Positions 1-64,000 of a DNA stretch of 64,000 bases are shown one piece after another. This DNA is from a virus. How positions within the stretch are numbered: the first letter of the stretch is position 1; each line of letters starts with the position of its first letter. The DNA lies in IMG/VR virus record IMGVR_UViG_3300043772_001004, positions 1 through 64,000 of that record; one strand, 5' to 3'. Below the pieces are notes generated by a model. The model saw only the letters and a list, made by a program, of their open reading frames with translations, had not been told where the DNA came from and made no database searches. Both the position numbers and the translations under genes were made by a program.

Positions 1-17
1 AAGTAATTTAGGTCACT

Positions 18-46
18 ATGGGGTGGCTTAGGTTGCCCCATTTTTT
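18..46 (+). terminator. Intrinsic terminator-like hairpin upstream of the polymerase
   Basis: ATGGGGTGGC-TTAG-GTTGCCCCAT stem-loop (with G-U pairs) followed by a T run; same loop as the hairpin at 3097-3136. Confidence 0.7.
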
Positions 47-75
47 ATACGGGGAAACAGCTTAACTGAATTAAT

Positions 76-1974
76 ATGAGGCAACACTATGTAATGGACT
101 ATGAAACTTTGTGCAATTGTTTCATAGCAGTCTTTGAAGGAGTAAAATCTGAAGAACAAGAAATCTTTACTATCCATGAATCTAAGAATGATATTCTAGA
201 ACTAATTACATTTCTAGAAAGAAACATTGCTTATGATGAATGGCATGTAAGTTTCAATGGTCTTGGGTTTGACAGCCAAATTACCGAGCACATTTTAAGA
301 AATAAAGAACAACTACTTGAGCAACCTGGCGGTACAATTGCCAAGTTTATTTATAACAAAGCTCAAGATGTTATCAATAGAAGTAACAATGGTGAGTTTC
401 AGGAGTATTCTCCTAGAGACTTAAGCATCAGACAACTTGATGTATTCAAACTAAACCATTGGGACAACAATGCTAAGAGATCTAGTCTAAAGTGGATACA
501 GTATACCATGGACTGGCATAACATTATTGATATGCCTATTCATCATACTACTGAAGTTACAGCAGTACAGATACCTGAGATAATCAGGTATTGTATTAAT
601 GATGTTCAGTCCACTAAGAAGATTATGCATCTCTGTAAAGATCAGATAGACTTGCGTAGAACTTTGACAGATGAGTATGGGATAGATTTATATTCTGCAT
701 CTGAGCCAAGGATATCTAAAGAATTATTTTTATTGTTTCTTAGTAAACAGACTAATATCAAGAAGTATGAGCTCAGAAAAATGAGAACTATCAGACTAAA
801 GATTACTGTTAAAGATATCATACTACCTTATATAGAATTTAAAACAGCTACCTTTCAGAATCTTCTGAAAAAGTTCCAGGATGTAGTTATATATCCAGGA
901 GAAACAAAAGGTGGGTTTAAATATTCTGTAAGGTATAAAGGTGTACAGACAGATTTTGGTTTGGGTGGTGTCCATGGTGCGCGCTCTACTAAAGTATATG
1001 AGTCTAATGAGGACATGATAATAATGACGTCTGACGTTACTAGTTTCTATCCTAATCTTGCTATTAGAAATAAGTGGGCACCTGCTCATTTACCAAAAGA
1101 AGAATTCTGCAATCTGTATGAGTGGTTCTTTGAGGAGAGGAAGAAGATTCCAAAGAAAGATCCCAAGAACTATGTATACAAGATTATCCTGAATTCAACT
1201 TATGGGCTCAGCAATGATGAGAATAGTTTCTTGTATGACCCAGAGTTTACTATGAGAATTACTATTAATGGACAGCTTAGTCTTACTATGCTGTATGAGA
1301 TGATCTGTGAGGAAATACCAAATGCTCTGCCACTGATGCAGAACACAGATGGTTTGGAGACTATGATCCCTAGACAGTATGTAGACAAGTATATGGAGAT
1401 ATGTGAAAGGTGGGAGAAGATTACCAATCTACAATTGGAGCATGATAAATATTCCAAGATTATTCTAGGTGATGTAAATAACTACATTGCTATAACAGAA
1501 GATGGTAAGTCTAAGTGCAAGGGCCGTTTTGAGTTTGCTAATCTAGCAATGCACAAGAACAAAAGCTTCCTAGTTATTCCTAAAGCTATCCATGCATATT
1601 TTGTGGATGGAATTAAACCCGAGGATTATATTAAATCTAACACAGAGATATTTGATTTTTGTGGGGGTGTAAAGATAAAGGGTGATTGGAACTTCTATCA
1701 ACACAAAATTGTTGATGGAGAATATTTAGTTGAAAAACTACAACATACTATCAGGTATTTTATCTCTAATATAGGCACCAAGGTTATTAAGAAGAATAAC
1801 ACGGACAATAGAGAGATACAGATAGAAGCAGGTAGATGGTTACAATCTTTGATGATTGACTATGTAGAGAAACCATTTACTGACTATGATATTAATTATG
1901 ATTATTACTTGGACAAGATCAATAAAGAGATAAGAGATCTTGAGCCTATTGTTACACAACTTAGTTTATTTTAA
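76..1974 (+). CDS. Family B DNA polymerase with 3'-5' exonuclease domain
   Basis: ExoI MDYE, ExoII FNGLGFD, ExoIII YCINDV; polymerase motif A DVTSFYP, motif B KIILNSTYG, motif C NTDG. Confidence 0.93.
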   Translation: MRQHYVMDYETLCNCFIAVFEGVKSEEQEIFTIHESKNDILELITFLERNIAYDEWHVSFNGLGFDSQITEHILRNKEQLLEQPGGTIAKFIYNKAQDVINRSNNGEFQEYSPRDLSIRQLDVFKLNHWDNNAKRSSLKWIQYTMDWHNIIDMPIHHTTEVTAVQIPEIIRYCINDVQSTKKIMHLCKDQIDLRRTLTDEYGIDLYSASEPRISKELFLLFLSKQTNIKKYELRKMRTIRLKITVKDIILPYIEFKTATFQNLLKKFQDVVIYPGETKGGFKYSVRYKGVQTDFGLGGVHGARSTKVYESNEDMIIMTSDVTSFYPNLAIRNKWAPAHLPKEEFCNLYEWFFEERKKIPKKDPKNYVYKIILNSTYGLSNDENSFLYDPEFTMRITINGQLSLTMLYEMICEEIPNALPLMQNTDGLETMIPRQYVDKYMEICERWEKITNLQLEHDKYSKIILGDVNNYIAITEDGKSKCKGRFEFANLAMHKNKSFLVIPKAIHAYFVDGIKPEDYIKSNTEIFDFCGGVKIKGDWNFYQHKIVDGEYLVEKLQHTIRYFISNIGTKVIKKNNTDNREIQIEAGRWLQSLMIDYVEKPFTDYDINYDYYLDKINKEIRDLEPIVTQLSLF

Positions 1975-1976
1975 TT

Positions 1977-3092
1977 ATGCCAAAGAAAATTGCTGAATGT
2001 ACAAAGGCGCACTTAGTTAGTGTGCCTTTACCAAATCATGGTGCTACTTACACTGTAATTAGTCACCAATCTGTTATGGATTATGTATATACTGAGCTTG
2101 CTACTGCAGGTTTCAGTGTTGTTCATGAAGAGTATAGATGTACTGCTGATGGACAGATTGCTCACGGGATTTATAAGTTGAACTTCAACAATGACCCTGA
2201 GTTATCAATGATGTTTGCTTGGACAAACAGTTATAACAAACAAGTAAGATTTAAGTGTGGTGTTGGTGGTTATATTAACTTGACCGGAACTACTATGGTC
2301 TGTGGAGATATGGGAAGCTGGGCTAGAAAACATACTGGTACTGCTGATGAAGAGACAATTAAAACCATACAAGAGCAAATAACTAATGCACACATGTATT
2401 ATAATCAGTTATGTTCTGACAAAGAGTCTATGAAAGGTATCACACTGAACAAGAGAAAGCAAGCTCAGCTATTAGGTATCTTGTTTGCAGAGTATCAGAT
2501 TCTTACTACAGAGCAGGCTAGTATTGTAAGACAACAGATGGACAGACCTAGTCATGTCTATGTAGATAGTAACAGCTTGTGGGCATTCTATAACTTTGTC
2601 ACCATAGCTCTGCAGCATTCACATCCTAAGACTTGGATGGAAGATCAACGTGTCTTACATTATTTTATCTCAACTGTTAATAACTTCCAACAGTGCACAC
2701 CATCTGCACAGATAGTTGCACCTGTTCCTGTAGTTGTTGAAGCTGAGGTGCCTTCAGTTGATCCTAATCAGGTGGATTTAGAAGATCTTATTGCACAAGT
2801 AGAAGCAGAAGAAGCTCAGTCAGAGACAATAGTAACTTATACTGATCCTGTAGGAAATACTTTTGAAGCTATAGATTTTCATAATGAGGTGGTTAGTGAT
2901 ACTAACCAATTGGAAGATCCAGAAGATGATGATGAAGATGAAACACCTGCATATATTCCTGATGAAGATCAAGAATATACAGGAGAGAATGCTTCACACA
3001 TGAAGGGTTCAGATTTTGATATTGATAAAGATGATTTTATATTCAATATCAATGACACAGAAGAAAATGATGATTCATCATTATTTTTTTAA
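1977..3092 (+). CDS. DUF932/DUF945-like phage protein with a long acidic C-terminal tail
   Basis: N-terminal YTVISH, NSYNKQVRF..G and KHTG pattern resembles DUF932; the last ~110 aa are D/E-rich and end in SLFF; starts 2 nt after the polymerase stop. Confidence 0.6.
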   Translation: MPKKIAECTKAHLVSVPLPNHGATYTVISHQSVMDYVYTELATAGFSVVHEEYRCTADGQIAHGIYKLNFNNDPELSMMFAWTNSYNKQVRFKCGVGGYINLTGTTMVCGDMGSWARKHTGTADEETIKTIQEQITNAHMYYNQLCSDKESMKGITLNKRKQAQLLGILFAEYQILTTEQASIVRQQMDRPSHVYVDSNSLWAFYNFVTIALQHSHPKTWMEDQRVLHYFISTVNNFQQCTPSAQIVAPVPVVVEAEVPSVDPNQVDLEDLIAQVEAEEAQSETIVTYTDPVGNTFEAIDFHNEVVSDTNQLEDPEDDDEDETPAYIPDEDQEYTGENASHMKGSDFDIDKDDFIFNINDTEENDDSSLFF

Positions 3093-3096
3093 TTTT

Positions 3097-3136
3097 AAAT
3101 GGGAGAATGGCTTAGGCTGTTCTCCCATTTTTTTTT
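3097..3136 (+). terminator. Intrinsic terminator after the DUF932-like gene
   Basis: AAATGGGAGAATGGC-TTAG-GCTGTTCTCCCATTT stem running into a T9 tract. Confidence 0.85.
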
Positions 3137-3156
3137 ACTTTTATAATATATAACCT

Positions 3157-3354
3157 ATGAAAAAGAAGAAAATGAAAATTGAATTCAACGGCCAAGAAGT
3201 ATACATTAACTTTGTATCAGAAGACAATGCCTATGTTATTGTAAGCAAAGACAAAGAAGGTACACTTGGCAAGTTTAAACTTAATTCAAATGAAATTAAA
3301 GGAGTTGACTTAAACAAACTTAAAAAGTTTAATAAGAAACCTAAAAAAGTTTAA
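3157..3354 (+). CDS. Small basic hypothetical protein (65 aa)
   Basis: Fills the gap between the terminator and the convergent giant gene; protein-like composition; its stop overlaps the opposing stop in TTAA at 3351-3354. Confidence 0.65.
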   Translation: MKKKKMKIEFNGQEVYINFVSEDNAYVIVSKDKEGTLGKFKLNSNEIKGVDLNKLKKFNKKPKKV

Positions 3355-6300
3355 CCTCCTAATCTACCTGCACTAGCCTGTTGATTTTTAAGTGTTGTTT
3401 CAACATCACCTGTTCCACCTGTGAATCCTACTACTCCAAACAATCTCTTCCAGAATTTAAGAGCACCTTTTTGTTTCCACCAATAAGGTCCTTGATCTTT
3501 CTCATATCTTTCTGCTTCATCAAAAGTGATAAAGTTTAAGACATCTCCCATTATTTGTGTGTAAAGTACTACTGTATTATACCAAGAAGTAGATGTGGAT
3601 GTTAGCATTTTAACATAATCATCTGCTCCAAGATTAACTCCGTAAATTTTAGGTAGTGGGACAAATGCAGATGTTTCAGCTTGAACACCTAGTACTAATA
3701 GTAAGAAGTGATTAACTAAGAACCCGTATGTATTAAAGTTATCCTCATTAATAGCACCTGATCTCTCTCTAATTTTTTTCCATTTGTCATCATCATCTGG
3801 GTCAAAACCTAATAGCATACTTGCAATTAATGCAGTGAAGATAATCAACATACCTTCTGCCATTGTTCTTTTTAGGTCTGATTTTTCCTGATCTGTCATA
3901 TAAGCCATCTCAGCACCTTTGGATTTTAACATTCTAACTAGAGTTTGGAATGCACTGATGTAATAACCTTTTGTGTATTTACCTAATGCCCAGTCATATC
4001 TTTCACCACCTTGGCTGAATGATGCTGTTTTAGTATTTATACCCCATCTATTTGTAAGCATAGGAGTAAACCATTTTCTCATAAAGAAGAACATTCTATA
4101 TGCAATGAATTTATTTCCTTCTGGTTGTCCAAATCTATCATATGCTCCAAATAGTCTTCTAGATGTTCCTTGCAATTTATTTTTAAAAGCTTTAAACTTT
4201 TCAGATTTAGCAATTACAATTTCCTGACCATCTTCAAACTGAATTTCAGATTCTACATTGTTTCTTTTTTTCAGTTCTTCTACTGTAATATTATATTTAT
4301 CAGCAATTTTCTGAAGTGTTTCACCTTTAGTGTATGTATGGAATACAGATTTAGTATCCCATGCAACATCAACTCCAGTCTTAAGTTTCATTAGACCTTC
4401 TTTGTCTAATTCAAATGCATCTACATATCTAATAAATACTTGCTTACCATTTACAACTTGATTTACTTTCTGTCCATGTAAAAATGCACCAAACAATTTT
4501 ACTGCAACATCCATCTCCCCAAATTTTCTATGGGCATACATCCAAGAACCATTAGCTAGATCTTTTACAATGCTTTTAGAAACTGAGTTTCCAAATTTAT
4601 CTTCAGAAGTAAAAGTAGGATCAAATCTTTGTATCATTTGTCCAGATAGTGAACCTGGACCAACTGCAAATGCATCTTTAGATGCCCAAGTTATCATGGC
4701 TTGTGATGACCATGGAATTGCCATAGCATAATCTTTAGAAGTAATAAATTCTCCTCCTATAGATTCAATCATAGATTGCATATAACCAGAAAACTGGTTC
4801 TTTAAATCTGATGGAATATTTACAGCAAGTGATGCTCTAGTAGATAGACCTTGAATAATGTCTAACCATTTAGCAAGTCTTGGATTTGATTCTTCAAAAG
4901 AAGCTGTTTGTTGCCCACGGTATTCTCTTTCTATTAATGACCTTACTTGTCCAAGTCTATTATTTTCAGCTCCAGCTTTTGTTGGATTTTGATAAAGATT
5001 TCTAACATTAAATATACCTTTTGAATATGCTTCCATATTCTTTGGTTGATTAGCAGGATCTTCTAATGTATCTACTATACTTTCCACAATTGGTAAACTC
5101 TCAAGTAACTTACCTTGTGTTTTAATAGACATACCATATTTAAATAGTCCTGTAATTATATCAGCATCTGTGTTTTCTAATTCAAGATTGTATATACCTT
5201 CTACTGGTACATATGTTATCTCATTTCCTTTTAAATCTGTATTAACTAAGTTGTTTTTAGCATCATAGTTATATCCTCTCTCAAAGTCAGTAATAGATTT
5301 TCCTACAAGCTGATTCTTCCAATCAGTAAATGTTTTAAATCTTTCACCAATTTTACCTCTCTGCATAGCTTGAAAAATATCTCCAGCTTTAAGTGCATGT
5401 CTTGGCATATCTAAATATAACTTAGAGTAGTTGCTTTGACCTTTTTGCACACCAAGATGGAACTTTTTCATTTCCTCTAGTAATTTAAACTCAGCGTTGT
5501 TAGATCTTTTTAAATCAAAGAACCTTTGATTCATGTATTTATTATCCTTAGCACTGTTTTTATTTCCCGGATTAAATAATCTTGGCAGATAGTTTCCTTT
5601 ATTATCTATAATAGTACCTATATAATTATCCCAAGACTCTCCAATTGGAATAGTTCTATATTCATTTTTAACTCTATATACGGAGTGTCTAGCATTTGGA
5701 ACTCCATTAAATGTTATTGTCTCACCAGTTTCATTATCTAAAACCTTAGTGCTTAGAATATATTTTTTATCTGAAGGTACAGTAATTCTATTTGCATAAG
5801 ATAATTCAAAGATGATTTCTACTTTATCTTTATCCCGTCTCTTTTTAGAAACATGATTATCTTCAAACCAATTAGATAAAATTTCATCTTCATCTAATAA
5901 ATCTTGAAACTCATCACTATTGATATAATCATTTACTTTATCAGAAGTAACTTCAGGCTTATTTAATCTTGATAAGTTAAAGTTTAATGCATCCATGTAA
6001 TAGTCAGTAGGTATTTTTTCTGACAAATCACCTAGTTCTGATAATATACTTTGAAATTCAGCTGCTTCTGATATATTTAAACCAGTTTTAGTTTGCTTTT
6101 CTAACAATCTAACCATGGCTTTTTTCTGATCATCAGTTAAATTAACTCCTTTTTTAGCCATTGCTGTAAGGGAATTTAAATATGATAACTCTTCCTGAGT
6201 CAAACCTGTGTTTCTAGCTAAACTTTCTCTAAAATTAATTATGCTTTGTTCAAGGTCTTTAATCTTTTTGATTTTTGCCTCACCTAATTCAGGAGTAATA

Positions 6301-9300
6301 GGCTGACCTAATTCATCCCTATATGTAAAAACTAAATCATTTATCTCTTGATAAGTTCCAGAGATATCAAATGGCAAATTCATTTTAGTCTGTAGCTCTC
6401 CTAATCTTGCAACTAAAGCTTTTCTTTTGTCAGCATATGCAGGGGCATACTTCATAGTTATATTCTGCCTTTGCCACTCCCTAACTTTTTTGTCAAACTC
6501 TACTGTGTCTCTTTGTATACCTTCAATAGCTAAACTATTTATAAACTCATTATAAGCTGATTCTAATGATTTTTCTGATGGAACAAACTCATAGAATTTA
6601 GATTTTGCTCTACTTGCTTTAACTAATACTTTTGCTATTGACAAATCAAAGATGCCTTTTTTAGGATCATCCTGTTTAGCTGTACCATCTTCATAAGTAA
6701 GTCTACTTAATTGTTTGAAGTTTCTAAATGCAGCTTGAATAGCATCATAGTTTTCAAATCTTGATAACTCATCATCATGTTCACTAAGTAAGCTATTATA
6801 TTCATCTAATGCATTTTTTCTTTTTGCATAAGCTTCCATGTTTATTCTCTTACTTGTAGCTGCATCATAACCTTCTACAAGTTCATCATAAACATTATCT
6901 GATTCATAGTATTCAGGAACAAACTCTTGCCACATGTAATCTTTTTTGAACTGTCTAAGTTCTTCTCTGGCTTGAATTATTTTGTCCTGGTCTTTTGAAA
7001 TTCTAGCTTGTGCTAAATTATATTCTAAAATATCTTCTTCATATCTATATCCATTACCAAACTCATTTAAGAAAGTTCTTATCTTTCTTTGAATAGGTTT
7101 ACCAGTTTCTTTATCCCAGTATAGTATGGTATCCTCAAATGTTACCATGTCTTGAATCTGAGTAACATTAAGTTTATTAAAGTTTACTTGAGGTAATAGT
7201 TTCTCTAATGATTTTAAGAAAGAACCTGACTCTTCCATGAAGTCATTAGTAATCTCTGTTCTTTGATTTTGAATAAACAATGCTAAAGAACCTACTATAG
7301 GATCATTACTAGAAGTATAGCTCTCTAAGAATCTATTAAACCAACTTACATCTCTGGCGTGACCAGTTAGTGCACCCTGCAGTTTCTCAGGTGTAGATAC
7401 CATATCTTGATATAGATTCAAAAACCTTGCAAGTACATCCTTTGGAACTCCTCTTTTATATAATTCTTCTAGATCATCAGTAACATCTTCTTGAGAGATT
7501 ACTTTATTGTAGAAGTTGTTAATAGCAGTTTCTCTTTCTGCAAGATTGTTGTAAGCATTTTTAAAAGCTATAGTTAGATTCTTTTTAAATTCTTCTTGAA
7601 CAAACTCATTCATTGGTCCTGTAAGTTCTACATAGAATTGAATGTTGTTCTTTTTATAAATTTGAGAAATAATTACATCAACTTCATCTAGGTTAGCATT
7701 GATTTTATTTAAGACATTATAGAATAGATTGTCTTTATCCATCTTAACCCCAGATTCTCTTAGCACATTGTTAAACTGATCAATAGTTTCTTTCCAAGCA
7801 TATGTGTTTTGCTTATAGAAATTAACAAGAGCAAGGGTATTTCTAGCACTAACGTTTTTATCTTTATAGATTTTACCTAAATCATTAAGCATGTTCTCAG
7901 CTATGATGTCAATTTTATCTATACTATTTACTAAGGCTCTAGCTTGTTTATATAATTCTTTTATTTGTTTATCTTCAGCATCTATTACTAAAGACATTAA
8001 CTCTTCAGAAGTATATCTACTTGTATCTGTAATTGTTTGAAAATCACGGAGTAATGATACTGCTTCTGGTAATAAATTCTTTGAACCACCTTCTGTCTTT
8101 GAACCAAAAATAGTTTCAGAAACCATTTGCTTTATAGCTTTATCAGTTTTAAAGTTCTTAGATCTATTTAATATGGCTTGATTACTAGCATACCATTCAT
8201 TAATAATTTTTTCTAAAGATTCTTTACTTAGTGATTTAGTTAATTCATTAGCTCTTTCAGTAACAAATTTACCGTACTGAAATAAATCATCCTCTGTTAC
8301 ATCATACTCAGACAAATCTATCTCATTCTCTAGTAACATGCTTCCTAGTTCATTCAATGTAGTATCTTCATTTATTGAACTAATTCCTTGTTTATTACCA
8401 AATATTCCTCTGAAGAAGTCTTTGATTGCAGCTAGAATTTTATTTATAACAGACTCAAAACCTTCTGTTTGAATTTTCTGAGTTAGTTTATTTACAGAAG
8501 ACAATTGTAAACCATAAGTAAGTATCTCTGATTTTAGCATGTCCTCATTAGAAACAAGCTCAGGATAGTTTTTTAAAACATTGTCTCTAATTTGTTGACC
8601 CTCTACAGTTTTTATTAATGCATCATATAGATTGTTAAATAACTTTCTATTCTTTGTTCTAATTCCATTAATAACCGGGTGAGCAAACTCATGCAGTACA
8701 GTATTTATACTTACATTATCACCTACTACATAAACAGTACCTGCATAATAAAAAGCTGGTTCACCATTATAAGGTGTTGGACTTACTCTAGTTATCTCAG
8801 CTGCTTTTTCTGGTGTGATATTCTGAAAACCTATATTTAATCCAAGACTTAATTTTTTAGCAAGTTCTTCTGCTACACGTTTAGATCTTGCATCCTGTAG
8901 TGTTTCAATATTAATGTCTACTAATGGAATACCATAAGCCATAAGACCCGCATCTTCTTGAATATTTTCATTTGGAATAAATCTATTATAATCCCATATA
9001 TCTTTTAATCTTCCAAATTCTAATTTAGCATTAAAAGTATTTTGCCAATTTGCAATTTCTAAAACTGTACCTGAGTCTAATGTAACTTTTCTACCGGCTG
9101 TTTTCTCTTCTATATTTTTTTCATAAGTGAAGATATCAATTAATTTAGCTTCAATTTTTCCAGTGTGTGAATCTGTTAATGGTAAATAACTACTTACAAC
9201 ATTTCCATTTGAGTCCACTACATCATAACCAATAATTTTATTTGTAGACCCTGTAACCACACCATTTTTAAATACTTTTTTAGAAGTATCCAATTGTAAG

Positions 9301-11246
9301 TTTTGAATTGTATAACCTTCAGGAGCTATCAACCAGGTATCTGTTTGATACTCTTCATTATATATATTTCTTATATACTTATTTTTTGGATATAGTTTAT
9401 TAAAAATTTCAATGGCTTTACTTCTAGGTATAGGACTTACCCAATCTAAGTCATGCAATTGATTTTCATCAGGTCTATATACAGCACCTTGCATGGATAA
9501 AGTTATACTTCCCGTTAGTATAAAATGTTCAGCCATTTTATCAACAATAGTTTTTGCAAATGGATCAGATTCCAATGCTTTTTCTATAGATATTTTAGAT
9601 ACTTTTTTACCAACAGATCCTGGTTTATACACAGATTGTGTGATCAATGATTGATTTTGAATCAAAATATTATCTGCAATATATCCTATGTTTTTATTTA
9701 TTCTAGAGATTTTTAAGTTATTTAAAAAATCAAAAAACTGTTTTATTAGATTTTTTATTGACTCAGTAAGTGATTTTGGTAATTGTGTATTTGTTTTTTT
9801 ATGAAGTTCTTGTGATATTAAATCTCCCACAGCTTCTAAAAGTTCATCCTTTGATAAATTCTTAAACATAGAAGACTTTCTCATACTAGAAGTAATTTCT
9901 GTTATGAGTGGGTTATGCTGCATCATAAATGCAATGACTTTACCTGCTTGTTGCGGGTAATCCTGTTGATTATTTTTATTTGTATAAATTATTTTATTAA
10001 GTATATCTACATGTGCTAAGCTATCTATACCCAATCTATCCTGAATATTTTCTAATACTTCTGTCTTTATACCAAACTTAGAAAGATATGAAGCTAATGT
10101 TTTATTTAATTCATTATTTAACTCATTATAGATCTTAGGATTATTAAGTAAATCTGTTTTATCTATATTTATTTTATTTATAGCAGAGTTTTTAATAATT
10201 TCATTTACAACTGAATCTATATCAGCCTCAGTTACTTTTGCACTTTTAATTTTTTTAACTAATCTATAGGCATTATAATCATATATACCTATTTGATTAA
10301 GTATAGGAAAGATTTTATCATAATTTTTTTGTTCATATAATTTTTTCAATTCAAATATTAAACTCCAATAATTAAAAAAGAGGTCATAGTCTACAATTTG
10401 TTCAGGAGTTACTTGATCAGCTTTTGTTTTAAATATTTTTTCTACTAATGCCTCATTGCTGAAGTATAAGTTCTTAATCATATCTTCCCCTCTAAAATTA
10501 TATGCTTTATCTACATTGAGTTTATAAAGTTTTTTCTTTTCAAGCATTCTACCTATGTCTTCTGGCACAGAAGCTACAAAATCTATATTAGCAAATAAAA
10601 TATCTAGCTCATTATATAACTCCTTTATGTTTGGTGAAGACATTAATCTTCCTTTAAAGACATTATTTTTAACATCCCATTCTCCAAATATGTAAGTATT
10701 CTTAGATTTAAAAACTTGTAGATTATCAAAGACTTGTTGAAACTTTTCTCTATCAACAGCTTTGCCTTCTCTCTTTCTATCCATGAGATTAACATAGTTT
10801 TCATAGATTGTATCAACCTCATCTTTAGTTAAGTTTAAGTATTGACCATTAGAAACAACCTGAAAACCAGTATTTTTTAATCTATCAATATTTATTCTCA
10901 TCATCATTGGTTGAGCTTCAGGATCTCTACCCTTATCAAACTCAACCTGCAATTTTGCAAATAGATCTTTATTAGGTACTGCCCAATATGTTCTATATTT
11001 TGCATCCCTTCTGTAAGTTGATCTTGACCAGTCTTCATTTTCAACAACATTGATGCTAAATAAAAGCTCACCATCTGGTACAACTAAATTAGGATACTTA
11101 GCCTTAGCAAACGCAGTATATTTCTCATTTAGTTTATCAAACTCTGCTCTATCTAAAATTCTATTTAAGCCATCAAAAGAAAAATCATCAATTATGTTTT
11201 TACTTTTTAGCTGATTAATTGTATTTATTTGTACTTGACAAGACAT
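3351..11246 (-). CDS. Giant virion/ejection polyvalent protein (2631 aa): degenerate zincin, nucleotidyltransferase, zincin, LysM, C-terminal hydrophobic helices
   Basis: LTGS...HDLD...IDIF...KLEFGRLKDIWD (NTase); VLHEFAH; HTYTKGETLQKIADKYNITVEELKKRN...GQEIVI (LysM); lies next to the virion RNAP as in crAss-like phages. Confidence 0.8.
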   Translation of the reverse strand: MSCQVQINTINQLKSKNIIDDFSFDGLNRILDRAEFDKLNEKYTAFAKAKYPNLVVPDGELLFSINVVENEDWSRSTYRRDAKYRTYWAVPNKDLFAKLQVEFDKGRDPEAQPMMMRINIDRLKNTGFQVVSNGQYLNLTKDEVDTIYENYVNLMDRKREGKAVDREKFQQVFDNLQVFKSKNTYIFGEWDVKNNVFKGRLMSSPNIKELYNELDILFANIDFVASVPEDIGRMLEKKKLYKLNVDKAYNFRGEDMIKNLYFSNEALVEKIFKTKADQVTPEQIVDYDLFFNYWSLIFELKKLYEQKNYDKIFPILNQIGIYDYNAYRLVKKIKSAKVTEADIDSVVNEIIKNSAINKINIDKTDLLNNPKIYNELNNELNKTLASYLSKFGIKTEVLENIQDRLGIDSLAHVDILNKIIYTNKNNQQDYPQQAGKVIAFMMQHNPLITEITSSMRKSSMFKNLSKDELLEAVGDLISQELHKKTNTQLPKSLTESIKNLIKQFFDFLNNLKISRINKNIGYIADNILIQNQSLITQSVYKPGSVGKKVSKISIEKALESDPFAKTIVDKMAEHFILTGSITLSMQGAVYRPDENQLHDLDWVSPIPRSKAIEIFNKLYPKNKYIRNIYNEEYQTDTWLIAPEGYTIQNLQLDTSKKVFKNGVVTGSTNKIIGYDVVDSNGNVVSSYLPLTDSHTGKIEAKLIDIFTYEKNIEEKTAGRKVTLDSGTVLEIANWQNTFNAKLEFGRLKDIWDYNRFIPNENIQEDAGLMAYGIPLVDINIETLQDARSKRVAEELAKKLSLGLNIGFQNITPEKAAEITRVSPTPYNGEPAFYYAGTVYVVGDNVSINTVLHEFAHPVINGIRTKNRKLFNNLYDALIKTVEGQQIRDNVLKNYPELVSNEDMLKSEILTYGLQLSSVNKLTQKIQTEGFESVINKILAAIKDFFRGIFGNKQGISSINEDTTLNELGSMLLENEIDLSEYDVTEDDLFQYGKFVTERANELTKSLSKESLEKIINEWYASNQAILNRSKNFKTDKAIKQMVSETIFGSKTEGGSKNLLPEAVSLLRDFQTITDTSRYTSEELMSLVIDAEDKQIKELYKQARALVNSIDKIDIIAENMLNDLGKIYKDKNVSARNTLALVNFYKQNTYAWKETIDQFNNVLRESGVKMDKDNLFYNVLNKINANLDEVDVIISQIYKKNNIQFYVELTGPMNEFVQEEFKKNLTIAFKNAYNNLAERETAINNFYNKVISQEDVTDDLEELYKRGVPKDVLARFLNLYQDMVSTPEKLQGALTGHARDVSWFNRFLESYTSSNDPIVGSLALFIQNQRTEITNDFMEESGSFLKSLEKLLPQVNFNKLNVTQIQDMVTFEDTILYWDKETGKPIQRKIRTFLNEFGNGYRYEEDILEYNLAQARISKDQDKIIQAREELRQFKKDYMWQEFVPEYYESDNVYDELVEGYDAATSKRINMEAYAKRKNALDEYNSLLSEHDDELSRFENYDAIQAAFRNFKQLSRLTYEDGTAKQDDPKKGIFDLSIAKVLVKASRAKSKFYEFVPSEKSLESAYNEFINSLAIEGIQRDTVEFDKKVREWQRQNITMKYAPAYADKRKALVARLGELQTKMNLPFDISGTYQEINDLVFTYRDELGQPITPELGEAKIKKIKDLEQSIINFRESLARNTGLTQEELSYLNSLTAMAKKGVNLTDDQKKAMVRLLEKQTKTGLNISEAAEFQSILSELGDLSEKIPTDYYMDALNFNLSRLNKPEVTSDKVNDYINSDEFQDLLDEDEILSNWFEDNHVSKKRRDKDKVEIIFELSYANRITVPSDKKYILSTKVLDNETGETITFNGVPNARHSVYRVKNEYRTIPIGESWDNYIGTIIDNKGNYLPRLFNPGNKNSAKDNKYMNQRFFDLKRSNNAEFKLLEEMKKFHLGVQKGQSNYSKLYLDMPRHALKAGDIFQAMQRGKIGERFKTFTDWKNQLVGKSITDFERGYNYDAKNNLVNTDLKGNEITYVPVEGIYNLELENTDADIITGLFKYGMSIKTQGKLLESLPIVESIVDTLEDPANQPKNMEAYSKGIFNVRNLYQNPTKAGAENNRLGQVRSLIEREYRGQQTASFEESNPRLAKWLDIIQGLSTRASLAVNIPSDLKNQFSGYMQSMIESIGGEFITSKDYAMAIPWSSQAMITWASKDAFAVGPGSLSGQMIQRFDPTFTSEDKFGNSVSKSIVKDLANGSWMYAHRKFGEMDVAVKLFGAFLHGQKVNQVVNGKQVFIRYVDAFELDKEGLMKLKTGVDVAWDTKSVFHTYTKGETLQKIADKYNITVEELKKRNNVESEIQFEDGQEIVIAKSEKFKAFKNKLQGTSRRLFGAYDRFGQPEGNKFIAYRMFFFMRKWFTPMLTNRWGINTKTASFSQGGERYDWALGKYTKGYYISAFQTLVRMLKSKGAEMAYMTDQEKSDLKRTMAEGMLIIFTALIASMLLGFDPDDDDKWKKIRERSGAINEDNFNTYGFLVNHFLLLVLGVQAETSAFVPLPKIYGVNLGADDYVKMLTSTSTSWYNTVVLYTQIMGDVLNFITFDEAERYEKDQGPYWWKQKGALKFWKRLFGVVGFTGGTGDVETTLKNQQASAGRLGG

Positions 11247-11248
11247 TA

Positions 11249-14200
11249 TTATTCACATTTAAATGGATCTTCTTCTAAACCTAGTTGATCAAGTATTTCT
11301 TGATCTGTTAAACCTTCTGCAATCTCTGTTCTTTTTTGCATTTCATTATACATTGCTGAGCCTGGATTTATGTATCCAAATTCATCAAACAATCTTGTAC
11401 TTAAATATACAAATAATTCTTGAGGCATCAATGCAGAATCCCCAAATCCTGTGTTTGGAAATGCTATAGGTGTGAATTTACTTTCACCATCATTAATAGA
11501 TTTAATGTGTGCAATTTCTTCTTCCCATAATCTTAAAACATCTTTGTAAGCTTCTTTTGGTAAATTTTGAAAATTATCCCCAAGTTTAGTTAAAGATGTT
11601 GTTATGTTCATTGTCATATTACCAGCATACTTTTCTAGTTCTTGTTGTCCACCAAAATTCTTTTTCTTCTTATTGTAAGTTTCATTAACATTGTTTTTGA
11701 TAAATACAACATTGTCATTTTGATTAACTAGTTTCTCATAGAATTCTTTATTACCTAATTCATCCTGATATTGGAAAACATTAGTTCTATTAGTTTCTAT
11801 TAGATCATATGGTGACTTTTCTTCATCTTCCATTTGGTCTGTAACATCTATACCTAGATTTGTATCAAAATCCATAAGATAGTCTTTGTATCTACCCTTA
11901 TTAATATTTCTACGAGAATTTACTTGTGTAAACTTTTCAAAGAATTTATCAAGTATAACATCTCCACTTGCATTTAATAAATCTATAAATTGATCTGATT
12001 CATTTTTCATTACATCTAAAAAGTTTGTAAAATCTACAACATTGGTAAAGCTCAATTTAGTTTTATTAAGACCAGTTTGTAAGAAGGCAAAGTTAGACAT
12101 TAATGCAAACATATCACTGATTCTATCATTCTCATCTTTATCAACTACTTTTAAAACAGATCTGTCAGAAAGATTCTTAAGATTACTTGTGTAAACATTA
12201 GCTTTAGATGTATTCATATCTTTATCAGCAAGATAGATATTAAATATAGATTTGGTTTTATCTGAGTCTTGTTTAAGTACATTCAATATCTCATAGCTAT
12301 TAAGCAATGAATCTTTATGTTCAATTAAGAATTTAACATATCTTGAAGCTAGAGCATTGTCTTTATCAATAAACAAATGATAGAAGTTATATACATTGTC
12401 CAATGCTTTATTGGTAATGTATCTCTCATAGATAAATCTACCTAATATTCCTCCATCCACATCTGGATTAGCTTCATAAAGATCTAGTCCTTCTTTTCTA
12501 AACCAAGATTTATTAACCATCTCATTGATAGGGTATTCTGATCTTAAGAACTCTCTTTCAGCAACAAATCTCATGTATAGCTCAAAGTTTAGTTTACCAT
12601 TCTCCATGAAGGTTCTTGGATCTAAAGAGTACATGTTTCTATTTTCATAGCTGTTTACTTCTTCTGATCCTCTTGCCCATGCCTCTGAATCAAATTCTTC
12701 TTTGAGTGAAGCCTCATCTATATACAAAAACTTAGTACCATCTTTGTTAGCTTTAACAAATGCCCCTCTACTTTTTATATCAGAAGCTAGTGCAGTAGGT
12801 ATTTGCTTTTTGATAGTATAAGACATGTAACTGTCTGTCAGTTTATATTTTCTAATTGCATTCTGAAAAATCATGTTAATTAGGTCATTTCTAAACATAG
12901 TCATGAATAGATCTATCTTTCCTTCACCTAATAGTTTTCTTGATACTTTTCTAAATACTTGTGAATTCTGAATAATATAGTCACTAATTACCTTGTTATA
13001 TCTAAATTTAAACAAAGGTCTAATTACAGCTAGAGATAAAGGACCATTAAAGAAAGAGCTAATAACAGAGTCATTAAGCATTCCTTTTAACAAATCTTTG
13101 CTAATTTTAGTTTCATTAGCTAATTCTTCTATAGCAGATTCTGATAATTCTATTTCTGACCCAGTTGTCTTTGTAGATGTATCAGGATTAGAAGATAGCT
13201 TTAATGATGTAAGCCCGGTGATTTGTTCTTCTATCTCTATATAATGTAAGAACATTGCTTTTGCAAGATCAGCTTCATTAGCAGAAAGTTTACCTTCATT
13301 CTTAGAGAAATTTTCAATAAGAGTTAGCATCTCCCGTTCAGTGAAAGATTTATCTTTTCTACCTTCTAAGTATTTCTCAGCTAATTCAACACCTTTTTCA
13401 TATATGTTTTTTGATTTTGCAGAACTTGATAGTTCTCTTGTATTAAAATACTTTTCAATAACTCTACTTGCAGCTTGTTTAGCTACTATAGCTGGATTAT
13501 CTGGTTTATTATTTAATACTTCAGCATATGTAGAATTAGCAAGAGTTTTTTGTTTTATGTATTCTCTAACTAGAGGATTAGATACAAAATATATTGCTTC
13601 TTTGACAGGTACACCTGTTTTTAATAAATACATTAATGTTGGTGCAGTCTCATAATTACCTTGAATAAAGAAAATCCAAGGATCTTTTTCAACATCCACC
13701 CAACCATTTATTAATTGCGCTAAAATATCTGCTACCTTATATTCATTTTCCACATCAAACATGTTAGACATTGAGATAAAGTCCTCACCATCTACATTTA
13801 ATTTATGATGTCTTAGCCACAAGTGTGCATCTCTCTCCTCTATATTTTTACCAACAATGTGCATGTATTTATTAGGCATGTATGCACCCAAGCTATTAAA
13901 GATTACATTAAAAGTATTTTCAATAGCACCCAATCCTAATGTTCTCTTACCTACAATGTTAGACTCATGTTTGTATACATTATACAATGATTCTAAAACT
14001 CTAGTAGGGCTAATAATCTTTTTAGTTGCATTATCTGGATCTATATTTGGATCCGTCATTTTATTAGCATATGGATTATATTTCATTACATACTGTGATA
14101 GTTCAGCAGCAATAGGCTCTAAAATATAATTACTATTAGGAGTGATTAAAGACACATAGTTATCTGGTAATTCCAGAATTTCTTTCATGTTATATATAAG

Positions 14201-17200
14201 ATCATTTTCTACACCTGCTTTTTGCTCTTCAAATAACATTTCTATTTCACCGGTAGATAAACCTGCAGCTTTTAATCTATTGTATTCAGCTTTGAATTCA
14301 TTATAGCTATTAAACTGTGCTTTTTTTACTGTACCATCAGAATTTAAATTTGTCATGAAGGTTGTAAGTTTATCAATATCAAAGTCAGCTCCTGATTTAG
14401 CTACAATCTCAGCTGGTGGAATGATAATATTACCTGCTTGTGGAGGAAGGAAATGATATACTTCAGCAAATTCTGCAGAGTTTAGACCCTGTACTGGAAT
14501 CCTAACTCCTACTAATGTTATTGCTCTTCTGTTAGCTTCATTATTTGCATTCAACCAAGCTTCATCTTTAATTTTTTCATTCAATCTCATGAGTGAATTG
14601 TCCATGTCTAGAACACCATCTGATAAATATACTCCAATGGTTTCCCCATTTCCATAATCTAAACTAAAAAGCTTATAATAGTCTCCCTGTATAGCTATCA
14701 TTACTTTCATAGCTGCAGTATAACCATTTGCTTTTTTATGAAATGTAGGTAAGAAGTTAGTTCCTACATATTTTTTAATTACAGCATCTCTCTCTGCTTT
14801 AGTTTTAGTAGATAAAGTTTTTGATATATCAGCATATTGATTGAAAAAGCCAGAAGACATTTGTACCAATGCTTCTCCTTTTACTTTTTGCTTAATAACT
14901 TTTTTGTTAATAATTGATAAAAGTAATTTTTCAATTTTAGCAGATTCTGGATGAAAAGATAAATCATTTACAAGAGAGTTATCACTTTCATATACATCTA
15001 TAAAATCTATAAGGTCATCACTTAATATATCATCTTTTTCTAGATTAGCTCTAATTACACTTGTAAGTTTTTCCATACTAGCATTGGCAGTTGGAAGGTA
15101 TTCTCCATCTACCTCTTCATATCCAAGTTGATTTAATAGTTGTAACTTATGAAGATTAGTTAAAAACTCTACATTTTTTATGTAGTCATTAACTCTTCTT
15201 ATAACTTCTTTATCTTTAGATATGATTTCACCATTCTCATATAATCCTTCAAGGATCATCTTTCTAATCTGTGTAGAAAATATAGTTACTTCTTTAAATG
15301 AGGAGTTAATCTCTGTCTGATTTTTAAGGAATTCTGCAAAGATGGTGTTCTCTGTAAATTTAACATTTTGATTAAAAGATCCATCTTCATTAAAGACTTC
15401 ATCACCAGTTCCAATGTGTCCAATCTTAGATCCTGTTTCAAATGTAACATAATCTACTTGTTGCTCCATCATTTTCATATGTAGGTCATATAATTCAGAA
15501 CCTTCTTTTGCAACTCCTGGAACTAATGGTGCAAGTGAGAACTTGTGGAATGATGTTACAGGTAAACCGGTTGATTGTATATTACCAAAGTACTGTAATT
15601 TGTAAGGAGGGAAAAACTGTATGGCATCTTCTAGAGTAATGTTTTCTCCTCTTGATACTTTCTTATAAAGATCTTCTTGCTCATCTGACCATTTACCTTC
15701 TAACCATTTAAGATTTCTATAAGCTTCAAAAGTTATATAACCTTGACCATCAGCTACTTTCATTTGTTTGTATTCTTTTAATACTTTTTCTGCAAGAGCT
15801 TTAGCTTTAACTGCGTCACCATATCTTTCAGTATATGTTTTAGTTAATTCTTTTAAATACTCTGGATAGTATTTAGAATCTTTTTTAAGTTCTTTCATGA
15901 TGGCAGTTTTCAATGTACCATCATATTGTCTATACTTTATTTTATCTTTTGTTCTTGTATTGTTTAAGTAATCAATATATCTTTTTGGAAGCATATTGTT
16001 TACAAACTGCATAGCTAAAGCATCAGCTCTAAAACCTAGACCACCAGAACCTAAACCAGCATTTCTTTTATGAAACTCTTCTTTCTTATGATTGTATTGT
16101 GCTAAATCACCATATGCAAGAATAACAGTTTCATATTTATGAATAAAAGAATTATATGTATATGCCTTAGTTAAAATTTCATTTACATCTTCTCCTTTCT
16201 TAGCAAATTCTGCTGCTAAAGATGCATCTACATATTCATTTTCCTCAAGCCTTTCATAGTTTTCTTGAGTCATTAGATTAAAATATTTAATTATATCTCT
16301 CTCTACTTCATCTCTTAGTGTTACATTATCATTTAATATTTCCATCATGTCAAAGTCTGCCTGTTTATTATCTACAGCATCTTGAATAATGTCATATAGT
16401 TTTTCTTGAGTGTCTTTAGTAAGGATATCATCAAATAAAGTAAATGCCTCTCCAGCAAATACCTTTCTACCTAATTTATCAGTAACTTCATTATTGTAGC
16501 CAGTATATCTTTTAAATTTCTCTATGTCATTTTTAAATCTAAAAATTCTAAGAGACTCTCCAGATAAGTAACCCATCATTATTTTAGCTCCTTCCAATTC
16601 TCCAACACCCCCTTGAGCAAATGCATTGATGTCAATGTATAAGTTTTTACTTTCTTTTGCTTTTCCAGGATATGTAATAATTGAAGTTTTTTTATCAACA
16701 GTAAGACCCATTGCCATATTCTTAGAAGCATGTCTCATAAACTCCTCTACACCATTCAACAACATTGTATGGAACTCTTGTAAGAACTTACCTACTCCAT
16801 CCATAGAAGCTGTGTTACTTCCTGTGGTATCATCTTGTTCTTTACTGATAAACTGTGTACCTGTAATATTCTGAAGAAGTAATTTTGCATTCTTTCTCTT
16901 TTTGCCATATTGCTCTGGCTTTTTTGGATTTCTCTTCATATAGAATACACTATTAAGCAATTGAGAAAAACCTACTTGCGTATTATTTTCTTTAGCTAAC
17001 CAGTGCATTTGTTTAAACAAAGGAGAAGTAGTTAACTCTTGGTAAGTTTCAGCTTTATTAATAGCTGTAATTACACGAGTTATTGTGTTATCCACAAAGT
17101 GTTCCCATACTCTATTTCTTTCTGCATTAAGTACACTAAAATTAGAAAAGCCATCTGAAAATTCATTTTGAATTTCTGCCAATATTCTTATTCTATTTTG

Positions 17201-20200
17201 TACATCATAACCCTGTTCTTTGTCCTTACGCAGTTTTATATTTATACCTTCTGCTAAGTACTTTAAAGGATTTCTTCTAAATTCATCTTTAAGAAATTCA
17301 TCATTAGATTGATTAACAACCTTCAATGCATCTAGCATTATATCTAATCCAAACTCAGTAGAAAAGTTTAAAGACTTATTATAGACAATATTATATATTG
17401 CAGGACTAGATAAGTCCAGTTCTATACCTAATGCTTTTAAAAATTCAACAGAATCTCTAGCAGTCATTACTGTTCTTTTACTAAATCTTTCTACAATTTT
17501 ATTTAACTTTAGTAAATTATTATTTGAACCAACTTCTTTTTCAACGTATTTATTTATACTTGGATCAGCCATTATAAAGTTTGTTTCCCATTCACCGGTA
17601 ACTGCATAAACATCCATACTAGCTTTAGAAAGTTTTGTTTTAAACTTCTTATCACCTTCTTTGTCTATGTTTAACTGAACGTATCTAATTCTTGGTTTTT
17701 TAAGATCTTGCCAAAAATTAGTTTCTACTCTATACTCAATTGGACTTTTATAACCTCCACCTTCAACATCAACATGTACTGTTTGAGGTAAGAGCTGCAT
17801 TAATTGCTGGAACTCTGGAAAGTTTTCTACATTATCAGCCAATCTTTGGTACATCTCATATATATCATATGAACCTTCTAAGATCTTAGCAAGTCTCTTC
17901 CACATGATATCTACACTTTCTAACTTAGGAATACCAAAGAAATCTTTTTCATACTGAATATTACCTTCCTCATCTTTAACAACTTCACCCTTAACATTTT
18001 TTTGAACTCTAAAAATTCCTGATAAAAGCATTAAGGTTTCTTCACTAGCCAGTTCTTTAGATGAGAAAGTATTACCACTTGCATCTTTAAATTGTTTTGA
18101 AGCCTCAATTGATGTTGTGTCTTCTATTTCATTATAAGATTCTTTAAGGGCTGTAAACCTAGATTTCTTTAAGTGATATGCAACAACACCTGTTTGTTGT
18201 TTACCCTCAATAGATAGTTTTATATCACCATAGTTAGTTATGATTTTAGATACAAGATCTATAATATTTTTTAGTTTAGCTTCTTGTGCCGCTAAATCAA
18301 TATTTACAGTCTCAGATTCTAAGTTCTTTAAAGCTACTTGCTTATATTCATCAACATAATATTCTTGTAACTCTAAAAACTTATCATATATATTTTCATA
18401 TAAAGCAGCTCTATTTTTTAAATTCTTAGTAGTTTTTAAAAATCCAGTTGTGGTATTAGCTTGAACATTAAAGTTTTGAAATTCAGCAGCAGCTAAAGCA
18501 TCTATTGTATTTTTAATTGTTAGACTTTCATCTGCAGTAAATGTTACTACATTTTTGTTAGCCTTAATTGCTTGGATATTTCTATCACCTCTGTTTAGTT
18601 TAGTAAATCTAACATTCTGAGTTGATGCATTTAAACTTTGGAATAAACCTTTTTTAATTGCTTGTTCTGGTTTGTTAGTTCTAAGAACATCAAACATCTC
18701 TCTTACTCTAGGAATGTCTCTTGGGCGGGTCATGTCTTTTCTAGTTATCCCACCATAAGCCCATCTTAAGAAAGAAGCTATGCGTTCAAATAGTTTAGCA
18801 AGAAATGTTGGAAGAGATTCTTTAAACTTCTCAGACTTCATATATGATCTAAAGTCTTCTGCTATGTCTTCTTCTATATCAAATGCATCAGCATCTTTCC
18901 ACTTATTTACTTTTTGAGCTTCAGCATACAATGCTTCTTTTTCTTCAAGAGTTAAGAACAACTGTGAAAAAGCATGCCATGCCTCATGGTAAATGTCCAC
19001 GTTAGTACCACCTTTCCAAAGAGTAATACTTGCATTTTCAAAAGTAGCAACAGCATCTGAGTTAGCTAATTCAGTAAGCCTCATTAAAAGCTTTATTTGA
19101 GTTTCATTATCAATTTTTACTTGTGATAAAAATGAATTATTCCACCAGTCAAGAGCTTTGTCTTTTGTTTTCTTAGTAGTAAAGAATTTATCTAAAAAAG
19201 TATTTAACTCTTGTTTTCTTGATAGATAAGAACTTTTCCCGGGTTTTCTTAAGATATTAGATATAGTATTTTGAGCTGCAATAATATCTTGTTTTGTTGC
19301 TTTTTGCGGTTTAGTCTCTGGGACAACTTCTGTTATAACAATGTCAGCATCCTCAACTTTATTTCTTCTGTTGATTAAATCTGCAAGAACATCTACATGA
19401 GATCTATATTTTTCACCAGATTTCTTATAGTAAATAAATGTTACATCATCTAGCCAACCTTTTTGAATTGAGTCTAAGATCCATTTTCTTCTTTTTTGCT
19501 CTACATTTTTATGCTTCTTACCTGTTAACCAGTCTTCATAATTCTGTACTGCAGTCTCTATATCATCAACAACCTTAACACCCTTATTTAAATTATCTTT
19601 TTGTGTAGACCATGGGTTACCAAAATGTTCTTGAAAAGGAACCATTGGTGTTAAACCTCTTGCAGGTCTCATACCCCATGTACCTTTTCCATCATTAAAG
19701 GCATCTTTGGCTACTTGATAATTATTAAAATTTTTAACTTGTGCCTTTGGTTCTGACGGAGCACTCTTTTTAGTTTTTTTATTATCTGGATTAACCTCTT
19801 TTGGAGGACCAACTTCATATAACTTTTGACCAGGTACTAATATATCAGGAATATTAAATGTCAAATATGCATTTAACCCAGAGAAGTATTTAGATGTTTC
19901 TTCTGGATACTCAATAAGAACACTGTCTTTAATAAAGTCTAAGTAATCTTCTTGTACTTCTTCTAGTTTACCCTTTTCATTTATAATATAATCGGTAAAT
20001 TCTTTACCCATTAGCTTATCAACTAGATTTAAAGATGCACTATATACTTTCTTTGGACCTTTTTGTTTTGCATAAATTTCCCAGTTTGTCCGTGCTTCTA
20101 ATAGATGTTTATATATCAACTCTCTTGTTTCAGGTGTATATAAAACATCTTGTTCTATTGGGTCTTCTCCTTTAATTTTTATTTCTAAAATAGCTTGACC

Positions 20201-21691
20201 ATCTTCATCAGTAGTTTCTTTAACAGTTATACCATCTGGATTTGTATCTTCACCTTTAGTTGGTTTGTTATTAATAAAGTTTTCAAAAAATACTCTTCTT
20301 TGAAATGGTGTTAACTCACGACCATTTAATTTAGCTGTAGTAGTTAGTATATCTGCAATATGTCCAGCTAATTGATCAGATATATTATCTCTTTGTAAAA
20401 CCAATGTTTGATCTATTGTTACACCAGGTCTATTACTTGAAAGTTTAATAGAATATCTACCACTCTGCAATAATTGCAACTGTATGTCATCTATATTTAA
20501 ATCTGTTTTACTAATTGGTATTGGCTTAACATCTTCATTTACTAGTCCAAATGACCCACCATTTATTGTAAGATACACTGGCTCATCTGATGACTCAACA
20601 CTTTCTCTTAACTTAAGTAGCTTATTGAATAGAGTAGTTTGTTTTAGTTTTATTTCTAAAGTTTCTACTGCAATAAGTTCTGGAGTTATTTTTTTAATAA
20701 TTCCTGCTTCTTTTCTTTGTTTAAGTGCTGTTTCAGCTGCTTCTTGTGCAGGAACCAAAGAAGTTTTTTTACCGTAGGCTCCTTGTAAATATAATTTACC
20801 ATCCTCTACTACAGGTTTTCTAAGCCATTGATATACTCTTCTTCCACCACCTTGTCTATTGATTGTACCATCTTCATTAAAGTATACCTCATTACCTTCT
20901 GTATCTGAAATAACAGCAACTACACCAGCAACATTTGGATTTTTACTTTGATACTCCATGTCTGATTGTGTAAACATCTGTGGATCAGCATTTTTAACCT
21001 GCATCACTTTAAGTACTAATGAAACAGGATTGTCTTCTCCATATAGTATCTCATCACTATTCTCTGGCGTTTGTCTTGCCATGTATACTATATCTCTAAT
21101 TACTTCACCAAACATTTTCTTTTCTGGATCCTTTTCATTTTTTGGTTTATTTGAATTAGGATCCACTCTATATGCACCTTGTCCGGTAGTTCCATTTGGA
21201 TAAACAACTTTTGCACTGTACTCTGCAGCACTCCATCCAGAATGGTTGTAAGGTTTTGTGTCATCTATTTCTTCTGATGATTCACTTTCTAAAGCTTTAT
21301 TAACTTCTTTTGTTGCTGCTTTTTTTGTTTTAATAGTTGGTTTAACAAGAACTTCAACCTTTTTAATGTCAGCAAATTCATTAGCAAGCGTTGGAATATC
21401 AATGAATAACTGTGTATTTGTTTTAAGAATATAGTCTCTAGCTTTTGGTCTTGCAGCAACTAACGCAAAGATTTGAGGAATAGCTTGAGCAAAATACAGT
21501 GCTTTCTCTTTTTTATCTTCTTCTGACTCAAATCCTTCATTAGGCATATTATTTAGTTCTTTATAGAACTGTTTCATAATTGCTTTTATGTCAATAGGAT
21601 TTTTATTTTTACCAGATATTCTATCTGCTATTTCACCATATACATAAGCATATACAAATTCTACTGCAGGTCCATTTAATTCACAAGCCAT
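11249..21691 (-). CDS. Virion-packaged DNA-dependent RNA polymerase of crAss-like phages (3480 aa) with accessory domains
   Basis: Catalytic GADFDIDKL (nt ~14368-14392) preceded by RIPVQGLNS; ADGQGY motif; IYHEAWH zincin motif; size and position match crAss-like vRNAP. Confidence 0.9.
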   Translation of the reverse strand: MACELNGPAVEFVYAYVYGEIADRISGKNKNPIDIKAIMKQFYKELNNMPNEGFESEEDKKEKALYFAQAIPQIFALVAARPKARDYILKTNTQLFIDIPTLANEFADIKKVEVLVKPTIKTKKAATKEVNKALESESSEEIDDTKPYNHSGWSAAEYSAKVVYPNGTTGQGAYRVDPNSNKPKNEKDPEKKMFGEVIRDIVYMARQTPENSDEILYGEDNPVSLVLKVMQVKNADPQMFTQSDMEYQSKNPNVAGVVAVISDTEGNEVYFNEDGTINRQGGGRRVYQWLRKPVVEDGKLYLQGAYGKKTSLVPAQEAAETALKQRKEAGIIKKITPELIAVETLEIKLKQTTLFNKLLKLRESVESSDEPVYLTINGGSFGLVNEDVKPIPISKTDLNIDDIQLQLLQSGRYSIKLSSNRPGVTIDQTLVLQRDNISDQLAGHIADILTTTAKLNGRELTPFQRRVFFENFINNKPTKGEDTNPDGITVKETTDEDGQAILEIKIKGEDPIEQDVLYTPETRELIYKHLLEARTNWEIYAKQKGPKKVYSASLNLVDKLMGKEFTDYIINEKGKLEEVQEDYLDFIKDSVLIEYPEETSKYFSGLNAYLTFNIPDILVPGQKLYEVGPPKEVNPDNKKTKKSAPSEPKAQVKNFNNYQVAKDAFNDGKGTWGMRPARGLTPMVPFQEHFGNPWSTQKDNLNKGVKVVDDIETAVQNYEDWLTGKKHKNVEQKRRKWILDSIQKGWLDDVTFIYYKKSGEKYRSHVDVLADLINRRNKVEDADIVITEVVPETKPQKATKQDIIAAQNTISNILRKPGKSSYLSRKQELNTFLDKFFTTKKTKDKALDWWNNSFLSQVKIDNETQIKLLMRLTELANSDAVATFENASITLWKGGTNVDIYHEAWHAFSQLFLTLEEKEALYAEAQKVNKWKDADAFDIEEDIAEDFRSYMKSEKFKESLPTFLAKLFERIASFLRWAYGGITRKDMTRPRDIPRVREMFDVLRTNKPEQAIKKGLFQSLNASTQNVRFTKLNRGDRNIQAIKANKNVVTFTADESLTIKNTIDALAAAEFQNFNVQANTTTGFLKTTKNLKNRAALYENIYDKFLELQEYYVDEYKQVALKNLESETVNIDLAAQEAKLKNIIDLVSKIITNYGDIKLSIEGKQQTGVVAYHLKKSRFTALKESYNEIEDTTSIEASKQFKDASGNTFSSKELASEETLMLLSGIFRVQKNVKGEVVKDEEGNIQYEKDFFGIPKLESVDIMWKRLAKILEGSYDIYEMYQRLADNVENFPEFQQLMQLLPQTVHVDVEGGGYKSPIEYRVETNFWQDLKKPRIRYVQLNIDKEGDKKFKTKLSKASMDVYAVTGEWETNFIMADPSINKYVEKEVGSNNNLLKLNKIVERFSKRTVMTARDSVEFLKALGIELDLSSPAIYNIVYNKSLNFSTEFGLDIMLDALKVVNQSNDEFLKDEFRRNPLKYLAEGINIKLRKDKEQGYDVQNRIRILAEIQNEFSDGFSNFSVLNAERNRVWEHFVDNTITRVITAINKAETYQELTTSPLFKQMHWLAKENNTQVGFSQLLNSVFYMKRNPKKPEQYGKKRKNAKLLLQNITGTQFISKEQDDTTGSNTASMDGVGKFLQEFHTMLLNGVEEFMRHASKNMAMGLTVDKKTSIITYPGKAKESKNLYIDINAFAQGGVGELEGAKIMMGYLSGESLRIFRFKNDIEKFKRYTGYNNEVTDKLGRKVFAGEAFTLFDDILTKDTQEKLYDIIQDAVDNKQADFDMMEILNDNVTLRDEVERDIIKYFNLMTQENYERLEENEYVDASLAAEFAKKGEDVNEILTKAYTYNSFIHKYETVILAYGDLAQYNHKKEEFHKRNAGLGSGGLGFRADALAMQFVNNMLPKRYIDYLNNTRTKDKIKYRQYDGTLKTAIMKELKKDSKYYPEYLKELTKTYTERYGDAVKAKALAEKVLKEYKQMKVADGQGYITFEAYRNLKWLEGKWSDEQEDLYKKVSRGENITLEDAIQFFPPYKLQYFGNIQSTGLPVTSFHKFSLAPLVPGVAKEGSELYDLHMKMMEQQVDYVTFETGSKIGHIGTGDEVFNEDGSFNQNVKFTENTIFAEFLKNQTEINSSFKEVTIFSTQIRKMILEGLYENGEIISKDKEVIRRVNDYIKNVEFLTNLHKLQLLNQLGYEEVDGEYLPTANASMEKLTSVIRANLEKDDILSDDLIDFIDVYESDNSLVNDLSFHPESAKIEKLLLSIINKKVIKQKVKGEALVQMSSGFFNQYADISKTLSTKTKAERDAVIKKYVGTNFLPTFHKKANGYTAAMKVMIAIQGDYYKLFSLDYGNGETIGVYLSDGVLDMDNSLMRLNEKIKDEAWLNANNEANRRAITLVGVRIPVQGLNSAEFAEVYHFLPPQAGNIIIPPAEIVAKSGADFDIDKLTTFMTNLNSDGTVKKAQFNSYNEFKAEYNRLKAAGLSTGEIEMLFEEQKAGVENDLIYNMKEILELPDNYVSLITPNSNYILEPIAAELSQYVMKYNPYANKMTDPNIDPDNATKKIISPTRVLESLYNVYKHESNIVGKRTLGLGAIENTFNVIFNSLGAYMPNKYMHIVGKNIEERDAHLWLRHHKLNVDGEDFISMSNMFDVENEYKVADILAQLINGWVDVEKDPWIFFIQGNYETAPTLMYLLKTGVPVKEAIYFVSNPLVREYIKQKTLANSTYAEVLNNKPDNPAIVAKQAASRVIEKYFNTRELSSSAKSKNIYEKGVELAEKYLEGRKDKSFTEREMLTLIENFSKNEGKLSANEADLAKAMFLHYIEIEEQITGLTSLKLSSNPDTSTKTTGSEIELSESAIEELANETKISKDLLKGMLNDSVISSFFNGPLSLAVIRPLFKFRYNKVISDYIIQNSQVFRKVSRKLLGEGKIDLFMTMFRNDLINMIFQNAIRKYKLTDSYMSYTIKKQIPTALASDIKSRGAFVKANKDGTKFLYIDEASLKEEFDSEAWARGSEEVNSYENRNMYSLDPRTFMENGKLNFELYMRFVAEREFLRSEYPINEMVNKSWFRKEGLDLYEANPDVDGGILGRFIYERYITNKALDNVYNFYHLFIDKDNALASRYVKFLIEHKDSLLNSYEILNVLKQDSDKTKSIFNIYLADKDMNTSKANVYTSNLKNLSDRSVLKVVDKDENDRISDMFALMSNFAFLQTGLNKTKLSFTNVVDFTNFLDVMKNESDQFIDLLNASGDVILDKFFEKFTQVNSRRNINKGRYKDYLMDFDTNLGIDVTDQMEDEEKSPYDLIETNRTNVFQYQDELGNKEFYEKLVNQNDNVVFIKNNVNETYNKKKKNFGGQQELEKYAGNMTMNITTSLTKLGDNFQNLPKEAYKDVLRLWEEEIAHIKSINDGESKFTPIAFPNTGFGDSALMPQELFVYLSTRLFDEFGYINPGSAMYNEMQKRTEIAEGLTDQEILDQLGLEEDPFKCE

Positions 21692-21692
21692 C

Positions 21693-24600
21693 TTAACACT
21701 TATTAAAAATATTTTTTACATTTTCCATTCTTTCTTCAGGTGTCAAGTTTTCACTTTCAACCTCAATTTTTTCTAAAGCATCAGGATCTTTAGATAAATT
21801 AGTTATGTTAGCTTCTGTACCTTTCACATTCTCCTTTGTTTGTGGAGTAACTGTCATTTCTTCAACAGGTTTAGTTTCATCACTTGGTCTCATAAAATTT
21901 TCTTTTACTTCTTGTTCAGTAAAGTTATAACTTTTCTTCCTTATAGGACTAAATAGTTGTACGGTTCTTGCTTCTAAATCTACACTTTGAACAATAAATG
22001 TTTGGTTTATTTTTTTAAATGCTCCAACTGGTTCTGAATTAAGTAGTATTTCACCTTCTGCTAGATTTTCTAATACTGCATTATTCTCAACATTCTGCAA
22101 TCTTTCATTGTAAACTTCATCTACAATTTCAGAGTATGGACCTTCTTTTGTTTGTCCAAAAACAAACTTTAGTACAGCATTAGTAAAAGTCATTTCTAAA
22201 TCATCTGTTGACTCATCAAAGAAATCTTCTACTTCAGCTCTAATCTCATCTCTTTCACTATCTTCAGTAGGTTGAGTAGATGTAGAACCTAAGCTTATGC
22301 CTTGGATCCTTTGTCTTGCGTCTTGGATGCTCTTCTCAAGATCTTCTCTTGATATTGTTTGTCTAGAAACTCCCTCTGTTGTTGCTCCGGCAGGCTTCTG
22401 AACAGAAGGTACATTTGTGCCCTGCTGTACTTTTGTTCTGGCTTCAAACTCTTTTCTTGAGGTTTTTGTGATTTTTCCATTTTTGAAAAATTTAATTGCT
22501 GTTAAATTATTAAGTATTTCATTTACTGCTGCTATTGTATTATCTACAGGAACAGTAGATCTTTCTTCGTTGGCTAATCTATTTTGATATTCTTCTAATT
22601 TAATAATTAATTCAACACCCCACTCTTCAATTTCTTTTTGTTTGGTAGGAGTGAGATTATCAATTTTTCCATCAAATAAATCTTCAATATCTTTTGTAGT
22701 GCCATGCTCAGATAGAATTTTATCTATCTCTTTTGTAACTGACTCTGACTCAGACAGTTGTGCAATTAAATTAACTTGGTCTTCTCTATCTGTAGGTAGA
22801 CTAGCAGGAACTTGTTTTTGAAATCTGTTAGGTAGTCTGTTTAATGCAAAGATTAAATCATCAGCATTCCCACCTCTTCTTGTACGTTTTTGATTTTTAT
22901 TAACTAGATCAGTCTTTAAACTGTTTAACCTATTTAATTCAAATGTTTTTTTACGGATCTCACGCTCAATGTTTTTATTAGCACCTTCTTTCTTTTGTTT
23001 TTGTAAATCAGATATCTCTTTATTGATTTTATTAATCTTCTCTTGTGTTTCATCTATCTCCTTATCATTTGTATAATAAGATAATGAAACTATAGCACCT
23101 GCACTATCTCTATTTATAGTATACTTGATTCCATTAATCTCTGCTGTTCTCTCATTTTTATCTAAGAATCTAGCATTAATGGTGGTTGAGTTAATTTGGG
23201 TAACTTGACCTAATGTTTCTACCTGAGCAATAGGAGATAGTCCAACAGAAACAATATTTACATTACCATCCTTAATATTTTTACCTGAAACATTTATATC
23301 AAGTAGTGATAGTACACCATCTTCTTCTATTTCTACAGAGAAGCCACCATCTAAATTAGTTACAAGTGTACCAATCTTTCCTTGATACATTACCTTTTGA
23401 TTTAAAAACTCATTAAGGGTTTGTTTTTTAGGATCACTTACTTGAATTGCATCCTCTGGTACTTGTTCTTCTTCAGATTCAGCTTCTGGTAAAGCTTCAA
23501 TAGTTTCTGGACCTGTTCTTTGAAAACCAAATTTCTCCATGGTAGCATCATCAAGTGGTTCTAAAATAATAAACATACCATTTTCACTAAGCTTATTATT
23601 TTTAGAAAGATCAGCTGTTGGACGCTTAAGTTTTTTAATATAACCATCCATGGTTACTTCCATCTCAATTGGAAATAAAAGAATTGATGAATCTAGACCA
23701 CTCATGTTGTATATACTATTGCGGTATACACTTAGCTGAGCTCTAAAGTAAGTCTTTTTATTTCCTTTATTTTTAACCTTGTTACCTTCTTTATCAGTTA
23801 GTTCCTTCCCATCTTTTTTTAATGCATATGGTGCACCTAAATTTCTCCAGGTTTTTTCCTGTGCTGCTTTAAGATCCACAATAGCAAGATTACCTTCTGC
23901 ATCTATTAAAAGAAGATCTAGTTCTCCAGTAACACCTCTACCATCTCTTGCGTTTCTATCAAAAACTTTTACATTACCAGAAAATAATTGGAATCCTCCA
24001 TCTATCATGTTTCTTCTAAACCTAGTGGCTTGACCTGTAACAGGATTAAATAGAAAATCATAAGCTTCTTTAGACATTATATCAGAGATCTTAGTGTTTA
24101 CACCTCTTATACTGATTGTTGAATCATATGGTATTTGCATAAAGCCACCTGCAGGATTCAGTGTTAGAAACTCTCTAACTAATGCATCAATGTTAGTACC
24201 GGCAAAACTAGTTTCTTCAAATGCATATTTACTAATTTGTCTTTCTAAGTTTTCTATACTTTGATCAGTCATTAGGCTTTCCTTAATACCTGCAATTTTC
24301 TTATCAGATTTAAACTGAGGATAGCTTGTTCTAATATTAGTTAAGAATGCATCTATTCTTTCTTCAAGTGAACCTATTGGATTATCAAGTACTACTTCTC
24401 TAAATAAGTTTTGAATACTGTTATCCTCAAGCTTATTAAATATGAATGGTGGTTTTTCTTCAATTTCTTGTTCAATTTGTGAAGCAACTTCTGTAGCTCT
24501 TTCAGGTCTAGGATCTGTAGGTTTTGCATCTTTAAATCTTCTAGATTCAAACCCTTCCTCATCCACAACAACTTCTAGTTCATTCTGTCTATTGAATATT

Positions 24601-27600
24601 GTTTTTTCCAATCTTTCAATTACTTCTTGAGCTATTGGTTTTAGCTTATATGTTTTCTCTTTGTTTTCTATATAGGAAGCAATGGATTTCATATCTTCCT
24701 TGATATTTTTTATATCTTCAGGTGTAAGAGCTATTGTTTTACCTGAATCAGTTGTTAGCTGTTTAGTTTTTACAGCTTTTTCATATAATAAATATAGATC
24801 TGTTAAATTTTTTAAAGGTGTAGAAGGTTCAATAACCTCATTGCCATAAAGTAAAGTTGGTGGTGTAACACCTGTTGTAGAATTCTTTATAGCTTGTTCC
24901 TTAATCTTATTATTGTAGTTACTAATAATTTCTGAAGCCTCATCTTGATCTTCTTGCCATCTTTGTTTTAATGAGTTGTATTTGTCTGGATCATTTTGTT
25001 TTATAGAAAGATCTTCTTTTAATCTATCAACTAAGAAAACATCAAAAGCATCTGTTAGCTGATCCCGCAACTCTTCTGGAAGTTCTTCAAATGAATCATC
25101 AACAGAGTATGTCTTAACATCAGTTGGATTACCTCCAGCTTCTAAGAAATCTAATTTAGCTTCTTTTACTAACTCTTCAAATTCTGCATTAATTTCTCTT
25201 AACTCTTGTTGGTACTTTGTCCATTCTTCTGTTTGTTCAACATCTACAAAATCAGATGGAGTATAGTTATTAATAAAATCTTGTTGCTCTTTAATTAAAT
25301 CAAGTAGTAAAGGTTTTATAGCCAAATAGAATCCTGCATTTTCAACAGCTGTATTGACATCAGTAACTTCTGCATCTATCTCTAAGATTTTATCACGCAA
25401 TTCTGCAATGTCAGCATCATTTTTTGGATCATCAAGAATAATATTTGTAGCTTCTATAAGTTGCTCATTGGTCATCTCTTCTCTAAGGATAAGATCTGAT
25501 GCAATTCTTTGTATATTATTTAAAGATTCTAACCTTTCTAAAATAGCTTCATACTCTGCCAATCTAGCTTGATATACATTTAAATCTTCTCCAGAAGCTT
25601 CTGATGCTTCTTTAGCTAACTTTCTTAATTCAGCTTCTGTAGTATCATATTTACTTTTTAATGCTTCATCAAACTTTTGTCTTGCCTGATCTATTTTTCT
25701 ATCTCTGTCTTCTGTAATATCATCTATTATTCCTTTTAACTTTTCAGAATCTGTTTCAGGTTCTCCAGCTGGTTTTACAGCTTCTAGTTCTGCAGCCTTT
25801 TCAAATAATTTATAATAGTCATCATAAAGCAAACTGCCTTTATTTATAATAGAGTTATTTTTTACATCAATAAAATATTCTGGTTCATACATTGGATCTT
25901 CTGTCCACTTAGCAAACTCTTCTAAGTCAACAAAAATTCCTTGATCTGCAAGTTCATTTATTAATGCATTTCTTTCAATATTTGTAATCTCAGAATTTAC
26001 AATGTCTTTAATAATATTTTTTCTATTGTAATACAAATTTCTCATCCACTGAAAATTTCTAAGTAGATGATCATGAAAATCATTTGGATTAGATAAGATA
26101 TTAATTAAAGGTACAATTTGGTTTTTCTCATGCTTAAGTATATGTGTATCAAGAAGATCATCAAAAAGACCATCCATACCTTTGTCCATAGCATCTATCT
26201 GACGTTGTACCTCTACTTTTTCATCATTATCTTTAGATAATCCTAAAAGTAAATTTTTAAATGCGTCTTTGTATTCTATAAACTCATTAGATTTACCTTG
26301 ATCATACTGCTCTATTAACTTATCAAAGGTCTGTAAACTTAATTGTTCTTTTGTAAGACCAGGATTTGCTTTTAGAATAGCCTCAGATAAAGAAGATAAT
26401 TTTGTCTTTGTAATAAACGCATTTAAAATTGCATCTTGCTTCTCTTTAAAATTAGAATACAATGCTAATTGCTCTTTCTTTTTATTTATTTCAGCTGCAG
26501 CAGTAGGTACATTAGTTTGTTCTAATGTCTCTATCTCTGTTTTCATCATTTCTATTTCTTTCTGTAGTCTTCCCGGATCAGTGAGTCCAGCAAATTCAGC
26601 AAAGTTAGAGTTCTTGATTGATGAAATAGATGCAAGTTTTTTATAGAGTTTATCTAATCTTCCTGCAGCATCATCATAGGCTCCTTGTAAGAAAACAAAA
26701 TTAAATAGTGATTGCATGTAAGCACTATTATAAATCTTAGCCATCTTATATTTATAACTATCTTTCTCATAGTCATCTAGATTAGCTAAAAATTTCATCT
26801 TTTCTTTTGCCTGATTATATCTGTATGATATCTTCTTAGCACTTTCTATAGATTCATTAAAGTTTTCTATTGCTTGTGCCCCTTGACCAGGTTGTAAATC
26901 CCATGCTTCTTCAATGTCTTGAGGTGTTGCTTGTTTATATTTCTCATAGTGATTTATAAACATATCAAAAGTTCCTCTTTGCAAAGAACTAATTACAGCA
27001 GTTTGAAATGCAGTAAACCTATCATCTTTAATTTCCTTAGTACTTTTCTCATCTGGATTAGAAACAGTATTGTATAGTAAAGACTGTGTAGCATAGTTTG
27101 TCATTCTTGGATCAAAGAATAAATCACTATTCTTCCACATGGTATTCATGTGCTCTACAACAGATTCTGCTTCAGCCTCTCTTTCTTCTATGTATGTTTT
27201 ATACTTCTCACTTTTATTAAAGTAATCATTATAGCCCATTGTCATAAAGCTTTTAACTTTACTTGGTGCTTGAAGAATACTTCCCATTAAGAAACCAGAA
27301 AGAAATGTTTCTGCTCCTTGACCACTAAACTGTTTATTTATAGCATCACTTATCAAACCTGTTGCATACATAAAGTTCTTTGCAGCAGGATTTTTATAAG
27401 TGTCTACATAATAGTTTTGTGTAGCTTCTTGTAAAACATCTTGTAATGATTCTTGTACACCTTCTACTACATTAGCTTTAAAGTAATTCAAACCTAGTTT
27501 ACCATATGAAGCTGGTCTACCTAAAGATTTTATTGCATTTACTATACCAATCTTTTCTTTTGAAAATGTTGATTTAGCAATATTTTTTCCAGGTTGGAAT

Positions 27601-28934
27601 ACCAATTGGTACTCTTTATTTAAATCTCCAAGGACTGTTCCAAATCCAAATTTAGGAGCACCCTTTATAAAACTAGCATTTGTTAGTGATGGGAATACAA
27701 GTTTATTACTATAAAATATTAATGCAGTATTGTTTAGCGTATTCCAAAAAGAACCTTTTGCAGCTTCTTTCATCATATTCTCTTGCTCATATAATGATGG
27801 TGCTCTACCTTCATTCTCAGGATCTTGCATAAAGTTGTTGTACAATTTATCATATGTCTGATACTTTGTAAAACCACCTTCTAGCTTTCCTTCTGATAAT
27901 GCTAAGTTCATTACCATCATGTCATGCCATAAAGCCCCTGCACTTTTAGATGCTCTTGCTAAGTCATTAATATTATTTATATTAACGTCCATTAGAGCAG
28001 CTTTAGTATTAGCTAATGGATTAGCAAAATCTAAAAAGTTTTTACCAGCAGATTGAAATAGTTCTTTAGCTTTATATATTTGACTATAGTCTTGCATTGA
28101 CTGTGCAAGTTTAGTAACTCCTTTAGCTGATTGATACATTGACTTTGGTAAAGAAGCTAGTCTATTAAAGAATTTACCAGCACCAAATGCAGCTCCCCCA
28201 GCTATATTACCAGGTGTAGCACCTCCAGCCACACCTTCAATGAGTACAGATTCTAGAACACCTTCTAGTAAAATACCCATAGAATAAGATGCAGATGTCA
28301 ACAAGTTAACTGCAAAACCACCCAAGCCACCTTTGCTTGACTGCCCAATTGCATTGTAGTATTCATAGTCTTTTGCACTTTGTTTATCTGCATAAAATAA
28401 ACCATCCCCATCTATTACACTTTTGTAAGCATTAATAGGGTCCATAAATCCTTTAGACAACATTGGCCATGCTGCATGATTCCAAAATCTTGATAAGTCA
28501 TCACCAAAAGTTGTATTTTGATTAAACCAAGCTTCATTATTAATAAGTGGATTAAATCCTATCTTATTAAATGTCTCTTGTCCATAACCTTTATATCTAT
28601 CTCTAAATGTATTCTTTGGTGAACTATCATATCCATAAGCATAACCATAAGTATTTCTATCTTGATAGTTATTGATCTTACTCATGGTCTCATCAAACAA
28701 TGCCTTACCTGCTGCAGCTGGATCATTCAGCACATTTTGTTTAACCTGTGATGGGTAATAACTAGGAGACACACCAGTTACATTATCCTTAATGGAATAT
28801 ATAGGATTTATTACAGGATTAGGTGCATTAAAATTAAATGCAGTAGGTTCTGGTTGATTTATTTTTGCAGGATCTAAAAAATCACTTTTTGCTGCAAGTT
28901 CATCCATAGGATTATTTGGTGTATTCTCTGCCAT
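21693..28934 (-). CDS. Giant virion/ejection protein (2413 aa) with a Gly-rich hydrophobic N-terminal region, coiled coils and a PD-(D/E)xK nuclease-like domain
   Basis: GELDLLLIDAEGNLAIVDLK...QLSVY; GGLGGFAVNLL...GVAGGATPGNIAGGAAFGAG; immediately upstream of the vRNAP. Confidence 0.78.
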   Translation of the reverse strand: MAENTPNNPMDELAAKSDFLDPAKINQPEPTAFNFNAPNPVINPIYSIKDNVTGVSPSYYPSQVKQNVLNDPAAAGKALFDETMSKINNYQDRNTYGYAYGYDSSPKNTFRDRYKGYGQETFNKIGFNPLINNEAWFNQNTTFGDDLSRFWNHAAWPMLSKGFMDPINAYKSVIDGDGLFYADKQSAKDYEYYNAIGQSSKGGLGGFAVNLLTSASYSMGILLEGVLESVLIEGVAGGATPGNIAGGAAFGAGKFFNRLASLPKSMYQSAKGVTKLAQSMQDYSQIYKAKELFQSAGKNFLDFANPLANTKAALMDVNINNINDLARASKSAGALWHDMMVMNLALSEGKLEGGFTKYQTYDKLYNNFMQDPENEGRAPSLYEQENMMKEAAKGSFWNTLNNTALIFYSNKLVFPSLTNASFIKGAPKFGFGTVLGDLNKEYQLVFQPGKNIAKSTFSKEKIGIVNAIKSLGRPASYGKLGLNYFKANVVEGVQESLQDVLQEATQNYYVDTYKNPAAKNFMYATGLISDAINKQFSGQGAETFLSGFLMGSILQAPSKVKSFMTMGYNDYFNKSEKYKTYIEEREAEAESVVEHMNTMWKNSDLFFDPRMTNYATQSLLYNTVSNPDEKSTKEIKDDRFTAFQTAVISSLQRGTFDMFINHYEKYKQATPQDIEEAWDLQPGQGAQAIENFNESIESAKKISYRYNQAKEKMKFLANLDDYEKDSYKYKMAKIYNSAYMQSLFNFVFLQGAYDDAAGRLDKLYKKLASISSIKNSNFAEFAGLTDPGRLQKEIEMMKTEIETLEQTNVPTAAAEINKKKEQLALYSNFKEKQDAILNAFITKTKLSSLSEAILKANPGLTKEQLSLQTFDKLIEQYDQGKSNEFIEYKDAFKNLLLGLSKDNDEKVEVQRQIDAMDKGMDGLFDDLLDTHILKHEKNQIVPLINILSNPNDFHDHLLRNFQWMRNLYYNRKNIIKDIVNSEITNIERNALINELADQGIFVDLEEFAKWTEDPMYEPEYFIDVKNNSIINKGSLLYDDYYKLFEKAAELEAVKPAGEPETDSEKLKGIIDDITEDRDRKIDQARQKFDEALKSKYDTTEAELRKLAKEASEASGEDLNVYQARLAEYEAILERLESLNNIQRIASDLILREEMTNEQLIEATNIILDDPKNDADIAELRDKILEIDAEVTDVNTAVENAGFYLAIKPLLLDLIKEQQDFINNYTPSDFVDVEQTEEWTKYQQELREINAEFEELVKEAKLDFLEAGGNPTDVKTYSVDDSFEELPEELRDQLTDAFDVFLVDRLKEDLSIKQNDPDKYNSLKQRWQEDQDEASEIISNYNNKIKEQAIKNSTTGVTPPTLLYGNEVIEPSTPLKNLTDLYLLYEKAVKTKQLTTDSGKTIALTPEDIKNIKEDMKSIASYIENKEKTYKLKPIAQEVIERLEKTIFNRQNELEVVVDEEGFESRRFKDAKPTDPRPERATEVASQIEQEIEEKPPFIFNKLEDNSIQNLFREVVLDNPIGSLEERIDAFLTNIRTSYPQFKSDKKIAGIKESLMTDQSIENLERQISKYAFEETSFAGTNIDALVREFLTLNPAGGFMQIPYDSTISIRGVNTKISDIMSKEAYDFLFNPVTGQATRFRRNMIDGGFQLFSGNVKVFDRNARDGRGVTGELDLLLIDAEGNLAIVDLKAAQEKTWRNLGAPYALKKDGKELTDKEGNKVKNKGNKKTYFRAQLSVYRNSIYNMSGLDSSILLFPIEMEVTMDGYIKKLKRPTADLSKNNKLSENGMFIILEPLDDATMEKFGFQRTGPETIEALPEAESEEEQVPEDAIQVSDPKKQTLNEFLNQKVMYQGKIGTLVTNLDGGFSVEIEEDGVLSLLDINVSGKNIKDGNVNIVSVGLSPIAQVETLGQVTQINSTTINARFLDKNERTAEINGIKYTINRDSAGAIVSLSYYTNDKEIDETQEKINKINKEISDLQKQKKEGANKNIEREIRKKTFELNRLNSLKTDLVNKNQKRTRRGGNADDLIFALNRLPNRFQKQVPASLPTDREDQVNLIAQLSESESVTKEIDKILSEHGTTKDIEDLFDGKIDNLTPTKQKEIEEWGVELIIKLEEYQNRLANEERSTVPVDNTIAAVNEILNNLTAIKFFKNGKITKTSRKEFEARTKVQQGTNVPSVQKPAGATTEGVSRQTISREDLEKSIQDARQRIQGISLGSTSTQPTEDSERDEIRAEVEDFFDESTDDLEMTFTNAVLKFVFGQTKEGPYSEIVDEVYNERLQNVENNAVLENLAEGEILLNSEPVGAFKKINQTFIVQSVDLEARTVQLFSPIRKKSYNFTEQEVKENFMRPSDETKPVEEMTVTPQTKENVKGTEANITNLSKDPDALEKIEVESENLTPEERMENVKNIFNKC

Positions 28935-28938
28935 AGTA

Positions 28939-31900
28939 CTAGTATTTCCAAAGTGGATCGTTAGGGTTTATACCAAAATTCTTAATTGCATTTTCAATAG
29001 CTTTTGTATTGTTTGTTTGATAGAAGTATTTAAACATTTGTTGATTATACTCATTTTGTTTTGCAAGTAAGTTCCAAGCATCACCTTCAATGTCATCTAT
29101 TTTTTGTCCACTTCTTTTATTCATGTCCATAAATTGCTCATACTCTATTGCATTACCATCTCTGTCCATAATTCTAGTAACTATTTTAGCACCATAGTCA
29201 ACACCCGGAACTCCATTTATTTTTGATAAAGTATACTTACCAGAATTTTGAGGATGAGTATATTTAATATCTTGGTTACTTAATACAATTTCAGTTGCTG
29301 TTGGAGTAGAAGCATTCCAAAGTTTATGCGTCCAATATTGATGTGGTGCAACTACAGTAAGTCCTTTCTGAATAATTCTATCTTGTGCTCTTGCCAAATC
29401 AGCAGCTTCATAATCCCCCTCTAAAGATTTCATTACTTCTTCTACAACTGTTCTTGGAATATTAAATGTTGTAGAACCTAGTTTATTATTTTCTCTAGCT
29501 ACTCTTGAAGTTGATAAAAAGAAATCTGGCATATCAGCTTTCCCCATTTTAGAGTATAATGTGCTTAAGAAAGATCTTGCTAAGTCATCATTTAATCCAT
29601 CTCCCTCACCTTCAGCTGGTAGATCATTTGAAAAGGCAAAATTAAAATCAGCTCCTTGTGGTAAATTTAATGCATCTCTGATAGCTTGAAGTGCTGCTTG
29701 ATGACCAAAGTCTCCACCAAAATCTGAATCTACTTTAACAGTTTGATTTTGAGAAGCTATTGCTACTTTGTCTCCACCTCTAGAAATTGTTTGAACAAAT
29801 GAATGCAATCCTTTTTCTGGATCATTATTAGATGCTAATTCTACATATGACTTATCTAAAATGTCATTAATCCAAGAAGCTTCTACATTAACTCTATTAC
29901 CTGTAGCTGCATCATATATTGCTTCAGCTCCATATATACCAGGTATATATTCCCACCAGCTTCTATTTCTATTACTTTGAGTATTTTTTACAAATGATAC
30001 TCCAAGATCTCCATTGATAGCTCTATTTAATTCTTCTGAATTACTTCTAACAGCATCCCAGTCATAGCCACTTGCAACATATTCATTCATTACTCTATTA
30101 ACAGCTCTGTCTATTTGCTCATTACTAATATTATAACCGTCTTCTTTTAATTTGTCAGCACTGAACTTTAAGTTTTCTGTAAATGCTTGTTTTATTTTTT
30201 TAGCATTATTAGCTCTTGTAATTTCCATTGCCTCATGGCTTCTTCCTAATGTTTCTAAATCATAGATTGATTTATCATTTACCATTTGGTCAGCAATTTG
30301 ATTACCATTATGTCTAGCAGACCATTGTTTCATATACTGATTTAAATGGTATATGTCTCCAAATTTAGTAACATTCTTAACAAATTTATCTTTGTCACCT
30401 TTACTATACTCACTATATATTTCATTCCAAATCTGTTTTGCTTTATTTTGATTTGGATATTTTTTACCTTGAGCAATAATTTTATCAATAGTAGGATCAT
30501 TAGATCTAAAGTGATTTAAAACCTGACCCAACTGAGCAGATGTTAATTGTGAACCATTATCACCATTAACCAAATCATTAATATAAGTCATCATGGAATT
30601 TATTCCCTGACCAGCTTTTTCATTAATTACTTCATCAAGTACTTGTTGGTTTAGTTTATCAAACTGAATTCCTTCTGATGTTTGACCAGACTCATCTTTT
30701 TTACCATGAAAAATTAAATCAAATCCAGAATTTTGTGGGTTCATCTCAAATGTACCATCTGCTTTATAGTATGCTCTTCCTTTAGCAACCATAGCTTCTT
30801 GGTATTTAGTCTGGCGTTTTAATCTTTCTGCTTCTTCTTGTTCTTCTAATTTATATCTGTGAGATTTAACTAATCTTGCATCAGCAGCAGATTCTCTAAA
30901 TTTAGCTATAGCAACTGCATCTGGTTTATATTCTATCTCATAATTACTATATGCATATGAACCAGCAGCACTATTTATATCTGTTCCTGCAGAATAAGAT
31001 GCCATAGCAGCATCAACTTTTAATCTAGCTAACTCTATATTATTCATTATATCGTCAGATTGAGCTGGCACTACTGCAGAACCAACAGCAGGATTCAATT
31101 GACTATTTAATTCAGAGGTGTGTTTTTCTACAGCATCAGACACACCTATCATCTCATTTAATCTTTCAGAATAACTTTTTTGCATTGGATTTACATTACC
31201 AGTTGCAACTTGTCTTTGTAAATTAGCTTGTAAGTTTTGAGAAGTATTTAAATCATCTTTGGCTTTTGCATCTTGTTGAGCTGTCATGTTTTTTAACCAA
31301 TCATATTTACCTTTTAAATATTCTTTTTCAGCTTCAAGTTTATTACCTCCAAATTTTTCTGCATTCTGATTTGCATAGTCCATTCTTTCAACAAATGCTT
31401 TTTCTTTATAGAACTTTTGCATGTCAGGTCTATTTGCATATTGTGCCCAAAAGATTTGTTGAAGTCCAGGCATTAGCTGTTCTCCATTTTTCTTTCTTAC
31501 CATATACATACCATCAGGTGTTTGTGTCACCATACCTATATCATACTTTTTAGCAAAGTCCATATATTCTGTAATGACATCTACTTTAGGTGTATATTGT
31601 GCATCAGCCATACTTAATGTCTCATCAAGAGTTGCATCCTTAAACATCTGTCTTCTATACTCAAGACCTCTAACACCTTCATCCCAATACTTTGCAGCTT
31701 GTTTTGGATCTGGAGAATTTAATAATGCTTGTGCATTAGAATATGTATTTTTCCAGTTCTTTGTATATGCCATATCTTTAATAAGATATTTGTCTTCATA
31801 AAATGGTCTGAAGACTTGCATAGCTTGATTAACATTTTGTTCTAAAGAAAGATCTAACCCTGAAACTCTTTTAAGATTAAAGTCAATTTGTTTTAATAAC

Positions 31901-32097
31901 TCATCTTTCTTTTTAATATTTTGATCATGCGTAAGGTCTGCACCATATAGTTGACCATATAGATTATTTAATGCATTCCAGTTAGTATCATACTGGGTCT
32001 GTTTTGTTTGTAACAGATTTGCATAGAAATTTAAATCAGGCTGAAAAGGCTGATAATCTGGTATGTAATCTGTGACTCCTTGTAAGTACGTTGCCAT
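28939..32097 (-). CDS. Putative internal virion/cargo protein (1052 aa)
   Basis: Long ORF with helical composition, N-terminal YQPFQPDLNFY; cargo-region position between muzzle and RNAP; no Cys seen. Confidence 0.65.
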   Translation of the reverse strand: MATYLQGVTDYIPDYQPFQPDLNFYANLLQTKQTQYDTNWNALNNLYGQLYGADLTHDQNIKKKDELLKQIDFNLKRVSGLDLSLEQNVNQAMQVFRPFYEDKYLIKDMAYTKNWKNTYSNAQALLNSPDPKQAAKYWDEGVRGLEYRRQMFKDATLDETLSMADAQYTPKVDVITEYMDFAKKYDIGMVTQTPDGMYMVRKKNGEQLMPGLQQIFWAQYANRPDMQKFYKEKAFVERMDYANQNAEKFGGNKLEAEKEYLKGKYDWLKNMTAQQDAKAKDDLNTSQNLQANLQRQVATGNVNPMQKSYSERLNEMIGVSDAVEKHTSELNSQLNPAVGSAVVPAQSDDIMNNIELARLKVDAAMASYSAGTDINSAAGSYAYSNYEIEYKPDAVAIAKFRESAADARLVKSHRYKLEEQEEAERLKRQTKYQEAMVAKGRAYYKADGTFEMNPQNSGFDLIFHGKKDESGQTSEGIQFDKLNQQVLDEVINEKAGQGINSMMTYINDLVNGDNGSQLTSAQLGQVLNHFRSNDPTIDKIIAQGKKYPNQNKAKQIWNEIYSEYSKGDKDKFVKNVTKFGDIYHLNQYMKQWSARHNGNQIADQMVNDKSIYDLETLGRSHEAMEITRANNAKKIKQAFTENLKFSADKLKEDGYNISNEQIDRAVNRVMNEYVASGYDWDAVRSNSEELNRAINGDLGVSFVKNTQSNRNRSWWEYIPGIYGAEAIYDAATGNRVNVEASWINDILDKSYVELASNNDPEKGLHSFVQTISRGGDKVAIASQNQTVKVDSDFGGDFGHQAALQAIRDALNLPQGADFNFAFSNDLPAEGEGDGLNDDLARSFLSTLYSKMGKADMPDFFLSTSRVARENNKLGSTTFNIPRTVVEEVMKSLEGDYEAADLARAQDRIIQKGLTVVAPHQYWTHKLWNASTPTATEIVLSNQDIKYTHPQNSGKYTLSKINGVPGVDYGAKIVTRIMDRDGNAIEYEQFMDMNKRSGQKIDDIEGDAWNLLAKQNEYNQQMFKYFYQTNNTKAIENAIKNFGINPNDPLWKY

Positions 32098-32127
32098 AGT
32101 GTAAAACTATTAAAATTTTTTAAGTTT

Positions 32128-32146
32128 ATTAAACATATAAAGTTTA
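32128..32146 (-). promoter_or_regulatory. 19-bp quasi-palindromic site, copy 1 (TAAACTTTATATGTTTAAT on - strand)
   Basis: 18/19 identical to 39325-39343; both begin at the upstream gene's TAA stop and open an intergenic gap. Confidence 0.55.
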
Positions 32147-35100
32147 GTCCATAAATGGAAACCATGAATTAATATAAATATATCCTGGGTTATTTATTGC
32201 TCCTCCTTTCTTTTTCTGTCCTTGATACATTCCCATACCAATTTTAGAATTAGCTCCTGTACTTGCAGATGTAGTAGTTGTAGCTGAAGCTTTAGCACAA
32301 TCTCTTAATAATGCTTCACTCATGCCAGGATTATTTTTCTTACATTCATCATATGCCTTTTGCCATGAATTAGTATTAGAACCGGCACTTGGATTAGGAG
32401 TTTTTTCAGTTGGATTAAAATCCATTCTACCACCTACTCCTGGAGACACTTTATAATTAGGATACATTTGGTTTAATGCATCTGTCTGCCATCTATTAGT
32501 AATAGCATTAGTATAGTAGTTTCTCAAGTTATTTCTCATTGCTAACTTAGCATTATCAAACTGTTGATTAGCAACAGTATTCTGATCATATAATCTTTGT
32601 GCATTAGCTTGTTTCAACATGCTTTCTTGGTTAGCAATGTCAGTACCTTTTAACTCAAATTGATTTGCTATATTAACATTAGCATTGTTATACTTAGAAA
32701 GTACATCCGCAGCATTCTTAGCAGCTTGACCTTGTACACTTGCAGACCTTGCAGACAATGCTTGTGGTCCAGCAAATTGAGCCATACCCTGTGTTTGGAT
32801 ATTAGCTTGTTCTGCATTAGCAGCAAGTTCTCTTGTAGGATCTAAAAATGCTGGTCTTGGTTTTTGTAACTCACCTGCAGGAGCCCATGGCATATATTTT
32901 TTAACACCCATTAAATCTCCAAAAGCACCAGTAGTTTTGATTGTATCTTGTAACCACCATTCAGCAGGAGGACCTGGGACATCTACATCCATATCTTCCT
33001 CACAAGGAGGACAAGTACCATCTGCATTTCTAGGTTGAGTTATCTCAGTTTGATTACCTTGCTCATCTACTTTTATACAAGGACATGGATTTTGTTCAGG
33101 TGGATTTTTACAAAGATCTGGATTACATTTATTTGTATTTGGATCTAATCTACCATAGTTTGGTTTAGTAGCATCATCACATTGACATTGTACTGCAGGT
33201 GGTGGAGTATCAAATTGCATTTCTTCTAACATAGCTGCAGCCACATGCTCCATGGTAGTATTACCGGTGGTTGATTTAGAAACAGGATAAAAATCATCAA
33301 TAGGAGATATCATGGCATTACCAGCTAGATGAGGGTAAAGATTTAAACTACTAGTTTCATCAGCAACACCAGATTGAAGTTCTCCTAAAAAGTTTCTTAG
33401 TTCATATATTTCATCATCATTATAAATTTTACCTTTAACATTATTTGACATTTGAGCATAGCCGTGAAAAGTAGCTTGTTGCAATGCTCTATCTTTACCA
33501 TCAACTTCAAAAGGGACATTTAATCCTTTAGCTATATCAGAAACATTTTCTCCACCATATGTATTTTTCATATATGTCTGTGCGGCTTGTAAATCTGCTT
33601 TAGATTTAATTAGAGTATCTCCAGTTGGATCTCTAGGATCACTTACTCTAGCTCCCTCTGCAATTAAAGAAGCAACTCCTTTATAATTTTTACCACCAAC
33701 TGTATAATCTTCCCATGGTGCAAATCCTCTTCCTGTATCTTTATATAATTGCCCATCAATTGATTTTGCTTGAAACAGTAAGTTTCTTTTTTGATGAGCT
33801 AAAAAAGCATCAATAACTTGTTTCTTATCTGGCAATGTATAGCCTCTTTGTGTCCAGTTTCTACTAGCTACACTAGGATTTGTTTTACCTCTAAAATGCT
33901 TTTCTTCATTTAAAGAATTTATAGTTTCATCAAAAAGTTTTTGTGAAACAGTAGAGTTAGGATCTTTAAGAGATTGCTCAAGTAAATAATATTCCGCAGC
34001 TGCAGTTTTTGCTATATCTGTACTTCCCCATTGACTCATATCAAGAGTGCCTGTATCAGTAGGAGCAGATCTTTTATAACCAGTAAAGGTTTTTGACTGA
34101 CCTGATGCATCAATTACCTTAATCTCATCTGTTGACTTTTGATCTTGTTTTTCTTTATAAGCTTTATTAATTGCTCTTTCATATTCAGCATCAGTTGCAT
34201 AATCTGATCTTTTTATTGTCCACCCATTACCAGCTTTTATTAAAGGTTTAGTTCTACCTTGATAATTTTGTGACATACCAGTTCCCATAGGCATACCATA
34301 GTCTGCTTCTGGGATTTCTTCTTCATATTCTGGTTCATCATAAAATGGCATATCATAACCTCCCATTTGCATACCATACATAGCCATTGGTGGTCCTTGT
34401 GGTTCTTCTGCACCACCTTGCATTTGCTGAATAACTTGTTGTATAAGACCAACAGCTTGTTCTTGAGGAACACCTAACTGAGTAAAGATCTGTACAATAA
34501 CTTCTGGAGGAAGTTGATTTTGTAATAAACTCATTACAACCTCTTGAGGTTCTGCACCTTGTTGTAATGCAGCTCCTATTTCCTGAACAATCTCCATCAT
34601 CTGATCTCCACCTTGCTCTTCTGCCATCATCTCTGGTGGAACTTGTTCCATACCTTCTTCAGCTCTTCTTAATCTTCTGTGAGGATAACCACCATGCATC
34701 ATCATTCCTTCTGGTGCTGGTTGTTGCATTTGCTCTTCAGGTTGAGCTACAGGTTGTCCTTGATTTAATTCTTGAGCTTGTTCTGCAGAATATTCATCTT
34801 GCATAGTTTCATCAGCATTTTCTTGTTGCTGATACTTTGCTTCTATCTGAGATTTAAGATCTACTATTTCTTTTTTAGGTGCAATCTGTTCTTCTGTAAT
34901 TCCTTTAGCTTGCATACAAGGTTTAGCAACTGCAGGTATACCTTGAGGGAAACCTTTCTTTGCTTCTTGTGCAAGAGCTAGACAGCCTAATTTAATTACA
35001 AATTTTTTGATCATTAACTCAGCAGATTCTCTATCTAATTTATCTGAGTCAGGATCTTCTAATATTTTTCTATACTTCTGTATATCATATTGTTTTGCAA

Positions 35101-35503
35101 GTTGTGCTGGTGTATATGCTTTATTTGTTCCTGCCTTACCAAACATATCTAGTATCTCAGGATCTTTTATCTTCATACCTCTAGTATCACTAAAGATAAA
35201 AGTGTCATCAGGAAGGTTTAATGGTACACCACCTGAATGGTGTCTTGGTCCTTTAATAATTTGATGCTCTGGCATCCCATCACCATTGATGTCTCCATAT
35301 ACTGTTTCTCCACCTTCTGCTTCTAGATTAGCCTCATCTCTTGGTACAGCTGTAATATATTTACTTTCCCTAAGCTTAGGCTTTCCTATATAGGCATTAT
35401 AATCTGCACCACCCATTGCTGGTACATCATTAGCTAATGCTCCTTGAACTTGGTATCCAGTTCTTGCTTTAGGTACTTTTTTAATTCTTACTTTTCTTAA
35501 CAT
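32144..35503 (-). CDS. Putative cargo protein (1119 aa), crAss cargo-1-like
   Basis: ANLEAEGGETV...GPRHHSGGVPLNLP..TFIFSD module; Q/E/M-rich linker; Cys-Pro-rich segment; Q/N/A-rich coiled C-terminal region. Confidence 0.65.
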   Translation of the reverse strand: MLRKVRIKKVPKARTGYQVQGALANDVPAMGGADYNAYIGKPKLRESKYITAVPRDEANLEAEGGETVYGDINGDGMPEHQIIKGPRHHSGGVPLNLPDDTFIFSDTRGMKIKDPEILDMFGKAGTNKAYTPAQLAKQYDIQKYRKILEDPDSDKLDRESAELMIKKFVIKLGCLALAQEAKKGFPQGIPAVAKPCMQAKGITEEQIAPKKEIVDLKSQIEAKYQQQENADETMQDEYSAEQAQELNQGQPVAQPEEQMQQPAPEGMMMHGGYPHRRLRRAEEGMEQVPPEMMAEEQGGDQMMEIVQEIGAALQQGAEPQEVVMSLLQNQLPPEVIVQIFTQLGVPQEQAVGLIQQVIQQMQGGAEEPQGPPMAMYGMQMGGYDMPFYDEPEYEEEIPEADYGMPMGTGMSQNYQGRTKPLIKAGNGWTIKRSDYATDAEYERAINKAYKEKQDQKSTDEIKVIDASGQSKTFTGYKRSAPTDTGTLDMSQWGSTDIAKTAAAEYYLLEQSLKDPNSTVSQKLFDETINSLNEEKHFRGKTNPSVASRNWTQRGYTLPDKKQVIDAFLAHQKRNLLFQAKSIDGQLYKDTGRGFAPWEDYTVGGKNYKGVASLIAEGARVSDPRDPTGDTLIKSKADLQAAQTYMKNTYGGENVSDIAKGLNVPFEVDGKDRALQQATFHGYAQMSNNVKGKIYNDDEIYELRNFLGELQSGVADETSSLNLYPHLAGNAMISPIDDFYPVSKSTTGNTTMEHVAAAMLEEMQFDTPPPAVQCQCDDATKPNYGRLDPNTNKCNPDLCKNPPEQNPCPCIKVDEQGNQTEITQPRNADGTCPPCEEDMDVDVPGPPAEWWLQDTIKTTGAFGDLMGVKKYMPWAPAGELQKPRPAFLDPTRELAANAEQANIQTQGMAQFAGPQALSARSASVQGQAAKNAADVLSKYNNANVNIANQFELKGTDIANQESMLKQANAQRLYDQNTVANQQFDNAKLAMRNNLRNYYTNAITNRWQTDALNQMYPNYKVSPGVGGRMDFNPTEKTPNPSAGSNTNSWQKAYDECKKNNPGMSEALLRDCAKASATTTTSASTGANSKIGMGMYQGQKKKGGAINNPGYIYINSWFPFMD

Positions 35504-35511
35504 AGTGTAAA

Positions 35512-38500
35512 TTATAAATATTCTATTTCACCACCTCTTGCCAGATAATCTTGGATTTCTTCATCTGTCATGTATATTTCTTCATCATTATATGGATCTG
35601 CAAACCCACCATATTCCATATAACCACCATATTTAGATACTCCTGGATAGTTACCAAATGTAGAAAGGCTGTTTCTGTCATTGCCTTGTTGAGGTCCAAA
35701 TGTACCCATATTTTGTGCCATATCTTGTTGTTGTCCTGCATATGGAGCATTAGTAATGGGTACTTGATTAAATAAATTAGTTGCTTGATATGTAGTAGCA
35801 AGGCTTCTTGGATTATTCTGTAAGTTATTAATCATTCCAGAAGTAAAATTAACACCAGTATTAAAAGCATTATTAAAAGCTTCTCCGTCCATTTGAGTTA
35901 CTTTTCTATATTGAGTTGGATCATAATAGTTTGTATCATTAGGTTTCTCATCAGAGTTAACATAAAATTGTTCTGGTGATGCTGGTGGTGTAATTGCATC
36001 TGGTGCTTTACTTATTGGATTTCCATTTTCATCAAAACCCATTGTTGTACCTTCTGGGGCATCAATATTAATATCAGAAGTATTAAATGAACCAGACATC
36101 CAATCAGTATTTTTTGGACCACCAGTATTATATTTAGGTTGTAGGAATGCACCAAAAGGTAAGCTTCTTGACAAAAACTGTTGCATACCATAAGAATTAA
36201 ATCCACGGTCACCTTTACCAGCATCTCTTGCTAACAACATTGGTAGTACTCTATATCTATCTTCTTTTCCAAACTGTCTTAAATTCTTTCTGCTATATGG
36301 ATTATCACGTCTACTAATCTTTGGTTGATCAGTAAGGTAACTTCTAAATATAGGATTTATTGGAATCAATGTATTTGCCAAACTAGATCTTCCTCTTACA
36401 ACTTTAGGATTAAGTTTATATTGCATAATAGGTACACACTGATTATATGTCTTACTCCATATAGTTCCAGGAGGGCAGTTGTGGAAGGTTTCAACTATAT
36501 CATCATTATTTGGATTTACTTCAAAAGTGTTTTGATCCAATGCTGGTGACATCTTATCTGCAATGTATTGTCCACCAGATCCTCCAGGAGGCATTGTTAT
36601 ACCACCACCTGCTTCTGGCAAACTGTATGGTTCATAAAAAGCTGGATCTTCATCACCACCATAGATAAATCTAGTAAGTGGATTTTCTACATCCATATTT
36701 ACATAACCACCCATTTCACCAAACTGAGGTTGTTGGATCATTTGATTGTCTTGAGGTTGTTGCTGTTGGTTATTACCCATGAAAATATTCATAAGTTGAG
36801 GATCACCTGATTTTTGAACAGCAGTATAAAGGTCTTCAGTTACAATTTTGTCTGCTTGAGTTTTTAGTTTAGTAACAAAATTATTTTTCTTTTCAGAAAC
36901 TTTACCATTATCCATCCTGTTACCTTTTCCTAATTCTCCACCAGGTGCAAACTTAGACATTACATTTTTAACAAACTGTTTTTTCTGAGCTCCTCCTCTT
37001 TTAAAATTATCTGGTAATGGTGTTGCCCATCCTTTATCATGGATTGTATCTCCATTTTGAATAAGCATACTATCTTTATCAAAACTAGATCTTGTAACTC
37101 CAAAATTAGGGTCATTACCAACTCTACCAGCTCCTTGGAAATTTATATTACTTCCAGGTACCAACTGTTCCATTCCCCTATCATAAATAAAATCTTTATC
37201 TGGTTCTTGTAAAAACTGGTTGTATCCTAAATATCCTAAACCACCAAGAATTCCAGCTGTTTTTAAAAAGCCTAATCCTGTTTTGTAATTACGATCTTTT
37301 AATAAACTATAGTCTGCATACTGAGCACCAAAAGGTTGATCTCCAAAAGTCATTCCACCAGGAGCTTGTGGTCCTATTTCTCTTTGCCTTCCAAGATATT
37401 GTGTTTTAACATTTGAAGCATTAGGATAAAACTTACTTCTTTCAGCAAACCTTGGATATGTAAATGGAAGAGACATTGGAGAAAAGACCATTGGTTTTCC
37501 TATCATGTTCCAAGCAGTATTCCAACCAGAAACTGGTTCTTTTTTTAAAGGACTTTCAGAAATTATTTGAGGATACTTACTTAAATCAAGTCCCGGGAAT
37601 TTAGAAGTAAAAGGAAATCTATATGGAGAGTTATACCAATTTAACTGGTTACCCATATAATAGTTTTTATCAACTATCTCTAAAGGTAACTTTGTTTTTG
37701 GGTCTAGTATCTCTTTTGTTTTAGGATCTATAATAATTTCATCCTTTAACTTTATAGAACTTTTACCATAACCTTTTAATCTTGTTGGAACTTCTGAAAG
37801 AATTTCTACTTTAAATAGTCCATTTTCATCTTTAGTAAATTTAAGTTTACCATTGTTTTGTTTATGGATACTTAAAAAATCTAACTCAGGAGCAATTGAC
37901 TCTGGCATTCCCACACCACCAAGAAGAGCACCTAATGATTGTATATCTATTTCTGTAGGTTTCTTCTTTTTAGAAAGCATATTAAATTCCTCTGTGCTCT
38001 TTAATAAAAAGTCTGCAAGTGCTGGATCTAAATTAAAACCTAAACCTGTACTGTATGTATTATCTGCATTTTTTTGTAATACTGATGGCTCATACTTATC
38101 ATTTTCTATAAGTGCATTTATATCAGTAATAATTTTTGTAGTGGTAGTAGAAGGTGCTACTTGCTCTCTCCATTTCTCTCTCCAGTTTTGTGGTCTTACT
38201 GTATTTAAAACGGTTCCTAAGTTTTCTACTCTTGTACCAAAAAACCCTCTATCAGATAATGGATTTCTTTTAGCAAAGAAGTTTTGATAGTTCTGCCATG
38301 TTGATGGAGTAACTGCAGATTCTTGTGGTGTTACAGTTCTCTGAGGTCCTACACTTTCTACAGGAGCTACTGTAGGTTCTACAGGTTCAACTACAGTTTC
38401 TCTTGTTTCAGGTTTTGCTGGAGTTTTAGCTTTTCTTCCACGCTTACCTTTTCCAGGACCTGGACCACCACCAGCAAATTTGTTTAAACCACCATACTTA

Positions 38501-39282
38501 TTAGCTGGTAATAAATCTTGTGGTACACTACCTTCATCAGCAACTGGTCTATAGCTACCTAAGTAATAACTAAGGTCTGGTGTTTGTGGAAAATTTTGTG
38601 CACCTGGAGTAAACTTAATTAGTCTACTTAAATCAAATGGTATTTCTTCTTCAGCAGATAGTTTTCCCGGATTACTATATTGATCTATAACAGCATCTTG
38701 TGGTGAATCAGCATCTGCAAAATAATTTGTATAATCATCTTCATATTCTCCACCATCATCATAATAACCACCATATTGAAATGCTCCTTCTTGTGCATAT
38801 TGTTCTGAGCCAGAATCTAAATGTTGCATACCATCATACCCACTTGGCATATCTGATTCAGCTAATGCTATATCTTCATCATCATTAGTATTTGTTGGAG
38901 CTGGTTTAGGTGTTGGTTGTGGAGCTGGACCAGCAGCTTGAGGATTGGTTCCTTGTGCAGTATCTTCCTCTTCCTCTTCTTCTAAATATGCTGGATCTTT
39001 ATAACCTTTTTGAGCAAGCACAGTCATTACTCTATTGATCATTGCAAATGCCATCTTTTGCTCTATACCATATTTGGTAACTAAAGTTTCAAAAATAGTA
39101 TTTGGATCTGCGCCATCTCTTAAACTTGCATATGTATCATTCATGATAACTTTTAATCTTTCTTGCACTTGCAATCCTTGACTGGCTTTTGGTAAAGCTT
39201 TGTTTAAGAAATTAGCTGTCTTGTTGTAGTACCCTGGTTTTTCACCGGGACCAGCCTTTCTTATTCTAACAGATTTTTTCAT
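35512..39282 (-). CDS. Putative cargo polyprotein (1256 aa) with many xxGG motifs and one hydrophobic helix
   Basis: Long ORF; FQYGG, KYGG, FKRGG, FAPGG, FIYGG, MEYGG; LGFLKTAGILGGLGYLGY; shared C-terminal tag. Confidence 0.62.
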   Translation of the reverse strand: MKKSVRIRKAGPGEKPGYYNKTANFLNKALPKASQGLQVQERLKVIMNDTYASLRDGADPNTIFETLVTKYGIEQKMAFAMINRVMTVLAQKGYKDPAYLEEEEEEDTAQGTNPQAAGPAPQPTPKPAPTNTNDDEDIALAESDMPSGYDGMQHLDSGSEQYAQEGAFQYGGYYDDGGEYEDDYTNYFADADSPQDAVIDQYSNPGKLSAEEEIPFDLSRLIKFTPGAQNFPQTPDLSYYLGSYRPVADEGSVPQDLLPANKYGGLNKFAGGGPGPGKGKRGRKAKTPAKPETRETVVEPVEPTVAPVESVGPQRTVTPQESAVTPSTWQNYQNFFAKRNPLSDRGFFGTRVENLGTVLNTVRPQNWREKWREQVAPSTTTTKIITDINALIENDKYEPSVLQKNADNTYSTGLGFNLDPALADFLLKSTEEFNMLSKKKKPTEIDIQSLGALLGGVGMPESIAPELDFLSIHKQNNGKLKFTKDENGLFKVEILSEVPTRLKGYGKSSIKLKDEIIIDPKTKEILDPKTKLPLEIVDKNYYMGNQLNWYNSPYRFPFTSKFPGLDLSKYPQIISESPLKKEPVSGWNTAWNMIGKPMVFSPMSLPFTYPRFAERSKFYPNASNVKTQYLGRQREIGPQAPGGMTFGDQPFGAQYADYSLLKDRNYKTGLGFLKTAGILGGLGYLGYNQFLQEPDKDFIYDRGMEQLVPGSNINFQGAGRVGNDPNFGVTRSSFDKDSMLIQNGDTIHDKGWATPLPDNFKRGGAQKKQFVKNVMSKFAPGGELGKGNRMDNGKVSEKKNNFVTKLKTQADKIVTEDLYTAVQKSGDPQLMNIFMGNNQQQQPQDNQMIQQPQFGEMGGYVNMDVENPLTRFIYGGDEDPAFYEPYSLPEAGGGITMPPGGSGGQYIADKMSPALDQNTFEVNPNNDDIVETFHNCPPGTIWSKTYNQCVPIMQYKLNPKVVRGRSSLANTLIPINPIFRSYLTDQPKISRRDNPYSRKNLRQFGKEDRYRVLPMLLARDAGKGDRGFNSYGMQQFLSRSLPFGAFLQPKYNTGGPKNTDWMSGSFNTSDINIDAPEGTTMGFDENGNPISKAPDAITPPASPEQFYVNSDEKPNDTNYYDPTQYRKVTQMDGEAFNNAFNTGVNFTSGMINNLQNNPRSLATTYQATNLFNQVPITNAPYAGQQQDMAQNMGTFGPQQGNDRNSLSTFGNYPGVSKYGGYMEYGGFADPYNDEEIYMTDEEIQDYLARGGEIEYL

Positions 39283-39300
39283 ATAGCATGTTATATATTA

Positions 39301-39310
39301 AATATACTAA
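39301..39310 (-). promoter_or_regulatory. Candidate late promoter element TTAGTATATT
   Basis: Identical 10-mer in three intergenic gaps (39301, 56874, 58949) plus a one-mismatch copy at 63694, each shortly upstream of a - strand start codon. Confidence 0.6.
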
Positions 39311-39324
39311 ATTTTAATTTATTC

Positions 39325-39343
39325 ATTAAACTTATAAAGTTTA
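39325..39343 (-). promoter_or_regulatory. 19-bp quasi-palindromic site, copy 2 (TAAACTTTATAAGTTTAAT on - strand)
   Basis: Perfect TAAACTT-TAT-AAGTTTA inverted repeat; near-identical to 32128-32146. Confidence 0.55.
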
Positions 39344-42300
39344 CTCATCTTCTATAATGTATCCACCTTTGATATACTTATCTATTTCTTTTTGAGTAAG
39401 TTTTGTAGACACATATCCACCTTCTTTATAAGCTTCTATTATACCTTCTCCTTTACTGTAAGATTCTGGTACTTCTAATCTTAGCCACTCATTTCCAAAT
39501 TGATCTGTTTCAGGAACAGCACCAGATTTACCAAATAATTTAATGTAATGTTTTTTATAATCATTATAAATACCAGATGCTTTATCATTACCTTGTATTC
39601 GTGTAGATAATTCTGCAGTAGGTATATAAAGATATTTCTTCCCTTGATCAGCAGCATATTGTAACATCTCTTGTATTAATCTTTTTTCAGTAGATTTTTT
39701 ATTGGTCATTAAAACTCTTTTTTGTTGTAAGTTTCTTTTAATGACATCAGCTGCTTCACCAGCAAATTGTTCCATATGAGATCCTGGTTTAAATTGAACA
39801 TTTGGAGAAAAGTAATTACCAGTTGAATGTTGTTCAAATTCTTGCAAGTATCCTTCTAAATCAAATTCTTCACTACCATCTTTTCTATATCTTCTTTTCA
39901 TTTTAGAAAACTGCTCAGCAGCATCTGATTGAATTCCTGATGCATAGAGTGCATCAGGTTGATACGCGTTTTCATAAACATGAACATGTGCTAATGTATC
40001 ATTTGCATTACCATGTTCTTTTGATCCATAACCAAATTGATCTACATTACTAAATTGAATAGTTCTTGGATTTGTAAGTTGAAAATCTGCAAAAGTATCT
40101 TTGTTAGCTAAATAAGCTTCTTGTTTTTTATTGATAATAGCTAAATTATTTTCAAAGCTTTGTTCAAGTTCTTTAAGATATTCTGCATCTACATATTTTG
40201 AAACACCAGAATTAGTTGTAATAGTAGATTCTCCTTTTTCAAGAGCAGATTTTACTTTTTCAATTTTTTCATTTGAGCTGTAAATTAAATTACGTTTTAA
40301 AAGATCTAATCCAGTAGCATATTTATCAATTGCATGTACTACATTAGCATTCATTCTATTATCCCCTTGTTGGTACTTTGACCATAATTTTCTAAAAGGA
40401 TCCGGATATATAAAATTTAAACCATAAGTAGAATTAGGAGCTTCCCTGTAATCACCTATTTCTGGATCAAATATATCTTTACCAAATAAACTACCTTCTT
40501 CAAAAGCAAAAGGAACTTCTGTTTTATTTAATGCTGGAATAGCTTGTTGTACACTTCCTAATAATTCTTTAGCATCCATGTGTAAAACATTGGAATCTAA
40601 TCCTTGCCACAAATCTGGATTATTAAATAATGATTCTATAACTTCATCTCCCCCTGCTGTTTTACGTAAAATACTGAGAGCTTGTTCAAAATTTATTTTA
40701 CCTGTCTTAGGATTAATAGCTTTGTATAAAGGACTTTGAGGATTAGCTGTTACATTTAAATTTAATCCTGTAGGGGGAGTAACAGTTTCATAAATAAATG
40801 CATCTATATTAGTTGGTTCACCAGTCATAGTTTTATATTCTTCTGGAAACCCCATTGACAGTTGTTGTCCTTGTGTAGGTTTTCCTAATACTTCTGTGCT
40901 TTGAGTATTTGGAAAAACAAGTTGAGGTTCTACAGTTGGTGCTGCTTCTCTAATTATAGGATTAGGTTCAAAAATTAATGGTAATTCAGGAGCTTTAATA
41001 ATATTTTCTTTTTCTCTTTCTTTTTCTTTACCAAATCTTTTTTCTTTAACACCTTTACCAAGACTTGCTTTAGGTAATTCTCCTCCAGACTTCAATCCTT
41101 TATTATAATACATTCTATCAACAACTGTAGGATCCATTTTAAATGGCTTTAAGTAGTATCTTGCATCTCTAAGATTCTTATAACCATGCTTGCCTATCAT
41201 TAGACCCATTCCAAGAGGAAGTATATTTTCATTTACTTGTTTTTCGTTTCCTGTTTGAAGTCCTTCATAAATATTTTTTCCTGCTTCAATTGCAAAACCA
41301 GGATTATCAGGATTTAAGTTAAATGCATCTACTCCAAATTTAGTTAATAGTGCATTACCCGGTGTTGCAAGATTCCTTGCTATTTGATACTGTGGTAATT
41401 TAGAAACAATAGGTGCTGCTTTAGATAACTTTGGTAAAAGTCTAGCTCCCGACAATGCCTGTAAAGTTTTTGAATAAGGTGCTGCAGCAAAGAATGCATT
41501 TAAAGCAACATCTCCAGTATTAATTTCTGGATTATCGTTTACATAATTTTGATAAGCAGTGCTTCCTGTTTGAGCAGCCCAGTGAAATGGACTAAATAAA
41601 TTTATAGCCTGATCAATAGGTTTTTGGAATTCCATAGATTTATTATAAAACAGTTGTCTTCCACCTGGACCAAATGCTTGTGTCCAAGCATCTGCTTCAC
41701 TTTCTGTCATTTGATCTGTCATTGTACCAACCACAGGATCTTGCCATTGTCCAGAAGTCCACTTTTCTAAAGTATTCTTTGGTTGGTTTACAAAACTACC
41801 TAATTGATCCAATCCAAAATAAACAGGATTCATATTATTCTGAAATTTATTCTGAAGGAATTTAGCATCTTCTAGTTCTTTTTTAGCTTTATCTCTATAT
41901 TCATTTATAGCTTGATTTTTATATGTTTCTCCAAATAAAGTTTGAGCATAAGATGGTTGTGCGCGATACTGTTGTAAAAAGTTTTGTGCTTCAGGAGAGC
42001 CTAGAAAATTTTCAAAGGTTCCATATTGCTCTACTAAATTTGAACCCCTATACTCATCAGTATTCTGAGCATTAACTTCTGTAGGTAAAATATTATTTAA
42101 AAAAGCATTCTGCAAATAAGTTTTTGCTTCTTGATCTATTGTTTGTTTTTTCTGATTAAGAAATTTATCTGGATCTTTATATGATGTTATATCTCTATTA
42201 CCACTTAATTTTCCAAGTGATATATCTGTTCCCTCAACTTTAAATTTTAATTTATTTACTTTATTATTAAACTCTTCTAGAATTTTAGCTTTTTGTTTTT

Positions 42301-43861
42301 GGACAGACTCTGGGTCATTAGAAACATCATAGTATGCTTTTATATTAGCTGGGTTTACATCTATCCCCATATCTATTTCTGTTAAAGCATTCATCTGTTT
42401 AACAGCATCATTATATGCTTCTGCATACTCAGGGGTTACTTTATCTGAGATAGGATTAATTGGATCTAAACTACCTGACCAATTTGATCCAGATACTTTA
42501 TCAAATAATAGATTATTTAATCCTAAGTAATTAGCTTGTGTATTATTTATATTATCTTCCTTTTCTACATTGTTGAAATAGGAATTAATAGTTGTTTCAT
42601 AGTTTTTAAGTATGCTTTCTTCTGTATCTTGTTTTTTTCTATTTGGAAATCTAGTAGTAAAGATACTTATGTCACTATTATTAATAGTTGCTCTACCATA
42701 ATCATCAGTTTTAAATAAACTTTTGTCTACTGGTTTCCAATCAAAGTTCCAAGTAAATTGATTTTTATAATCATTCTTAAAATTAGAATTATCATTAAGA
42801 ACTGAAAAATTATCATTGTTCCATTGGTTTCTGCTAGTGTATTGAAAGATATTTCCTTTTGTATCTTTTTTATACATTACCCCATTGTCATCAGTAAAAT
42901 ATACATCTGCATTTAATTGCTTATCAATAAGCTCACTTACATCTTTAAAGTTTTGATCTACACCTTTTTTAGTACCCCAACCTTCTTTTTCCAATTCTTT
43001 TCTGGCATCTTCTGCAGACATTCCAGATTTTATTTTTTTTAGAAGTTCCTTTGATACATTCTTGTTATAATCATTATCAGCCATTGCAATAAAACTTCCA
43101 AACTCATTTTGAATTTGTTTAGAATCTAAACCATGATACTTTTTAAATTCATTAGGTCTAACACCTTGATCATATATTAGACCTAATATAACAGGTCTTG
43201 GATAAAAATTAACTTTCCCATCTGATCCTTTTTCAAAATAATATTCCTCAAACTGATCAATTATTGGTTGAATCTGTTGATTAAACACATCTTCAGAATA
43301 TGAAAAAATTGGTTCAAGTTTTTTATGTTTATTTCCTTTCTTTAATGCATCTTTAGTATATTGCTCCCATTTTACATTAAAATTTTGTTGGTTTTGCCCA
43401 GATTTTTCTTCTTGTTTTAATTGTTCTATTTCTTGTATTTTTTGAAATATAGCTACACGTTCATCAGCATTAGCCTCATCTACTCTAATTTTTAAAAGAC
43501 GAACTGTAAACTCATCTATACACTCTCCCTTATATGGCACTTTTCCAGGAGGACAATCTTCAGGCTGTAATGTTTCATATAACCCATCTTCTGTTTCTAG
43601 TTGAGGAGCATATACCTTGTTATATAAACGATCAATGTTTTCATTATATGTTGGTTCTTGTTGATATACAGGATCTACATTATATAAGTCAGGTTGATTA
43701 ACTAATTGGTTATTATTAGTTAAGTTAGCCACTGATGCTGGATTATTGTTTATTGGTCCAACAGGAGAATCCCAATTAGATATTGGAACTTGAGTTTTTA
43801 ATTTTCTCTTAGACCCTCCATTTCTTAATTTAGGAACTTTAATAATTTTATACTTTGCCAT
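39341..43861 (-). CDS. Putative cargo polyprotein (1506 aa)
   Basis: Long ORF coupled to the upstream gene by a TAATG overlap; LKSGG-ELPKASLG junction; C-terminal globular domain with LAHVHV...GIQSD; shared C-terminal tag. Confidence 0.62.
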   Translation of the reverse strand: MAKYKIIKVPKLRNGGSKRKLKTQVPISNWDSPVGPINNNPASVANLTNNNQLVNQPDLYNVDPVYQQEPTYNENIDRLYNKVYAPQLETEDGLYETLQPEDCPPGKVPYKGECIDEFTVRLLKIRVDEANADERVAIFQKIQEIEQLKQEEKSGQNQQNFNVKWEQYTKDALKKGNKHKKLEPIFSYSEDVFNQQIQPIIDQFEEYYFEKGSDGKVNFYPRPVILGLIYDQGVRPNEFKKYHGLDSKQIQNEFGSFIAMADNDYNKNVSKELLKKIKSGMSAEDARKELEKEGWGTKKGVDQNFKDVSELIDKQLNADVYFTDDNGVMYKKDTKGNIFQYTSRNQWNNDNFSVLNDNSNFKNDYKNQFTWNFDWKPVDKSLFKTDDYGRATINNSDISIFTTRFPNRKKQDTEESILKNYETTINSYFNNVEKEDNINNTQANYLGLNNLLFDKVSGSNWSGSLDPINPISDKVTPEYAEAYNDAVKQMNALTEIDMGIDVNPANIKAYYDVSNDPESVQKQKAKILEEFNNKVNKLKFKVEGTDISLGKLSGNRDITSYKDPDKFLNQKKQTIDQEAKTYLQNAFLNNILPTEVNAQNTDEYRGSNLVEQYGTFENFLGSPEAQNFLQQYRAQPSYAQTLFGETYKNQAINEYRDKAKKELEDAKFLQNKFQNNMNPVYFGLDQLGSFVNQPKNTLEKWTSGQWQDPVVGTMTDQMTESEADAWTQAFGPGGRQLFYNKSMEFQKPIDQAINLFSPFHWAAQTGSTAYQNYVNDNPEINTGDVALNAFFAAAPYSKTLQALSGARLLPKLSKAAPIVSKLPQYQIARNLATPGNALLTKFGVDAFNLNPDNPGFAIEAGKNIYEGLQTGNEKQVNENILPLGMGLMIGKHGYKNLRDARYYLKPFKMDPTVVDRMYYNKGLKSGGELPKASLGKGVKEKRFGKEKEREKENIIKAPELPLIFEPNPIIREAAPTVEPQLVFPNTQSTEVLGKPTQGQQLSMGFPEEYKTMTGEPTNIDAFIYETVTPPTGLNLNVTANPQSPLYKAINPKTGKINFEQALSILRKTAGGDEVIESLFNNPDLWQGLDSNVLHMDAKELLGSVQQAIPALNKTEVPFAFEEGSLFGKDIFDPEIGDYREAPNSTYGLNFIYPDPFRKLWSKYQQGDNRMNANVVHAIDKYATGLDLLKRNLIYSSNEKIEKVKSALEKGESTITTNSGVSKYVDAEYLKELEQSFENNLAIINKKQEAYLANKDTFADFQLTNPRTIQFSNVDQFGYGSKEHGNANDTLAHVHVYENAYQPDALYASGIQSDAAEQFSKMKRRYRKDGSEEFDLEGYLQEFEQHSTGNYFSPNVQFKPGSHMEQFAGEAADVIKRNLQQKRVLMTNKKSTEKRLIQEMLQYAADQGKKYLYIPTAELSTRIQGNDKASGIYNDYKKHYIKLFGKSGAVPETDQFGNEWLRLEVPESYSKGEGIIEAYKEGGYVSTKLTQKEIDKYIKGGYIIEDE

Positions 43862-46800
43862 TACTTTACTTCTTCAAGTTTATAACCTAATCTTTCTAAT
43901 TCTTCTTTAGAGAGATCATCTAATTCTATTTCATCCCCCACTTCATATTCAAATGCTCCACCGTATTGTTTAAAGATAATAGGATTTTCTTGTGTTAAAA
44001 CCATAGGCTTACCAAATGCATCCATAGCATCTACCATCCAAGGACTAAGATTTTTTTCATAACTATATTTGTCCATATATGCTTTACGATTAAATCCCCA
44101 AAGATCACGTGCTACTGTAGAAAATTTATCTTTTGATAATCTTTTCAAAAAGTTCATGTGACCTTGTATATCATCATATGGATTAATAGGATTTCTTCTC
44201 AAGTGAAAACCAAATGGTAACTCTCCTTCTTTTGTTGTATTAGCATTAACTTGAAATGGAATAGTCTCTTGACCATATTGATCAAATAAATAATTTAAAT
44301 TATCTTTAATAAGCCCTTCAAATTCAGATGGTGAATATGGTGATGCATCAACAAGTTTAAGTTTTCCAGTGGTAGGGTCATAAAATGTTTTAAATTCATC
44401 ACTAGTAAGTAAATTATCATTTTTATATCCTTGCATTAGATCTACTAAAGGACCAGATGTTTTACTTTCATCTGGTATGTTTGCTAATAAACTTTTTATT
44501 GAAAGATCTTCCCCTCCTTTTATTTCAGAAAATAACTCATAAGCTTTTAATGGACCATACCAATCTATTGCTTGTTGTAATCCAGCATCACTTTCAAAGT
44601 CATAAAATGTTGGCTCAAAACCTGTTTCATCACCAAAGAAATAATTTCTATTTAAATCTCTCTTACCTTCACCATAAAGTTGTCTAATATGTTCAGGAAC
44701 TGTTTGTCCATGCATCACACCTGTACCAAAATAACTTGCAGGATATTTTTCTGAGCCTTTTATTGCATTTATTATATCTGTATCATATCTTCCTGCGCGG
44801 TGGCTTTGTGATGCAATATCATAACCTATTTCTTTTGCTAAAAGACTAAAAGGATTATAATTAGATCTTGTAAATTTCTTTATGTTCTTTTCCCATCCAG
44901 TTGGTAGTTTATCAATTAACCCTGGTACTTTTTCAGCTATTTTTATAAGGCCGCTACCAGATTTTGGTGGCCATCCACCCTCTTTTCTTGTTAATGTAGG
45001 TACAGAAATATCTTCTACTATATATCCACCTTTAACATATTTGTCTATATCTTTTTTAGATAATGTTAATTCAATTGATCCACCATCTTTAAAAGACATA
45101 TTATCAAATAAATGCTTACCTCTTTTATCTGTATAGACAGCAGGCTGTTTTAATTTTTGACATCTACATTTTGGACATGGTCTTTCATAACCTTCTGGAC
45201 AATCTCCTCTACCTAGAATTGTACCATTAGGATTTACTTGAAGTTCTGGTGGGTTAACTTCAAAATTGTTTTCTGTAGGTGTGTCTTCCTGTGGAGTATC
45301 ACCTGTGTATTCTTCATCATAGTCTTGATCATATGCATAATCATTGTATGTTTTTTTTCTTTTAATAGCAGGTAGATTTAGATCCTTTAATTTATCTATA
45401 GCACCTTCAATTGGAACTGTATATCTTACATTACCATATGGTTTAAGTGTTATAGGAATATTATCTCCCATAGTGTCTTTACCACCATAATCTAATCTAA
45501 GTCCTCCGGTAAAAGAAGCTACCCCAGGAAAGTCTTTAAATGGTTTTATTTGAACTGTACCTTCTGGACTTAGGAAAGATATATCATATCTAGGCTCATC
45601 AGTTTTATTAATAACACCTTGAGCAGTTTTTGTTCCTTGCTCTATATCATTTGCATATGCATTTAATATATTTTGTGTTTGGATGTCATTATATTCAGGC
45701 CGTTGTCTAAGTGCAAAATTTAATACATTTAACTTAGGTATAAAAGCCATATCTCCCTGCCTTGTTAAACCTTTATCAAAATATCTTTGAGGTGATATTT
45801 TTGCATTGTTTTTTCTTCTACCAAAAACACCCATCAGACCAAGATCTGCTGTACCATAAAATCCAGGTTCAGGTGCATACCCAACATTTAAAGATCCGTA
45901 TCCTGTAAAAGGTCCACTAGAAGAATCTCCAAATGCATTACCAAAAACATCCCAACCTACATTTGCTGTAAGTGGAATTCCTTTTTTATACAAAGGTTTT
46001 GCTCCTGCTAGATTTTTTGCAGCATTATATTGATTTATAATAGTTTGATTTAATTCAGAAACAGGAGTCCCTGTATAATTTGATACATCTTGTAAATATT
46101 GTTGATACTTTGGATTATTTTCACCTCCCAAAGCAGGATCATAGTAACTACTAAACAATCCTTCTTGAGGTACAAAATTTAAAGTCCGGTTTGTTAAACT
46201 TTGTGCATCAGTATTGTAAGGTCTACCTAAAGTAAAAGATAAAGGATTGGCAGATAGATCTGCTTTTTTAAATAGATTAGGTGTAGTATATGTTAAACTA
46301 TAATTTGGATTTCTATTAAAGTCTGAAGCTTGACCATAAGCAGATCTATAGTCAAATGGTGTAAATGTTAAAGATCTATCTTTTCCAGTACCTGGTAAAC
46401 CAAATGAAGCTTTTGGTAAATCTTTTTTCTTTGCTCCACCATTTTTACTATATTGAATAGTATCATCAGTTTCATTATCATTTTTAGAAATGTTGTTTAA
46501 CATCCATTTTATATCTTTATCAGAATAAGTTTTTCTAAGTTCATTTAATGGCTTAGAATATAATAACTTTTTATCTAACTGTTTAAATTGTCTTCCTGTT
46601 ATTTTCTTATTAAAAGGATCATAAATATTTTGTTCATCCGCACCAAATTGTATTTCTCTCAATCTTGATCTAACTTCACTTCCTTTATTACTTAATAAAT
46701 AATTATTCCAATCATCAAATTTATTTTGTTCATATATATCTCTTGGTATTTCTTCTTCACCCATGTATTCATCTTCTAACTTACTTTGTGAGTTTTTATA

Positions 46801-49086
46801 CCAAGCCATTTCATCTTTACCATATTGACTATTTTTCCAATTTAATGGAACTCTATATTGCATTGCTAATTGATCATTATATGGAATAAGTCTATCTAAT
46901 TCACCAGCTGGTCTATCAGAAGAATGACTAATCTCATGAACTAACATTTGTTTATTTCCAGGAAAAGATTGATGTATTGAAACATTACCTGTATTACTAT
47001 CAGATATTCCCCATGGGGAAAAGCCATATAAATCCTCAATCAATTTTACATTAGGATTTGTTTTATCAAAATCAATATCTAGTGCTGGGATAGTTTGTAT
47101 ATTTTTTTTTCTTAAATCTTTTATTTCTTTAAAAAGTTTTTGAGCATCTGAATCTGTTCTAGTTGATAATTTTGATGATTTCATAAGCATTTTATCATGC
47201 ATTGGAGAATCATGCCATTTATTTATCCAGGATAATGCTTTAGAAAAATCTGAACCTAATGGACTAACACTTACTTCTGGTTCAATTTGCATGTTTGTTG
47301 CAACATCTGGATTTTCTAATAAGTATTGTGGATCAAGAGGTGCAAGTTTTCTATCAACTGGAACACAAGTTTCTCCATTCCAATAGTGATATGGTGGACA
47401 TTCCTCTTGTAAATTTTCTCCACCATCAAAAAATTTAGATAATCCTCCATACTTAAATGCTCTACCTTCTGCTTGTTTTTTCTTTGATTGCTCATACTGT
47501 TCAAGCCAAGTATCTAAATTTTTATCATACTCCTCATATTCTTTTTTATACTTCTGTTGATTCATTAAATCTCTTAAAGAAGCTGCTCCTCTAAATTCCA
47601 TTTCAGAGCCAGTTGCATTGCCATAGTCTAATTCTCCAGGAACAAAGTTACCTTCTTCATCTTCATAACCTTCAAAATAATTTTTATCATAGCCTGTAGC
47701 TTTCTGTACTATTCTAGGAATTAACCTTGTTTTGTTTCTTTTACCTAGAGCAACATGTCCTTTACTATCTAATACACCTTTATCAAATAAAGCAGCAATT
47801 TTATTTTGTGGCAACTTAACATCTAGACTTAATCTATCAGCTGTGTATGGATCTAATGTATATTGTGGAGCTTCAATAGAATCTGGAAGAGAATAGTCAT
47901 GTACCTGTAATTCTCCTAGATCTTTATTTTCTAATAAAGGAGGATCAATGATTGGTAATTCTATTGGTTCTACTTTTATATCCTCATAGATTGGATTTAT
48001 AGTTTTAACATACTCACATTTTTTTCCAGTAACAGGAACTGTTTCTTCATCTGTCCCAACTAATTTTTTTCCAGAAGGTGCTTTCTTCGGTACATTATTT
48101 ATAATAGTTGTTTTTGGTACACAAGGTTTAGGAGGGTTTTGAGATATTACAGGTTTTATAGGCTTTTTGTATTTAAATACTCTCCATGGTTGATTTCCTT
48201 GATAATGTGTAAATACTTTAACAGGACTAATATTTTGATAAGGATTTCCTGGCAATGCCCATGATCCAAATCCCTGATTCCTACCTTGAAATTTACTTAT
48301 TGCTGCAGATGGTATTTTATATTGTGGATTTTTTAAAACATTCATGAATTGATTATATGAATTATATAATGCTAAACTATCATTATATGCTTGCATACGT
48401 TCTTTATGAGAAAGACCATTTTGTGCTTTGATCAACTCTCCACCATCTGCATAATACTTTGCATTAGGATCAAAGATTTTATTTTTTCTTGATTTAGGTT
48501 TAGAGAATAATGGATTTTGTGCAAAGAACTTATTGGTAGCTTCAAGGCTTCTAGAGTATGCTTTTGAGTTTTTCTTATTAGGAATTTTAGGTCTCTTAGC
48601 AGAACCTCCCTTTTTAAAATTATCTGGACTTTCTAAGTCTTTAATATTATGATTATAATAGTTAGATGTTAGTTCTTCTCCAGGATTTATATTTCTTTTA
48701 GCTAACATCAATATATGATCTCCATTATCTACTTCATATATATTTGGACTTTCACTATGATTGTAATAACCTCCTAGTTCTACAGATGGAAATGGTGCTT
48801 GATATTGCTCCCCATTTTTTGTAAAACTTTTTCTAATATGAGAAACACCTATGACATCATCTTTAGCAATTGGCTCTTGACTAAATATACCTTTACCTTG
48901 TATTTTAGATGGGCCAACACTTAATGATTTAAATACAGGAGCATTGACACCATTCTCAGCACTTATTACATTATCACTTTTTTTACTACCAGTTGTGTTG
49001 TTTGTATAAGCTTTGTTATACTTAGTAGCTGGTTTAGATTTATTTAAATTTCTAATTGCGTCTATTATTACTTTCTTATTGTACAT
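43861..49086 (-). CDS. Putative cargo polyprotein (1741 aa) with an N-terminal SET domain, a zincin-like domain and further unknown domains
   Basis: SKIQGKGIF...YYNHSESPN...AKRNINPGEELTSNY (SET); LVHEISH; repeated xxGG delimiters; TAATG overlap with the muzzle gene. Confidence 0.75.
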   Translation of the reverse strand: MYNKKVIIDAIRNLNKSKPATKYNKAYTNNTTGSKKSDNVISAENGVNAPVFKSLSVGPSKIQGKGIFSQEPIAKDDVIGVSHIRKSFTKNGEQYQAPFPSVELGGYYNHSESPNIYEVDNGDHILMLAKRNINPGEELTSNYYNHNIKDLESPDNFKKGGSAKRPKIPNKKNSKAYSRSLEATNKFFAQNPLFSKPKSRKNKIFDPNAKYYADGGELIKAQNGLSHKERMQAYNDSLALYNSYNQFMNVLKNPQYKIPSAAISKFQGRNQGFGSWALPGNPYQNISPVKVFTHYQGNQPWRVFKYKKPIKPVISQNPPKPCVPKTTIINNVPKKAPSGKKLVGTDEETVPVTGKKCEYVKTINPIYEDIKVEPIELPIIDPPLLENKDLGELQVHDYSLPDSIEAPQYTLDPYTADRLSLDVKLPQNKIAALFDKGVLDSKGHVALGKRNKTRLIPRIVQKATGYDKNYFEGYEDEEGNFVPGELDYGNATGSEMEFRGAASLRDLMNQQKYKKEYEEYDKNLDTWLEQYEQSKKKQAEGRAFKYGGLSKFFDGGENLQEECPPYHYWNGETCVPVDRKLAPLDPQYLLENPDVATNMQIEPEVSVSPLGSDFSKALSWINKWHDSPMHDKMLMKSSKLSTRTDSDAQKLFKEIKDLRKKNIQTIPALDIDFDKTNPNVKLIEDLYGFSPWGISDSNTGNVSIHQSFPGNKQMLVHEISHSSDRPAGELDRLIPYNDQLAMQYRVPLNWKNSQYGKDEMAWYKNSQSKLEDEYMGEEEIPRDIYEQNKFDDWNNYLLSNKGSEVRSRLREIQFGADEQNIYDPFNKKITGRQFKQLDKKLLYSKPLNELRKTYSDKDIKWMLNNISKNDNETDDTIQYSKNGGAKKKDLPKASFGLPGTGKDRSLTFTPFDYRSAYGQASDFNRNPNYSLTYTTPNLFKKADLSANPLSFTLGRPYNTDAQSLTNRTLNFVPQEGLFSSYYDPALGGENNPKYQQYLQDVSNYTGTPVSELNQTIINQYNAAKNLAGAKPLYKKGIPLTANVGWDVFGNAFGDSSSGPFTGYGSLNVGYAPEPGFYGTADLGLMGVFGRRKNNAKISPQRYFDKGLTRQGDMAFIPKLNVLNFALRQRPEYNDIQTQNILNAYANDIEQGTKTAQGVINKTDEPRYDISFLSPEGTVQIKPFKDFPGVASFTGGLRLDYGGKDTMGDNIPITLKPYGNVRYTVPIEGAIDKLKDLNLPAIKRKKTYNDYAYDQDYDEEYTGDTPQEDTPTENNFEVNPPELQVNPNGTILGRGDCPEGYERPCPKCRCQKLKQPAVYTDKRGKHLFDNMSFKDGGSIELTLSKKDIDKYVKGGYIVEDISVPTLTRKEGGWPPKSGSGLIKIAEKVPGLIDKLPTGWEKNIKKFTRSNYNPFSLLAKEIGYDIASQSHRAGRYDTDIINAIKGSEKYPASYFGTGVMHGQTVPEHIRQLYGEGKRDLNRNYFFGDETGFEPTFYDFESDAGLQQAIDWYGPLKAYELFSEIKGGEDLSIKSLLANIPDESKTSGPLVDLMQGYKNDNLLTSDEFKTFYDPTTGKLKLVDASPYSPSEFEGLIKDNLNYLFDQYGQETIPFQVNANTTKEGELPFGFHLRRNPINPYDDIQGHMNFLKRLSKDKFSTVARDLWGFNRKAYMDKYSYEKNLSPWMVDAMDAFGKPMVLTQENPIIFKQYGGAFEYEVGDEIELDDLSKEELERLGYKLEEVK

Positions 49087-52000
49087 TACCTAAATGAATT
49101 TAAAGTTTTGTAATTGCTGAATTTCAATATCATGTTTATGTCATTACATTGATTTCTTTTTAAATTTAAGAAATTTAAGTAATGTCTGAATTTTTTTCTT
49201 TGTAATTCAGATTTATTATAATCCATGTTATTTGGATTTAATATTCTAGTGTATCCATCTGCTGCTGTTACCCAAGTATTTTCTGAAGCATAGTTACCTT
49301 GAAGTATAGTAGTTCCTGGAATTAAAGGTCCAGTAGGAGGATAGTTAGAATTAATTGGAAACTCATCTCTATCTCTTGTTATATCCCAAAACTGATTGAA
49401 TCTATATTTCTGTTCTTCTTTAGCAAATAGAATATCATAAGATGATAAGTTAGCACCTAACTTAGGATACTGTAATGATAGTATAACATCATTCTTTGGA
49501 TATAGATTTAGATTTAAATATCCGGAAACTTGTTCTGTATTATAAACAACAGCAGTATCAAAATTATAATCTAACACATGATGCTGGTCTATACAACTTC
49601 CTGAGTTTCTTCTATAACATTCCAATGCATACTCTACTGATCTTGTAGTCATTACTGCCTGACCTGTTACAATTGGGAATTCAATCTCCCAACCAAACTG
49701 TTGACCATAGAAGTTACAGAAGTCATCACAGATATAATTATGTTTCCAGAAACCATTTTCCTTAGTACTTAAAAATATATCTTTTGTTGGTAATAATAAA
49801 TCTGGATGCCAGTCATGGAAACTGATCCAGAATTTAGATTTAGGATCAAAGCTTAATGTCCAAGATGCATTTTCAAATAAGAATGGGTCACCTAATAAAA
49901 ATCTAGAGTTTTGATTATTATCTAAAATAAAAGCATCACCTGTACCATCAGGATTTATTGGAATATATTCTACTCTTCCTTTATATAGATCTTTTAATTT
50001 ATAATCTTTCTTAGCAAAGTATAAAATGTTACTAGAGCTGTCATATGTTGATTGACATCCAATTCCTGCAACAGGATTATCCTGCCAAGGATAGCTAGGG
50101 AAATCTTCTGTTAATTGATATGGCATATATAAAATAAACCACCACTTTAATCCTGCCTGAGATATTTCTTCTAGTCCTTGACCAAATGTAAATACTCGTC
50201 CTTGGTTTTGAGACATATAGTATATACCCAATGGAGTTGATATAACAGATAGTCTGTTTTGTGATGAACCATATTCATATGCCTTATCTGCATTAGATAC
50301 AGATTGTTGTGGCTGAGAAAATAATCCACCATCCCCAATAGTAATCTTAGTATTTAAATCTGTCTCAAGTGTATCTACACCTTGATACATTAAAGGACTT
50401 TCATTTTTAAATGTAATGAATATACCTGATTTGTTAATTGACTTAACTCCAGAGATTTGCCCTTTAAATTCTTTATAGTTATTTATAAGGTATATTGACC
50501 AGCTATCTTTTATTGCTTCATCTTGCTGAGGCAATGAATAAATAATCCTATCCGGTAAGTATGTATAACATAACTTAGATACTGCAGGATTATAGTATCT
50601 TGATTGTATGCTACCTGCTGAAAAATACTGGTTGTAAAGTTTTGACACACTCAATGAGTAATCATATATGTACTCACTAAGTTTACCCATTATTGCTGGG
50701 TTCATGTCAAACATAGCAATATAATCTGTGTATCTATATGGATCATAATGCTTACCACCTTCTGCTATACTTTGTTTTCTAAAATCTACAAGTACATCTG
50801 ATTCTACAAAGAAATCTCTGATGCCAGAATTTGCTAAATAGAAGTATGCATTTCTTACAGAAAATAAACCTTCATACTTACCCACACCTTGTGTAGTGTC
50901 TGTTGCATAATCATAATATCTATTTGAATTAACATAATAATCCATATTATAAAATGCAGTTGGCACAGGTCCTGTACCAGGAACAGAAGGTCCACTGATG
51001 TTTATTAATTCTGATAGATATCCAACATCATAATTTATACTGTTTACTTTAAATCTTGCATTTGGAATCATAGAATATAAATAGTAGTTATATTCAAAAC
51101 CATCTGGCTGATCATATAACCAATTGTAAAAGAACATCATGTTGTTCTTCTCAGTGTATCTATTTATATATGTATCTCCCCCAAATACAATTGGTGTTCT
51201 TTGTATAGTTTTAAACTGATATGTTATTTGGTCTATTGGACATGTCCATGGAATAGGTTGTAAGTTATAATCAGATAATTTTTGTTCACAAGAAGTTACA
51301 GCAATTTGATATTCACTACCTAGTTGACCATATTGATTTCTAACTCTGTATTTTAATGCTCCATAATGACTTGCAATAGGTAAACTAAAAGATGTATCAA
51401 AGTTTTCAAAAGTTGGTAGGGTAGAGTTAATAAATGCTGAATCAGAAGAATTTTGTACAACAGTTCCTAATGTAACTAATGATTTATCTCTTATACCTGT
51501 AGTAATTAAATTAGGGCCAATGCTTACTCCATCAGGATATGCTAAATTGTAATAAGGTCCAGATTTAGTACGAACAGTTATTATATCTGATCTTTTTAAA
51601 TTATTAATTACATAACTAAAATACTGACCAAACTGATTTTGATACTTAGGAACATTTTGCAAATTATCTCTAACGTAAAAATTATCTTCAATTGAAAATC
51701 TTTTTAACTCAGACTGACCAATTTTTATCATGTTACCATAATACCCATGTGCAACAGACTGAAGTGCATATTGTCTATATGGTGTTATAGCATAAAATAT
51801 TCTTAGTGTTGCTTCCGCACCTTCTGAAAAATAATATGAAATTTGATTTAATCCTCCAATTGCTCTAGTAATTGGATCAAGATAAGCATAGCTTGGCATT
51901 TCTACTAAACCTTGTTGAACAATTGGTGTTAATCCTGTAGCTCCACTTGTAGCATTTAGTGTGTTTATAAATAAATTTTGAGCTTGAGCATAAGATGTAT

Positions 52001-54569
52001 CAGGGTAACCATTTGGACCAATAGGACCTGGATTAATCATAATTAATGCATCAAGAAAAGCATTACCACTTGAATAATAGTTGTCTAAAAAGTTTTGATA
52101 GATACTTACAGGAGAAGTTGCTGGTGTTGGTAGTGTAGTTAGTGCTGTAAGTGCTGCAATTTGAGATGCATCGGTATTTCCAGAAATTAATCTTTGTAAG
52201 GTAGCATTTAAATCTGGTTGATTAATTGTTCTCTTACCTAATAAAGATACTAAAGCTTCAGCTACTCCAACTACTATCATAGCAGCAACTACAGCATCAC
52301 TTAACAATTTAAATTGTGGATGGTCACTAGGATTTTGAAAATTTAAATCTGCATAACCATTTAATGTTCCATATAACTTAAACTCAGATGTTGATAGATA
52401 TGGTGATCTAAACATTGTATCTGGTGAATGAAATGTAAAAATATCTGTAGGTATAGTTTGATTGTAAAGTACAGTTACCGGAGGAATAATTTCTTCATTT
52501 TTAATATATGGATCATTATATAAAAAATTATGATCTGATGGGTTTAAAGAAGCTCCTATTGGAACAATTGTATTAAATGGGTAATTTGCATAGAGCCCGG
52601 TTTTATTTTGTGCAAGTGCACTTTTATTTTCATAGCTTCTAAAATTATTAACCATCCCTTTGGCAATAATTGTTTTATTACCTTCTCTAGATCCTCTTAA
52701 AATTTCATAACCAACAATACCTGGAATATCATTACCATCTTGATCCTTTGGCAATATAATATTTTCAAATACTACTCCCATAATTCTTATGTAGAATTCA
52801 TCCCCTGAAGTAGTACTGTTTGGATTTGGTCTAAAGTGCACAGCATCTGTAGATGCATTGTTATTAATAAAATTTTCTGGGAATCTATGATGCCTAATAT
52901 TTTTACCACATAGATCAAAAGCACCTTCAGTTTGTCCAACTTGCACTTGTGCTGCAGGACCAGTCCAACAATAATAACTAGAATTCCATATGTCAGGTCT
53001 TTTTTCTGGATATGTTTCATCTGATTGCCAATATCCCATTTCTCCAATAGCAAGTAAAGTACCTCCATCTGGTAATACCCATTGACCATTTACAAGTGTT
53101 GCTCCCGGAAGAGTTGCTGGGTATAACAATTGTGTTGCTGTATTATATACTTCAAATACACTGTCATCTGTTGCTAATGCATTTTGATCATGAGTTACTA
53201 AAAAATTATCTGCCTCATTCATTACTATTCCACCAGGTATTTGAAAGTTCCTAGGAGCTCTTCCTGGAATATGATAAGAAGCAGATTTATCTCCAGTGTC
53301 ATATACCCATCTTATGTAAAAGGTATATACTTCATCTCTAAGATAATTTGTTTTATTGCCACCCTTTATATAATAATCAGCTGGATATTCAACACTAGCC
53401 CATCTTGCTTGAATCATATTTGCAAGTGGTTGATAATTAAAATCAAATCTAGATCTTGGACCAACTCTTAAAAGATAATTATTTACATCTGTCATTTGAT
53501 CAGATGTTTCATATACTGGAGTTGTAATAGGTAATTGCTCTAATGGAATTTTTACAAGACTAGGGTTAATTAAATCTAATTCTATTCTAGAAGTTTTAGT
53601 TGAGTAAAATCCAATTTGATAACCTACTGTTTGTTGATTTACAGTAGCAACAAGAACTAAAACAAACTCATCAAAGTTTTCAGAATCTGCATCTACAGTT
53701 AATGTTAATGAACCTTCTATATCTCTAACATTATAAATAAATTGATTATTACTTTGTGAAAAGAAATCTGTAACTCTTTGACCTTTTATTGTATATGCTA
53801 TTAGTGCAAAGTAAGTTCCATTAGATAATGTTCCACCAGATTGTCCCAATGTTAAGTTAAGACATGGTGTTTCCATCAATCTAGCTAATCTTGTTTTTGG
53901 ACAATCTAATCTATTAATATTATTACAAAATTCACATGGTGTTGCTGGTGTACATTTTTCTTCCCAATGAACTCCTGGCCATAAGAAAGTTGTATCAACT
54001 CCATTAGAATAATAATTCATTGTTGCTGATGTGCCACCTAGCCATGAGTAATCTGGAGTTGGCCAAGTTCTAGGGTCACCAATATTTAAAAATCTATCAG
54101 GATTAAATCCATCAGCCCAGTATACTTGCCAAGAACAATCTTCTTTTTCTCTTGATGATCCAGATATAAGATATCTTTTGTCAAAGTTTAAACAAGGGTC
54201 CTGAACTATCTCTCTATATTTACATACATCTTCTTCTAATAATCCTATTTCTGATGTAATTCTTTTACCTGTATTATCATGTCCTGCAGTAAAAACAACC
54301 CACTTGTCAGAATATAAATAAATAGCACCGATGATATATTTTTTAGTTACAGTAAGAGGCATTGATGTTCCTGTTGCTGAGCACAAGAAATTTGATGTCT
54401 CATTTGATAATGTTCCTATGTCACCTTCAATTGTATTGTTTACAGCATTTACTGCATGCGTCCACATACCCTCTGACACAAATGAAGGGTCAGAGTCTTT
54501 ATTTAAACCTTTAATAAAAGAGCTTGTGGTGACCTTACCAGTTTCTTGTAAACCTTGTTTCTTTGCCAT
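49086..54569 (-). CDS. Tail stabilisation / muzzle protein (1827 aa)
   Basis: N-terminal FIKGLNKD...AVNAVN, VYWADGFNPDR, YLRDEVY, GGDTYI and C-terminal WTLSFD...WISFHDWHP; beta-rich; follows the ring genes as in crAss-like phages. Confidence 0.8.
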   Translation of the reverse strand: MAKKQGLQETGKVTTSSFIKGLNKDSDPSFVSEGMWTHAVNAVNNTIEGDIGTLSNETSNFLCSATGTSMPLTVTKKYIIGAIYLYSDKWVVFTAGHDNTGKRITSEIGLLEEDVCKYREIVQDPCLNFDKRYLISGSSREKEDCSWQVYWADGFNPDRFLNIGDPRTWPTPDYSWLGGTSATMNYYSNGVDTTFLWPGVHWEEKCTPATPCEFCNNINRLDCPKTRLARLMETPCLNLTLGQSGGTLSNGTYFALIAYTIKGQRVTDFFSQSNNQFIYNVRDIEGSLTLTVDADSENFDEFVLVLVATVNQQTVGYQIGFYSTKTSRIELDLINPSLVKIPLEQLPITTPVYETSDQMTDVNNYLLRVGPRSRFDFNYQPLANMIQARWASVEYPADYYIKGGNKTNYLRDEVYTFYIRWVYDTGDKSASYHIPGRAPRNFQIPGGIVMNEADNFLVTHDQNALATDDSVFEVYNTATQLLYPATLPGATLVNGQWVLPDGGTLLAIGEMGYWQSDETYPEKRPDIWNSSYYCWTGPAAQVQVGQTEGAFDLCGKNIRHHRFPENFINNNASTDAVHFRPNPNSTTSGDEFYIRIMGVVFENIILPKDQDGNDIPGIVGYEILRGSREGNKTIIAKGMVNNFRSYENKSALAQNKTGLYANYPFNTIVPIGASLNPSDHNFLYNDPYIKNEEIIPPVTVLYNQTIPTDIFTFHSPDTMFRSPYLSTSEFKLYGTLNGYADLNFQNPSDHPQFKLLSDAVVAAMIVVGVAEALVSLLGKRTINQPDLNATLQRLISGNTDASQIAALTALTTLPTPATSPVSIYQNFLDNYYSSGNAFLDALIMINPGPIGPNGYPDTSYAQAQNLFINTLNATSGATGLTPIVQQGLVEMPSYAYLDPITRAIGGLNQISYYFSEGAEATLRIFYAITPYRQYALQSVAHGYYGNMIKIGQSELKRFSIEDNFYVRDNLQNVPKYQNQFGQYFSYVINNLKRSDIITVRTKSGPYYNLAYPDGVSIGPNLITTGIRDKSLVTLGTVVQNSSDSAFINSTLPTFENFDTSFSLPIASHYGALKYRVRNQYGQLGSEYQIAVTSCEQKLSDYNLQPIPWTCPIDQITYQFKTIQRTPIVFGGDTYINRYTEKNNMMFFYNWLYDQPDGFEYNYYLYSMIPNARFKVNSINYDVGYLSELINISGPSVPGTGPVPTAFYNMDYYVNSNRYYDYATDTTQGVGKYEGLFSVRNAYFYLANSGIRDFFVESDVLVDFRKQSIAEGGKHYDPYRYTDYIAMFDMNPAIMGKLSEYIYDYSLSVSKLYNQYFSAGSIQSRYYNPAVSKLCYTYLPDRIIYSLPQQDEAIKDSWSIYLINNYKEFKGQISGVKSINKSGIFITFKNESPLMYQGVDTLETDLNTKITIGDGGLFSQPQQSVSNADKAYEYGSSQNRLSVISTPLGIYYMSQNQGRVFTFGQGLEEISQAGLKWWFILYMPYQLTEDFPSYPWQDNPVAGIGCQSTYDSSSNILYFAKKDYKLKDLYKGRVEYIPINPDGTGDAFILDNNQNSRFLLGDPFLFENASWTLSFDPKSKFWISFHDWHPDLLLPTKDIFLSTKENGFWKHNYICDDFCNFYGQQFGWEIEFPIVTGQAVMTTRSVEYALECYRRNSGSCIDQHHVLDYNFDTAVVYNTEQVSGYLNLNLYPKNDVILSLQYPKLGANLSSYDILFAKEEQKYRFNQFWDITRDRDEFPINSNYPPTGPLIPGTTILQGNYASENTWVTAADGYTRILNPNNMDYNKSELQRKKFRHYLNFLNLKRNQCNDINMILKFSNYKTLNSFR

Positions 54570-54571
54570 AA

Positions 54572-55618
54572 TTATACAACTTGAATGCTTCTTGCGTTTC
54601 TATAATAAGGATTGTTAGGTGAATAACTTTGGAACATTGTATAATACTTACCATACATAGCTTTTCTGTTTGTCCACCACATTTTTTCCATCTCTTTAAA
54701 GTTTGGTGTGTTAACTAAACTGAGTGCTTGATTTCTTGCAGTCTTAAGTCTTTGTTCTATCAATTGCATTCTTTGTGCAACATCTTCACCATTTAAATAT
54801 AAGTTTTCAAAGATCCTTGACTTTAGTGCATACTCATAATATTCATTTAAAAGATCATGATCTGGAACCATTAAATTCCCTTGGTCATCTTCCATTTGAC
54901 CTTGATAGTTTAAATAAACTTTTCCTGTTTCAAATGTTGTAAATAAAAATCCTCCTTTAATCCAACCTTGATTGTTTGTGTTGTAATAAAGATTTGGGCA
55001 GTCACATTCTATTTCTTGACTTGCCTTCATTCTTAATGGAATTAAATCAGTATACACTCTTGTTGTTCCTGTATTGTTCATTACTTGAACTAGTTCCCAT
55101 TTCTCCCCTTTACAGTTCATAAATACTCTTGGAGCAATACAAGTATTACCATAAGGATTTAATGGATCATAAGCTGTAGGTATTGGGTCTACTATAGGAT
55201 GATTAAGGTCACATGCTGCAGTTTGATTACATGGATGAGAGTTACATGTTCTACAGTTCACTGTTGGTGGAGCACATACATCTATAGTAGATGGTACTTC
55301 TTGATAAGGTACTTCTACTATTGTTGTTCCACCTGAAGCTGCATCATACCCTAGACGCTCTACATAGTTACCACAAATAAATGCAAAATTAAATGTGTAA
55401 AAATCATCAGGCAGTTTAACTTTATTGTGACATACATCTAGTATGATTTCTTTTTGCTGATTGATTCTTAAACCTAAATCATAGTTTATTTTTTTGGTAA
55501 GTTTAATAAGCTGTTGTGGCTCTATTAAATTTTCTAAAGCAAAAGTATTTAAGTCAACTGTTACATCTTCTAACAATTGGTCAAATGTTCTGTATCTAAG
55601 AGTATAATTAAAATCCAT
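54572..55618 (-). CDS. Tail tubular/ring protein (348 aa) with a Cys-rich insertion
   Basis: VKLPDDFY and FETGKVYLNY...DDQGNLMVPD patterns; directly upstream of the muzzle gene. Confidence 0.68.
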   Translation of the reverse strand: MDFNYTLRYRTFDQLLEDVTVDLNTFALENLIEPQQLIKLTKKINYDLGLRINQQKEIILDVCHNKVKLPDDFYTFNFAFICGNYVERLGYDAASGGTTIVEVPYQEVPSTIDVCAPPTVNCRTCNSHPCNQTAACDLNHPIVDPIPTAYDPLNPYGNTCIAPRVFMNCKGEKWELVQVMNNTGTTRVYTDLIPLRMKASQEIECDCPNLYYNTNNQGWIKGGFLFTTFETGKVYLNYQGQMEDDQGNLMVPDHDLLNEYYEYALKSRIFENLYLNGEDVAQRMQLIEQRLKTARNQALSLVNTPNFKEMEKMWWTNRKAMYGKYYTMFQSYSPNNPYYRNARSIQVV

Positions 55619-56283
55619 TATCTAAGAGTGTTTTGACCATCATCAGCACCATCTGAAGGTACTTGCATAGTCATGGTTAATTCTTTAATTACAAATTGCT
55701 CTACTTCAGAAAATAAATATTCTGGAATATTCAGTTGTTTATCTTGAGCTATTTCACATTGTTCTTTATCATTGCAAGGATCAGTAACTCCGTCAAATAC
55801 TGCCTCTACTTTAATTGCTTCCCAATCAATATTAGGTGCATATAAGTAACCATTTAAATACCAGAAATACTTTCTAGTGTTATATTTAAATGTTGTTGTT
55901 TTAGTCATAGAAACCCAAGTACCTGGATCTGTTCTAAACATTTCTATACTACCATCTATTGAAGACACTGTACGTATAATAGGTCCCATTGCACCATTGA
56001 GAATAGTTGGAAGCTTTTCTTTTGATCTTTTAAAGTAACATCCTGAATAAACTCCAAAACAACCAGCCTCTACCTTATCTACATCAATAAGCTCTACATA
56101 GGGAAGAACTTGAAAGATTGAACTAATCTTCATTAACCTAAACTGGTTGTCTTCTCTCTTCATAAGAGTTTGACCATACTTTAGCAATGAGCTATAAATT
56201 ACCCTATCAGTTAAGAACGGATCTTCCTTAACTGCTTTTAGAGTATTTCTAACTCTTGATATTGCTTCTCCAATAGTTGTCAT
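55618..56283 (-). CDS. Tail ring/adaptor-type structural protein (221 aa)
   Basis: MTTIGEAISRVR...LTDRVIY, KRSKEKLP, YFWYLNGYLY; position between the IHF-like and ring genes. Confidence 0.62.
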   Translation of the reverse strand: MTTIGEAISRVRNTLKAVKEDPFLTDRVIYSSLLKYGQTLMKREDNQFRLMKISSIFQVLPYVELIDVDKVEAGCFGVYSGCYFKRSKEKLPTILNGAMGPIIRTVSSIDGSIEMFRTDPGTWVSMTKTTTFKYNTRKYFWYLNGYLYAPNIDWEAIKVEAVFDGVTDPCNDKEQCEIAQDKQLNIPEYLFSEVEQFVIKELTMTMQVPSDGADDGQNTLR

Positions 56284-56861
56284 AGTTCAAATTCATTATA
56301 GTTTTCTAATTTTTTCTTATCAGCACTAATAAGATAATCTGCATAAAGTTTTCCAGTATATAGCTTATCTATTTTAGCTGTGGGTAAAACCTGCAAATAA
56401 ATATTCCAGTTTTCTGTATATGCTTTTGCTACTGCTCTTTTAAATTCTCTGCATGCAGTAAATCCCCAAAATTCTCTATTCTTCATTTTGTGTTTAGGAG
56501 CATAGTTTGAAAAAAATATTTTAGCAAGTTTACCATCTGTTTCCCAGTTTTTATTTGTTACCGCAACACCATACTTATTAGACTTAGCAAAATCAATATT
56601 ATCTTTCTTACTTGTTTGACATGTTCCAATAAATAACCATCCCACCTGCTCTGGTAACAATACTCCATCTCTTGTATCAATAACTGTCTGATATAAAATT
56701 TGATTAAATCTTTTAATGATCTTTCTCAAATCTTTATCATCCATGTTTTTATACTTAGGATGTTTCTTTTTAAAACTTTCAAAGAACTCTTTGTTCATTG
56801 TTGTGTGCACGTCAGGTCTATACCTGGGAGCAGTAAGATCTGGCTTTTTAAATTCCTTCAT
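56280..56861 (-). CDS. IHF/HU-like DNA-binding protein of crAss-like phages (193 aa)
   Basis: Basic; two helices then DGVLLPEQVGWLFI (HU-like G-V-x-L-x-x-G-x-F strand pattern); expected position before the tail genes. Confidence 0.65.
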   Translation of the reverse strand: MKEFKKPDLTAPRYRPDVHTTMNKEFFESFKKKHPKYKNMDDKDLRKIIKRFNQILYQTVIDTRDGVLLPEQVGWLFIGTCQTSKKDNIDFAKSNKYGVAVTNKNWETDGKLAKIFFSNYAPKHKMKNREFWGFTACREFKRAVAKAYTENWNIYLQVLPTAKIDKLYTGKLYADYLISADKKKLENYNEFEL

Positions 56862-56873
56862 ACTATACTATTT

Positions 56874-56883
56874 AATATACTAA
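56874..56883 (-). promoter_or_regulatory. Candidate late promoter element TTAGTATATT
   Basis: Exact repeat of the 10-mer, 12 nt upstream of the IHF-like start and just downstream of a terminator. Confidence 0.6.
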
Positions 56884-56912
56884 AAAATAATGACTTTAAC
56901 AAATATAGGAAT

Positions 56913-56943
56913 AAAAGCAAAACCCCCGCTAGTGCAGGGGTTC
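56913..56943 (-). terminator. Intrinsic terminator after the 81-aa gene
   Basis: - strand AACCCCTGC-ACTA-GCGGGGGTT followed by TTGCTTTT. Confidence 0.75.
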
Positions 56944-56984
56944 TACCCGTTGTTACAGAAACCAACAAACTGCAACTTTATATT

Positions 56985-57230
56985 TTAACAGAAGTAAGCA
57001 ACAATTAACTGTAGTGCTTCTGCCATATTTGTATTAGTAGGTACAACAACCTCTAAACCACAAAGAATTGGATCTCCTGTGTATACTACACATTCTGCAT
57101 CAAAAACTTCAGAACATGTTAAAGGTGTTGGGCATCCTGCTGGAGTTGGACATGGTGCAGGAGATACTAGAGCAGTATCTGAACATCCGCATTTTTTACA
57201 TCCACAAGAAGTACAAGTATTATGAGCCAT
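56985..57230 (-). CDS. Small Cys-rich structural protein (81 aa)
   Basis: CTSCGCKKCGC N-terminus; CSEVFDAECVVYTG..ILC resembles the N-terminus of the adjacent 566-aa protein. Confidence 0.75.
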   Translation of the reverse strand: MAHNTCTSCGCKKCGCSDTALVSPAPCPTPAGCPTPLTCSEVFDAECVVYTGDPILCGLEVVVPTNTNMAEALQLIVAYFC

Positions 57231-57241
57231 AGTTTAATTTA

Positions 57242-58942
57242 TTAAGGACAAACAATTGGTGTTGGTATATCAGTAGTACAAGGATCTATATATGCAACTA
57301 AGCCATCAAGTTGAATTCTAAATCCAGCAACTTGTTGCTCATCATTTGCATTGCAAGCAAAAGGATACGTTAGTGCTGCATTATATTCCATATCTAGTGC
57401 AATAGTTCCAGCTGCAGCATTACTATTCACATTAGTATTAGCATTATTAAATGATGGAACATAGTCTCCCAATCTAACATGTGATACAATATAATTTAAA
57501 TGTGAAGTGTTAAGACCACCTGATCCCGAAAAGGCATTTTGTTCAGCATTTTTAGGAAGAGAAAGGGTTAGTATTTTATTTGCAGTAATTGAAATATTAA
57601 ACAATCCAGATAAAATACTACTTGTTACTGGAGAAGCATCAACTTGTATTGGTCTTGCTCCAATTAAAAAATTAGTTGAATATGTATTATCAAATACCTC
57701 ACCTGCACCCATAATAGAAGCTGGTATAACTGAGTTACCTTGATTAAATGTAACTGAACCAGCAGCTGATGTAACTACTGATCCTGCTCCAACAGAAGCT
57801 GGTGTAACAGTAGTAGAAAGATAGTAAGTATCTACAGCAGGTGCAAAACCATAGTTCCATCCTAAAACAGAACCAGTTCCATCATCAATTGGAATAACTA
57901 GAAGTCCTCTAAAGTGTACAACATTACCAATTCTTCTTGCTTGTGGTACAAGAGTTGATCCAGTAGTTCCTGAGTAATATCCAAATCCATCAAGATCTAC
58001 CCAACCTGTATCTAATAGTTTTGCAGAAAAAGTATGTGCAGGTCCACTAGATACAGTTAATTGTATTGTTGATGTTGTATCTCCGGTAAAGGTTAATGAT
58101 GTTAAATAGTTATAAATATCACAAACAGTAATCCATAAATTAGTAATTGCATCTGCTACTGTTGTTGGTGTGTTTACCCAACTACCTAAGTATTCAGTTG
58201 CAAATGGAACTGGAGGATTTGTTAGTGTTACTGATGTATTTGCAATACACTGACTTAATACAGAACTTGCAATTGCTGAAGGTAATCCTGTTGATGTCAA
58301 TAATGCACAATAACCATAAGTATTATCATTTACTAATGCATTAAGAACAATATCAATTGTATATGTATTTCCTGCAATTACTGTTGGATTAGATAATGTA
58401 CAGTCTACTGAAATTGATGGAGTAGTAAATGATGGAGGAGGAGCACTTTCTAATGCTGTAACTCTAATATTTAAATTATCTAGTTGAGTATTAATAAGAG
58501 TTATCTGATCAACAATAGAACAAATTTTAGCACCCATTGCTTGAGCATATTCAGCAATAGTCATTACAGTTGTTGTACCAATAACAAAACATGGAGCAAT
58601 AGAAACAAGAGTATCTGCACCTGTTGATTTAGGTACAGATCCTGGTGTTGCAGCTTCTGCTGCATTTACTGCTTCAAGATCACAAATTCTTCCAATTAAA
58701 AACTGAATTAACTCTTGAATATTTTGAGGCTTACAACTTGCTAAATCAAAACAAGATAAGTCATAACCATTAACATCCAAAAGATCCATGATGTTACAAA
58801 GCTCCATACCAAGCTTGTAAACTACATTAGATACTGTATCTCCCGTACAAAGTTTAATACATGGAATATCTGGACCTTGCCAAATCACACAGTTACTTGA
58901 GATTGGGCTACATGGACTGTTATCTAAATTTATAGGTTTCAT
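57242..58942 (-). CDS. Putative fibre/spike protein (566 aa)
   Basis: Cys-rich N-terminal module, short coiled coil (INTQLDNLNIRVTALE), and a C-terminal DTGWVDL...ARRIGNVVHFRG beta domain of the kind seen in phage fibre tips. Confidence 0.6.
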   Translation of the reverse strand: MKPINLDNSPCSPISSNCVIWQGPDIPCIKLCTGDTVSNVVYKLGMELCNIMDLLDVNGYDLSCFDLASCKPQNIQELIQFLIGRICDLEAVNAAEAATPGSVPKSTGADTLVSIAPCFVIGTTTVMTIAEYAQAMGAKICSIVDQITLINTQLDNLNIRVTALESAPPPSFTTPSISVDCTLSNPTVIAGNTYTIDIVLNALVNDNTYGYCALLTSTGLPSAIASSVLSQCIANTSVTLTNPPVPFATEYLGSWVNTPTTVADAITNLWITVCDIYNYLTSLTFTGDTTSTIQLTVSSGPAHTFSAKLLDTGWVDLDGFGYYSGTTGSTLVPQARRIGNVVHFRGLLVIPIDDGTGSVLGWNYGFAPAVDTYYLSTTVTPASVGAGSVVTSAAGSVTFNQGNSVIPASIMGAGEVFDNTYSTNFLIGARPIQVDASPVTSSILSGLFNISITANKILTLSLPKNAEQNAFSGSGGLNTSHLNYIVSHVRLGDYVPSFNNANTNVNSNAAAGTIALDMEYNAALTYPFACNANDEQQVAGFRIQLDGLVAYIDPCTTDIPTPIVCP

Positions 58943-58948
58943 ATCTAT

Positions 58949-58958
58949 AATATACTAA
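58949..58958 (-). promoter_or_regulatory. Candidate late promoter element TTAGTATATT
   Basis: Exact 10-mer in the 19-nt gap, 6 nt upstream of the 566-aa start. Confidence 0.55.
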
Positions 58959-58961
58959 TTA

Positions 58962-61169
58962 TTATTGAGAATTACAAGGAATAGTTGCAGTACACCCACA
59001 AGATGATTGTCCGCATGATGGTGTATTTGGACAACAAGGATTTACCACAGTACATTCATAGTCTGGATCTCTAAGTGCATCCAAATCTATAAGTTCCTTT
59101 TTGATTAACCATTTGTCAGTATCTTCTGGACAACAATCTGATATACCATATCTTAAATAGAGTACTTGTTTGTAATATACTTCTGCAGACTTACAAGATA
59201 TTTTTTCATATTTTGCTGTAGTACATGCTGGTGTATTATATCCTGGTTGTACACTTCTTCTTGGATAAACAATTGCTGGACATTCCCAAACATCAGTTGA
59301 TGTTTCCGTACAATTACCAAAGGTTTCTATATAGTCTGTTTCAGGATAATATTGTGCCCATGCGCGTATGCAGAATCTTTCAGAAGTTTCACCAGCTACA
59401 AGTGTAAATATTTGCAATCCAAGTTCACAATCATAGTATTGATATTCTTTAGTTGTAGTGCTATCATTTCTAACTGTTGTACAAATACAAGGGAATGTAA
59501 GTAAACATTCTTCACAGTCATTATATTCTACTTCTGGAATTACTATACCAGCATTTGTAGCCAATGGTGTTGTAGCTACTGACCAACAAGTTTCAGGACA
59601 ATAGAGTATTTTAATTACATCTCCTACATATTGACTAAGATCTGTATAAGTAATAATTGGATCTTTATATCCTGTACAATCTGTAAGCAAGTAATAATCC
59701 CTTGCACATTCTATACAATCTATATATGCTACATCTACAGTTATAGGTACGTCAGATGGTATGTCTTCTATTTCTTCTACATACCAACATCCAGGACAAT
59801 CTAATCTAGTAATTACTTGACCAACATAAGCACTTAAATCTGTACTAGTATAAACTATAAGTGTTTGATTATCACAATTAGTTAGTTTATATTTTGGTGC
59901 ATTTTGACATGTGGGACAGTCTTCATATGATTGTAACACAGTTACATCTATTGCACAATCACATTCTGCAGTATCTGCAACTTCCCAACAAGTACCAGGA
60001 TAACCATCAAGTACTACAATTTTACCTAAAATTGCATATGGACTTAATGAAGGCTTAGTAGCATATATTGGATCTAAGATTCCAGCACAGTCTGTTAAAA
60101 CAAAACACTCTGGTGGACAGCTCCATTCTCCAGTAGTTAAATCATTTTCACATGGTCCACTGCTAGTTACTACAGGAATATTTGGTGTTGGTCCTGGAAT
60201 TACTGGATATATTTGTGAACATATTTGTAATTCCGGAAGAGTTAATGGTATACTTTCAATTTCTCCTGTTTCACAATTAAGATAAAATACAGCTTTAGCC
60301 TCCCCTATAATAGTATAACAAGTACATTCACAATTACATTCTTGACCAATTACCTCTACTTCTACAGCATCTGCACAAGTTCCGGCTGTTGTTAATTGAA
60401 CATAAAAACATCCTAATGATGGTTCCCCAATTAAATTTATTTCTACAAACTCTCCTATATAGTCCTCAAGATCAGTGTATGTATTAAATGGAGGAATAGT
60501 ACCGTCACATGAGTATAATCTATAACAAGGAACATCACATCCTGGACATACTGTTGTATCATTACAATCTAATGCTTCTGTGTAATTAGCTGTACTATTA
60601 GCTGGTACATCTGGAAGATTACCATAATAAGTAGGATCTTGTGTAGTAGCATTAGCTACTGTATAACAAGTATTTGTTTCTAATCCTTGATATGGAGCAC
60701 CTGTATATAAATATGTTCCCGGTGCTATGCTAACAAAAGCTATTTTACCGGGACCAAATGAAAGAACTTCTAGTGTACAGCAATTTGTAAACTCATAGTA
60801 TCTAAAACTTGTAAGGCAAGGTTCTGCTGCATTAAATTCTATCTCTGCTTCAGTACAAAGAATTACATTATTAATATCTGTGTTATCATAAAATGCTGCA
60901 GTTACTATACATCCATTAGCACCATTAGAAATTAAATTATTAAGTGTATATGATATTGTAACTACTGCATTATCTGGAAATGGTCCTGTTGCAACAAAAT
61001 TAGATCCACCACCACAGGTAGTTCCAAAAACTACATAACCATCTGTTCCAGAATTTAATTGTCCAGGAGGATTTATTATTGATATTTGACCAGTAATAGA
61101 ATATAACCCAGTAAGTGGGTCACATGCTGATACTATTGCCGTAAATGAACCTGGAACAACTACACACAT
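58962..61169 (-). CDS. Cys-rich repeat structural protein (735 aa)
   Basis: About 58 Cys by manual count; repeated Y-x-L-x-x-C...DL-x-x-Y-(V/I)-G...C-(W/F)-x-V...DCxxC units. Confidence 0.75.
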   Translation of the reverse strand: MCVVVPGSFTAIVSACDPLTGLYSITGQISIINPPGQLNSGTDGYVVFGTTCGGGSNFVATGPFPDNAVVTISYTLNNLISNGANGCIVTAAFYDNTDINNVILCTEAEIEFNAAEPCLTSFRYYEFTNCCTLEVLSFGPGKIAFVSIAPGTYLYTGAPYQGLETNTCYTVANATTQDPTYYGNLPDVPANSTANYTEALDCNDTTVCPGCDVPCYRLYSCDGTIPPFNTYTDLEDYIGEFVEINLIGEPSLGCFYVQLTTAGTCADAVEVEVIGQECNCECTCYTIIGEAKAVFYLNCETGEIESIPLTLPELQICSQIYPVIPGPTPNIPVVTSSGPCENDLTTGEWSCPPECFVLTDCAGILDPIYATKPSLSPYAILGKIVVLDGYPGTCWEVADTAECDCAIDVTVLQSYEDCPTCQNAPKYKLTNCDNQTLIVYTSTDLSAYVGQVITRLDCPGCWYVEEIEDIPSDVPITVDVAYIDCIECARDYYLLTDCTGYKDPIITYTDLSQYVGDVIKILYCPETCWSVATTPLATNAGIVIPEVEYNDCEECLLTFPCICTTVRNDSTTTKEYQYYDCELGLQIFTLVAGETSERFCIRAWAQYYPETDYIETFGNCTETSTDVWECPAIVYPRRSVQPGYNTPACTTAKYEKISCKSAEVYYKQVLYLRYGISDCCPEDTDKWLIKKELIDLDALRDPDYECTVVNPCCPNTPSCGQSSCGCTATIPCNSQ
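59506..60527 (-). repeat. Protein-level ~65-aa Cys repeats (four copies) inside the 735-aa gene
   Basis: CYRLYSC..TDLEDYIG..CFYV; CFVLTDC..SLSPY..CWEV..DCPTC; YKLTNC..TDLSAYVG..CWYV..DCIEC; YLLTDC..TDLSQYVG..CWSV..DCEEC. Confidence 0.8.
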
Positions 61170-61327
61170 TATTTAATAAATTTTTGTAAATTATCGTTGG
61201 GCTTATTAACTTTTAATTTTGCTTCATATTTTGCTAAACAATTAGCACAAACTTGTTGACCATCAGATGCTTTTCTTTTCTGACATCCACAAGATAATTT
61301 TGATTTGCAATTTCCACATACTGACAT
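61169..61327 (-). CDS. Small Cys-rich protein (52 aa), not in the supplied ORF track
   Basis: Translated by hand: MSVCGNCKSKLSCGCQKRKASDGQQVCANCLAKYEAKLKVNKPNDNLQKFIK; fills the gap and its TAA overlaps the next ATG (TAATG). Confidence 0.8.
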   Translation of the reverse strand: MSVCGNCKSKLSCGCQKRKASDGQQVCANCLAKYEAKLKVNKPNDNLQKFIK

Positions 61328-61348
61328 AACTATTGGTTTTTATTTGGT

Positions 61349-61918
61349 TTAACAATTTGTACAAGACATTTTATTTAAAAGTTTAAGGGCATAATTGTAT
61401 AAGCTCATACCTTTCTGTGGCTCAAGACAAAACTCTACCTTAGACTTTGCTGCTTGAAGATACATAAATATTAATCTAAGTTCTTCAAGTTTTTGTTGAA
61501 TTTTATATGGGGGATCACATGCTGCAACATCTATATCACAAAGAATTTTGTAATACTTATTTAGTGCAGCTGTCATTCTCATATGATTATACTCTACATA
61601 TACAGTGTCATTTGGGGACACACTGTATTTTATAATATATATACCGTCTGGTAAATTAAAATACTTAGTACCGCATTCTGTAGTTTGTAATTGTAAATCA
61701 CATGCAGTTAAAGTTATGTGACCTGTATTAACAAAATTAGTCATTGCAGTTCCTTCTATCTGGTTAGAATAACCAAATCCCGGTACTGTAACATTTAGTG
61801 TAGGGCATACTATTGGAATAGCAGGATCTGCTGTCTGATATACACTTGTGTCAAGTATCTTAAGAATGCATTCATTCATTACTTGAGGCACCTCTAAACT
61901 TAATACATGATTTGCCAT
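61349..61918 (-). CDS. Conserved-type virion structural protein (189 aa)
   Basis: ILDTSVY...LPDGIYIIKYSVSP beta-sandwich pattern followed by a helical Cys-containing tail; capsid-module position. Confidence 0.6.
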   Translation of the reverse strand: MANHVLSLEVPQVMNECILKILDTSVYQTADPAIPIVCPTLNVTVPGFGYSNQIEGTAMTNFVNTGHITLTACDLQLQTTECGTKYFNLPDGIYIIKYSVSPNDTVYVEYNHMRMTAALNKYYKILCDIDVAACDPPYKIQQKLEELRLIFMYLQAAKSKVEFCLEPQKGMSLYNYALKLLNKMSCTNC

Positions 61919-61928
61919 AACTTTATTT

Positions 61929-61971
61929 TAAAAATAAAGGGAGAGGAGTATAAACTCTCTCTCCCCTTTAT
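61929..61971 (-). terminator. Intrinsic terminator after the 554-aa capsid-associated gene
   Basis: - strand ATAAAGGGGAGAGAGAGT-TTAT-ACTCCTCTCCCTTTAT then TTTT. Confidence 0.75.
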
Positions 61972-61992
61972 CTATTTATTAACCTTTAATTC

Positions 61993-63657
61993 TTAGATTC
62001 CACACTGAGCTGGAAGAGCTGGGAATGCAATTGCTAAGCAATTTGAAAGACAAGCAAATGTCTCAATGTTACAGTCATTATCACAGTTTGTTAACCATGT
62101 GGTTACTGCAGCTTCAAATGCTGTAGCGGTAGTAGAATCAGTAAAGATAACTTCTAATAGGTATTGATCATTGTCAAATGTACCAGTTGGATTATTAAAT
62201 CTTGGAACACTATGTTGCAAGTAATCTCTATAGTAGAGTGCTTGTCTGTTGATAGCATTTACAATTTGGTTACCTTGAGTGATCTCCCGGATTCTGAAAT
62301 CAGAAGAGAAGAAATTTTGTCTGTAAGACTCAGAAAGAATAATATCTCTAAGAACTGACTCACCAAGACCCATTGCTTGAGATCCTAAACACTCATTAAC
62401 TACACAAAGACCTGTAAATTCACATGGATCACCATTTAAGTCTACTTCACTTACATGTAAATCAACTGGTTGTTTCTCATAGAAGTCAGAAATTTGGAAA
62501 GTACAATCTCCAAATCTAGTATCTACATAAGCACCATTAAGGATCAAACCTGCACAAGCATTAGTTGTGTGTCCTGGAGATACATAATTATCCCAAGTAT
62601 CAGCACCTTCAGCAGCTAAGAAAGTAGCATCTGTTCCTGGAGCATACCAAATAACACCAGTCTCATCTTGAATAGCAATCTGAATGAATGGAGATACAAT
62701 TGGAGAGTTTAACAAGTCATTAGCCCAAAGGATCATTACTTCAGTAGAATCTACTGGAGTTGGAGCAATAGTTCCTGCAGGACAACAACCAGTATAAGCA
62801 GTTGCAGTATAGTATGCATTGTGATTTAAGAATCTCAAAGCTGGAGAACCTTTAACATCTAAACGAAGATTATAAGTCTCACCACATAAAAACTCTTTAC
62901 AACAATTTGTTCCAGGGATAACTGGATCAATTGCAGGAGTAACAAATACAATAGTGTATACAGCAAGAGTACCAGGTGTTCCAGAAGGAGAATTAATTGT
63001 TACAGTATCACCAACTTCATAACCCTTACCAAGACTTGCAATTCCTGTTACAGTTGGTACACCAGCAGCAATTGTAATAAACAATGTAAGACCAGTACCA
63101 GTACCTGATGTAGTTACTGTATCAACAACTACAGCTGTTGCAGAGTTAGGTGCATATCCAACACCTGGAGTAGTAACAGAACCAGTTGTTACACCACCAC
63201 CTAAACTAGAATAAGTAGAACCAACGTGTACTACATTGTTAGATGGAGGACAAGAATCTACACCATAAAATCTAGATACATATCTAGGATTGATTAATTT
63301 AGATTTGTTAGTCTCTTGGTATCCACCTAAGAACGGACTAATTTTGTCCTCACAGTAGATTGCAGAACCTACTAAGTAAAGTGGACAACATGTAGTTAAA
63401 TCTCCAGTAGATACAGAAACCATATTTTTTGTAAATAATCCAACATAATTGTTAGAGTAATTACCTTGTGAAATAGTTGCTGCTGCAGCCAACTGATTCA
63501 TAACAATAGTTGGTAAAAGAGAAGATGCAGTACTCAAAAATCCACCAACTGCTGTTGCTGGACCAAGAGATGCACCAGCTGGATTTGTAGCTGTTATGGT
63601 AATATCATCACCAGTAGCTAAAAACGTTTTCTTAAACGCATGATTAAAATAAGCCAT
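61993..63657 (-). CDS. Capsid-associated structural protein (554 aa), probably auxiliary-capsid type
   Basis: GETYNLRLDVKGS pattern and beta-rich composition; own promoter-like motif and terminator suggest high expression; Gly/Thr-rich inserted domain. Confidence 0.55.
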   Translation of the reverse strand: MAYFNHAFKKTFLATGDDITITATNPAGASLGPATAVGGFLSTASSLLPTIVMNQLAAAATISQGNYSNNYVGLFTKNMVSVSTGDLTTCCPLYLVGSAIYCEDKISPFLGGYQETNKSKLINPRYVSRFYGVDSCPPSNNVVHVGSTYSSLGGGVTTGSVTTPGVGYAPNSATAVVVDTVTTSGTGTGLTLFITIAAGVPTVTGIASLGKGYEVGDTVTINSPSGTPGTLAVYTIVFVTPAIDPVIPGTNCCKEFLCGETYNLRLDVKGSPALRFLNHNAYYTATAYTGCCPAGTIAPTPVDSTEVMILWANDLLNSPIVSPFIQIAIQDETGVIWYAPGTDATFLAAEGADTWDNYVSPGHTTNACAGLILNGAYVDTRFGDCTFQISDFYEKQPVDLHVSEVDLNGDPCEFTGLCVVNECLGSQAMGLGESVLRDIILSESYRQNFFSSDFRIREITQGNQIVNAINRQALYYRDYLQHSVPRFNNPTGTFDNDQYLLEVIFTDSTTATAFEAAVTTWLTNCDNDCNIETFACLSNCLAIAFPALPAQCGI

Positions 63658-63693
63658 TTTTTTAAATTTTAGTTAAACATAAATATATATTAT

Positions 63694-63703
63694 AATATAG
63701 TAA
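63694..63703 (-). promoter_or_regulatory. Candidate late promoter element variant TTACTATATT
   Basis: One mismatch to the 10-mer, in the gap 36 nt upstream of the 554-aa start. Confidence 0.5.
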
Positions 63704-63723
63704 AAATATTTCTAACTCCAAAA

Positions 63724-64000
63724 TTATTTTAAGAAAAGTAATTTATACTTTCCAGAGTTAATAGTATCTTTTACTGTATCTAATGAGTTTACAATTTCTG
63801 AATAAGGCATTTTAGCTTGTAAGGTATTTATCATTTGATACATATCTCTTAGGTAAGCAATACCTTCTTCAACTGTATTTAAAGTTCTTGGTGCAGATTC
63901 TTTGTAATCAAGAAGTTTTTCTGAAGCACCTTGATATCCTTCTGCAAGATCATCTGCATGACCAGGAAGAGCATCATATAATTCATTCAATGCTTTGTGT
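63724..64000 (-). CDS. Ferritin/Dps-like four-helix protein (DUF5856-like), 5' end outside the window
   Basis: Frame stays open to the edge: ...HKALNELYDALPGHADDLAEGYQG...EIVNSLD...KYKLLFLK; H-x-A-L..Y...D-x-x-A-E is the Dps-like pattern. Confidence 0.7.
   Translation of the reverse strand, partial: HKALNELYDALPGHADDLAEGYQGASEKLLDYKESAPRTLNTVEEGIAYLRDMYQMINTLQAKMPYSEIVNSLDTVKDTINSGKYKLLFLK

Follow-up and report, generated by a model that had tools for sequence, protein, structure and literature searches.

Cysteines of the cargo block

The window, a stretch of 64,000 nucleotides from the 102.7-kb genome of a crAss-like phage, contains 3 giant genes on its minus strand, which we call protein 1, the virion RNA polymerase (RNAP), and protein 3, and together the cargo block. 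The features used below are as follows, in the direction in which the genes are read.

28939..32097, minus strand: upstream cargo protein p1052, 1052 aa, no cysteine
21693..28934, minus strand: protein 1 (p2413), 2413 aa, counterpart of phi14:2 gp67 and crAss001 gp47
21696..21698, minus strand: TGT codon of Cys2413, the final residue of protein 1 and its sole cysteine (codon check)
11249..21691, minus strand: virion RNAP (p3480), 3480 aa, its sole cysteines being Cys3 and Cys3479
21683..21685, minus strand: codon of RNAP Cys3 (M-A-C) (codon check)
18974..18988, minus strand: HEAWH zincin motif of the RNAP protein, within its N-terminal third
14372..14386, minus strand: DFDID catalytic motif, RNAP residues 2436-2440
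11255..11257, minus strand: codon of RNAP Cys3479 (..DPFKCE) (codon check)
3351..11246, minus strand: protein 3 (p2631), 2631 aa, counterpart of phi14:2 gp65 and crAss001 gp49
11238..11240, minus strand: codon of protein 3 Cys3 (M-S-C), its sole cysteine (codon check)

The original prediction had put 4 cysteines in these 3 proteins, all at the ends that face each other, and a script count with a check of the codons matches this exactly: there are 4 in 8,524 residues, and the same count finds none at the outer ends, which are the N-end of protein 1 and the C-end of protein 3. The remaining proteome of the phage is 1.31% cysteine, from which about 112 would be expected in the same number of residues (Poisson P about 2 × 10−42). 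Given the counts, the chance of all 4 lying within 3 residues of facing termini is about 2 × 10−12. A cysteine frequency orders of magnitude below that of the phage proteome is also what the cysteine-suppressed ejection proteins of the Schitoviridae type have. Junction 1, between protein 1 and RNAP, reads AAG TGT TAA G ATG GCT TGT, and junction 2, between RNAP and protein 3, reads AAA TGT GAA TAA TA ATG TCT TGT.

The 3480-aa protein had been labeled an RNAP from its sequence, correctly so, as it carries the DFDxD motif of two-barrel RNAPs in the form DFDID, invariant in our alignments A1 and A2, and is homologous to phi14:2 gp66. The stretch around DFDID gives matches to phi14:2 gp66 and to the RNAPs of IAS virus and Kehishuvirus, and an RNAP family HMM matches phi14:2 gp66 at E = 1.9 × 10−17. 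Protein 3 is a downstream partner homologous to gp65, its family HMM matching phi14:2 gp65 from residue 1 at E = 6 × 10−27, and it has a zincin HExxH in the form HEFAH at residues 852-856, together with a LysM domain. Simpler searches do not make these connections. Neither PHROGs nor Pfam has a match for protein 1 or RNAP, tblastn with the junction-proximal 330 aa of each of these 2 proteins finds no match in the phage collection and reaches the named crassviruses by the RNAP catalytic region only, and whole-protein phmmer finds no match among the proteins of named crassviruses, so that family HMMs were needed to link the block proteins with theirs.

AlphaFold2 models the last 220 aa of protein 1 with a pLDDT of 84, as helices at 171-188, 191-202, and 206-219 that lead directly into Cys220, the terminal cysteine. 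In the model of RNAP residues 1-260, Cys3 immediately precedes an all-alpha domain with a pLDDT of about 95. Complex prediction for the C-terminal part of RNAP (residues 3180-3480) and the first 300 residues of protein 3 gave no answer (score 0.02) and weighs on neither side. The gene upstream of protein 1 encodes p1052, whose end, DPLWKY, resembles the RNAP tag DPFKC minus the cysteine. Its counterparts at 45 loci have 2 cysteines in 38,158 aa and 0 at either end, which would place this protein outside any cysteine-linked chain.

Cysteine pairs at gene breaks in Crassvirales

The original prediction asked if the terminal cysteines are conserved across crAss-like RNAP operons. They are: nearly all of 360 homologues, at 39-99% identity, have the same pattern. 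In almost every RNAP homologue (P0001-P0120), the full set of cysteines is Cys3 and one at −1 to −3. A single C-terminal cysteine is found in 114 of the 120 protein 1 homologues and a single Cys3 in 105 of the 120 for protein 3, and the remaining sequences seem to be gene calls that are truncated or have the wrong start. The terminal cysteine is the sole invariant column of the protein 1 alignment (A5, 40 sequences), C3 and C3479 of RNAP are invariant in A1 and A2, and C3 is among only 7 invariant columns for protein 3 (A3, 30 sequences). This conservation far exceeds chance, and we reject chance as the origin of the pattern.

A survey of 64 non-redundant IMG/VR loci, with RNAPs 28-64% identical, gives a count by junction. 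The pair is present in 52 of 53 loci at junction 1 and in 54 of 54 at junction 2, which is to say that 106 of 107 junctions have both cysteines, 1 has neither, and 0 have a single one. Internal cysteines number 22 in 459,268 aa (0.005%). At the outer ends, a cysteine is found in 0 of the 50 loci scored for the N-terminus of protein 1 and in 1 of the 52 scored for the C-terminus of protein 3. The signature at the junctions is a lone cysteine a few residues at most from the upstream C-terminus, facing a lone cysteine about 3-6 residues into the downstream protein, in proteins otherwise free of them.

Among named phages, the homologous blocks gp67-gp66-gp65 of phi14:2, with the gp66 structure described by Drobysheva et al. 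2021, and gp47-gp50-gp49 of crAss001, with the atlas of Bayfield et al. 2023 (PMC10172136), have the same terminal cysteines, and the window's proteins are much larger than these counterparts. In marine phi14:2, where the genes are adjacent, gp67 ends in ..TIC, gp66 starts with MAC and ends in ..ECK, and gp65 starts with MSC. Neither the bioRxiv preprint of the gp66 paper nor the crAss001 atlas mentions the cysteines of the block proteins or an inter-protein link.

The block is not divided in the same way in all crassviruses, and fused polyprotein forms of it have been noted in the literature. Compared by sequence, with the type phage p-crAssphage (NC_024711, JQ995537) left out, the genomes obey one rule across Crassvirales: there is a cysteine pair at each break in the block and none where the parts are fused. 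In nine Suoliviridae, protein 1 and RNAP are fused into a giant without an N-terminal cysteine. The next gene starts with a cysteine at position 3-6 in 9 of 9, and the giant has its own at −2 to −4 in 7 of 9. The exceptions, which count against the proposal made below, are cr10_1, with the nearest giant cysteine at −11, and cr273_1, with it at −50 from the annotated end. In two Intestiviridae it is RNAP and protein 3 that are fused, the break that follows protein 1 is the only site of a pair, and the fusion has no cysteine at its outer C-end. Fusions thus lose exactly one pair, and an extra split gains one. In 5 loci (L047, L064, L066, L075, and L083), an extra protein of 242-307 aa stands between RNAP and the next protein, and it has exactly two cysteines, one at position 3 and one at its very end. 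L053 and L054 have this go-between domain as a C-terminal extension of RNAP (blastp E = 4 × 10−18 to 4 × 10−22), and the pair is absent there. Terminal cysteines hence number two in one-break genomes and six in three-break genomes.

The position of a break can also move. An HExxH domain, represented here by the HEAWH motif, is found some 900 aa into the RNAP protein in the window, but in Kehishuvirus tikkala it belongs to protein 1, some 150 aa before its C-terminus, and break 1 sits about 1,050 residues from its Kehishuvirus place, so the cysteines track breaks rather than homologous positions. Nor is gene adjacency necessary for the pair. In K. tikkala and IAS virus, the gene for protein 1 runs on the other strand, yet its product retains the C-terminal cysteine, and in L052 a GIY-YIG endonuclease gene, a 1.8-kb insert, separates RNAP from protein 3 with the pair retained.

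These cases bear on a reading in which the cysteine codons serve as a DNA or RNA signal at the junction, for a ribosome hop such as in T4 gene 60 or for re-initiation, giving a true polyprotein. The DNA of junction 1 invites this, with identical codons flanking the stop in TGT TAA G ATG GCT TGT, and the stop directly follows the upstream cysteine codon in 30 of 52 first junctions. A bypass of the T4 gene 60 type, however, needs nearby codons on one mRNA, and we reject it, being contradicted by the non-adjacent genes: the C-terminal cysteine stays with an opposite-strand protein 1, and the pair withstands the insert in L052. Elsewhere the spacing of the cysteine codons ranges from 8 to 57 nt, with 0-9 residues after the upstream cysteine, TGT and TGC interchange, and the purge of all other cysteines is left unexplained. 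We regard a junction signal as extremely improbable. Native chemical ligation or intein-like chemistry is rejected as well, because the cysteine is never residue 1 and there are no intein blocks; a further argument against it is that a bulky second residue is common, which probably leaves the Met in place.

A reading with somewhat better prospects, but still unlikely, has each terminal cysteine binding elsewhere: to a different particle protein, such as the portal, the capsid interior, or other cargo, to another copy of its own protein, or to a small modifying group. The RNAP-block proteins are unresolved in the crAss001 maps (PMC10172136), which is in keeping with it. Independent partners would not require the upstream and downstream cysteines to be coupled, however, and the coupling is strict in the junction counts. 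The two are moreover lost jointly on fusion and gained jointly on fission, and the outer ends are essentially free of cysteine. Because the pairs follow breaks, vanish together on fusion, and persist without adjacency, the partnership of facing termini is strongly supported. These comparative tests uphold the part of the original prediction that joined the three proteins in gene order through their facing ends; the chemistry, the ordered ejection, and the reductive release that it attached to this, as well as the timing of the bond, we infer.

A proposed disulfide thread and its cyanophage precedent

What we propose, and consider rather probable, is that the block is a split polyprotein rebuilt by bridges between its terminal cysteines into one cargo thread. 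Protein 1, RNAP, and protein 3 would in effect be the parts of this polyprotein, each split being bridged post-translationally by the cysteine near the upstream C-terminus and the one at position 3-6 downstream. The bridge would most likely be an intermolecular disulfide formed inside the particle. Joined in this way, the proteins would make up one almost unbranched thread, head to tail and about 8,500 residues long, which could be packed in a fixed 1:1:1 proportion. The thread could pass the narrow tail partly unfolded, and reduction in the host cytoplasm could cut it into its parts. Other cysteines would have been purged to keep wrong or intramolecular disulfides from forming or from blocking unfolding. 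The purge is not absolute, since the block proteins of gut Steigviridae, Suoliviridae, and Intestiviridae have 2-15 internal cysteines. In phi14:2 and crAss001, the only two phages for which proteomics has located the block proteins, they are virion components that must traverse the tail partly unfolded.

A structure with such a bond exists in cyanopodophage A4 (Anabaena phage A-4L), in which cryo-EM of the pre-ejectosome finds a disulfide between gp27 Cys1715 and gp26 Cys5 (PNAS 2025, PMC12002296). We checked the sequences: gp27 has 1717 aa and Cys1715 as its single cysteine, and gp26 has 1114 aa and Cys5 as its single one. As in the crAss block, these are consecutive large ejection proteins with lone cysteines at their facing ends, and the A4 disulfide adjoins a C-terminal helix; the modeled end of protein 1 is likewise a helix and then the cysteine. 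A4 differs in being a T7-like cyanophage with no virion RNAP and one link only, and its paper (PMC12002296) describes no general rule or multi-protein chain. Searched against A4 gp26-gp29, the crAss family HMMs give only E > 0.01, indicating no sequence similarity, and Foldseek with the two terminal-domain models finds no match in the PDB at E ≤ 0.001. With no similarity of sequence or fold to A4 gp26 or gp27 found, the precedent is one of analogy, not homology.

The chemistry of the bridge has a metal alternative, in which the terminal cysteines join via a Zn, Fe, or Cu ion, for example in a single four-cysteine knot. Such a site would be able to form while particles assemble in the reducing cytoplasm, and the three proteins of this genome have exactly four cysteines. 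With two terminal cysteines in genomes with one break and six in those with three, though, the unit is a pair per break and not a four-cysteine site, and on these grounds we reject the single knot. Furthermore, there is no conserved His, Asp, or Glu beside the cysteine at any terminus, only the cysteine itself being conserved, which a disulfide fits better than a metal site does, and the A4 structure displays a disulfide. A metal bridge we therefore hold to be very unlikely.

The disulfide proposal has points against it also, since the cytoplasm in which particles assemble is reducing and the gut that many of these phages inhabit is anoxic. In the crAss001 tail, disulfides do form in crassvirus particles (PMC10172136). 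The oxidation problem of an anoxic habitat would be sidestepped if the link formed only after ejection, through host periplasmic thiol oxidases while the entry channel is built, the thiols in the virion being free, and a connection has been drawn between crossing of the periplasm and the suppression of cysteine in ejected proteins (PMC11445570). Against this, the bond in A4 is already present in the virion, and a bond made on the way would be undone by reduction once RNAP arrives in the cytoplasm, as it must. We give a link made after ejection about as slight a chance as the metal bridge, and keep to a disulfide formed in the particle.

The purge of cysteine has a parallel in the Schitoviridae, whose giant virion RNAPs and companions (N4 gp50 vRNAP, DEV gp71-gp73; PMC11445570, PMC13434306) contain almost no cysteine, like the crAss block. 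Periplasm passage has been proposed as the reason for their purge (PMC11445570), so that the periplasmic transit put forward in the original prediction had already been suggested for that family. The N4 vRNAP is described as a single chain of the beads-on-a-string kind (PMC11445570, PMC13434306). In Schitoviridae the NTD, RNAP, and CTD are one cysteine-free polypeptide, whereas the crAss block is split and has a conserved cysteine pair at each split, and the RNAP fold families differ. A mechanism of tethering and reductive release of this kind is familiar from AB toxins such as diphtheria toxin and the clostridial neurotoxins, in which a redox-labile interchain disulfide tethers the cargo through a channel and is cut in the reducing cytosol. 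The toxins are unrelated proteins, and any likeness to the proposed crAss chain would be one of mechanism only.

Packing and delivery of crassvirus cargo

Among the phages of the human gut, crassviruses rank first in abundance, and the subject that the cysteine rule addresses is how their cargo of about 1 MDa, including the polymerase that starts the infection, is packed and delivered. The rule predicts covalent end-to-end links, a cargo order, and a stoichiometry, and it accounts for the free evolutionary interchange of fused and split forms of the block. It also carries what has been seen in one cyanophage structure over to an entire viral order. Beyond this lies a broader idea, which is possible but to which we commit ourselves only tentatively. 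Podophage cargo exceeding the capacity of one gene, or better split, may be rebuilt into one translocation thread by terminal disulfide clasps, which might double as arrival sensors, their cutting by host thioredoxin or glutathione freeing and activating RNAP, and this principle may be general across phages as unrelated as Crassvirales and cyanophage A4. If that is true, the order of ejection could be revealed by gene sequence alone.

The RNA polymerase cargo block and its cysteines

The phage genome measures 102,735 bp, and within the window its giant genes form a long operon that runs leftward. The 3480-aa protein has DFDID at residues 2436-2440, and its catalytic region matches the RNA polymerase (RNAP) of Cellulophaga phage phi14:2 (gp66), IAS virus, Kehishuvirus, and many uncultured Crassvirales. 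Family HMMs confirm the RNAP assignment and make the 2631-aa protein, here protein 3, the counterpart of phi14:2 gp65 with the alignment beginning at residue 1. Because of DFDID, the RNAP matches, and the gp65 counterpart, the block is identified at the sequence level as a crAss-like phage's RNA-polymerase cargo block, the set of proteins packed in the particle. In phi14:2 and crAss001 its members are known to be part of the virion, and they are required to pass partly unfolded through tail constrictions under 50 Å (PMC10172136). Protein 3 has a HEFAH zincin motif and a LysM domain, and the RNAP has an invariant HEAWH zincin motif at residues 902-906 (window 18974-18988, minus strand), so the block has 2 zincin-type domains. 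A domain homologous to the latter, reading YHEAFH, is found near the protein 1 C-terminus in Kehishuvirus (L003 27061-33993, minus strand) and, in cr108_1 and cr273_1, within the fused giant protein.

Cargo genes of the window and their cysteines by script count
28939-32097, minus strand: next upstream cargo protein, 1052 aa; 0 Cys
21693-28934, minus strand: protein 1, 2413 aa; single Cys, the last residue
11249-21691, minus strand: RNAP, 3480 aa; Cys3 and Cys3479 only
3351-11246, minus strand: protein 3, 2631 aa; Cys3 only

The original prediction, a manual scan, had the only Cys of the 3 giant proteins at their facing termini, and the script count matches it exactly in number and position. 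There are 4 Cys in 8,524 aa versus about 112 expected at the 1.31% of the genome's remaining proteome (P about 2e-42), and the chance of all 4 falling at most 3 residues from facing termini is about 2e-12. Elsewhere in the operon, a 735-aa protein (58962-61169, minus strand) has 58 Cys (7.9%) and its neighbors 3%, a stark difference from the Cys-free cargo genes. Cys suppression is known for the ejected proteins of Schitoviridae: the virion RNAPs of N4 and DEV are without any Cys, the proposed reason being periplasm transit (PMC11445570). The N4 vRNAP is described as a single beads-on-a-string chain (PMC13434306). We found no mention in the searchable literature of the terminal Cys of the crassvirus block.

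Conservation of the terminal cysteines

Nearly all RNAP homologues (n = 120, 43-98% identity) have exactly 2 Cys, Cys3 and one at -1 to -3. A lone C-terminal Cys is found in 114/120 protein-1 homologues and a lone Cys at position 3 in 105/120 protein-3 homologues, the non-conforming ones resembling gene calls that are truncated or begin at the wrong start. C3 and C3479 never vary in an alignment of 30 RNAPs with 24% mean column identity, C3 is among only seven invariant columns of protein 3, and the terminal Cys is the sole invariant column when the final 220 residues of protein 1 are aligned over 40 sequences.

An IMG/VR scan gave 80 loci, 64 non-redundant, with RNAPs 28-64% identical to that of the window. 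Scoring a junction pair as one Cys within 10 residues of the upstream protein's end and another within 8 of the downstream protein's start, we find it at the protein 1/RNAP junction in 52/53 and at the RNAP/protein 3 junction in 54/54. Internal Cys number only 22 in 459,268 residues in these loci, and the 6,381-aa RNAP of one locus (L074) has only Cys5 and its last residue. Several gut lineages tolerate a few internal Cys. At the outer ends, Cys is found in 0/50 protein-1 N-termini and 1/52 protein-3 C-termini, and both ends of the upstream cargo protein lack it in 45 loci.

Some of these ends have other features. Protein 3 ends in AGRLGG (window 3351-3371, minus strand), and a short basic, Gly-rich tail (S-R/K-x-G-G, ..GGRIR) ends most of its homologues (P0241-P0360), a conserved tag resembling xxGG motifs elsewhere in the same genome. 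The 1052-aa protein ends in DPLWKY (window 28939-28959, minus strand), like the RNAP's DPFKC(E) tail minus the Cys, and the 2 tails may be a shared C-terminal docking tag.

Cysteine pairs at breaks, fusions, and splits

The junction DNA in the window, TGT TAA G ATG GCT TGT, resembles matched codons around a stop, for which reason a ribosome hop or re-initiation motif was considered. It is opposed by variable spacing, codon interchange, and non-adjacent genes. The 2 Cys codons are 8 to 57 nt apart, the upstream Cys has from zero to nine residues after it, and TGT and TGC replace each other. Protein 1 of Kehishuvirus tikkala and of IAS virus (crAss001 type) has its gene on the other strand and apart from the RNAP start, and still ends in ..IRCS and ..YLRC, with the terminal Cys retained in RNAP and protein 3. 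In locus L052, a 1.8-kb insert with a GIY-YIG endonuclease gene lies between the RNAP and protein 3 genes, and both Cys persist; that gene (L052 21952-22542, plus strand) is of the GIY-YIG/NUMOD3 homing type, and the insert also has a 296-aa ORF. We read the terminal Cys as a protein-level feature and not a junction signal.

The HExxH domain is about 900 residues inside the RNAP in the window's family and about 150 residues from the protein 1 C-terminus in tikkala; hence, the first break is about 1,050 residues apart in the 2 lineages. Despite this shift, both have Cys at the actual termini and nowhere else. In Suoliviridae (n = 9), protein 1 and RNAP are fused into giants of 4,272-5,794 aa, with an N-terminal Cys in 0/9, a Cys at -2 to -4 in 7/9 (the exceptions being cr10_1 at -11 and cr273_1 at -50), and a following gene starting with Cys3-6 in 9/9. 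In Intestiviridae cr8_1 and cr271_1, RNAP and protein 3 are fused, the pair is solely at the break after protein 1, and the outer C-end is without Cys. These fusions match what a pairing model would predict. A separate observation is that the fused protein 1 + RNAP frame of cr108_1 (L002 20135-20426) breaks off just past the catalytic motif, then picks up after 290 nt at a start that is not ATG; an intron, an intein-less split, or an assembly error may account for this.

Five loci have a 242-307-aa protein between RNAP and the next protein, with exactly 2 Cys, Cys3 and the last residue. Loci L053 and L054 are related and have this domain joined to the RNAP at its C-terminus (blastp E = 4e-18 to 4e-22), with no Cys at the point of fusion. 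Since an extra split gains a pair and a fusion loses one, the upstream and downstream Cys come and go jointly, one pair per break, which argues that each is the other's partner, and speaks against a single four-Cys metal knot.

Chemistry of the pair and the A4 precedent

Metal bridges had been proposed alongside disulfides, but because Cys alone is conserved at each terminus, without a His or acidic partner, a disulfide fits better than a metal site, the crassvirus bond being a predicted one. In the cyanopodophage A4 cryo-EM structure, Cys1715 of ejection protein gp27 forms a disulfide with Cys5 of gp26, adjoining a gp27 C-terminal helix docked in gp26 (PMC12002296). The A4 genome record has the genes of gp27 (1717 aa) and gp26 (1114 aa) next to each other, and each protein has that one Cys only. 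This is the crAss terminal-Cys signature with the bond directly seen, in proteins for which comparison detects no relation to the crAss cargo proteins. In AlphaFold2 models, protein 1 ends in three helices with the Cys right after the last, and RNAP Cys3 is just ahead of a confident all-alpha domain. The model covering the final 220 aa of protein 1 (window 21696-22355, minus strand) also has a small beta-barrel at residues about 103-146, which Foldseek relates weakly (E about 1e-2) to SH3/Tudor-like domains and, among conjugative relaxases, to the TraI translocation-signal domain.

The crAss001 tail contains disulfides (PMC10172136). A thioredoxin gene is near the cargo block in cr108_1 (L002 31378-31647, minus strand) and cr8_1 (L091 28030-28299, minus strand), and may bear on the redox state that the terminal Cys adopt, or serve nucleotide reduction only. 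For the cargo proteins, pairing of this kind might allow ordered ejection and reductive release.

Follow-up and report, generated by a model that had tools for sequence, protein, structure and literature searches.

CrAss-like phages pack megadaltons of protein that are injected before their DNA, and to our knowledge it has yet to be explained how the phages select these proteins, store them and pass them through the tail. The question is raised in concrete form by the window analyzed here, a stretch of 64,000 nucleotides from the IMG/VR record IMGVR_UViG_3300043772_001004 of an uncultured crAss-like phage (genome 102.7 kb; record only ~87% complete), in which four consecutive genes encode large proteins with two kinds of recurring short peptide, hereafter seams. 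An earlier note on this DNA had read these peptides as boundaries between swappable effector domains, acting as maturation-protease sites or docking motifs. What are the seams, and are the proteins cut at them?

The genes follow the order ring 2, ring 1, muzzle, P0004, P0003, P0002, P0001, a gene for a 1052-aa protein and the RNA polymerase genes; ring 2, ring 1 and muzzle were named by Pfam match, and the genes past that of the 1052-aa protein encode RNA-polymerase-associated giants of 2413, 3480 and 2631 aa in the ORF list. The four cargo genes (5622 aa in total) follow directly downstream of the ring and muzzle genes and precede the genes of the virion RNA-polymerase-associated giants, which is the position of the crassvirus cargo block, and the order from muzzle to polymerase is kept in 14 distinct related loci. 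Residues 1–230 of P0001 are close in ESM features to crAss_CARG1 clusters (0.92; 181 shared features), as is the 1052-aa protein to crAss_CARGO2 clusters (0.92; 8 of 10 matches); the HMMs of these families (PF25725 and PF25712) had no match in the genome, and hhalign gave no match to gp45, the cargo protein C1 of Bacteroides phage crAss001. P0001 is probably a C1-like, portal-anchored cargo protein, and the 1052-aa protein is probably C2-like cargo. The Pfam-identified neighbors, their order and the ESM features agree with the earlier placement of the four genes in the cargo block, and their products are most likely carried in the particle and injected by the phage.

P0004 consists, in order, of a SET domain (PF00856, residues 66–143 by Pfam), a linker module, a ~320-aa module, a zincin-like module with an HExxH motif, a beta-rich module, an internal copy of the C-terminal tag and a C-terminal module. 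Its relatives are mosaic in coverage (for example, 91% identity across 49% of the length), and those of P0003 share just the N-terminal part and the C-terminal tag. Cargo modules of the relatives comprise SET, CBM_14, DUF6782, VanY, ART-PolyVal, SLT, lysozyme and zincin-like domains. Because SET, VanY, ART-PolyVal and zincin-like modules are among these, and since P0004 itself joins unrelated modules (SET and HExxH) and is mosaic among relatives, the four are, judged by domain content, polyvalent cargo proteins.

Table 1. Cargo genes, neighboring genes and seam elements of the window.
Feature	Protein and residues	Coordinates	Strand	Remarks
Cargo gene 1	P0004, 1741 aa	43861..49086	(-)	ORF list; mosaic homologs
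Cargo gene 2	P0003, 1506 aa	39341..43861	(-)	ORF list
Cargo gene 3	P0002, 1256 aa	35512..39282	(-)	84 homologs; invariant columns mostly motif residues
Cargo gene 4	P0001, 1119 aa	32144..35503	(-)	Full-length orthologs in all relatives
Muzzle protein gene (context)		49086..54569	(-)	Pfam crAss_MUZ, E 5.8e-30; without type B motif
1052-aa protein gene (context)	1052 aa	28939..32097	(-)	0 type A, 0 type B motifs
FKKGG seam	P0004, 157-161	48604..48618	(-)	14 residues past SET domain; G160, G161 at least 90% conserved; break-points cluster at 150-178
Composite seam YADGG-E-LIKAQNG	P0004, 212-224	48415..48453	(-)	58 break-points at 210-229
Double seam FKYGG-LSKF-FDGG	P0004, 544-556	47419..47457	(-)	Break-points at 540-559; pLDDT blocks 25-29
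Composite seam SKNGG-x5-LPKASFG	P0004, 880-896	46399..46449	(-)	27 break-points at 880-899
Internal C-terminal-tag copy	P0004, 1332-1371	44974..45093	(-)	FKDGG, strand, helix, KGG, YIVEDI, KEGG; break-points at 1330-1340 and 1370-1395
C-terminal tag (FKQYGG ... LGYKLEEVK)	P0004	43864..43974	(-)	Conserved position-specifically in relatives
Basic N-terminal leader ending LRNGG	P0003	43814..43861	(-)	MAKYRITSIPQSLPKAQxG at this site in relatives
Composite seam LKSGG-E-LPKASLG	P0003, 923-935	41057..41095	(-)	
C-terminal tag (YKEGG ... KGGYIIEDE)	P0003	39344..39430	(-)	
N-terminal leader ending LPKASQG (30-36)	P0002	39175..39282	(-)	K32, A33, G36 invariant in 72 sequences
Double seam FQYGG-YYDDGG	P0002, 168-178	38749..38781	(-)	G171, G172, G177, G178 at least 90% conserved; ~120-aa inserts begin after residue 172 in many homologs
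Seams FKRGG ... FAPGG	P0002, 760-782	36937..37005	(-)	G763, G781, G782 invariant
Seam cluster EMGG ... NPLTRFIYGG ... LPEAGGG	P0002, 855-894	36601..36720	(-)	Invariant G858, G859, P868, L869, F872, G875, G876, A891, G894; modules of ~205-260 aa inserted in four homologs, three of which match residues 840-880 on both insert flanks
C-terminal tag (KYGGYMEYGG ... MTDEEIQDYLARGGEIEYL)	P0002	35515..35637	(-)	Tag helix pLDDT ~60-69
N-terminal leader ending VPKARTG (10-16)	P0001	35456..35503	(-)	Conserved in 15 orthologs
Seam cluster MQMGG ... IPEADYG ... LIKAGNG	P0001, 378-427	34223..34372	(-)	
C-terminal tag (KKKGG ... GYIYINSWFPFMD)	P0001	32147..32215	(-)	

The two kinds of peptide were defined as type A, [FYLM]xxGG, and strict type B, [LIV][PI][KE]AxxG, and were counted against 2000 composition-preserving shuffles of the four cargo proteins. 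Type A was seen 25 times against 6.6 ± 2.5 expected, a count that none of the shuffles reached, and strict type B 8 times against 0.07; for GG dipeptides the figures were 51 and 34.8, with 3 of the 2000 shuffles reaching 51. The density of type A is 4.4 per 1000 aa in the cargo, compared with 0.59 across the remaining 15,212 aa of the window, whose other proteins contain no strict type B motif, and across the whole 102.7-kb genome type B is confined to the four cargo genes. Relatives carry 92 type B motifs in 60 non-redundant cargo ORFs (74.7 kaa) versus none in 46 non-cargo ORFs (54.3 kaa), the type A counts being 282 and 36. A profile of the composite seam retrieved 107 proteins at E ≤ 1e-3 among 1.84 billion, most with two to seven copies. 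The pattern is real and apparently undescribed, as no paper describing the seam peptide was found in the literature.

Every peptide listed in the earlier note is present in the proteins it names. SAENG, which precedes the SET domain, is not a GG motif; LRRAEEG and IRKAGPG match loosely, and some matches to the regular expression, LDYGG at 1198 and YTVGG at 600 among them, are probably incidental. Type A is a permissive pattern and the four proteins are richer in Gly (6.4–9.5%) than their neighbors, so that the motifs could be a by-product of Gly-rich, low-complexity composition and a loose expression. We give this next to no credence and rejected it: shuffles of the same composition never reach the observed counts, and positional conservation, orientation, exclusivity and the profile matches all oppose it. 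The three RNA-polymerase-associated giants and the C2-like protein carry no seam motifs, though they are probably packaged too; it follows that the motifs do not tag proteins for packaging in general, nor would they be a general requirement for loading or ejection.

The A-then-B pairing claimed earlier is real and directional: at 68 internal type B sites, a GG ends within 8 residues upstream in 42 cases and downstream in 2. N-terminal copies in relatives lie 9–13 residues from the start Met, and 8–29 residues of leader stand ahead of LPxAxxG. At the ends of the proteins, conservation of leaders and tags holds for each position, and the copies found internally consist of a C-terminal tag followed by LPKAQxG.

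Relatives as distant as ~26% identity keep both motifs. Of the 20 columns that are invariant across 72 homologs of P0002 (26–96% identity), 13 are motif residues and two more, P868 and L869, lie inside the extended NPLTRFIYGG seam. Seam codons vary synonymously, with 87 distinct 21-mers among 92 sites, while the residues stay fixed; by this evidence from sequence comparison, selection acts on the seams as peptides. In P0004, 46% of the internal homology break-points fall no more than 10 residues from a motif (9.3% for random positions), and in P0002 34% do (16%); none of 2000 random sets matched this clustering in either protein. Exchange also occurs between neighboring cargo genes, as residues 1368–1709 of P0004 are found inside the second cargo gene of the related locus L010, between LPKAQLG and LPKAKMG. 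Thus, the peptides delimit modules and domain swaps break at them, so that the "plug-and-play grammar" of the earlier note holds.

Exchange centered on the seams would also fit gene-fusion scars or recombination hot-spots without a current role in the protein, kept only because recombination between co-infecting phages re-creates them, and the internal seams do look as if a C-terminal tag had been joined to an N-terminal leader. However, the motif residues are the most conserved of the family even at 26% identity, their variable codons offer little DNA homology for recombination, so that it is the peptide that persists, and the true termini bear the same elements, implying a function at the ends. 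Scars of this kind are, in our judgment, very unlikely.

In the predicted structures of P0004 and P0002, every motif site lies inside a 10-residue block with pLDDT ~24–38, mostly coil. FKRGG (760–764) and FAPGG (778–782) of P0002 touch low-confidence predicted helices, and the higher-confidence regions are the SET domain of P0004 and residues 336–676 of P0002. The sites are found in low-confidence, coil-like stretches, although with a mean pLDDT of ~40–42 in both models a position outside folded domains is a weak discriminator.

Our tentative preference is that the four genes encode polyvalent ejection proteins built as beads on a string, with flexible, uncut seams that also serve as a recognition handle. 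Each bead (~230 aa; the median inter-seam distance is 232 aa) has on its C side a "tail" (Phe/Tyr/Met-x-x-Gly-Gly) and on its N side a "leader" (Leu-Pro-Lys/Gln/Glu-Ala-x-x-Gly). Between fused beads, tail meets leader as a single ~13-residue seam, and at the true protein ends the same elements are seen as a basic N-terminal leader and a ~30-residue C-terminal tag. The seams would be disordered joints, with the beads stored extended and threaded one by one through portal and tail, and a conserved partner would recognize the invariant residues of the seams at loading or ejection. Because every bead ends in the same peptides, beads could swap exactly at the seams, and recombination joining them there would yield a working protein. 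Several points count against this proposal: a plain flexible hinge needs no invariant Leu-Pro-x-Ala-x-x-Gly, the polymerase-associated giants and the C2-like protein carry no seams, an N-terminal copy 9–13 residues from Met resembles a cleavable targeting propeptide, and a phage protease missed by the search, or one of the host, may still act on the cargo.

Alternatively, the seams could be maturation cleavage sites and the cargo true polyproteins, with a protease of phage or host cutting at GG or LPxA, or next to them, to free the effectors and strip short N-terminal targeting leaders, on the model of T4 internal proteins, phiKZ inner-body proteins and the precursors of adenovirus and ASFV. 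Protease sites typically have invariant small residues in disordered stretches, as GG, A and G are here; the spacing of the N-terminal copies from Met (9–13 residues) is about the length of a T4 capsid-targeting sequence; the enzymatic SET, VanY and ART modules plausibly work better once freed; and gene fission or fusion at seams appears tolerated. Zincin-like peptidases have been proposed to process polyvalent proteins (PMC5512222), P0004 has an HExxH module, and DUF6782 occurs in 2 of 20 relatives.

The HExxH motif, however, occurs in cargo ORFs of just 5 of the 14 distinct related loci that keep seams, and the zincin-like module of P0004 is missing from most relatives that retain the motifs. 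A search for the protease implied by the earlier note was unsuccessful: among nearly all ORFs of at least 135 aa, Pfam revealed no prohead, clan-CE (adenain-like), C39 or other maturation protease, the only peptidase-type matches being Peptidase_S74 (a tail-fibre chaperone) and Amidase_2. Leaders are present as in T4, but the interval between the portal and capsid genes, where a T4-type prohead protease would be encoded, gave no match to a protease family, and its sole gene encodes a scaffold-like protein, acidic and helical, of 417 aa. Likewise, no cognate cysteine protease of the adenain or pS273R type was found by Pfam in these ORFs of the ~87% complete record. The register differs as well, since the enrichment of F, M or Y is seen three positions before the first Gly (P5), and that of K, Q or A at P4, which puts the hydrophobic residue one position further from GG than in the adenain consensus (M/I/L)-x-G-G with its hydrophobic P4, and the Ala is preceded variably by K, Q, E or R, a choice of residues not usual at P1. 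Processing has not been reported for crAss001 cargo, and the crAss001 virion bands of ~150, 270 and >300 kDa fit uncut giants (PMC6235969); one GG of gp45 also sits within a continuously modelled domain, a weak point because this GG is not a seam. Cleavage seems somewhat unlikely to us, and the seams most likely stay uncut, as supported by the lack of a maturation protease gene in the Pfam search.

The partner that reads the seams could instead be a host factor recognizing short linear motifs during or after ejection, either a periplasmic or cytoplasmic protein that grips each emerging seam as a ratchet, or an envelope protein exploited for import, much as colicins use the Tol and Ton boxes of their disordered translocation domains. 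The motifs are repeated, evenly spread and directional, lie in disordered Gly-rich stretches of envelope-crossing proteins, and are limited to muzzle-adjacent proteins, which would be the first to leave if they behave like C1 of crAss001. We have no candidate host factor, we know of no binding box that the seam resembles, and a phage-encoded partner fits the data equally; a host reader is thus improbable. Equally doubtful is that crAss-like phages use the seam (aromatic-x-x-GG-x-LPKAQ-x-G) as a dedicated address code to deliver proteins, read seam by seam, with a conserved virion or host component that would load effector beads into the procapsid and then ratchet the string along the tail and into the cell, beginning with the N terminus. 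If so, any domain placed between the two peptides would be an injectable payload.

The seam peptide provides a sequence signature for finding injected proteins in uncultured phages, lets their giant ORFs be parsed into modules, and is a concrete target for probing models of loading, hinging and cleavage. It also offers an explanation of how anti-host domains (SET, ADP-ribosyltransferase, cell-wall enzymes) can be swapped without loss of delivery. Should the peptide be sufficient for delivery, chosen proteins could be loaded into phage particles.

We compared the cargo with known systems. In crAss001, C1 extends through portal and tail, and its proposed ejection runs from N to C terminus with the protein partly unfolded; the genes of C1 (gp45) and C2 (gp46) lie, as here, between the muzzle and virion RNA polymerase genes (Bayfield et al. 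2023, PMC10172136). The basic leader at the N terminus of gp45 ends in FDTGG, and the protein also has FAEGG at 260 and FAYGG at 559, the same aromatic-GG type as here, and C2 and its likely counterpart, the 1052-aa protein, are both motif-free. In contrast, crAss001 has one C1 gene (842 aa) and this phage four (5622 aa), and no effector domains have been described in gp45, whereas the cargo here has effector modules. No homology between the two sets of cargo was detected by phmmer, hhalign or Pfam HMMs, and LPxAxxG was not found in crAss001, phi17:2 or Fpv1.

Polyvalent proteins, predicted to be packaged and injected, are giant mosaics of unrelated enzymatic modules, as are the proteins here (Iyer, Burroughs, Anand, de Souza and Aravind 2017, PMC5512222). 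No conserved junction peptide was described for them, the main text being without the word "linker", whereas the seams here are conserved; the zincin-mediated processing proposed there contrasts with the sporadic zincin module here. The virion RNA polymerase of phage N4 is proposed to pass the tail as ~11 flexibly linked beads of ~250–300 aa, the linkers allowing passage through a ~35 Å channel (PMC13434306, 2026), compared with the inter-seam median of 232 aa here. The N4 linkers have no reported shared conserved sequence, unlike the seams, and the N4 protein is a single enzyme, whereas the cargo here is a shuffled set of effectors.

Conserved GG at virion-precursor boundaries is recognized by the adenovirus protease and by ASFV pS273R, and the capsid-targeting sequences of T4, short N-terminal leaders cut by the gp21 protease, carry Leu-x-Glu and then Ala. 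The present system differs from these in that no protease was detected by Pfam, in its hydrophobic register, and in the K, Q, E or R before Ala. In polymorphic toxins, VENN (CdiA) and DPxGL (Rhs) mark the points where variable modules are exchanged, and encapsulins take cargo into the lumen of an HK97-fold shell by means of a short peptide at its terminus. The sequences and the systems are different, and the seams described here are internal, repeated and paired.

The four cargo genes encode proteins P0004, P0003, P0002 and P0001 and are enriched in two short peptides. The type A motif, [FYLM]xxGG, occurs 25 times in these genes as against 6.6 ± 2.5 times in composition-preserving shuffles, and the type B motif, LPxAxxG, occurs eight times in its strict form, [LIV][PI][KE]AxxG, as against 0.07 expected. 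Neither count was attained in any of 2000 shuffles, and the strict type B motif is absent from all remaining ORFs of the 102.7-kb genome. All motif instances named in the earlier note were found with verified coordinates, and the lack of enrichment over background that it named as a refutation is not seen; a composition artefact is hardly credible, given that shuffles of the same composition never reach the motif counts. Junction peptides of these two types are referred to below as seams.

The window covers nucleotides 1–64,000 of the parent 102.7-kb IMG/VR record, the completeness of which is estimated at ~87%. Pfam and PHROGs searches identified the crassvirus ring and muzzle proteins in the window and, beyond it in the same record, the crassvirus major capsid protein, portal and large terminase. 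On the minus strand, the muzzle gene is followed by the four cargo genes, a gene for a 1052-aa protein and genes for giant proteins of 2413, 3480 and 2631 aa. In Bacteroides phage crAss001, the muzzle gene is followed by the genes for cargo proteins C1 and C2 (gp45 and gp46) and then by those for RNA polymerase-associated proteins, all detected in virions (PMC10172136). A protein language-model feature search grouped residues 1–230 of P0001 with crAss_CARG1 clusters and the 1052-aa protein with crAss_CARGO2 clusters (both at 0.92). The C1/C2 assignment is a lead from synteny and the language model, because the Pfam HMMs PF25725 and PF25712 matched nothing in the genome, the 1052-aa protein included, phmmer with crAss001 gp45, gp46, gp47, gp49 and gp50 found no match among the window proteins, and hhalign found none between P0001 orthologs and gp45.

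Features of the cargo region and its surroundings
Feature	Position	Strand	Remarks
Crassvirus tail ring protein 2	55618-56283		Pfam/PHROGs
Crassvirus ring protein 1	54572-55618		Pfam/PHROGs
Muzzle protein	49086-54569		Pfam/PHROGs
P0004	43861-49086	(-)	1741 aa
SET domain (lysine methyltransferase)	48658-48891	(-)	P0004 residues 66-143; Pfam E 1.9e-8
Zincin-like HExxH (HEISH)	46924-46938	(-)	P0004 residues 717-721, module ~560-880
Two-cysteine element, P0004			residues ~563-574
P0003	39341-43861	(-)	1506 aa
Two-cysteine element, P0003			residues ~103-114
P0002	35512-39282	(-)	1256 aa
Gly-rich hydrophobic stretch	37213-37287	(-)	P0002 residues 666-690
Two-cysteine element, P0002	36436-36477		C936/C949
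P0001	32144-35503	(-)	1119 aa
Conserved region of P0001	34964-35386	(-)	residues 40-180
1052-aa protein	28939-32097	(-)	motif-free; full-length conservation in all relatives
2631-aa giant	3351-11246	(-)	LysM at residues 2306-2333
417-aa protein between portal and major capsid genes	G000:C1:70336-71589 (L024:7336-8589), outside the window	(-)

Searches with tblastn of P0004, P0002 and P0001 against 50,697 phage records gave zero matches, and a P0001-ortholog profile matched no PDB sequence below E 0.28. P0003 alone retrieved no related loci, for which an alignment-based query was needed. Distant cultured relatives (phi17:2, phi4:1, Fpv1, Lbo-JY46 and csAssE-Sib) were reached through the muzzle protein only; LPxAxxG is absent from the proteins encoded after their muzzle genes, as it is from crAss001, Cellulophaga phage phi17:2 and Flavobacterium phage Fpv1. 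The conserved region of P0001 shows the strongest conservation among the cargo proteins, with dozens of residues invariant in 15 orthologs (…EAEGGETVYGDINGDG…GPRH..GGVPL…FIFSDT…); over short stretches it also aligns collinearly, though without significance, with the gp45 domain bound to the portal. The 2631-aa giant has, besides LysM, a weak HiaBD2 adhesin-like match; a LysM domain is surprising in a putative RNA polymerase-associated virion protein.

In a collection of 5.8 billion proteins, P0002 has 84 homologs, 72 of which (26–96% identity) make up its conservation alignment. Twenty columns are invariant (K32, A33, G36, Y240, Y244, G763, F770, G781, G782, D791, Y819, G858, G859, P868, L869, F872, G875, G876, A891 and G894), and 13 of them are motif residues, in line with the expectation that the motifs be conserved in relatives; P868 and L869 belong to the extended seam NPLTRFIYGG. 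Across 20 related IMG/VR loci, 60 non-redundant cargo ORFs contain 92 LPxAxxG and 282 type A sites, compared with 0 and 36, respectively, in 46 muzzle, C2-like and polymerase ORFs. The L, P, A and G codons differ synonymously across the 92 LPxAxxG sites, which comprise 87 distinct 21-mers, and selection therefore acts on the peptide rather than on the DNA. When 1.84 billion representative proteins were searched with a profile built from 27 composite seams, 107 matched at E ≤1e-3, including 13 at ≤1e-10; these 107 proteins have a median length of 1409 aa, mostly contain 2–7 matched stretches each, and hold 187 composite GG-x-LPKAQxG sites. The seam peptide is a clade-wide feature, not peculiar to one genome.

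Two of the 107 matches are unrelated tandem-repeat proteins. P0229 (380 aa), which matches the profile, carries a Gram-positive-type signal peptide plus seven tandem repeats of 17 residues that contain EELPKANYG, and is apparently an unrelated look-alike.

The homologs of P0004 are mosaics: identity is 91% across 49% of the length in one and 85% across 27% in another. Ends of local alignments cluster at residues 150–178 (FKKGG), 210–229 (YADGG/LIKAQNG), 540–559, 880–899, 1330–1340, 1370–1395 and 1700–1709. Of the internal break-points, 46% for P0004 (random, 9.3 ± 1.5%) and 34% for P0002 (random, 16%) are no more than 10 residues from a motif, values attained by none of 2000 random sets, so that the domain swaps do break at the motifs, as had been proposed. 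In four P0002 homologs, an extra module of ~205–260 aa lies between FIYGG and LPEAGGG, and in three of the four the seam region (P0002 residues 840–880) is matched on either side of the insert. The C-terminal module of P0004 (residues 1368–1709) is found inside the second cargo gene of the related locus L010, between two LPKAxxG sites. The N-terminal SET module occurs in 13 of the 20 aligned relatives, in every case preceding the FKKGG seam.

The seams follow a common grammar. Position −3 of the GG logo is F/M/Y, position −2 is K/Q/A, and Y/E/V follows the GG; the commonest form of LPxAxxG is LPKAQxG. A GG ends within 8 residues upstream of 42 of the 68 internal LPxAxxG sites and lies within 8 residues downstream of two, which confirms the A-then-B pairing. 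The 24 N-terminal sites, at residue 9–14 or 30, are preceded by basic leaders (for example, MIKVRIKKLPQARTG and MAKYRITSIPQSLPKAQLG). Leaders and ~30-residue C-terminal elements (C-tags) are both conserved in a form specific to each of the four gene positions; the C-tag is laid out as GG, short strand, helix, G-G/Y and short strand. At some internal junctions, a whole C-tag is followed by LPKAQxG (P0004 residues 1332–1371; '...KGGYIIEDISIPSLPKAQLG' in L010; 'GGYVVEELPKAKLG' in P0183, a seam-profile match), and an internal seam thus looks as if one unit's end had been joined to the beginning of the following unit. That seams are fusion scars without any function we consider highly improbable.

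Several likenesses of the C-tag were rejected. Similarity to gp45 residues 553–591 is unsupported (BLASTP E 0.010 in a single comparison; an HMM built from 35 tags scored gp45 below shuffled controls), a double-glycine bacteriocin leader misfits by inspection in its hydrophobic register, and for the P0002 tag a weak Pfam match to SutA-RBD (E 0.011) does not reach the cut-off. Aromatic-GG sites bracketing two resolved gp45 modules were dropped as possibly due to chance, since gp45 holds 19 GG in 842 aa.

AlphaFold2 models of P0002 residues 57–1256 (72-sequence alignment) and P0004 residues 1–1200 (20-sequence alignment) have poor mean pLDDT (42 and 40). Values of 50–79 were obtained for the SET domain, P0002 residues 336–676 and the C-tag helix. 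In these models of mean pLDDT 40–42, all seams fall in blocks of pLDDT 24–38, mostly drawn as coil, and the motifs are predicted to lie outside folded domains. The Gly-rich stretch of P0002 (…GLGFLKTAGILGGLGYLGY…) is reminiscent of the Gly-zipper segment predicted to be transmembrane in crAss001 gp45 (residues 136–158). A two-cysteine element, CPPG-x8-9-C-[VI], is common to three cargo proteins; the cysteine pair of P0002 shows ≥90% conservation across the 72 homologs.

Short N-terminal leaders would fit a cleavable targeting peptide, yet it seems rather unlikely that the seams are protease sites. The maturation protease called for by such a reading did not emerge: Pfam searches of nearly all ORFs ≥135 aa revealed no prohead, clan-CE or C39 protease, the sole peptidase- or amidase-type matches being a tail-fibre Peptidase_S74 and an amidase. 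Furthermore, the residue preceding Ala is not fixed (K, Q, E or R), and the hydrophobic residue near GG does not fit the register of the adenain consensus. By jackhmmer, the HExxH module of P0004 recurs in 28 homologs but is missing from most related loci; any HExxH occurs in the cargo ORFs of 5 of 14 distinct relatives, too sporadically for this module to be a general processing enzyme. Two of 20 relatives carry the Pfam domain DUF6782, a putative metallopeptidase. In crAss001, no cargo processing was reported (PMC10172136) and virion bands of ~150, 270 and >300 kDa fit uncut giants (PMC6235969), which also argues against cleavage. INEGG 444–448 of gp45 falls within the portal-bound domain, which is modelled continuously, but this GG is no seam and the point is weak. 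If the seams are cut, a novel or host protease may do so. The 417-aa protein is acidic and Glu/Gln/Lys-rich with a basic C terminus, has no family match, is probably helical, and looks like a candidate scaffolding protein.

We tentatively favor, at somewhat less than even chances, a reading in which the seams remain uncut and serve as disordered joints between the beads of a cargo string. A conserved partner would read their invariant residues while the cargo is loaded or ejected, and a swap at any seam would leave a functional protein because all units have the same kind of ends. That the seams are instead a host-factor ratchet or import box appears quite improbable. Such motifs are missing from the C2-like protein and from the three polymerase-associated giants, a point against a role in packaging at large; the seams may thus be confined to one cargo class, possibly, by analogy with crAss001 C1, the cargo that is kept in extended form in the portal and tail and is the first to be released.

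A full-text literature search for 'LPKAQ' gave no relevant paper, and no description of the seam peptide was found in the literature on crassvirus cargo. The modules of the relatives (SET, CBM_14, DUF6782, VanY, ART-PolyVal, SLT and lysozyme domains) fit the 'polyvalent proteins' of Iyer et al. 2017 (PMC5512222), where junction peptides are not mentioned. Like the cargo proteins here, crAss001 gp45 and phi17:2 gp41 have basic leaders and several aromatic-GG sites. The median distance between seams, 232 aa, compares with bead sizes of 250–300 aa that have been proposed for the virion polymerase of N4 (PMC13434306).
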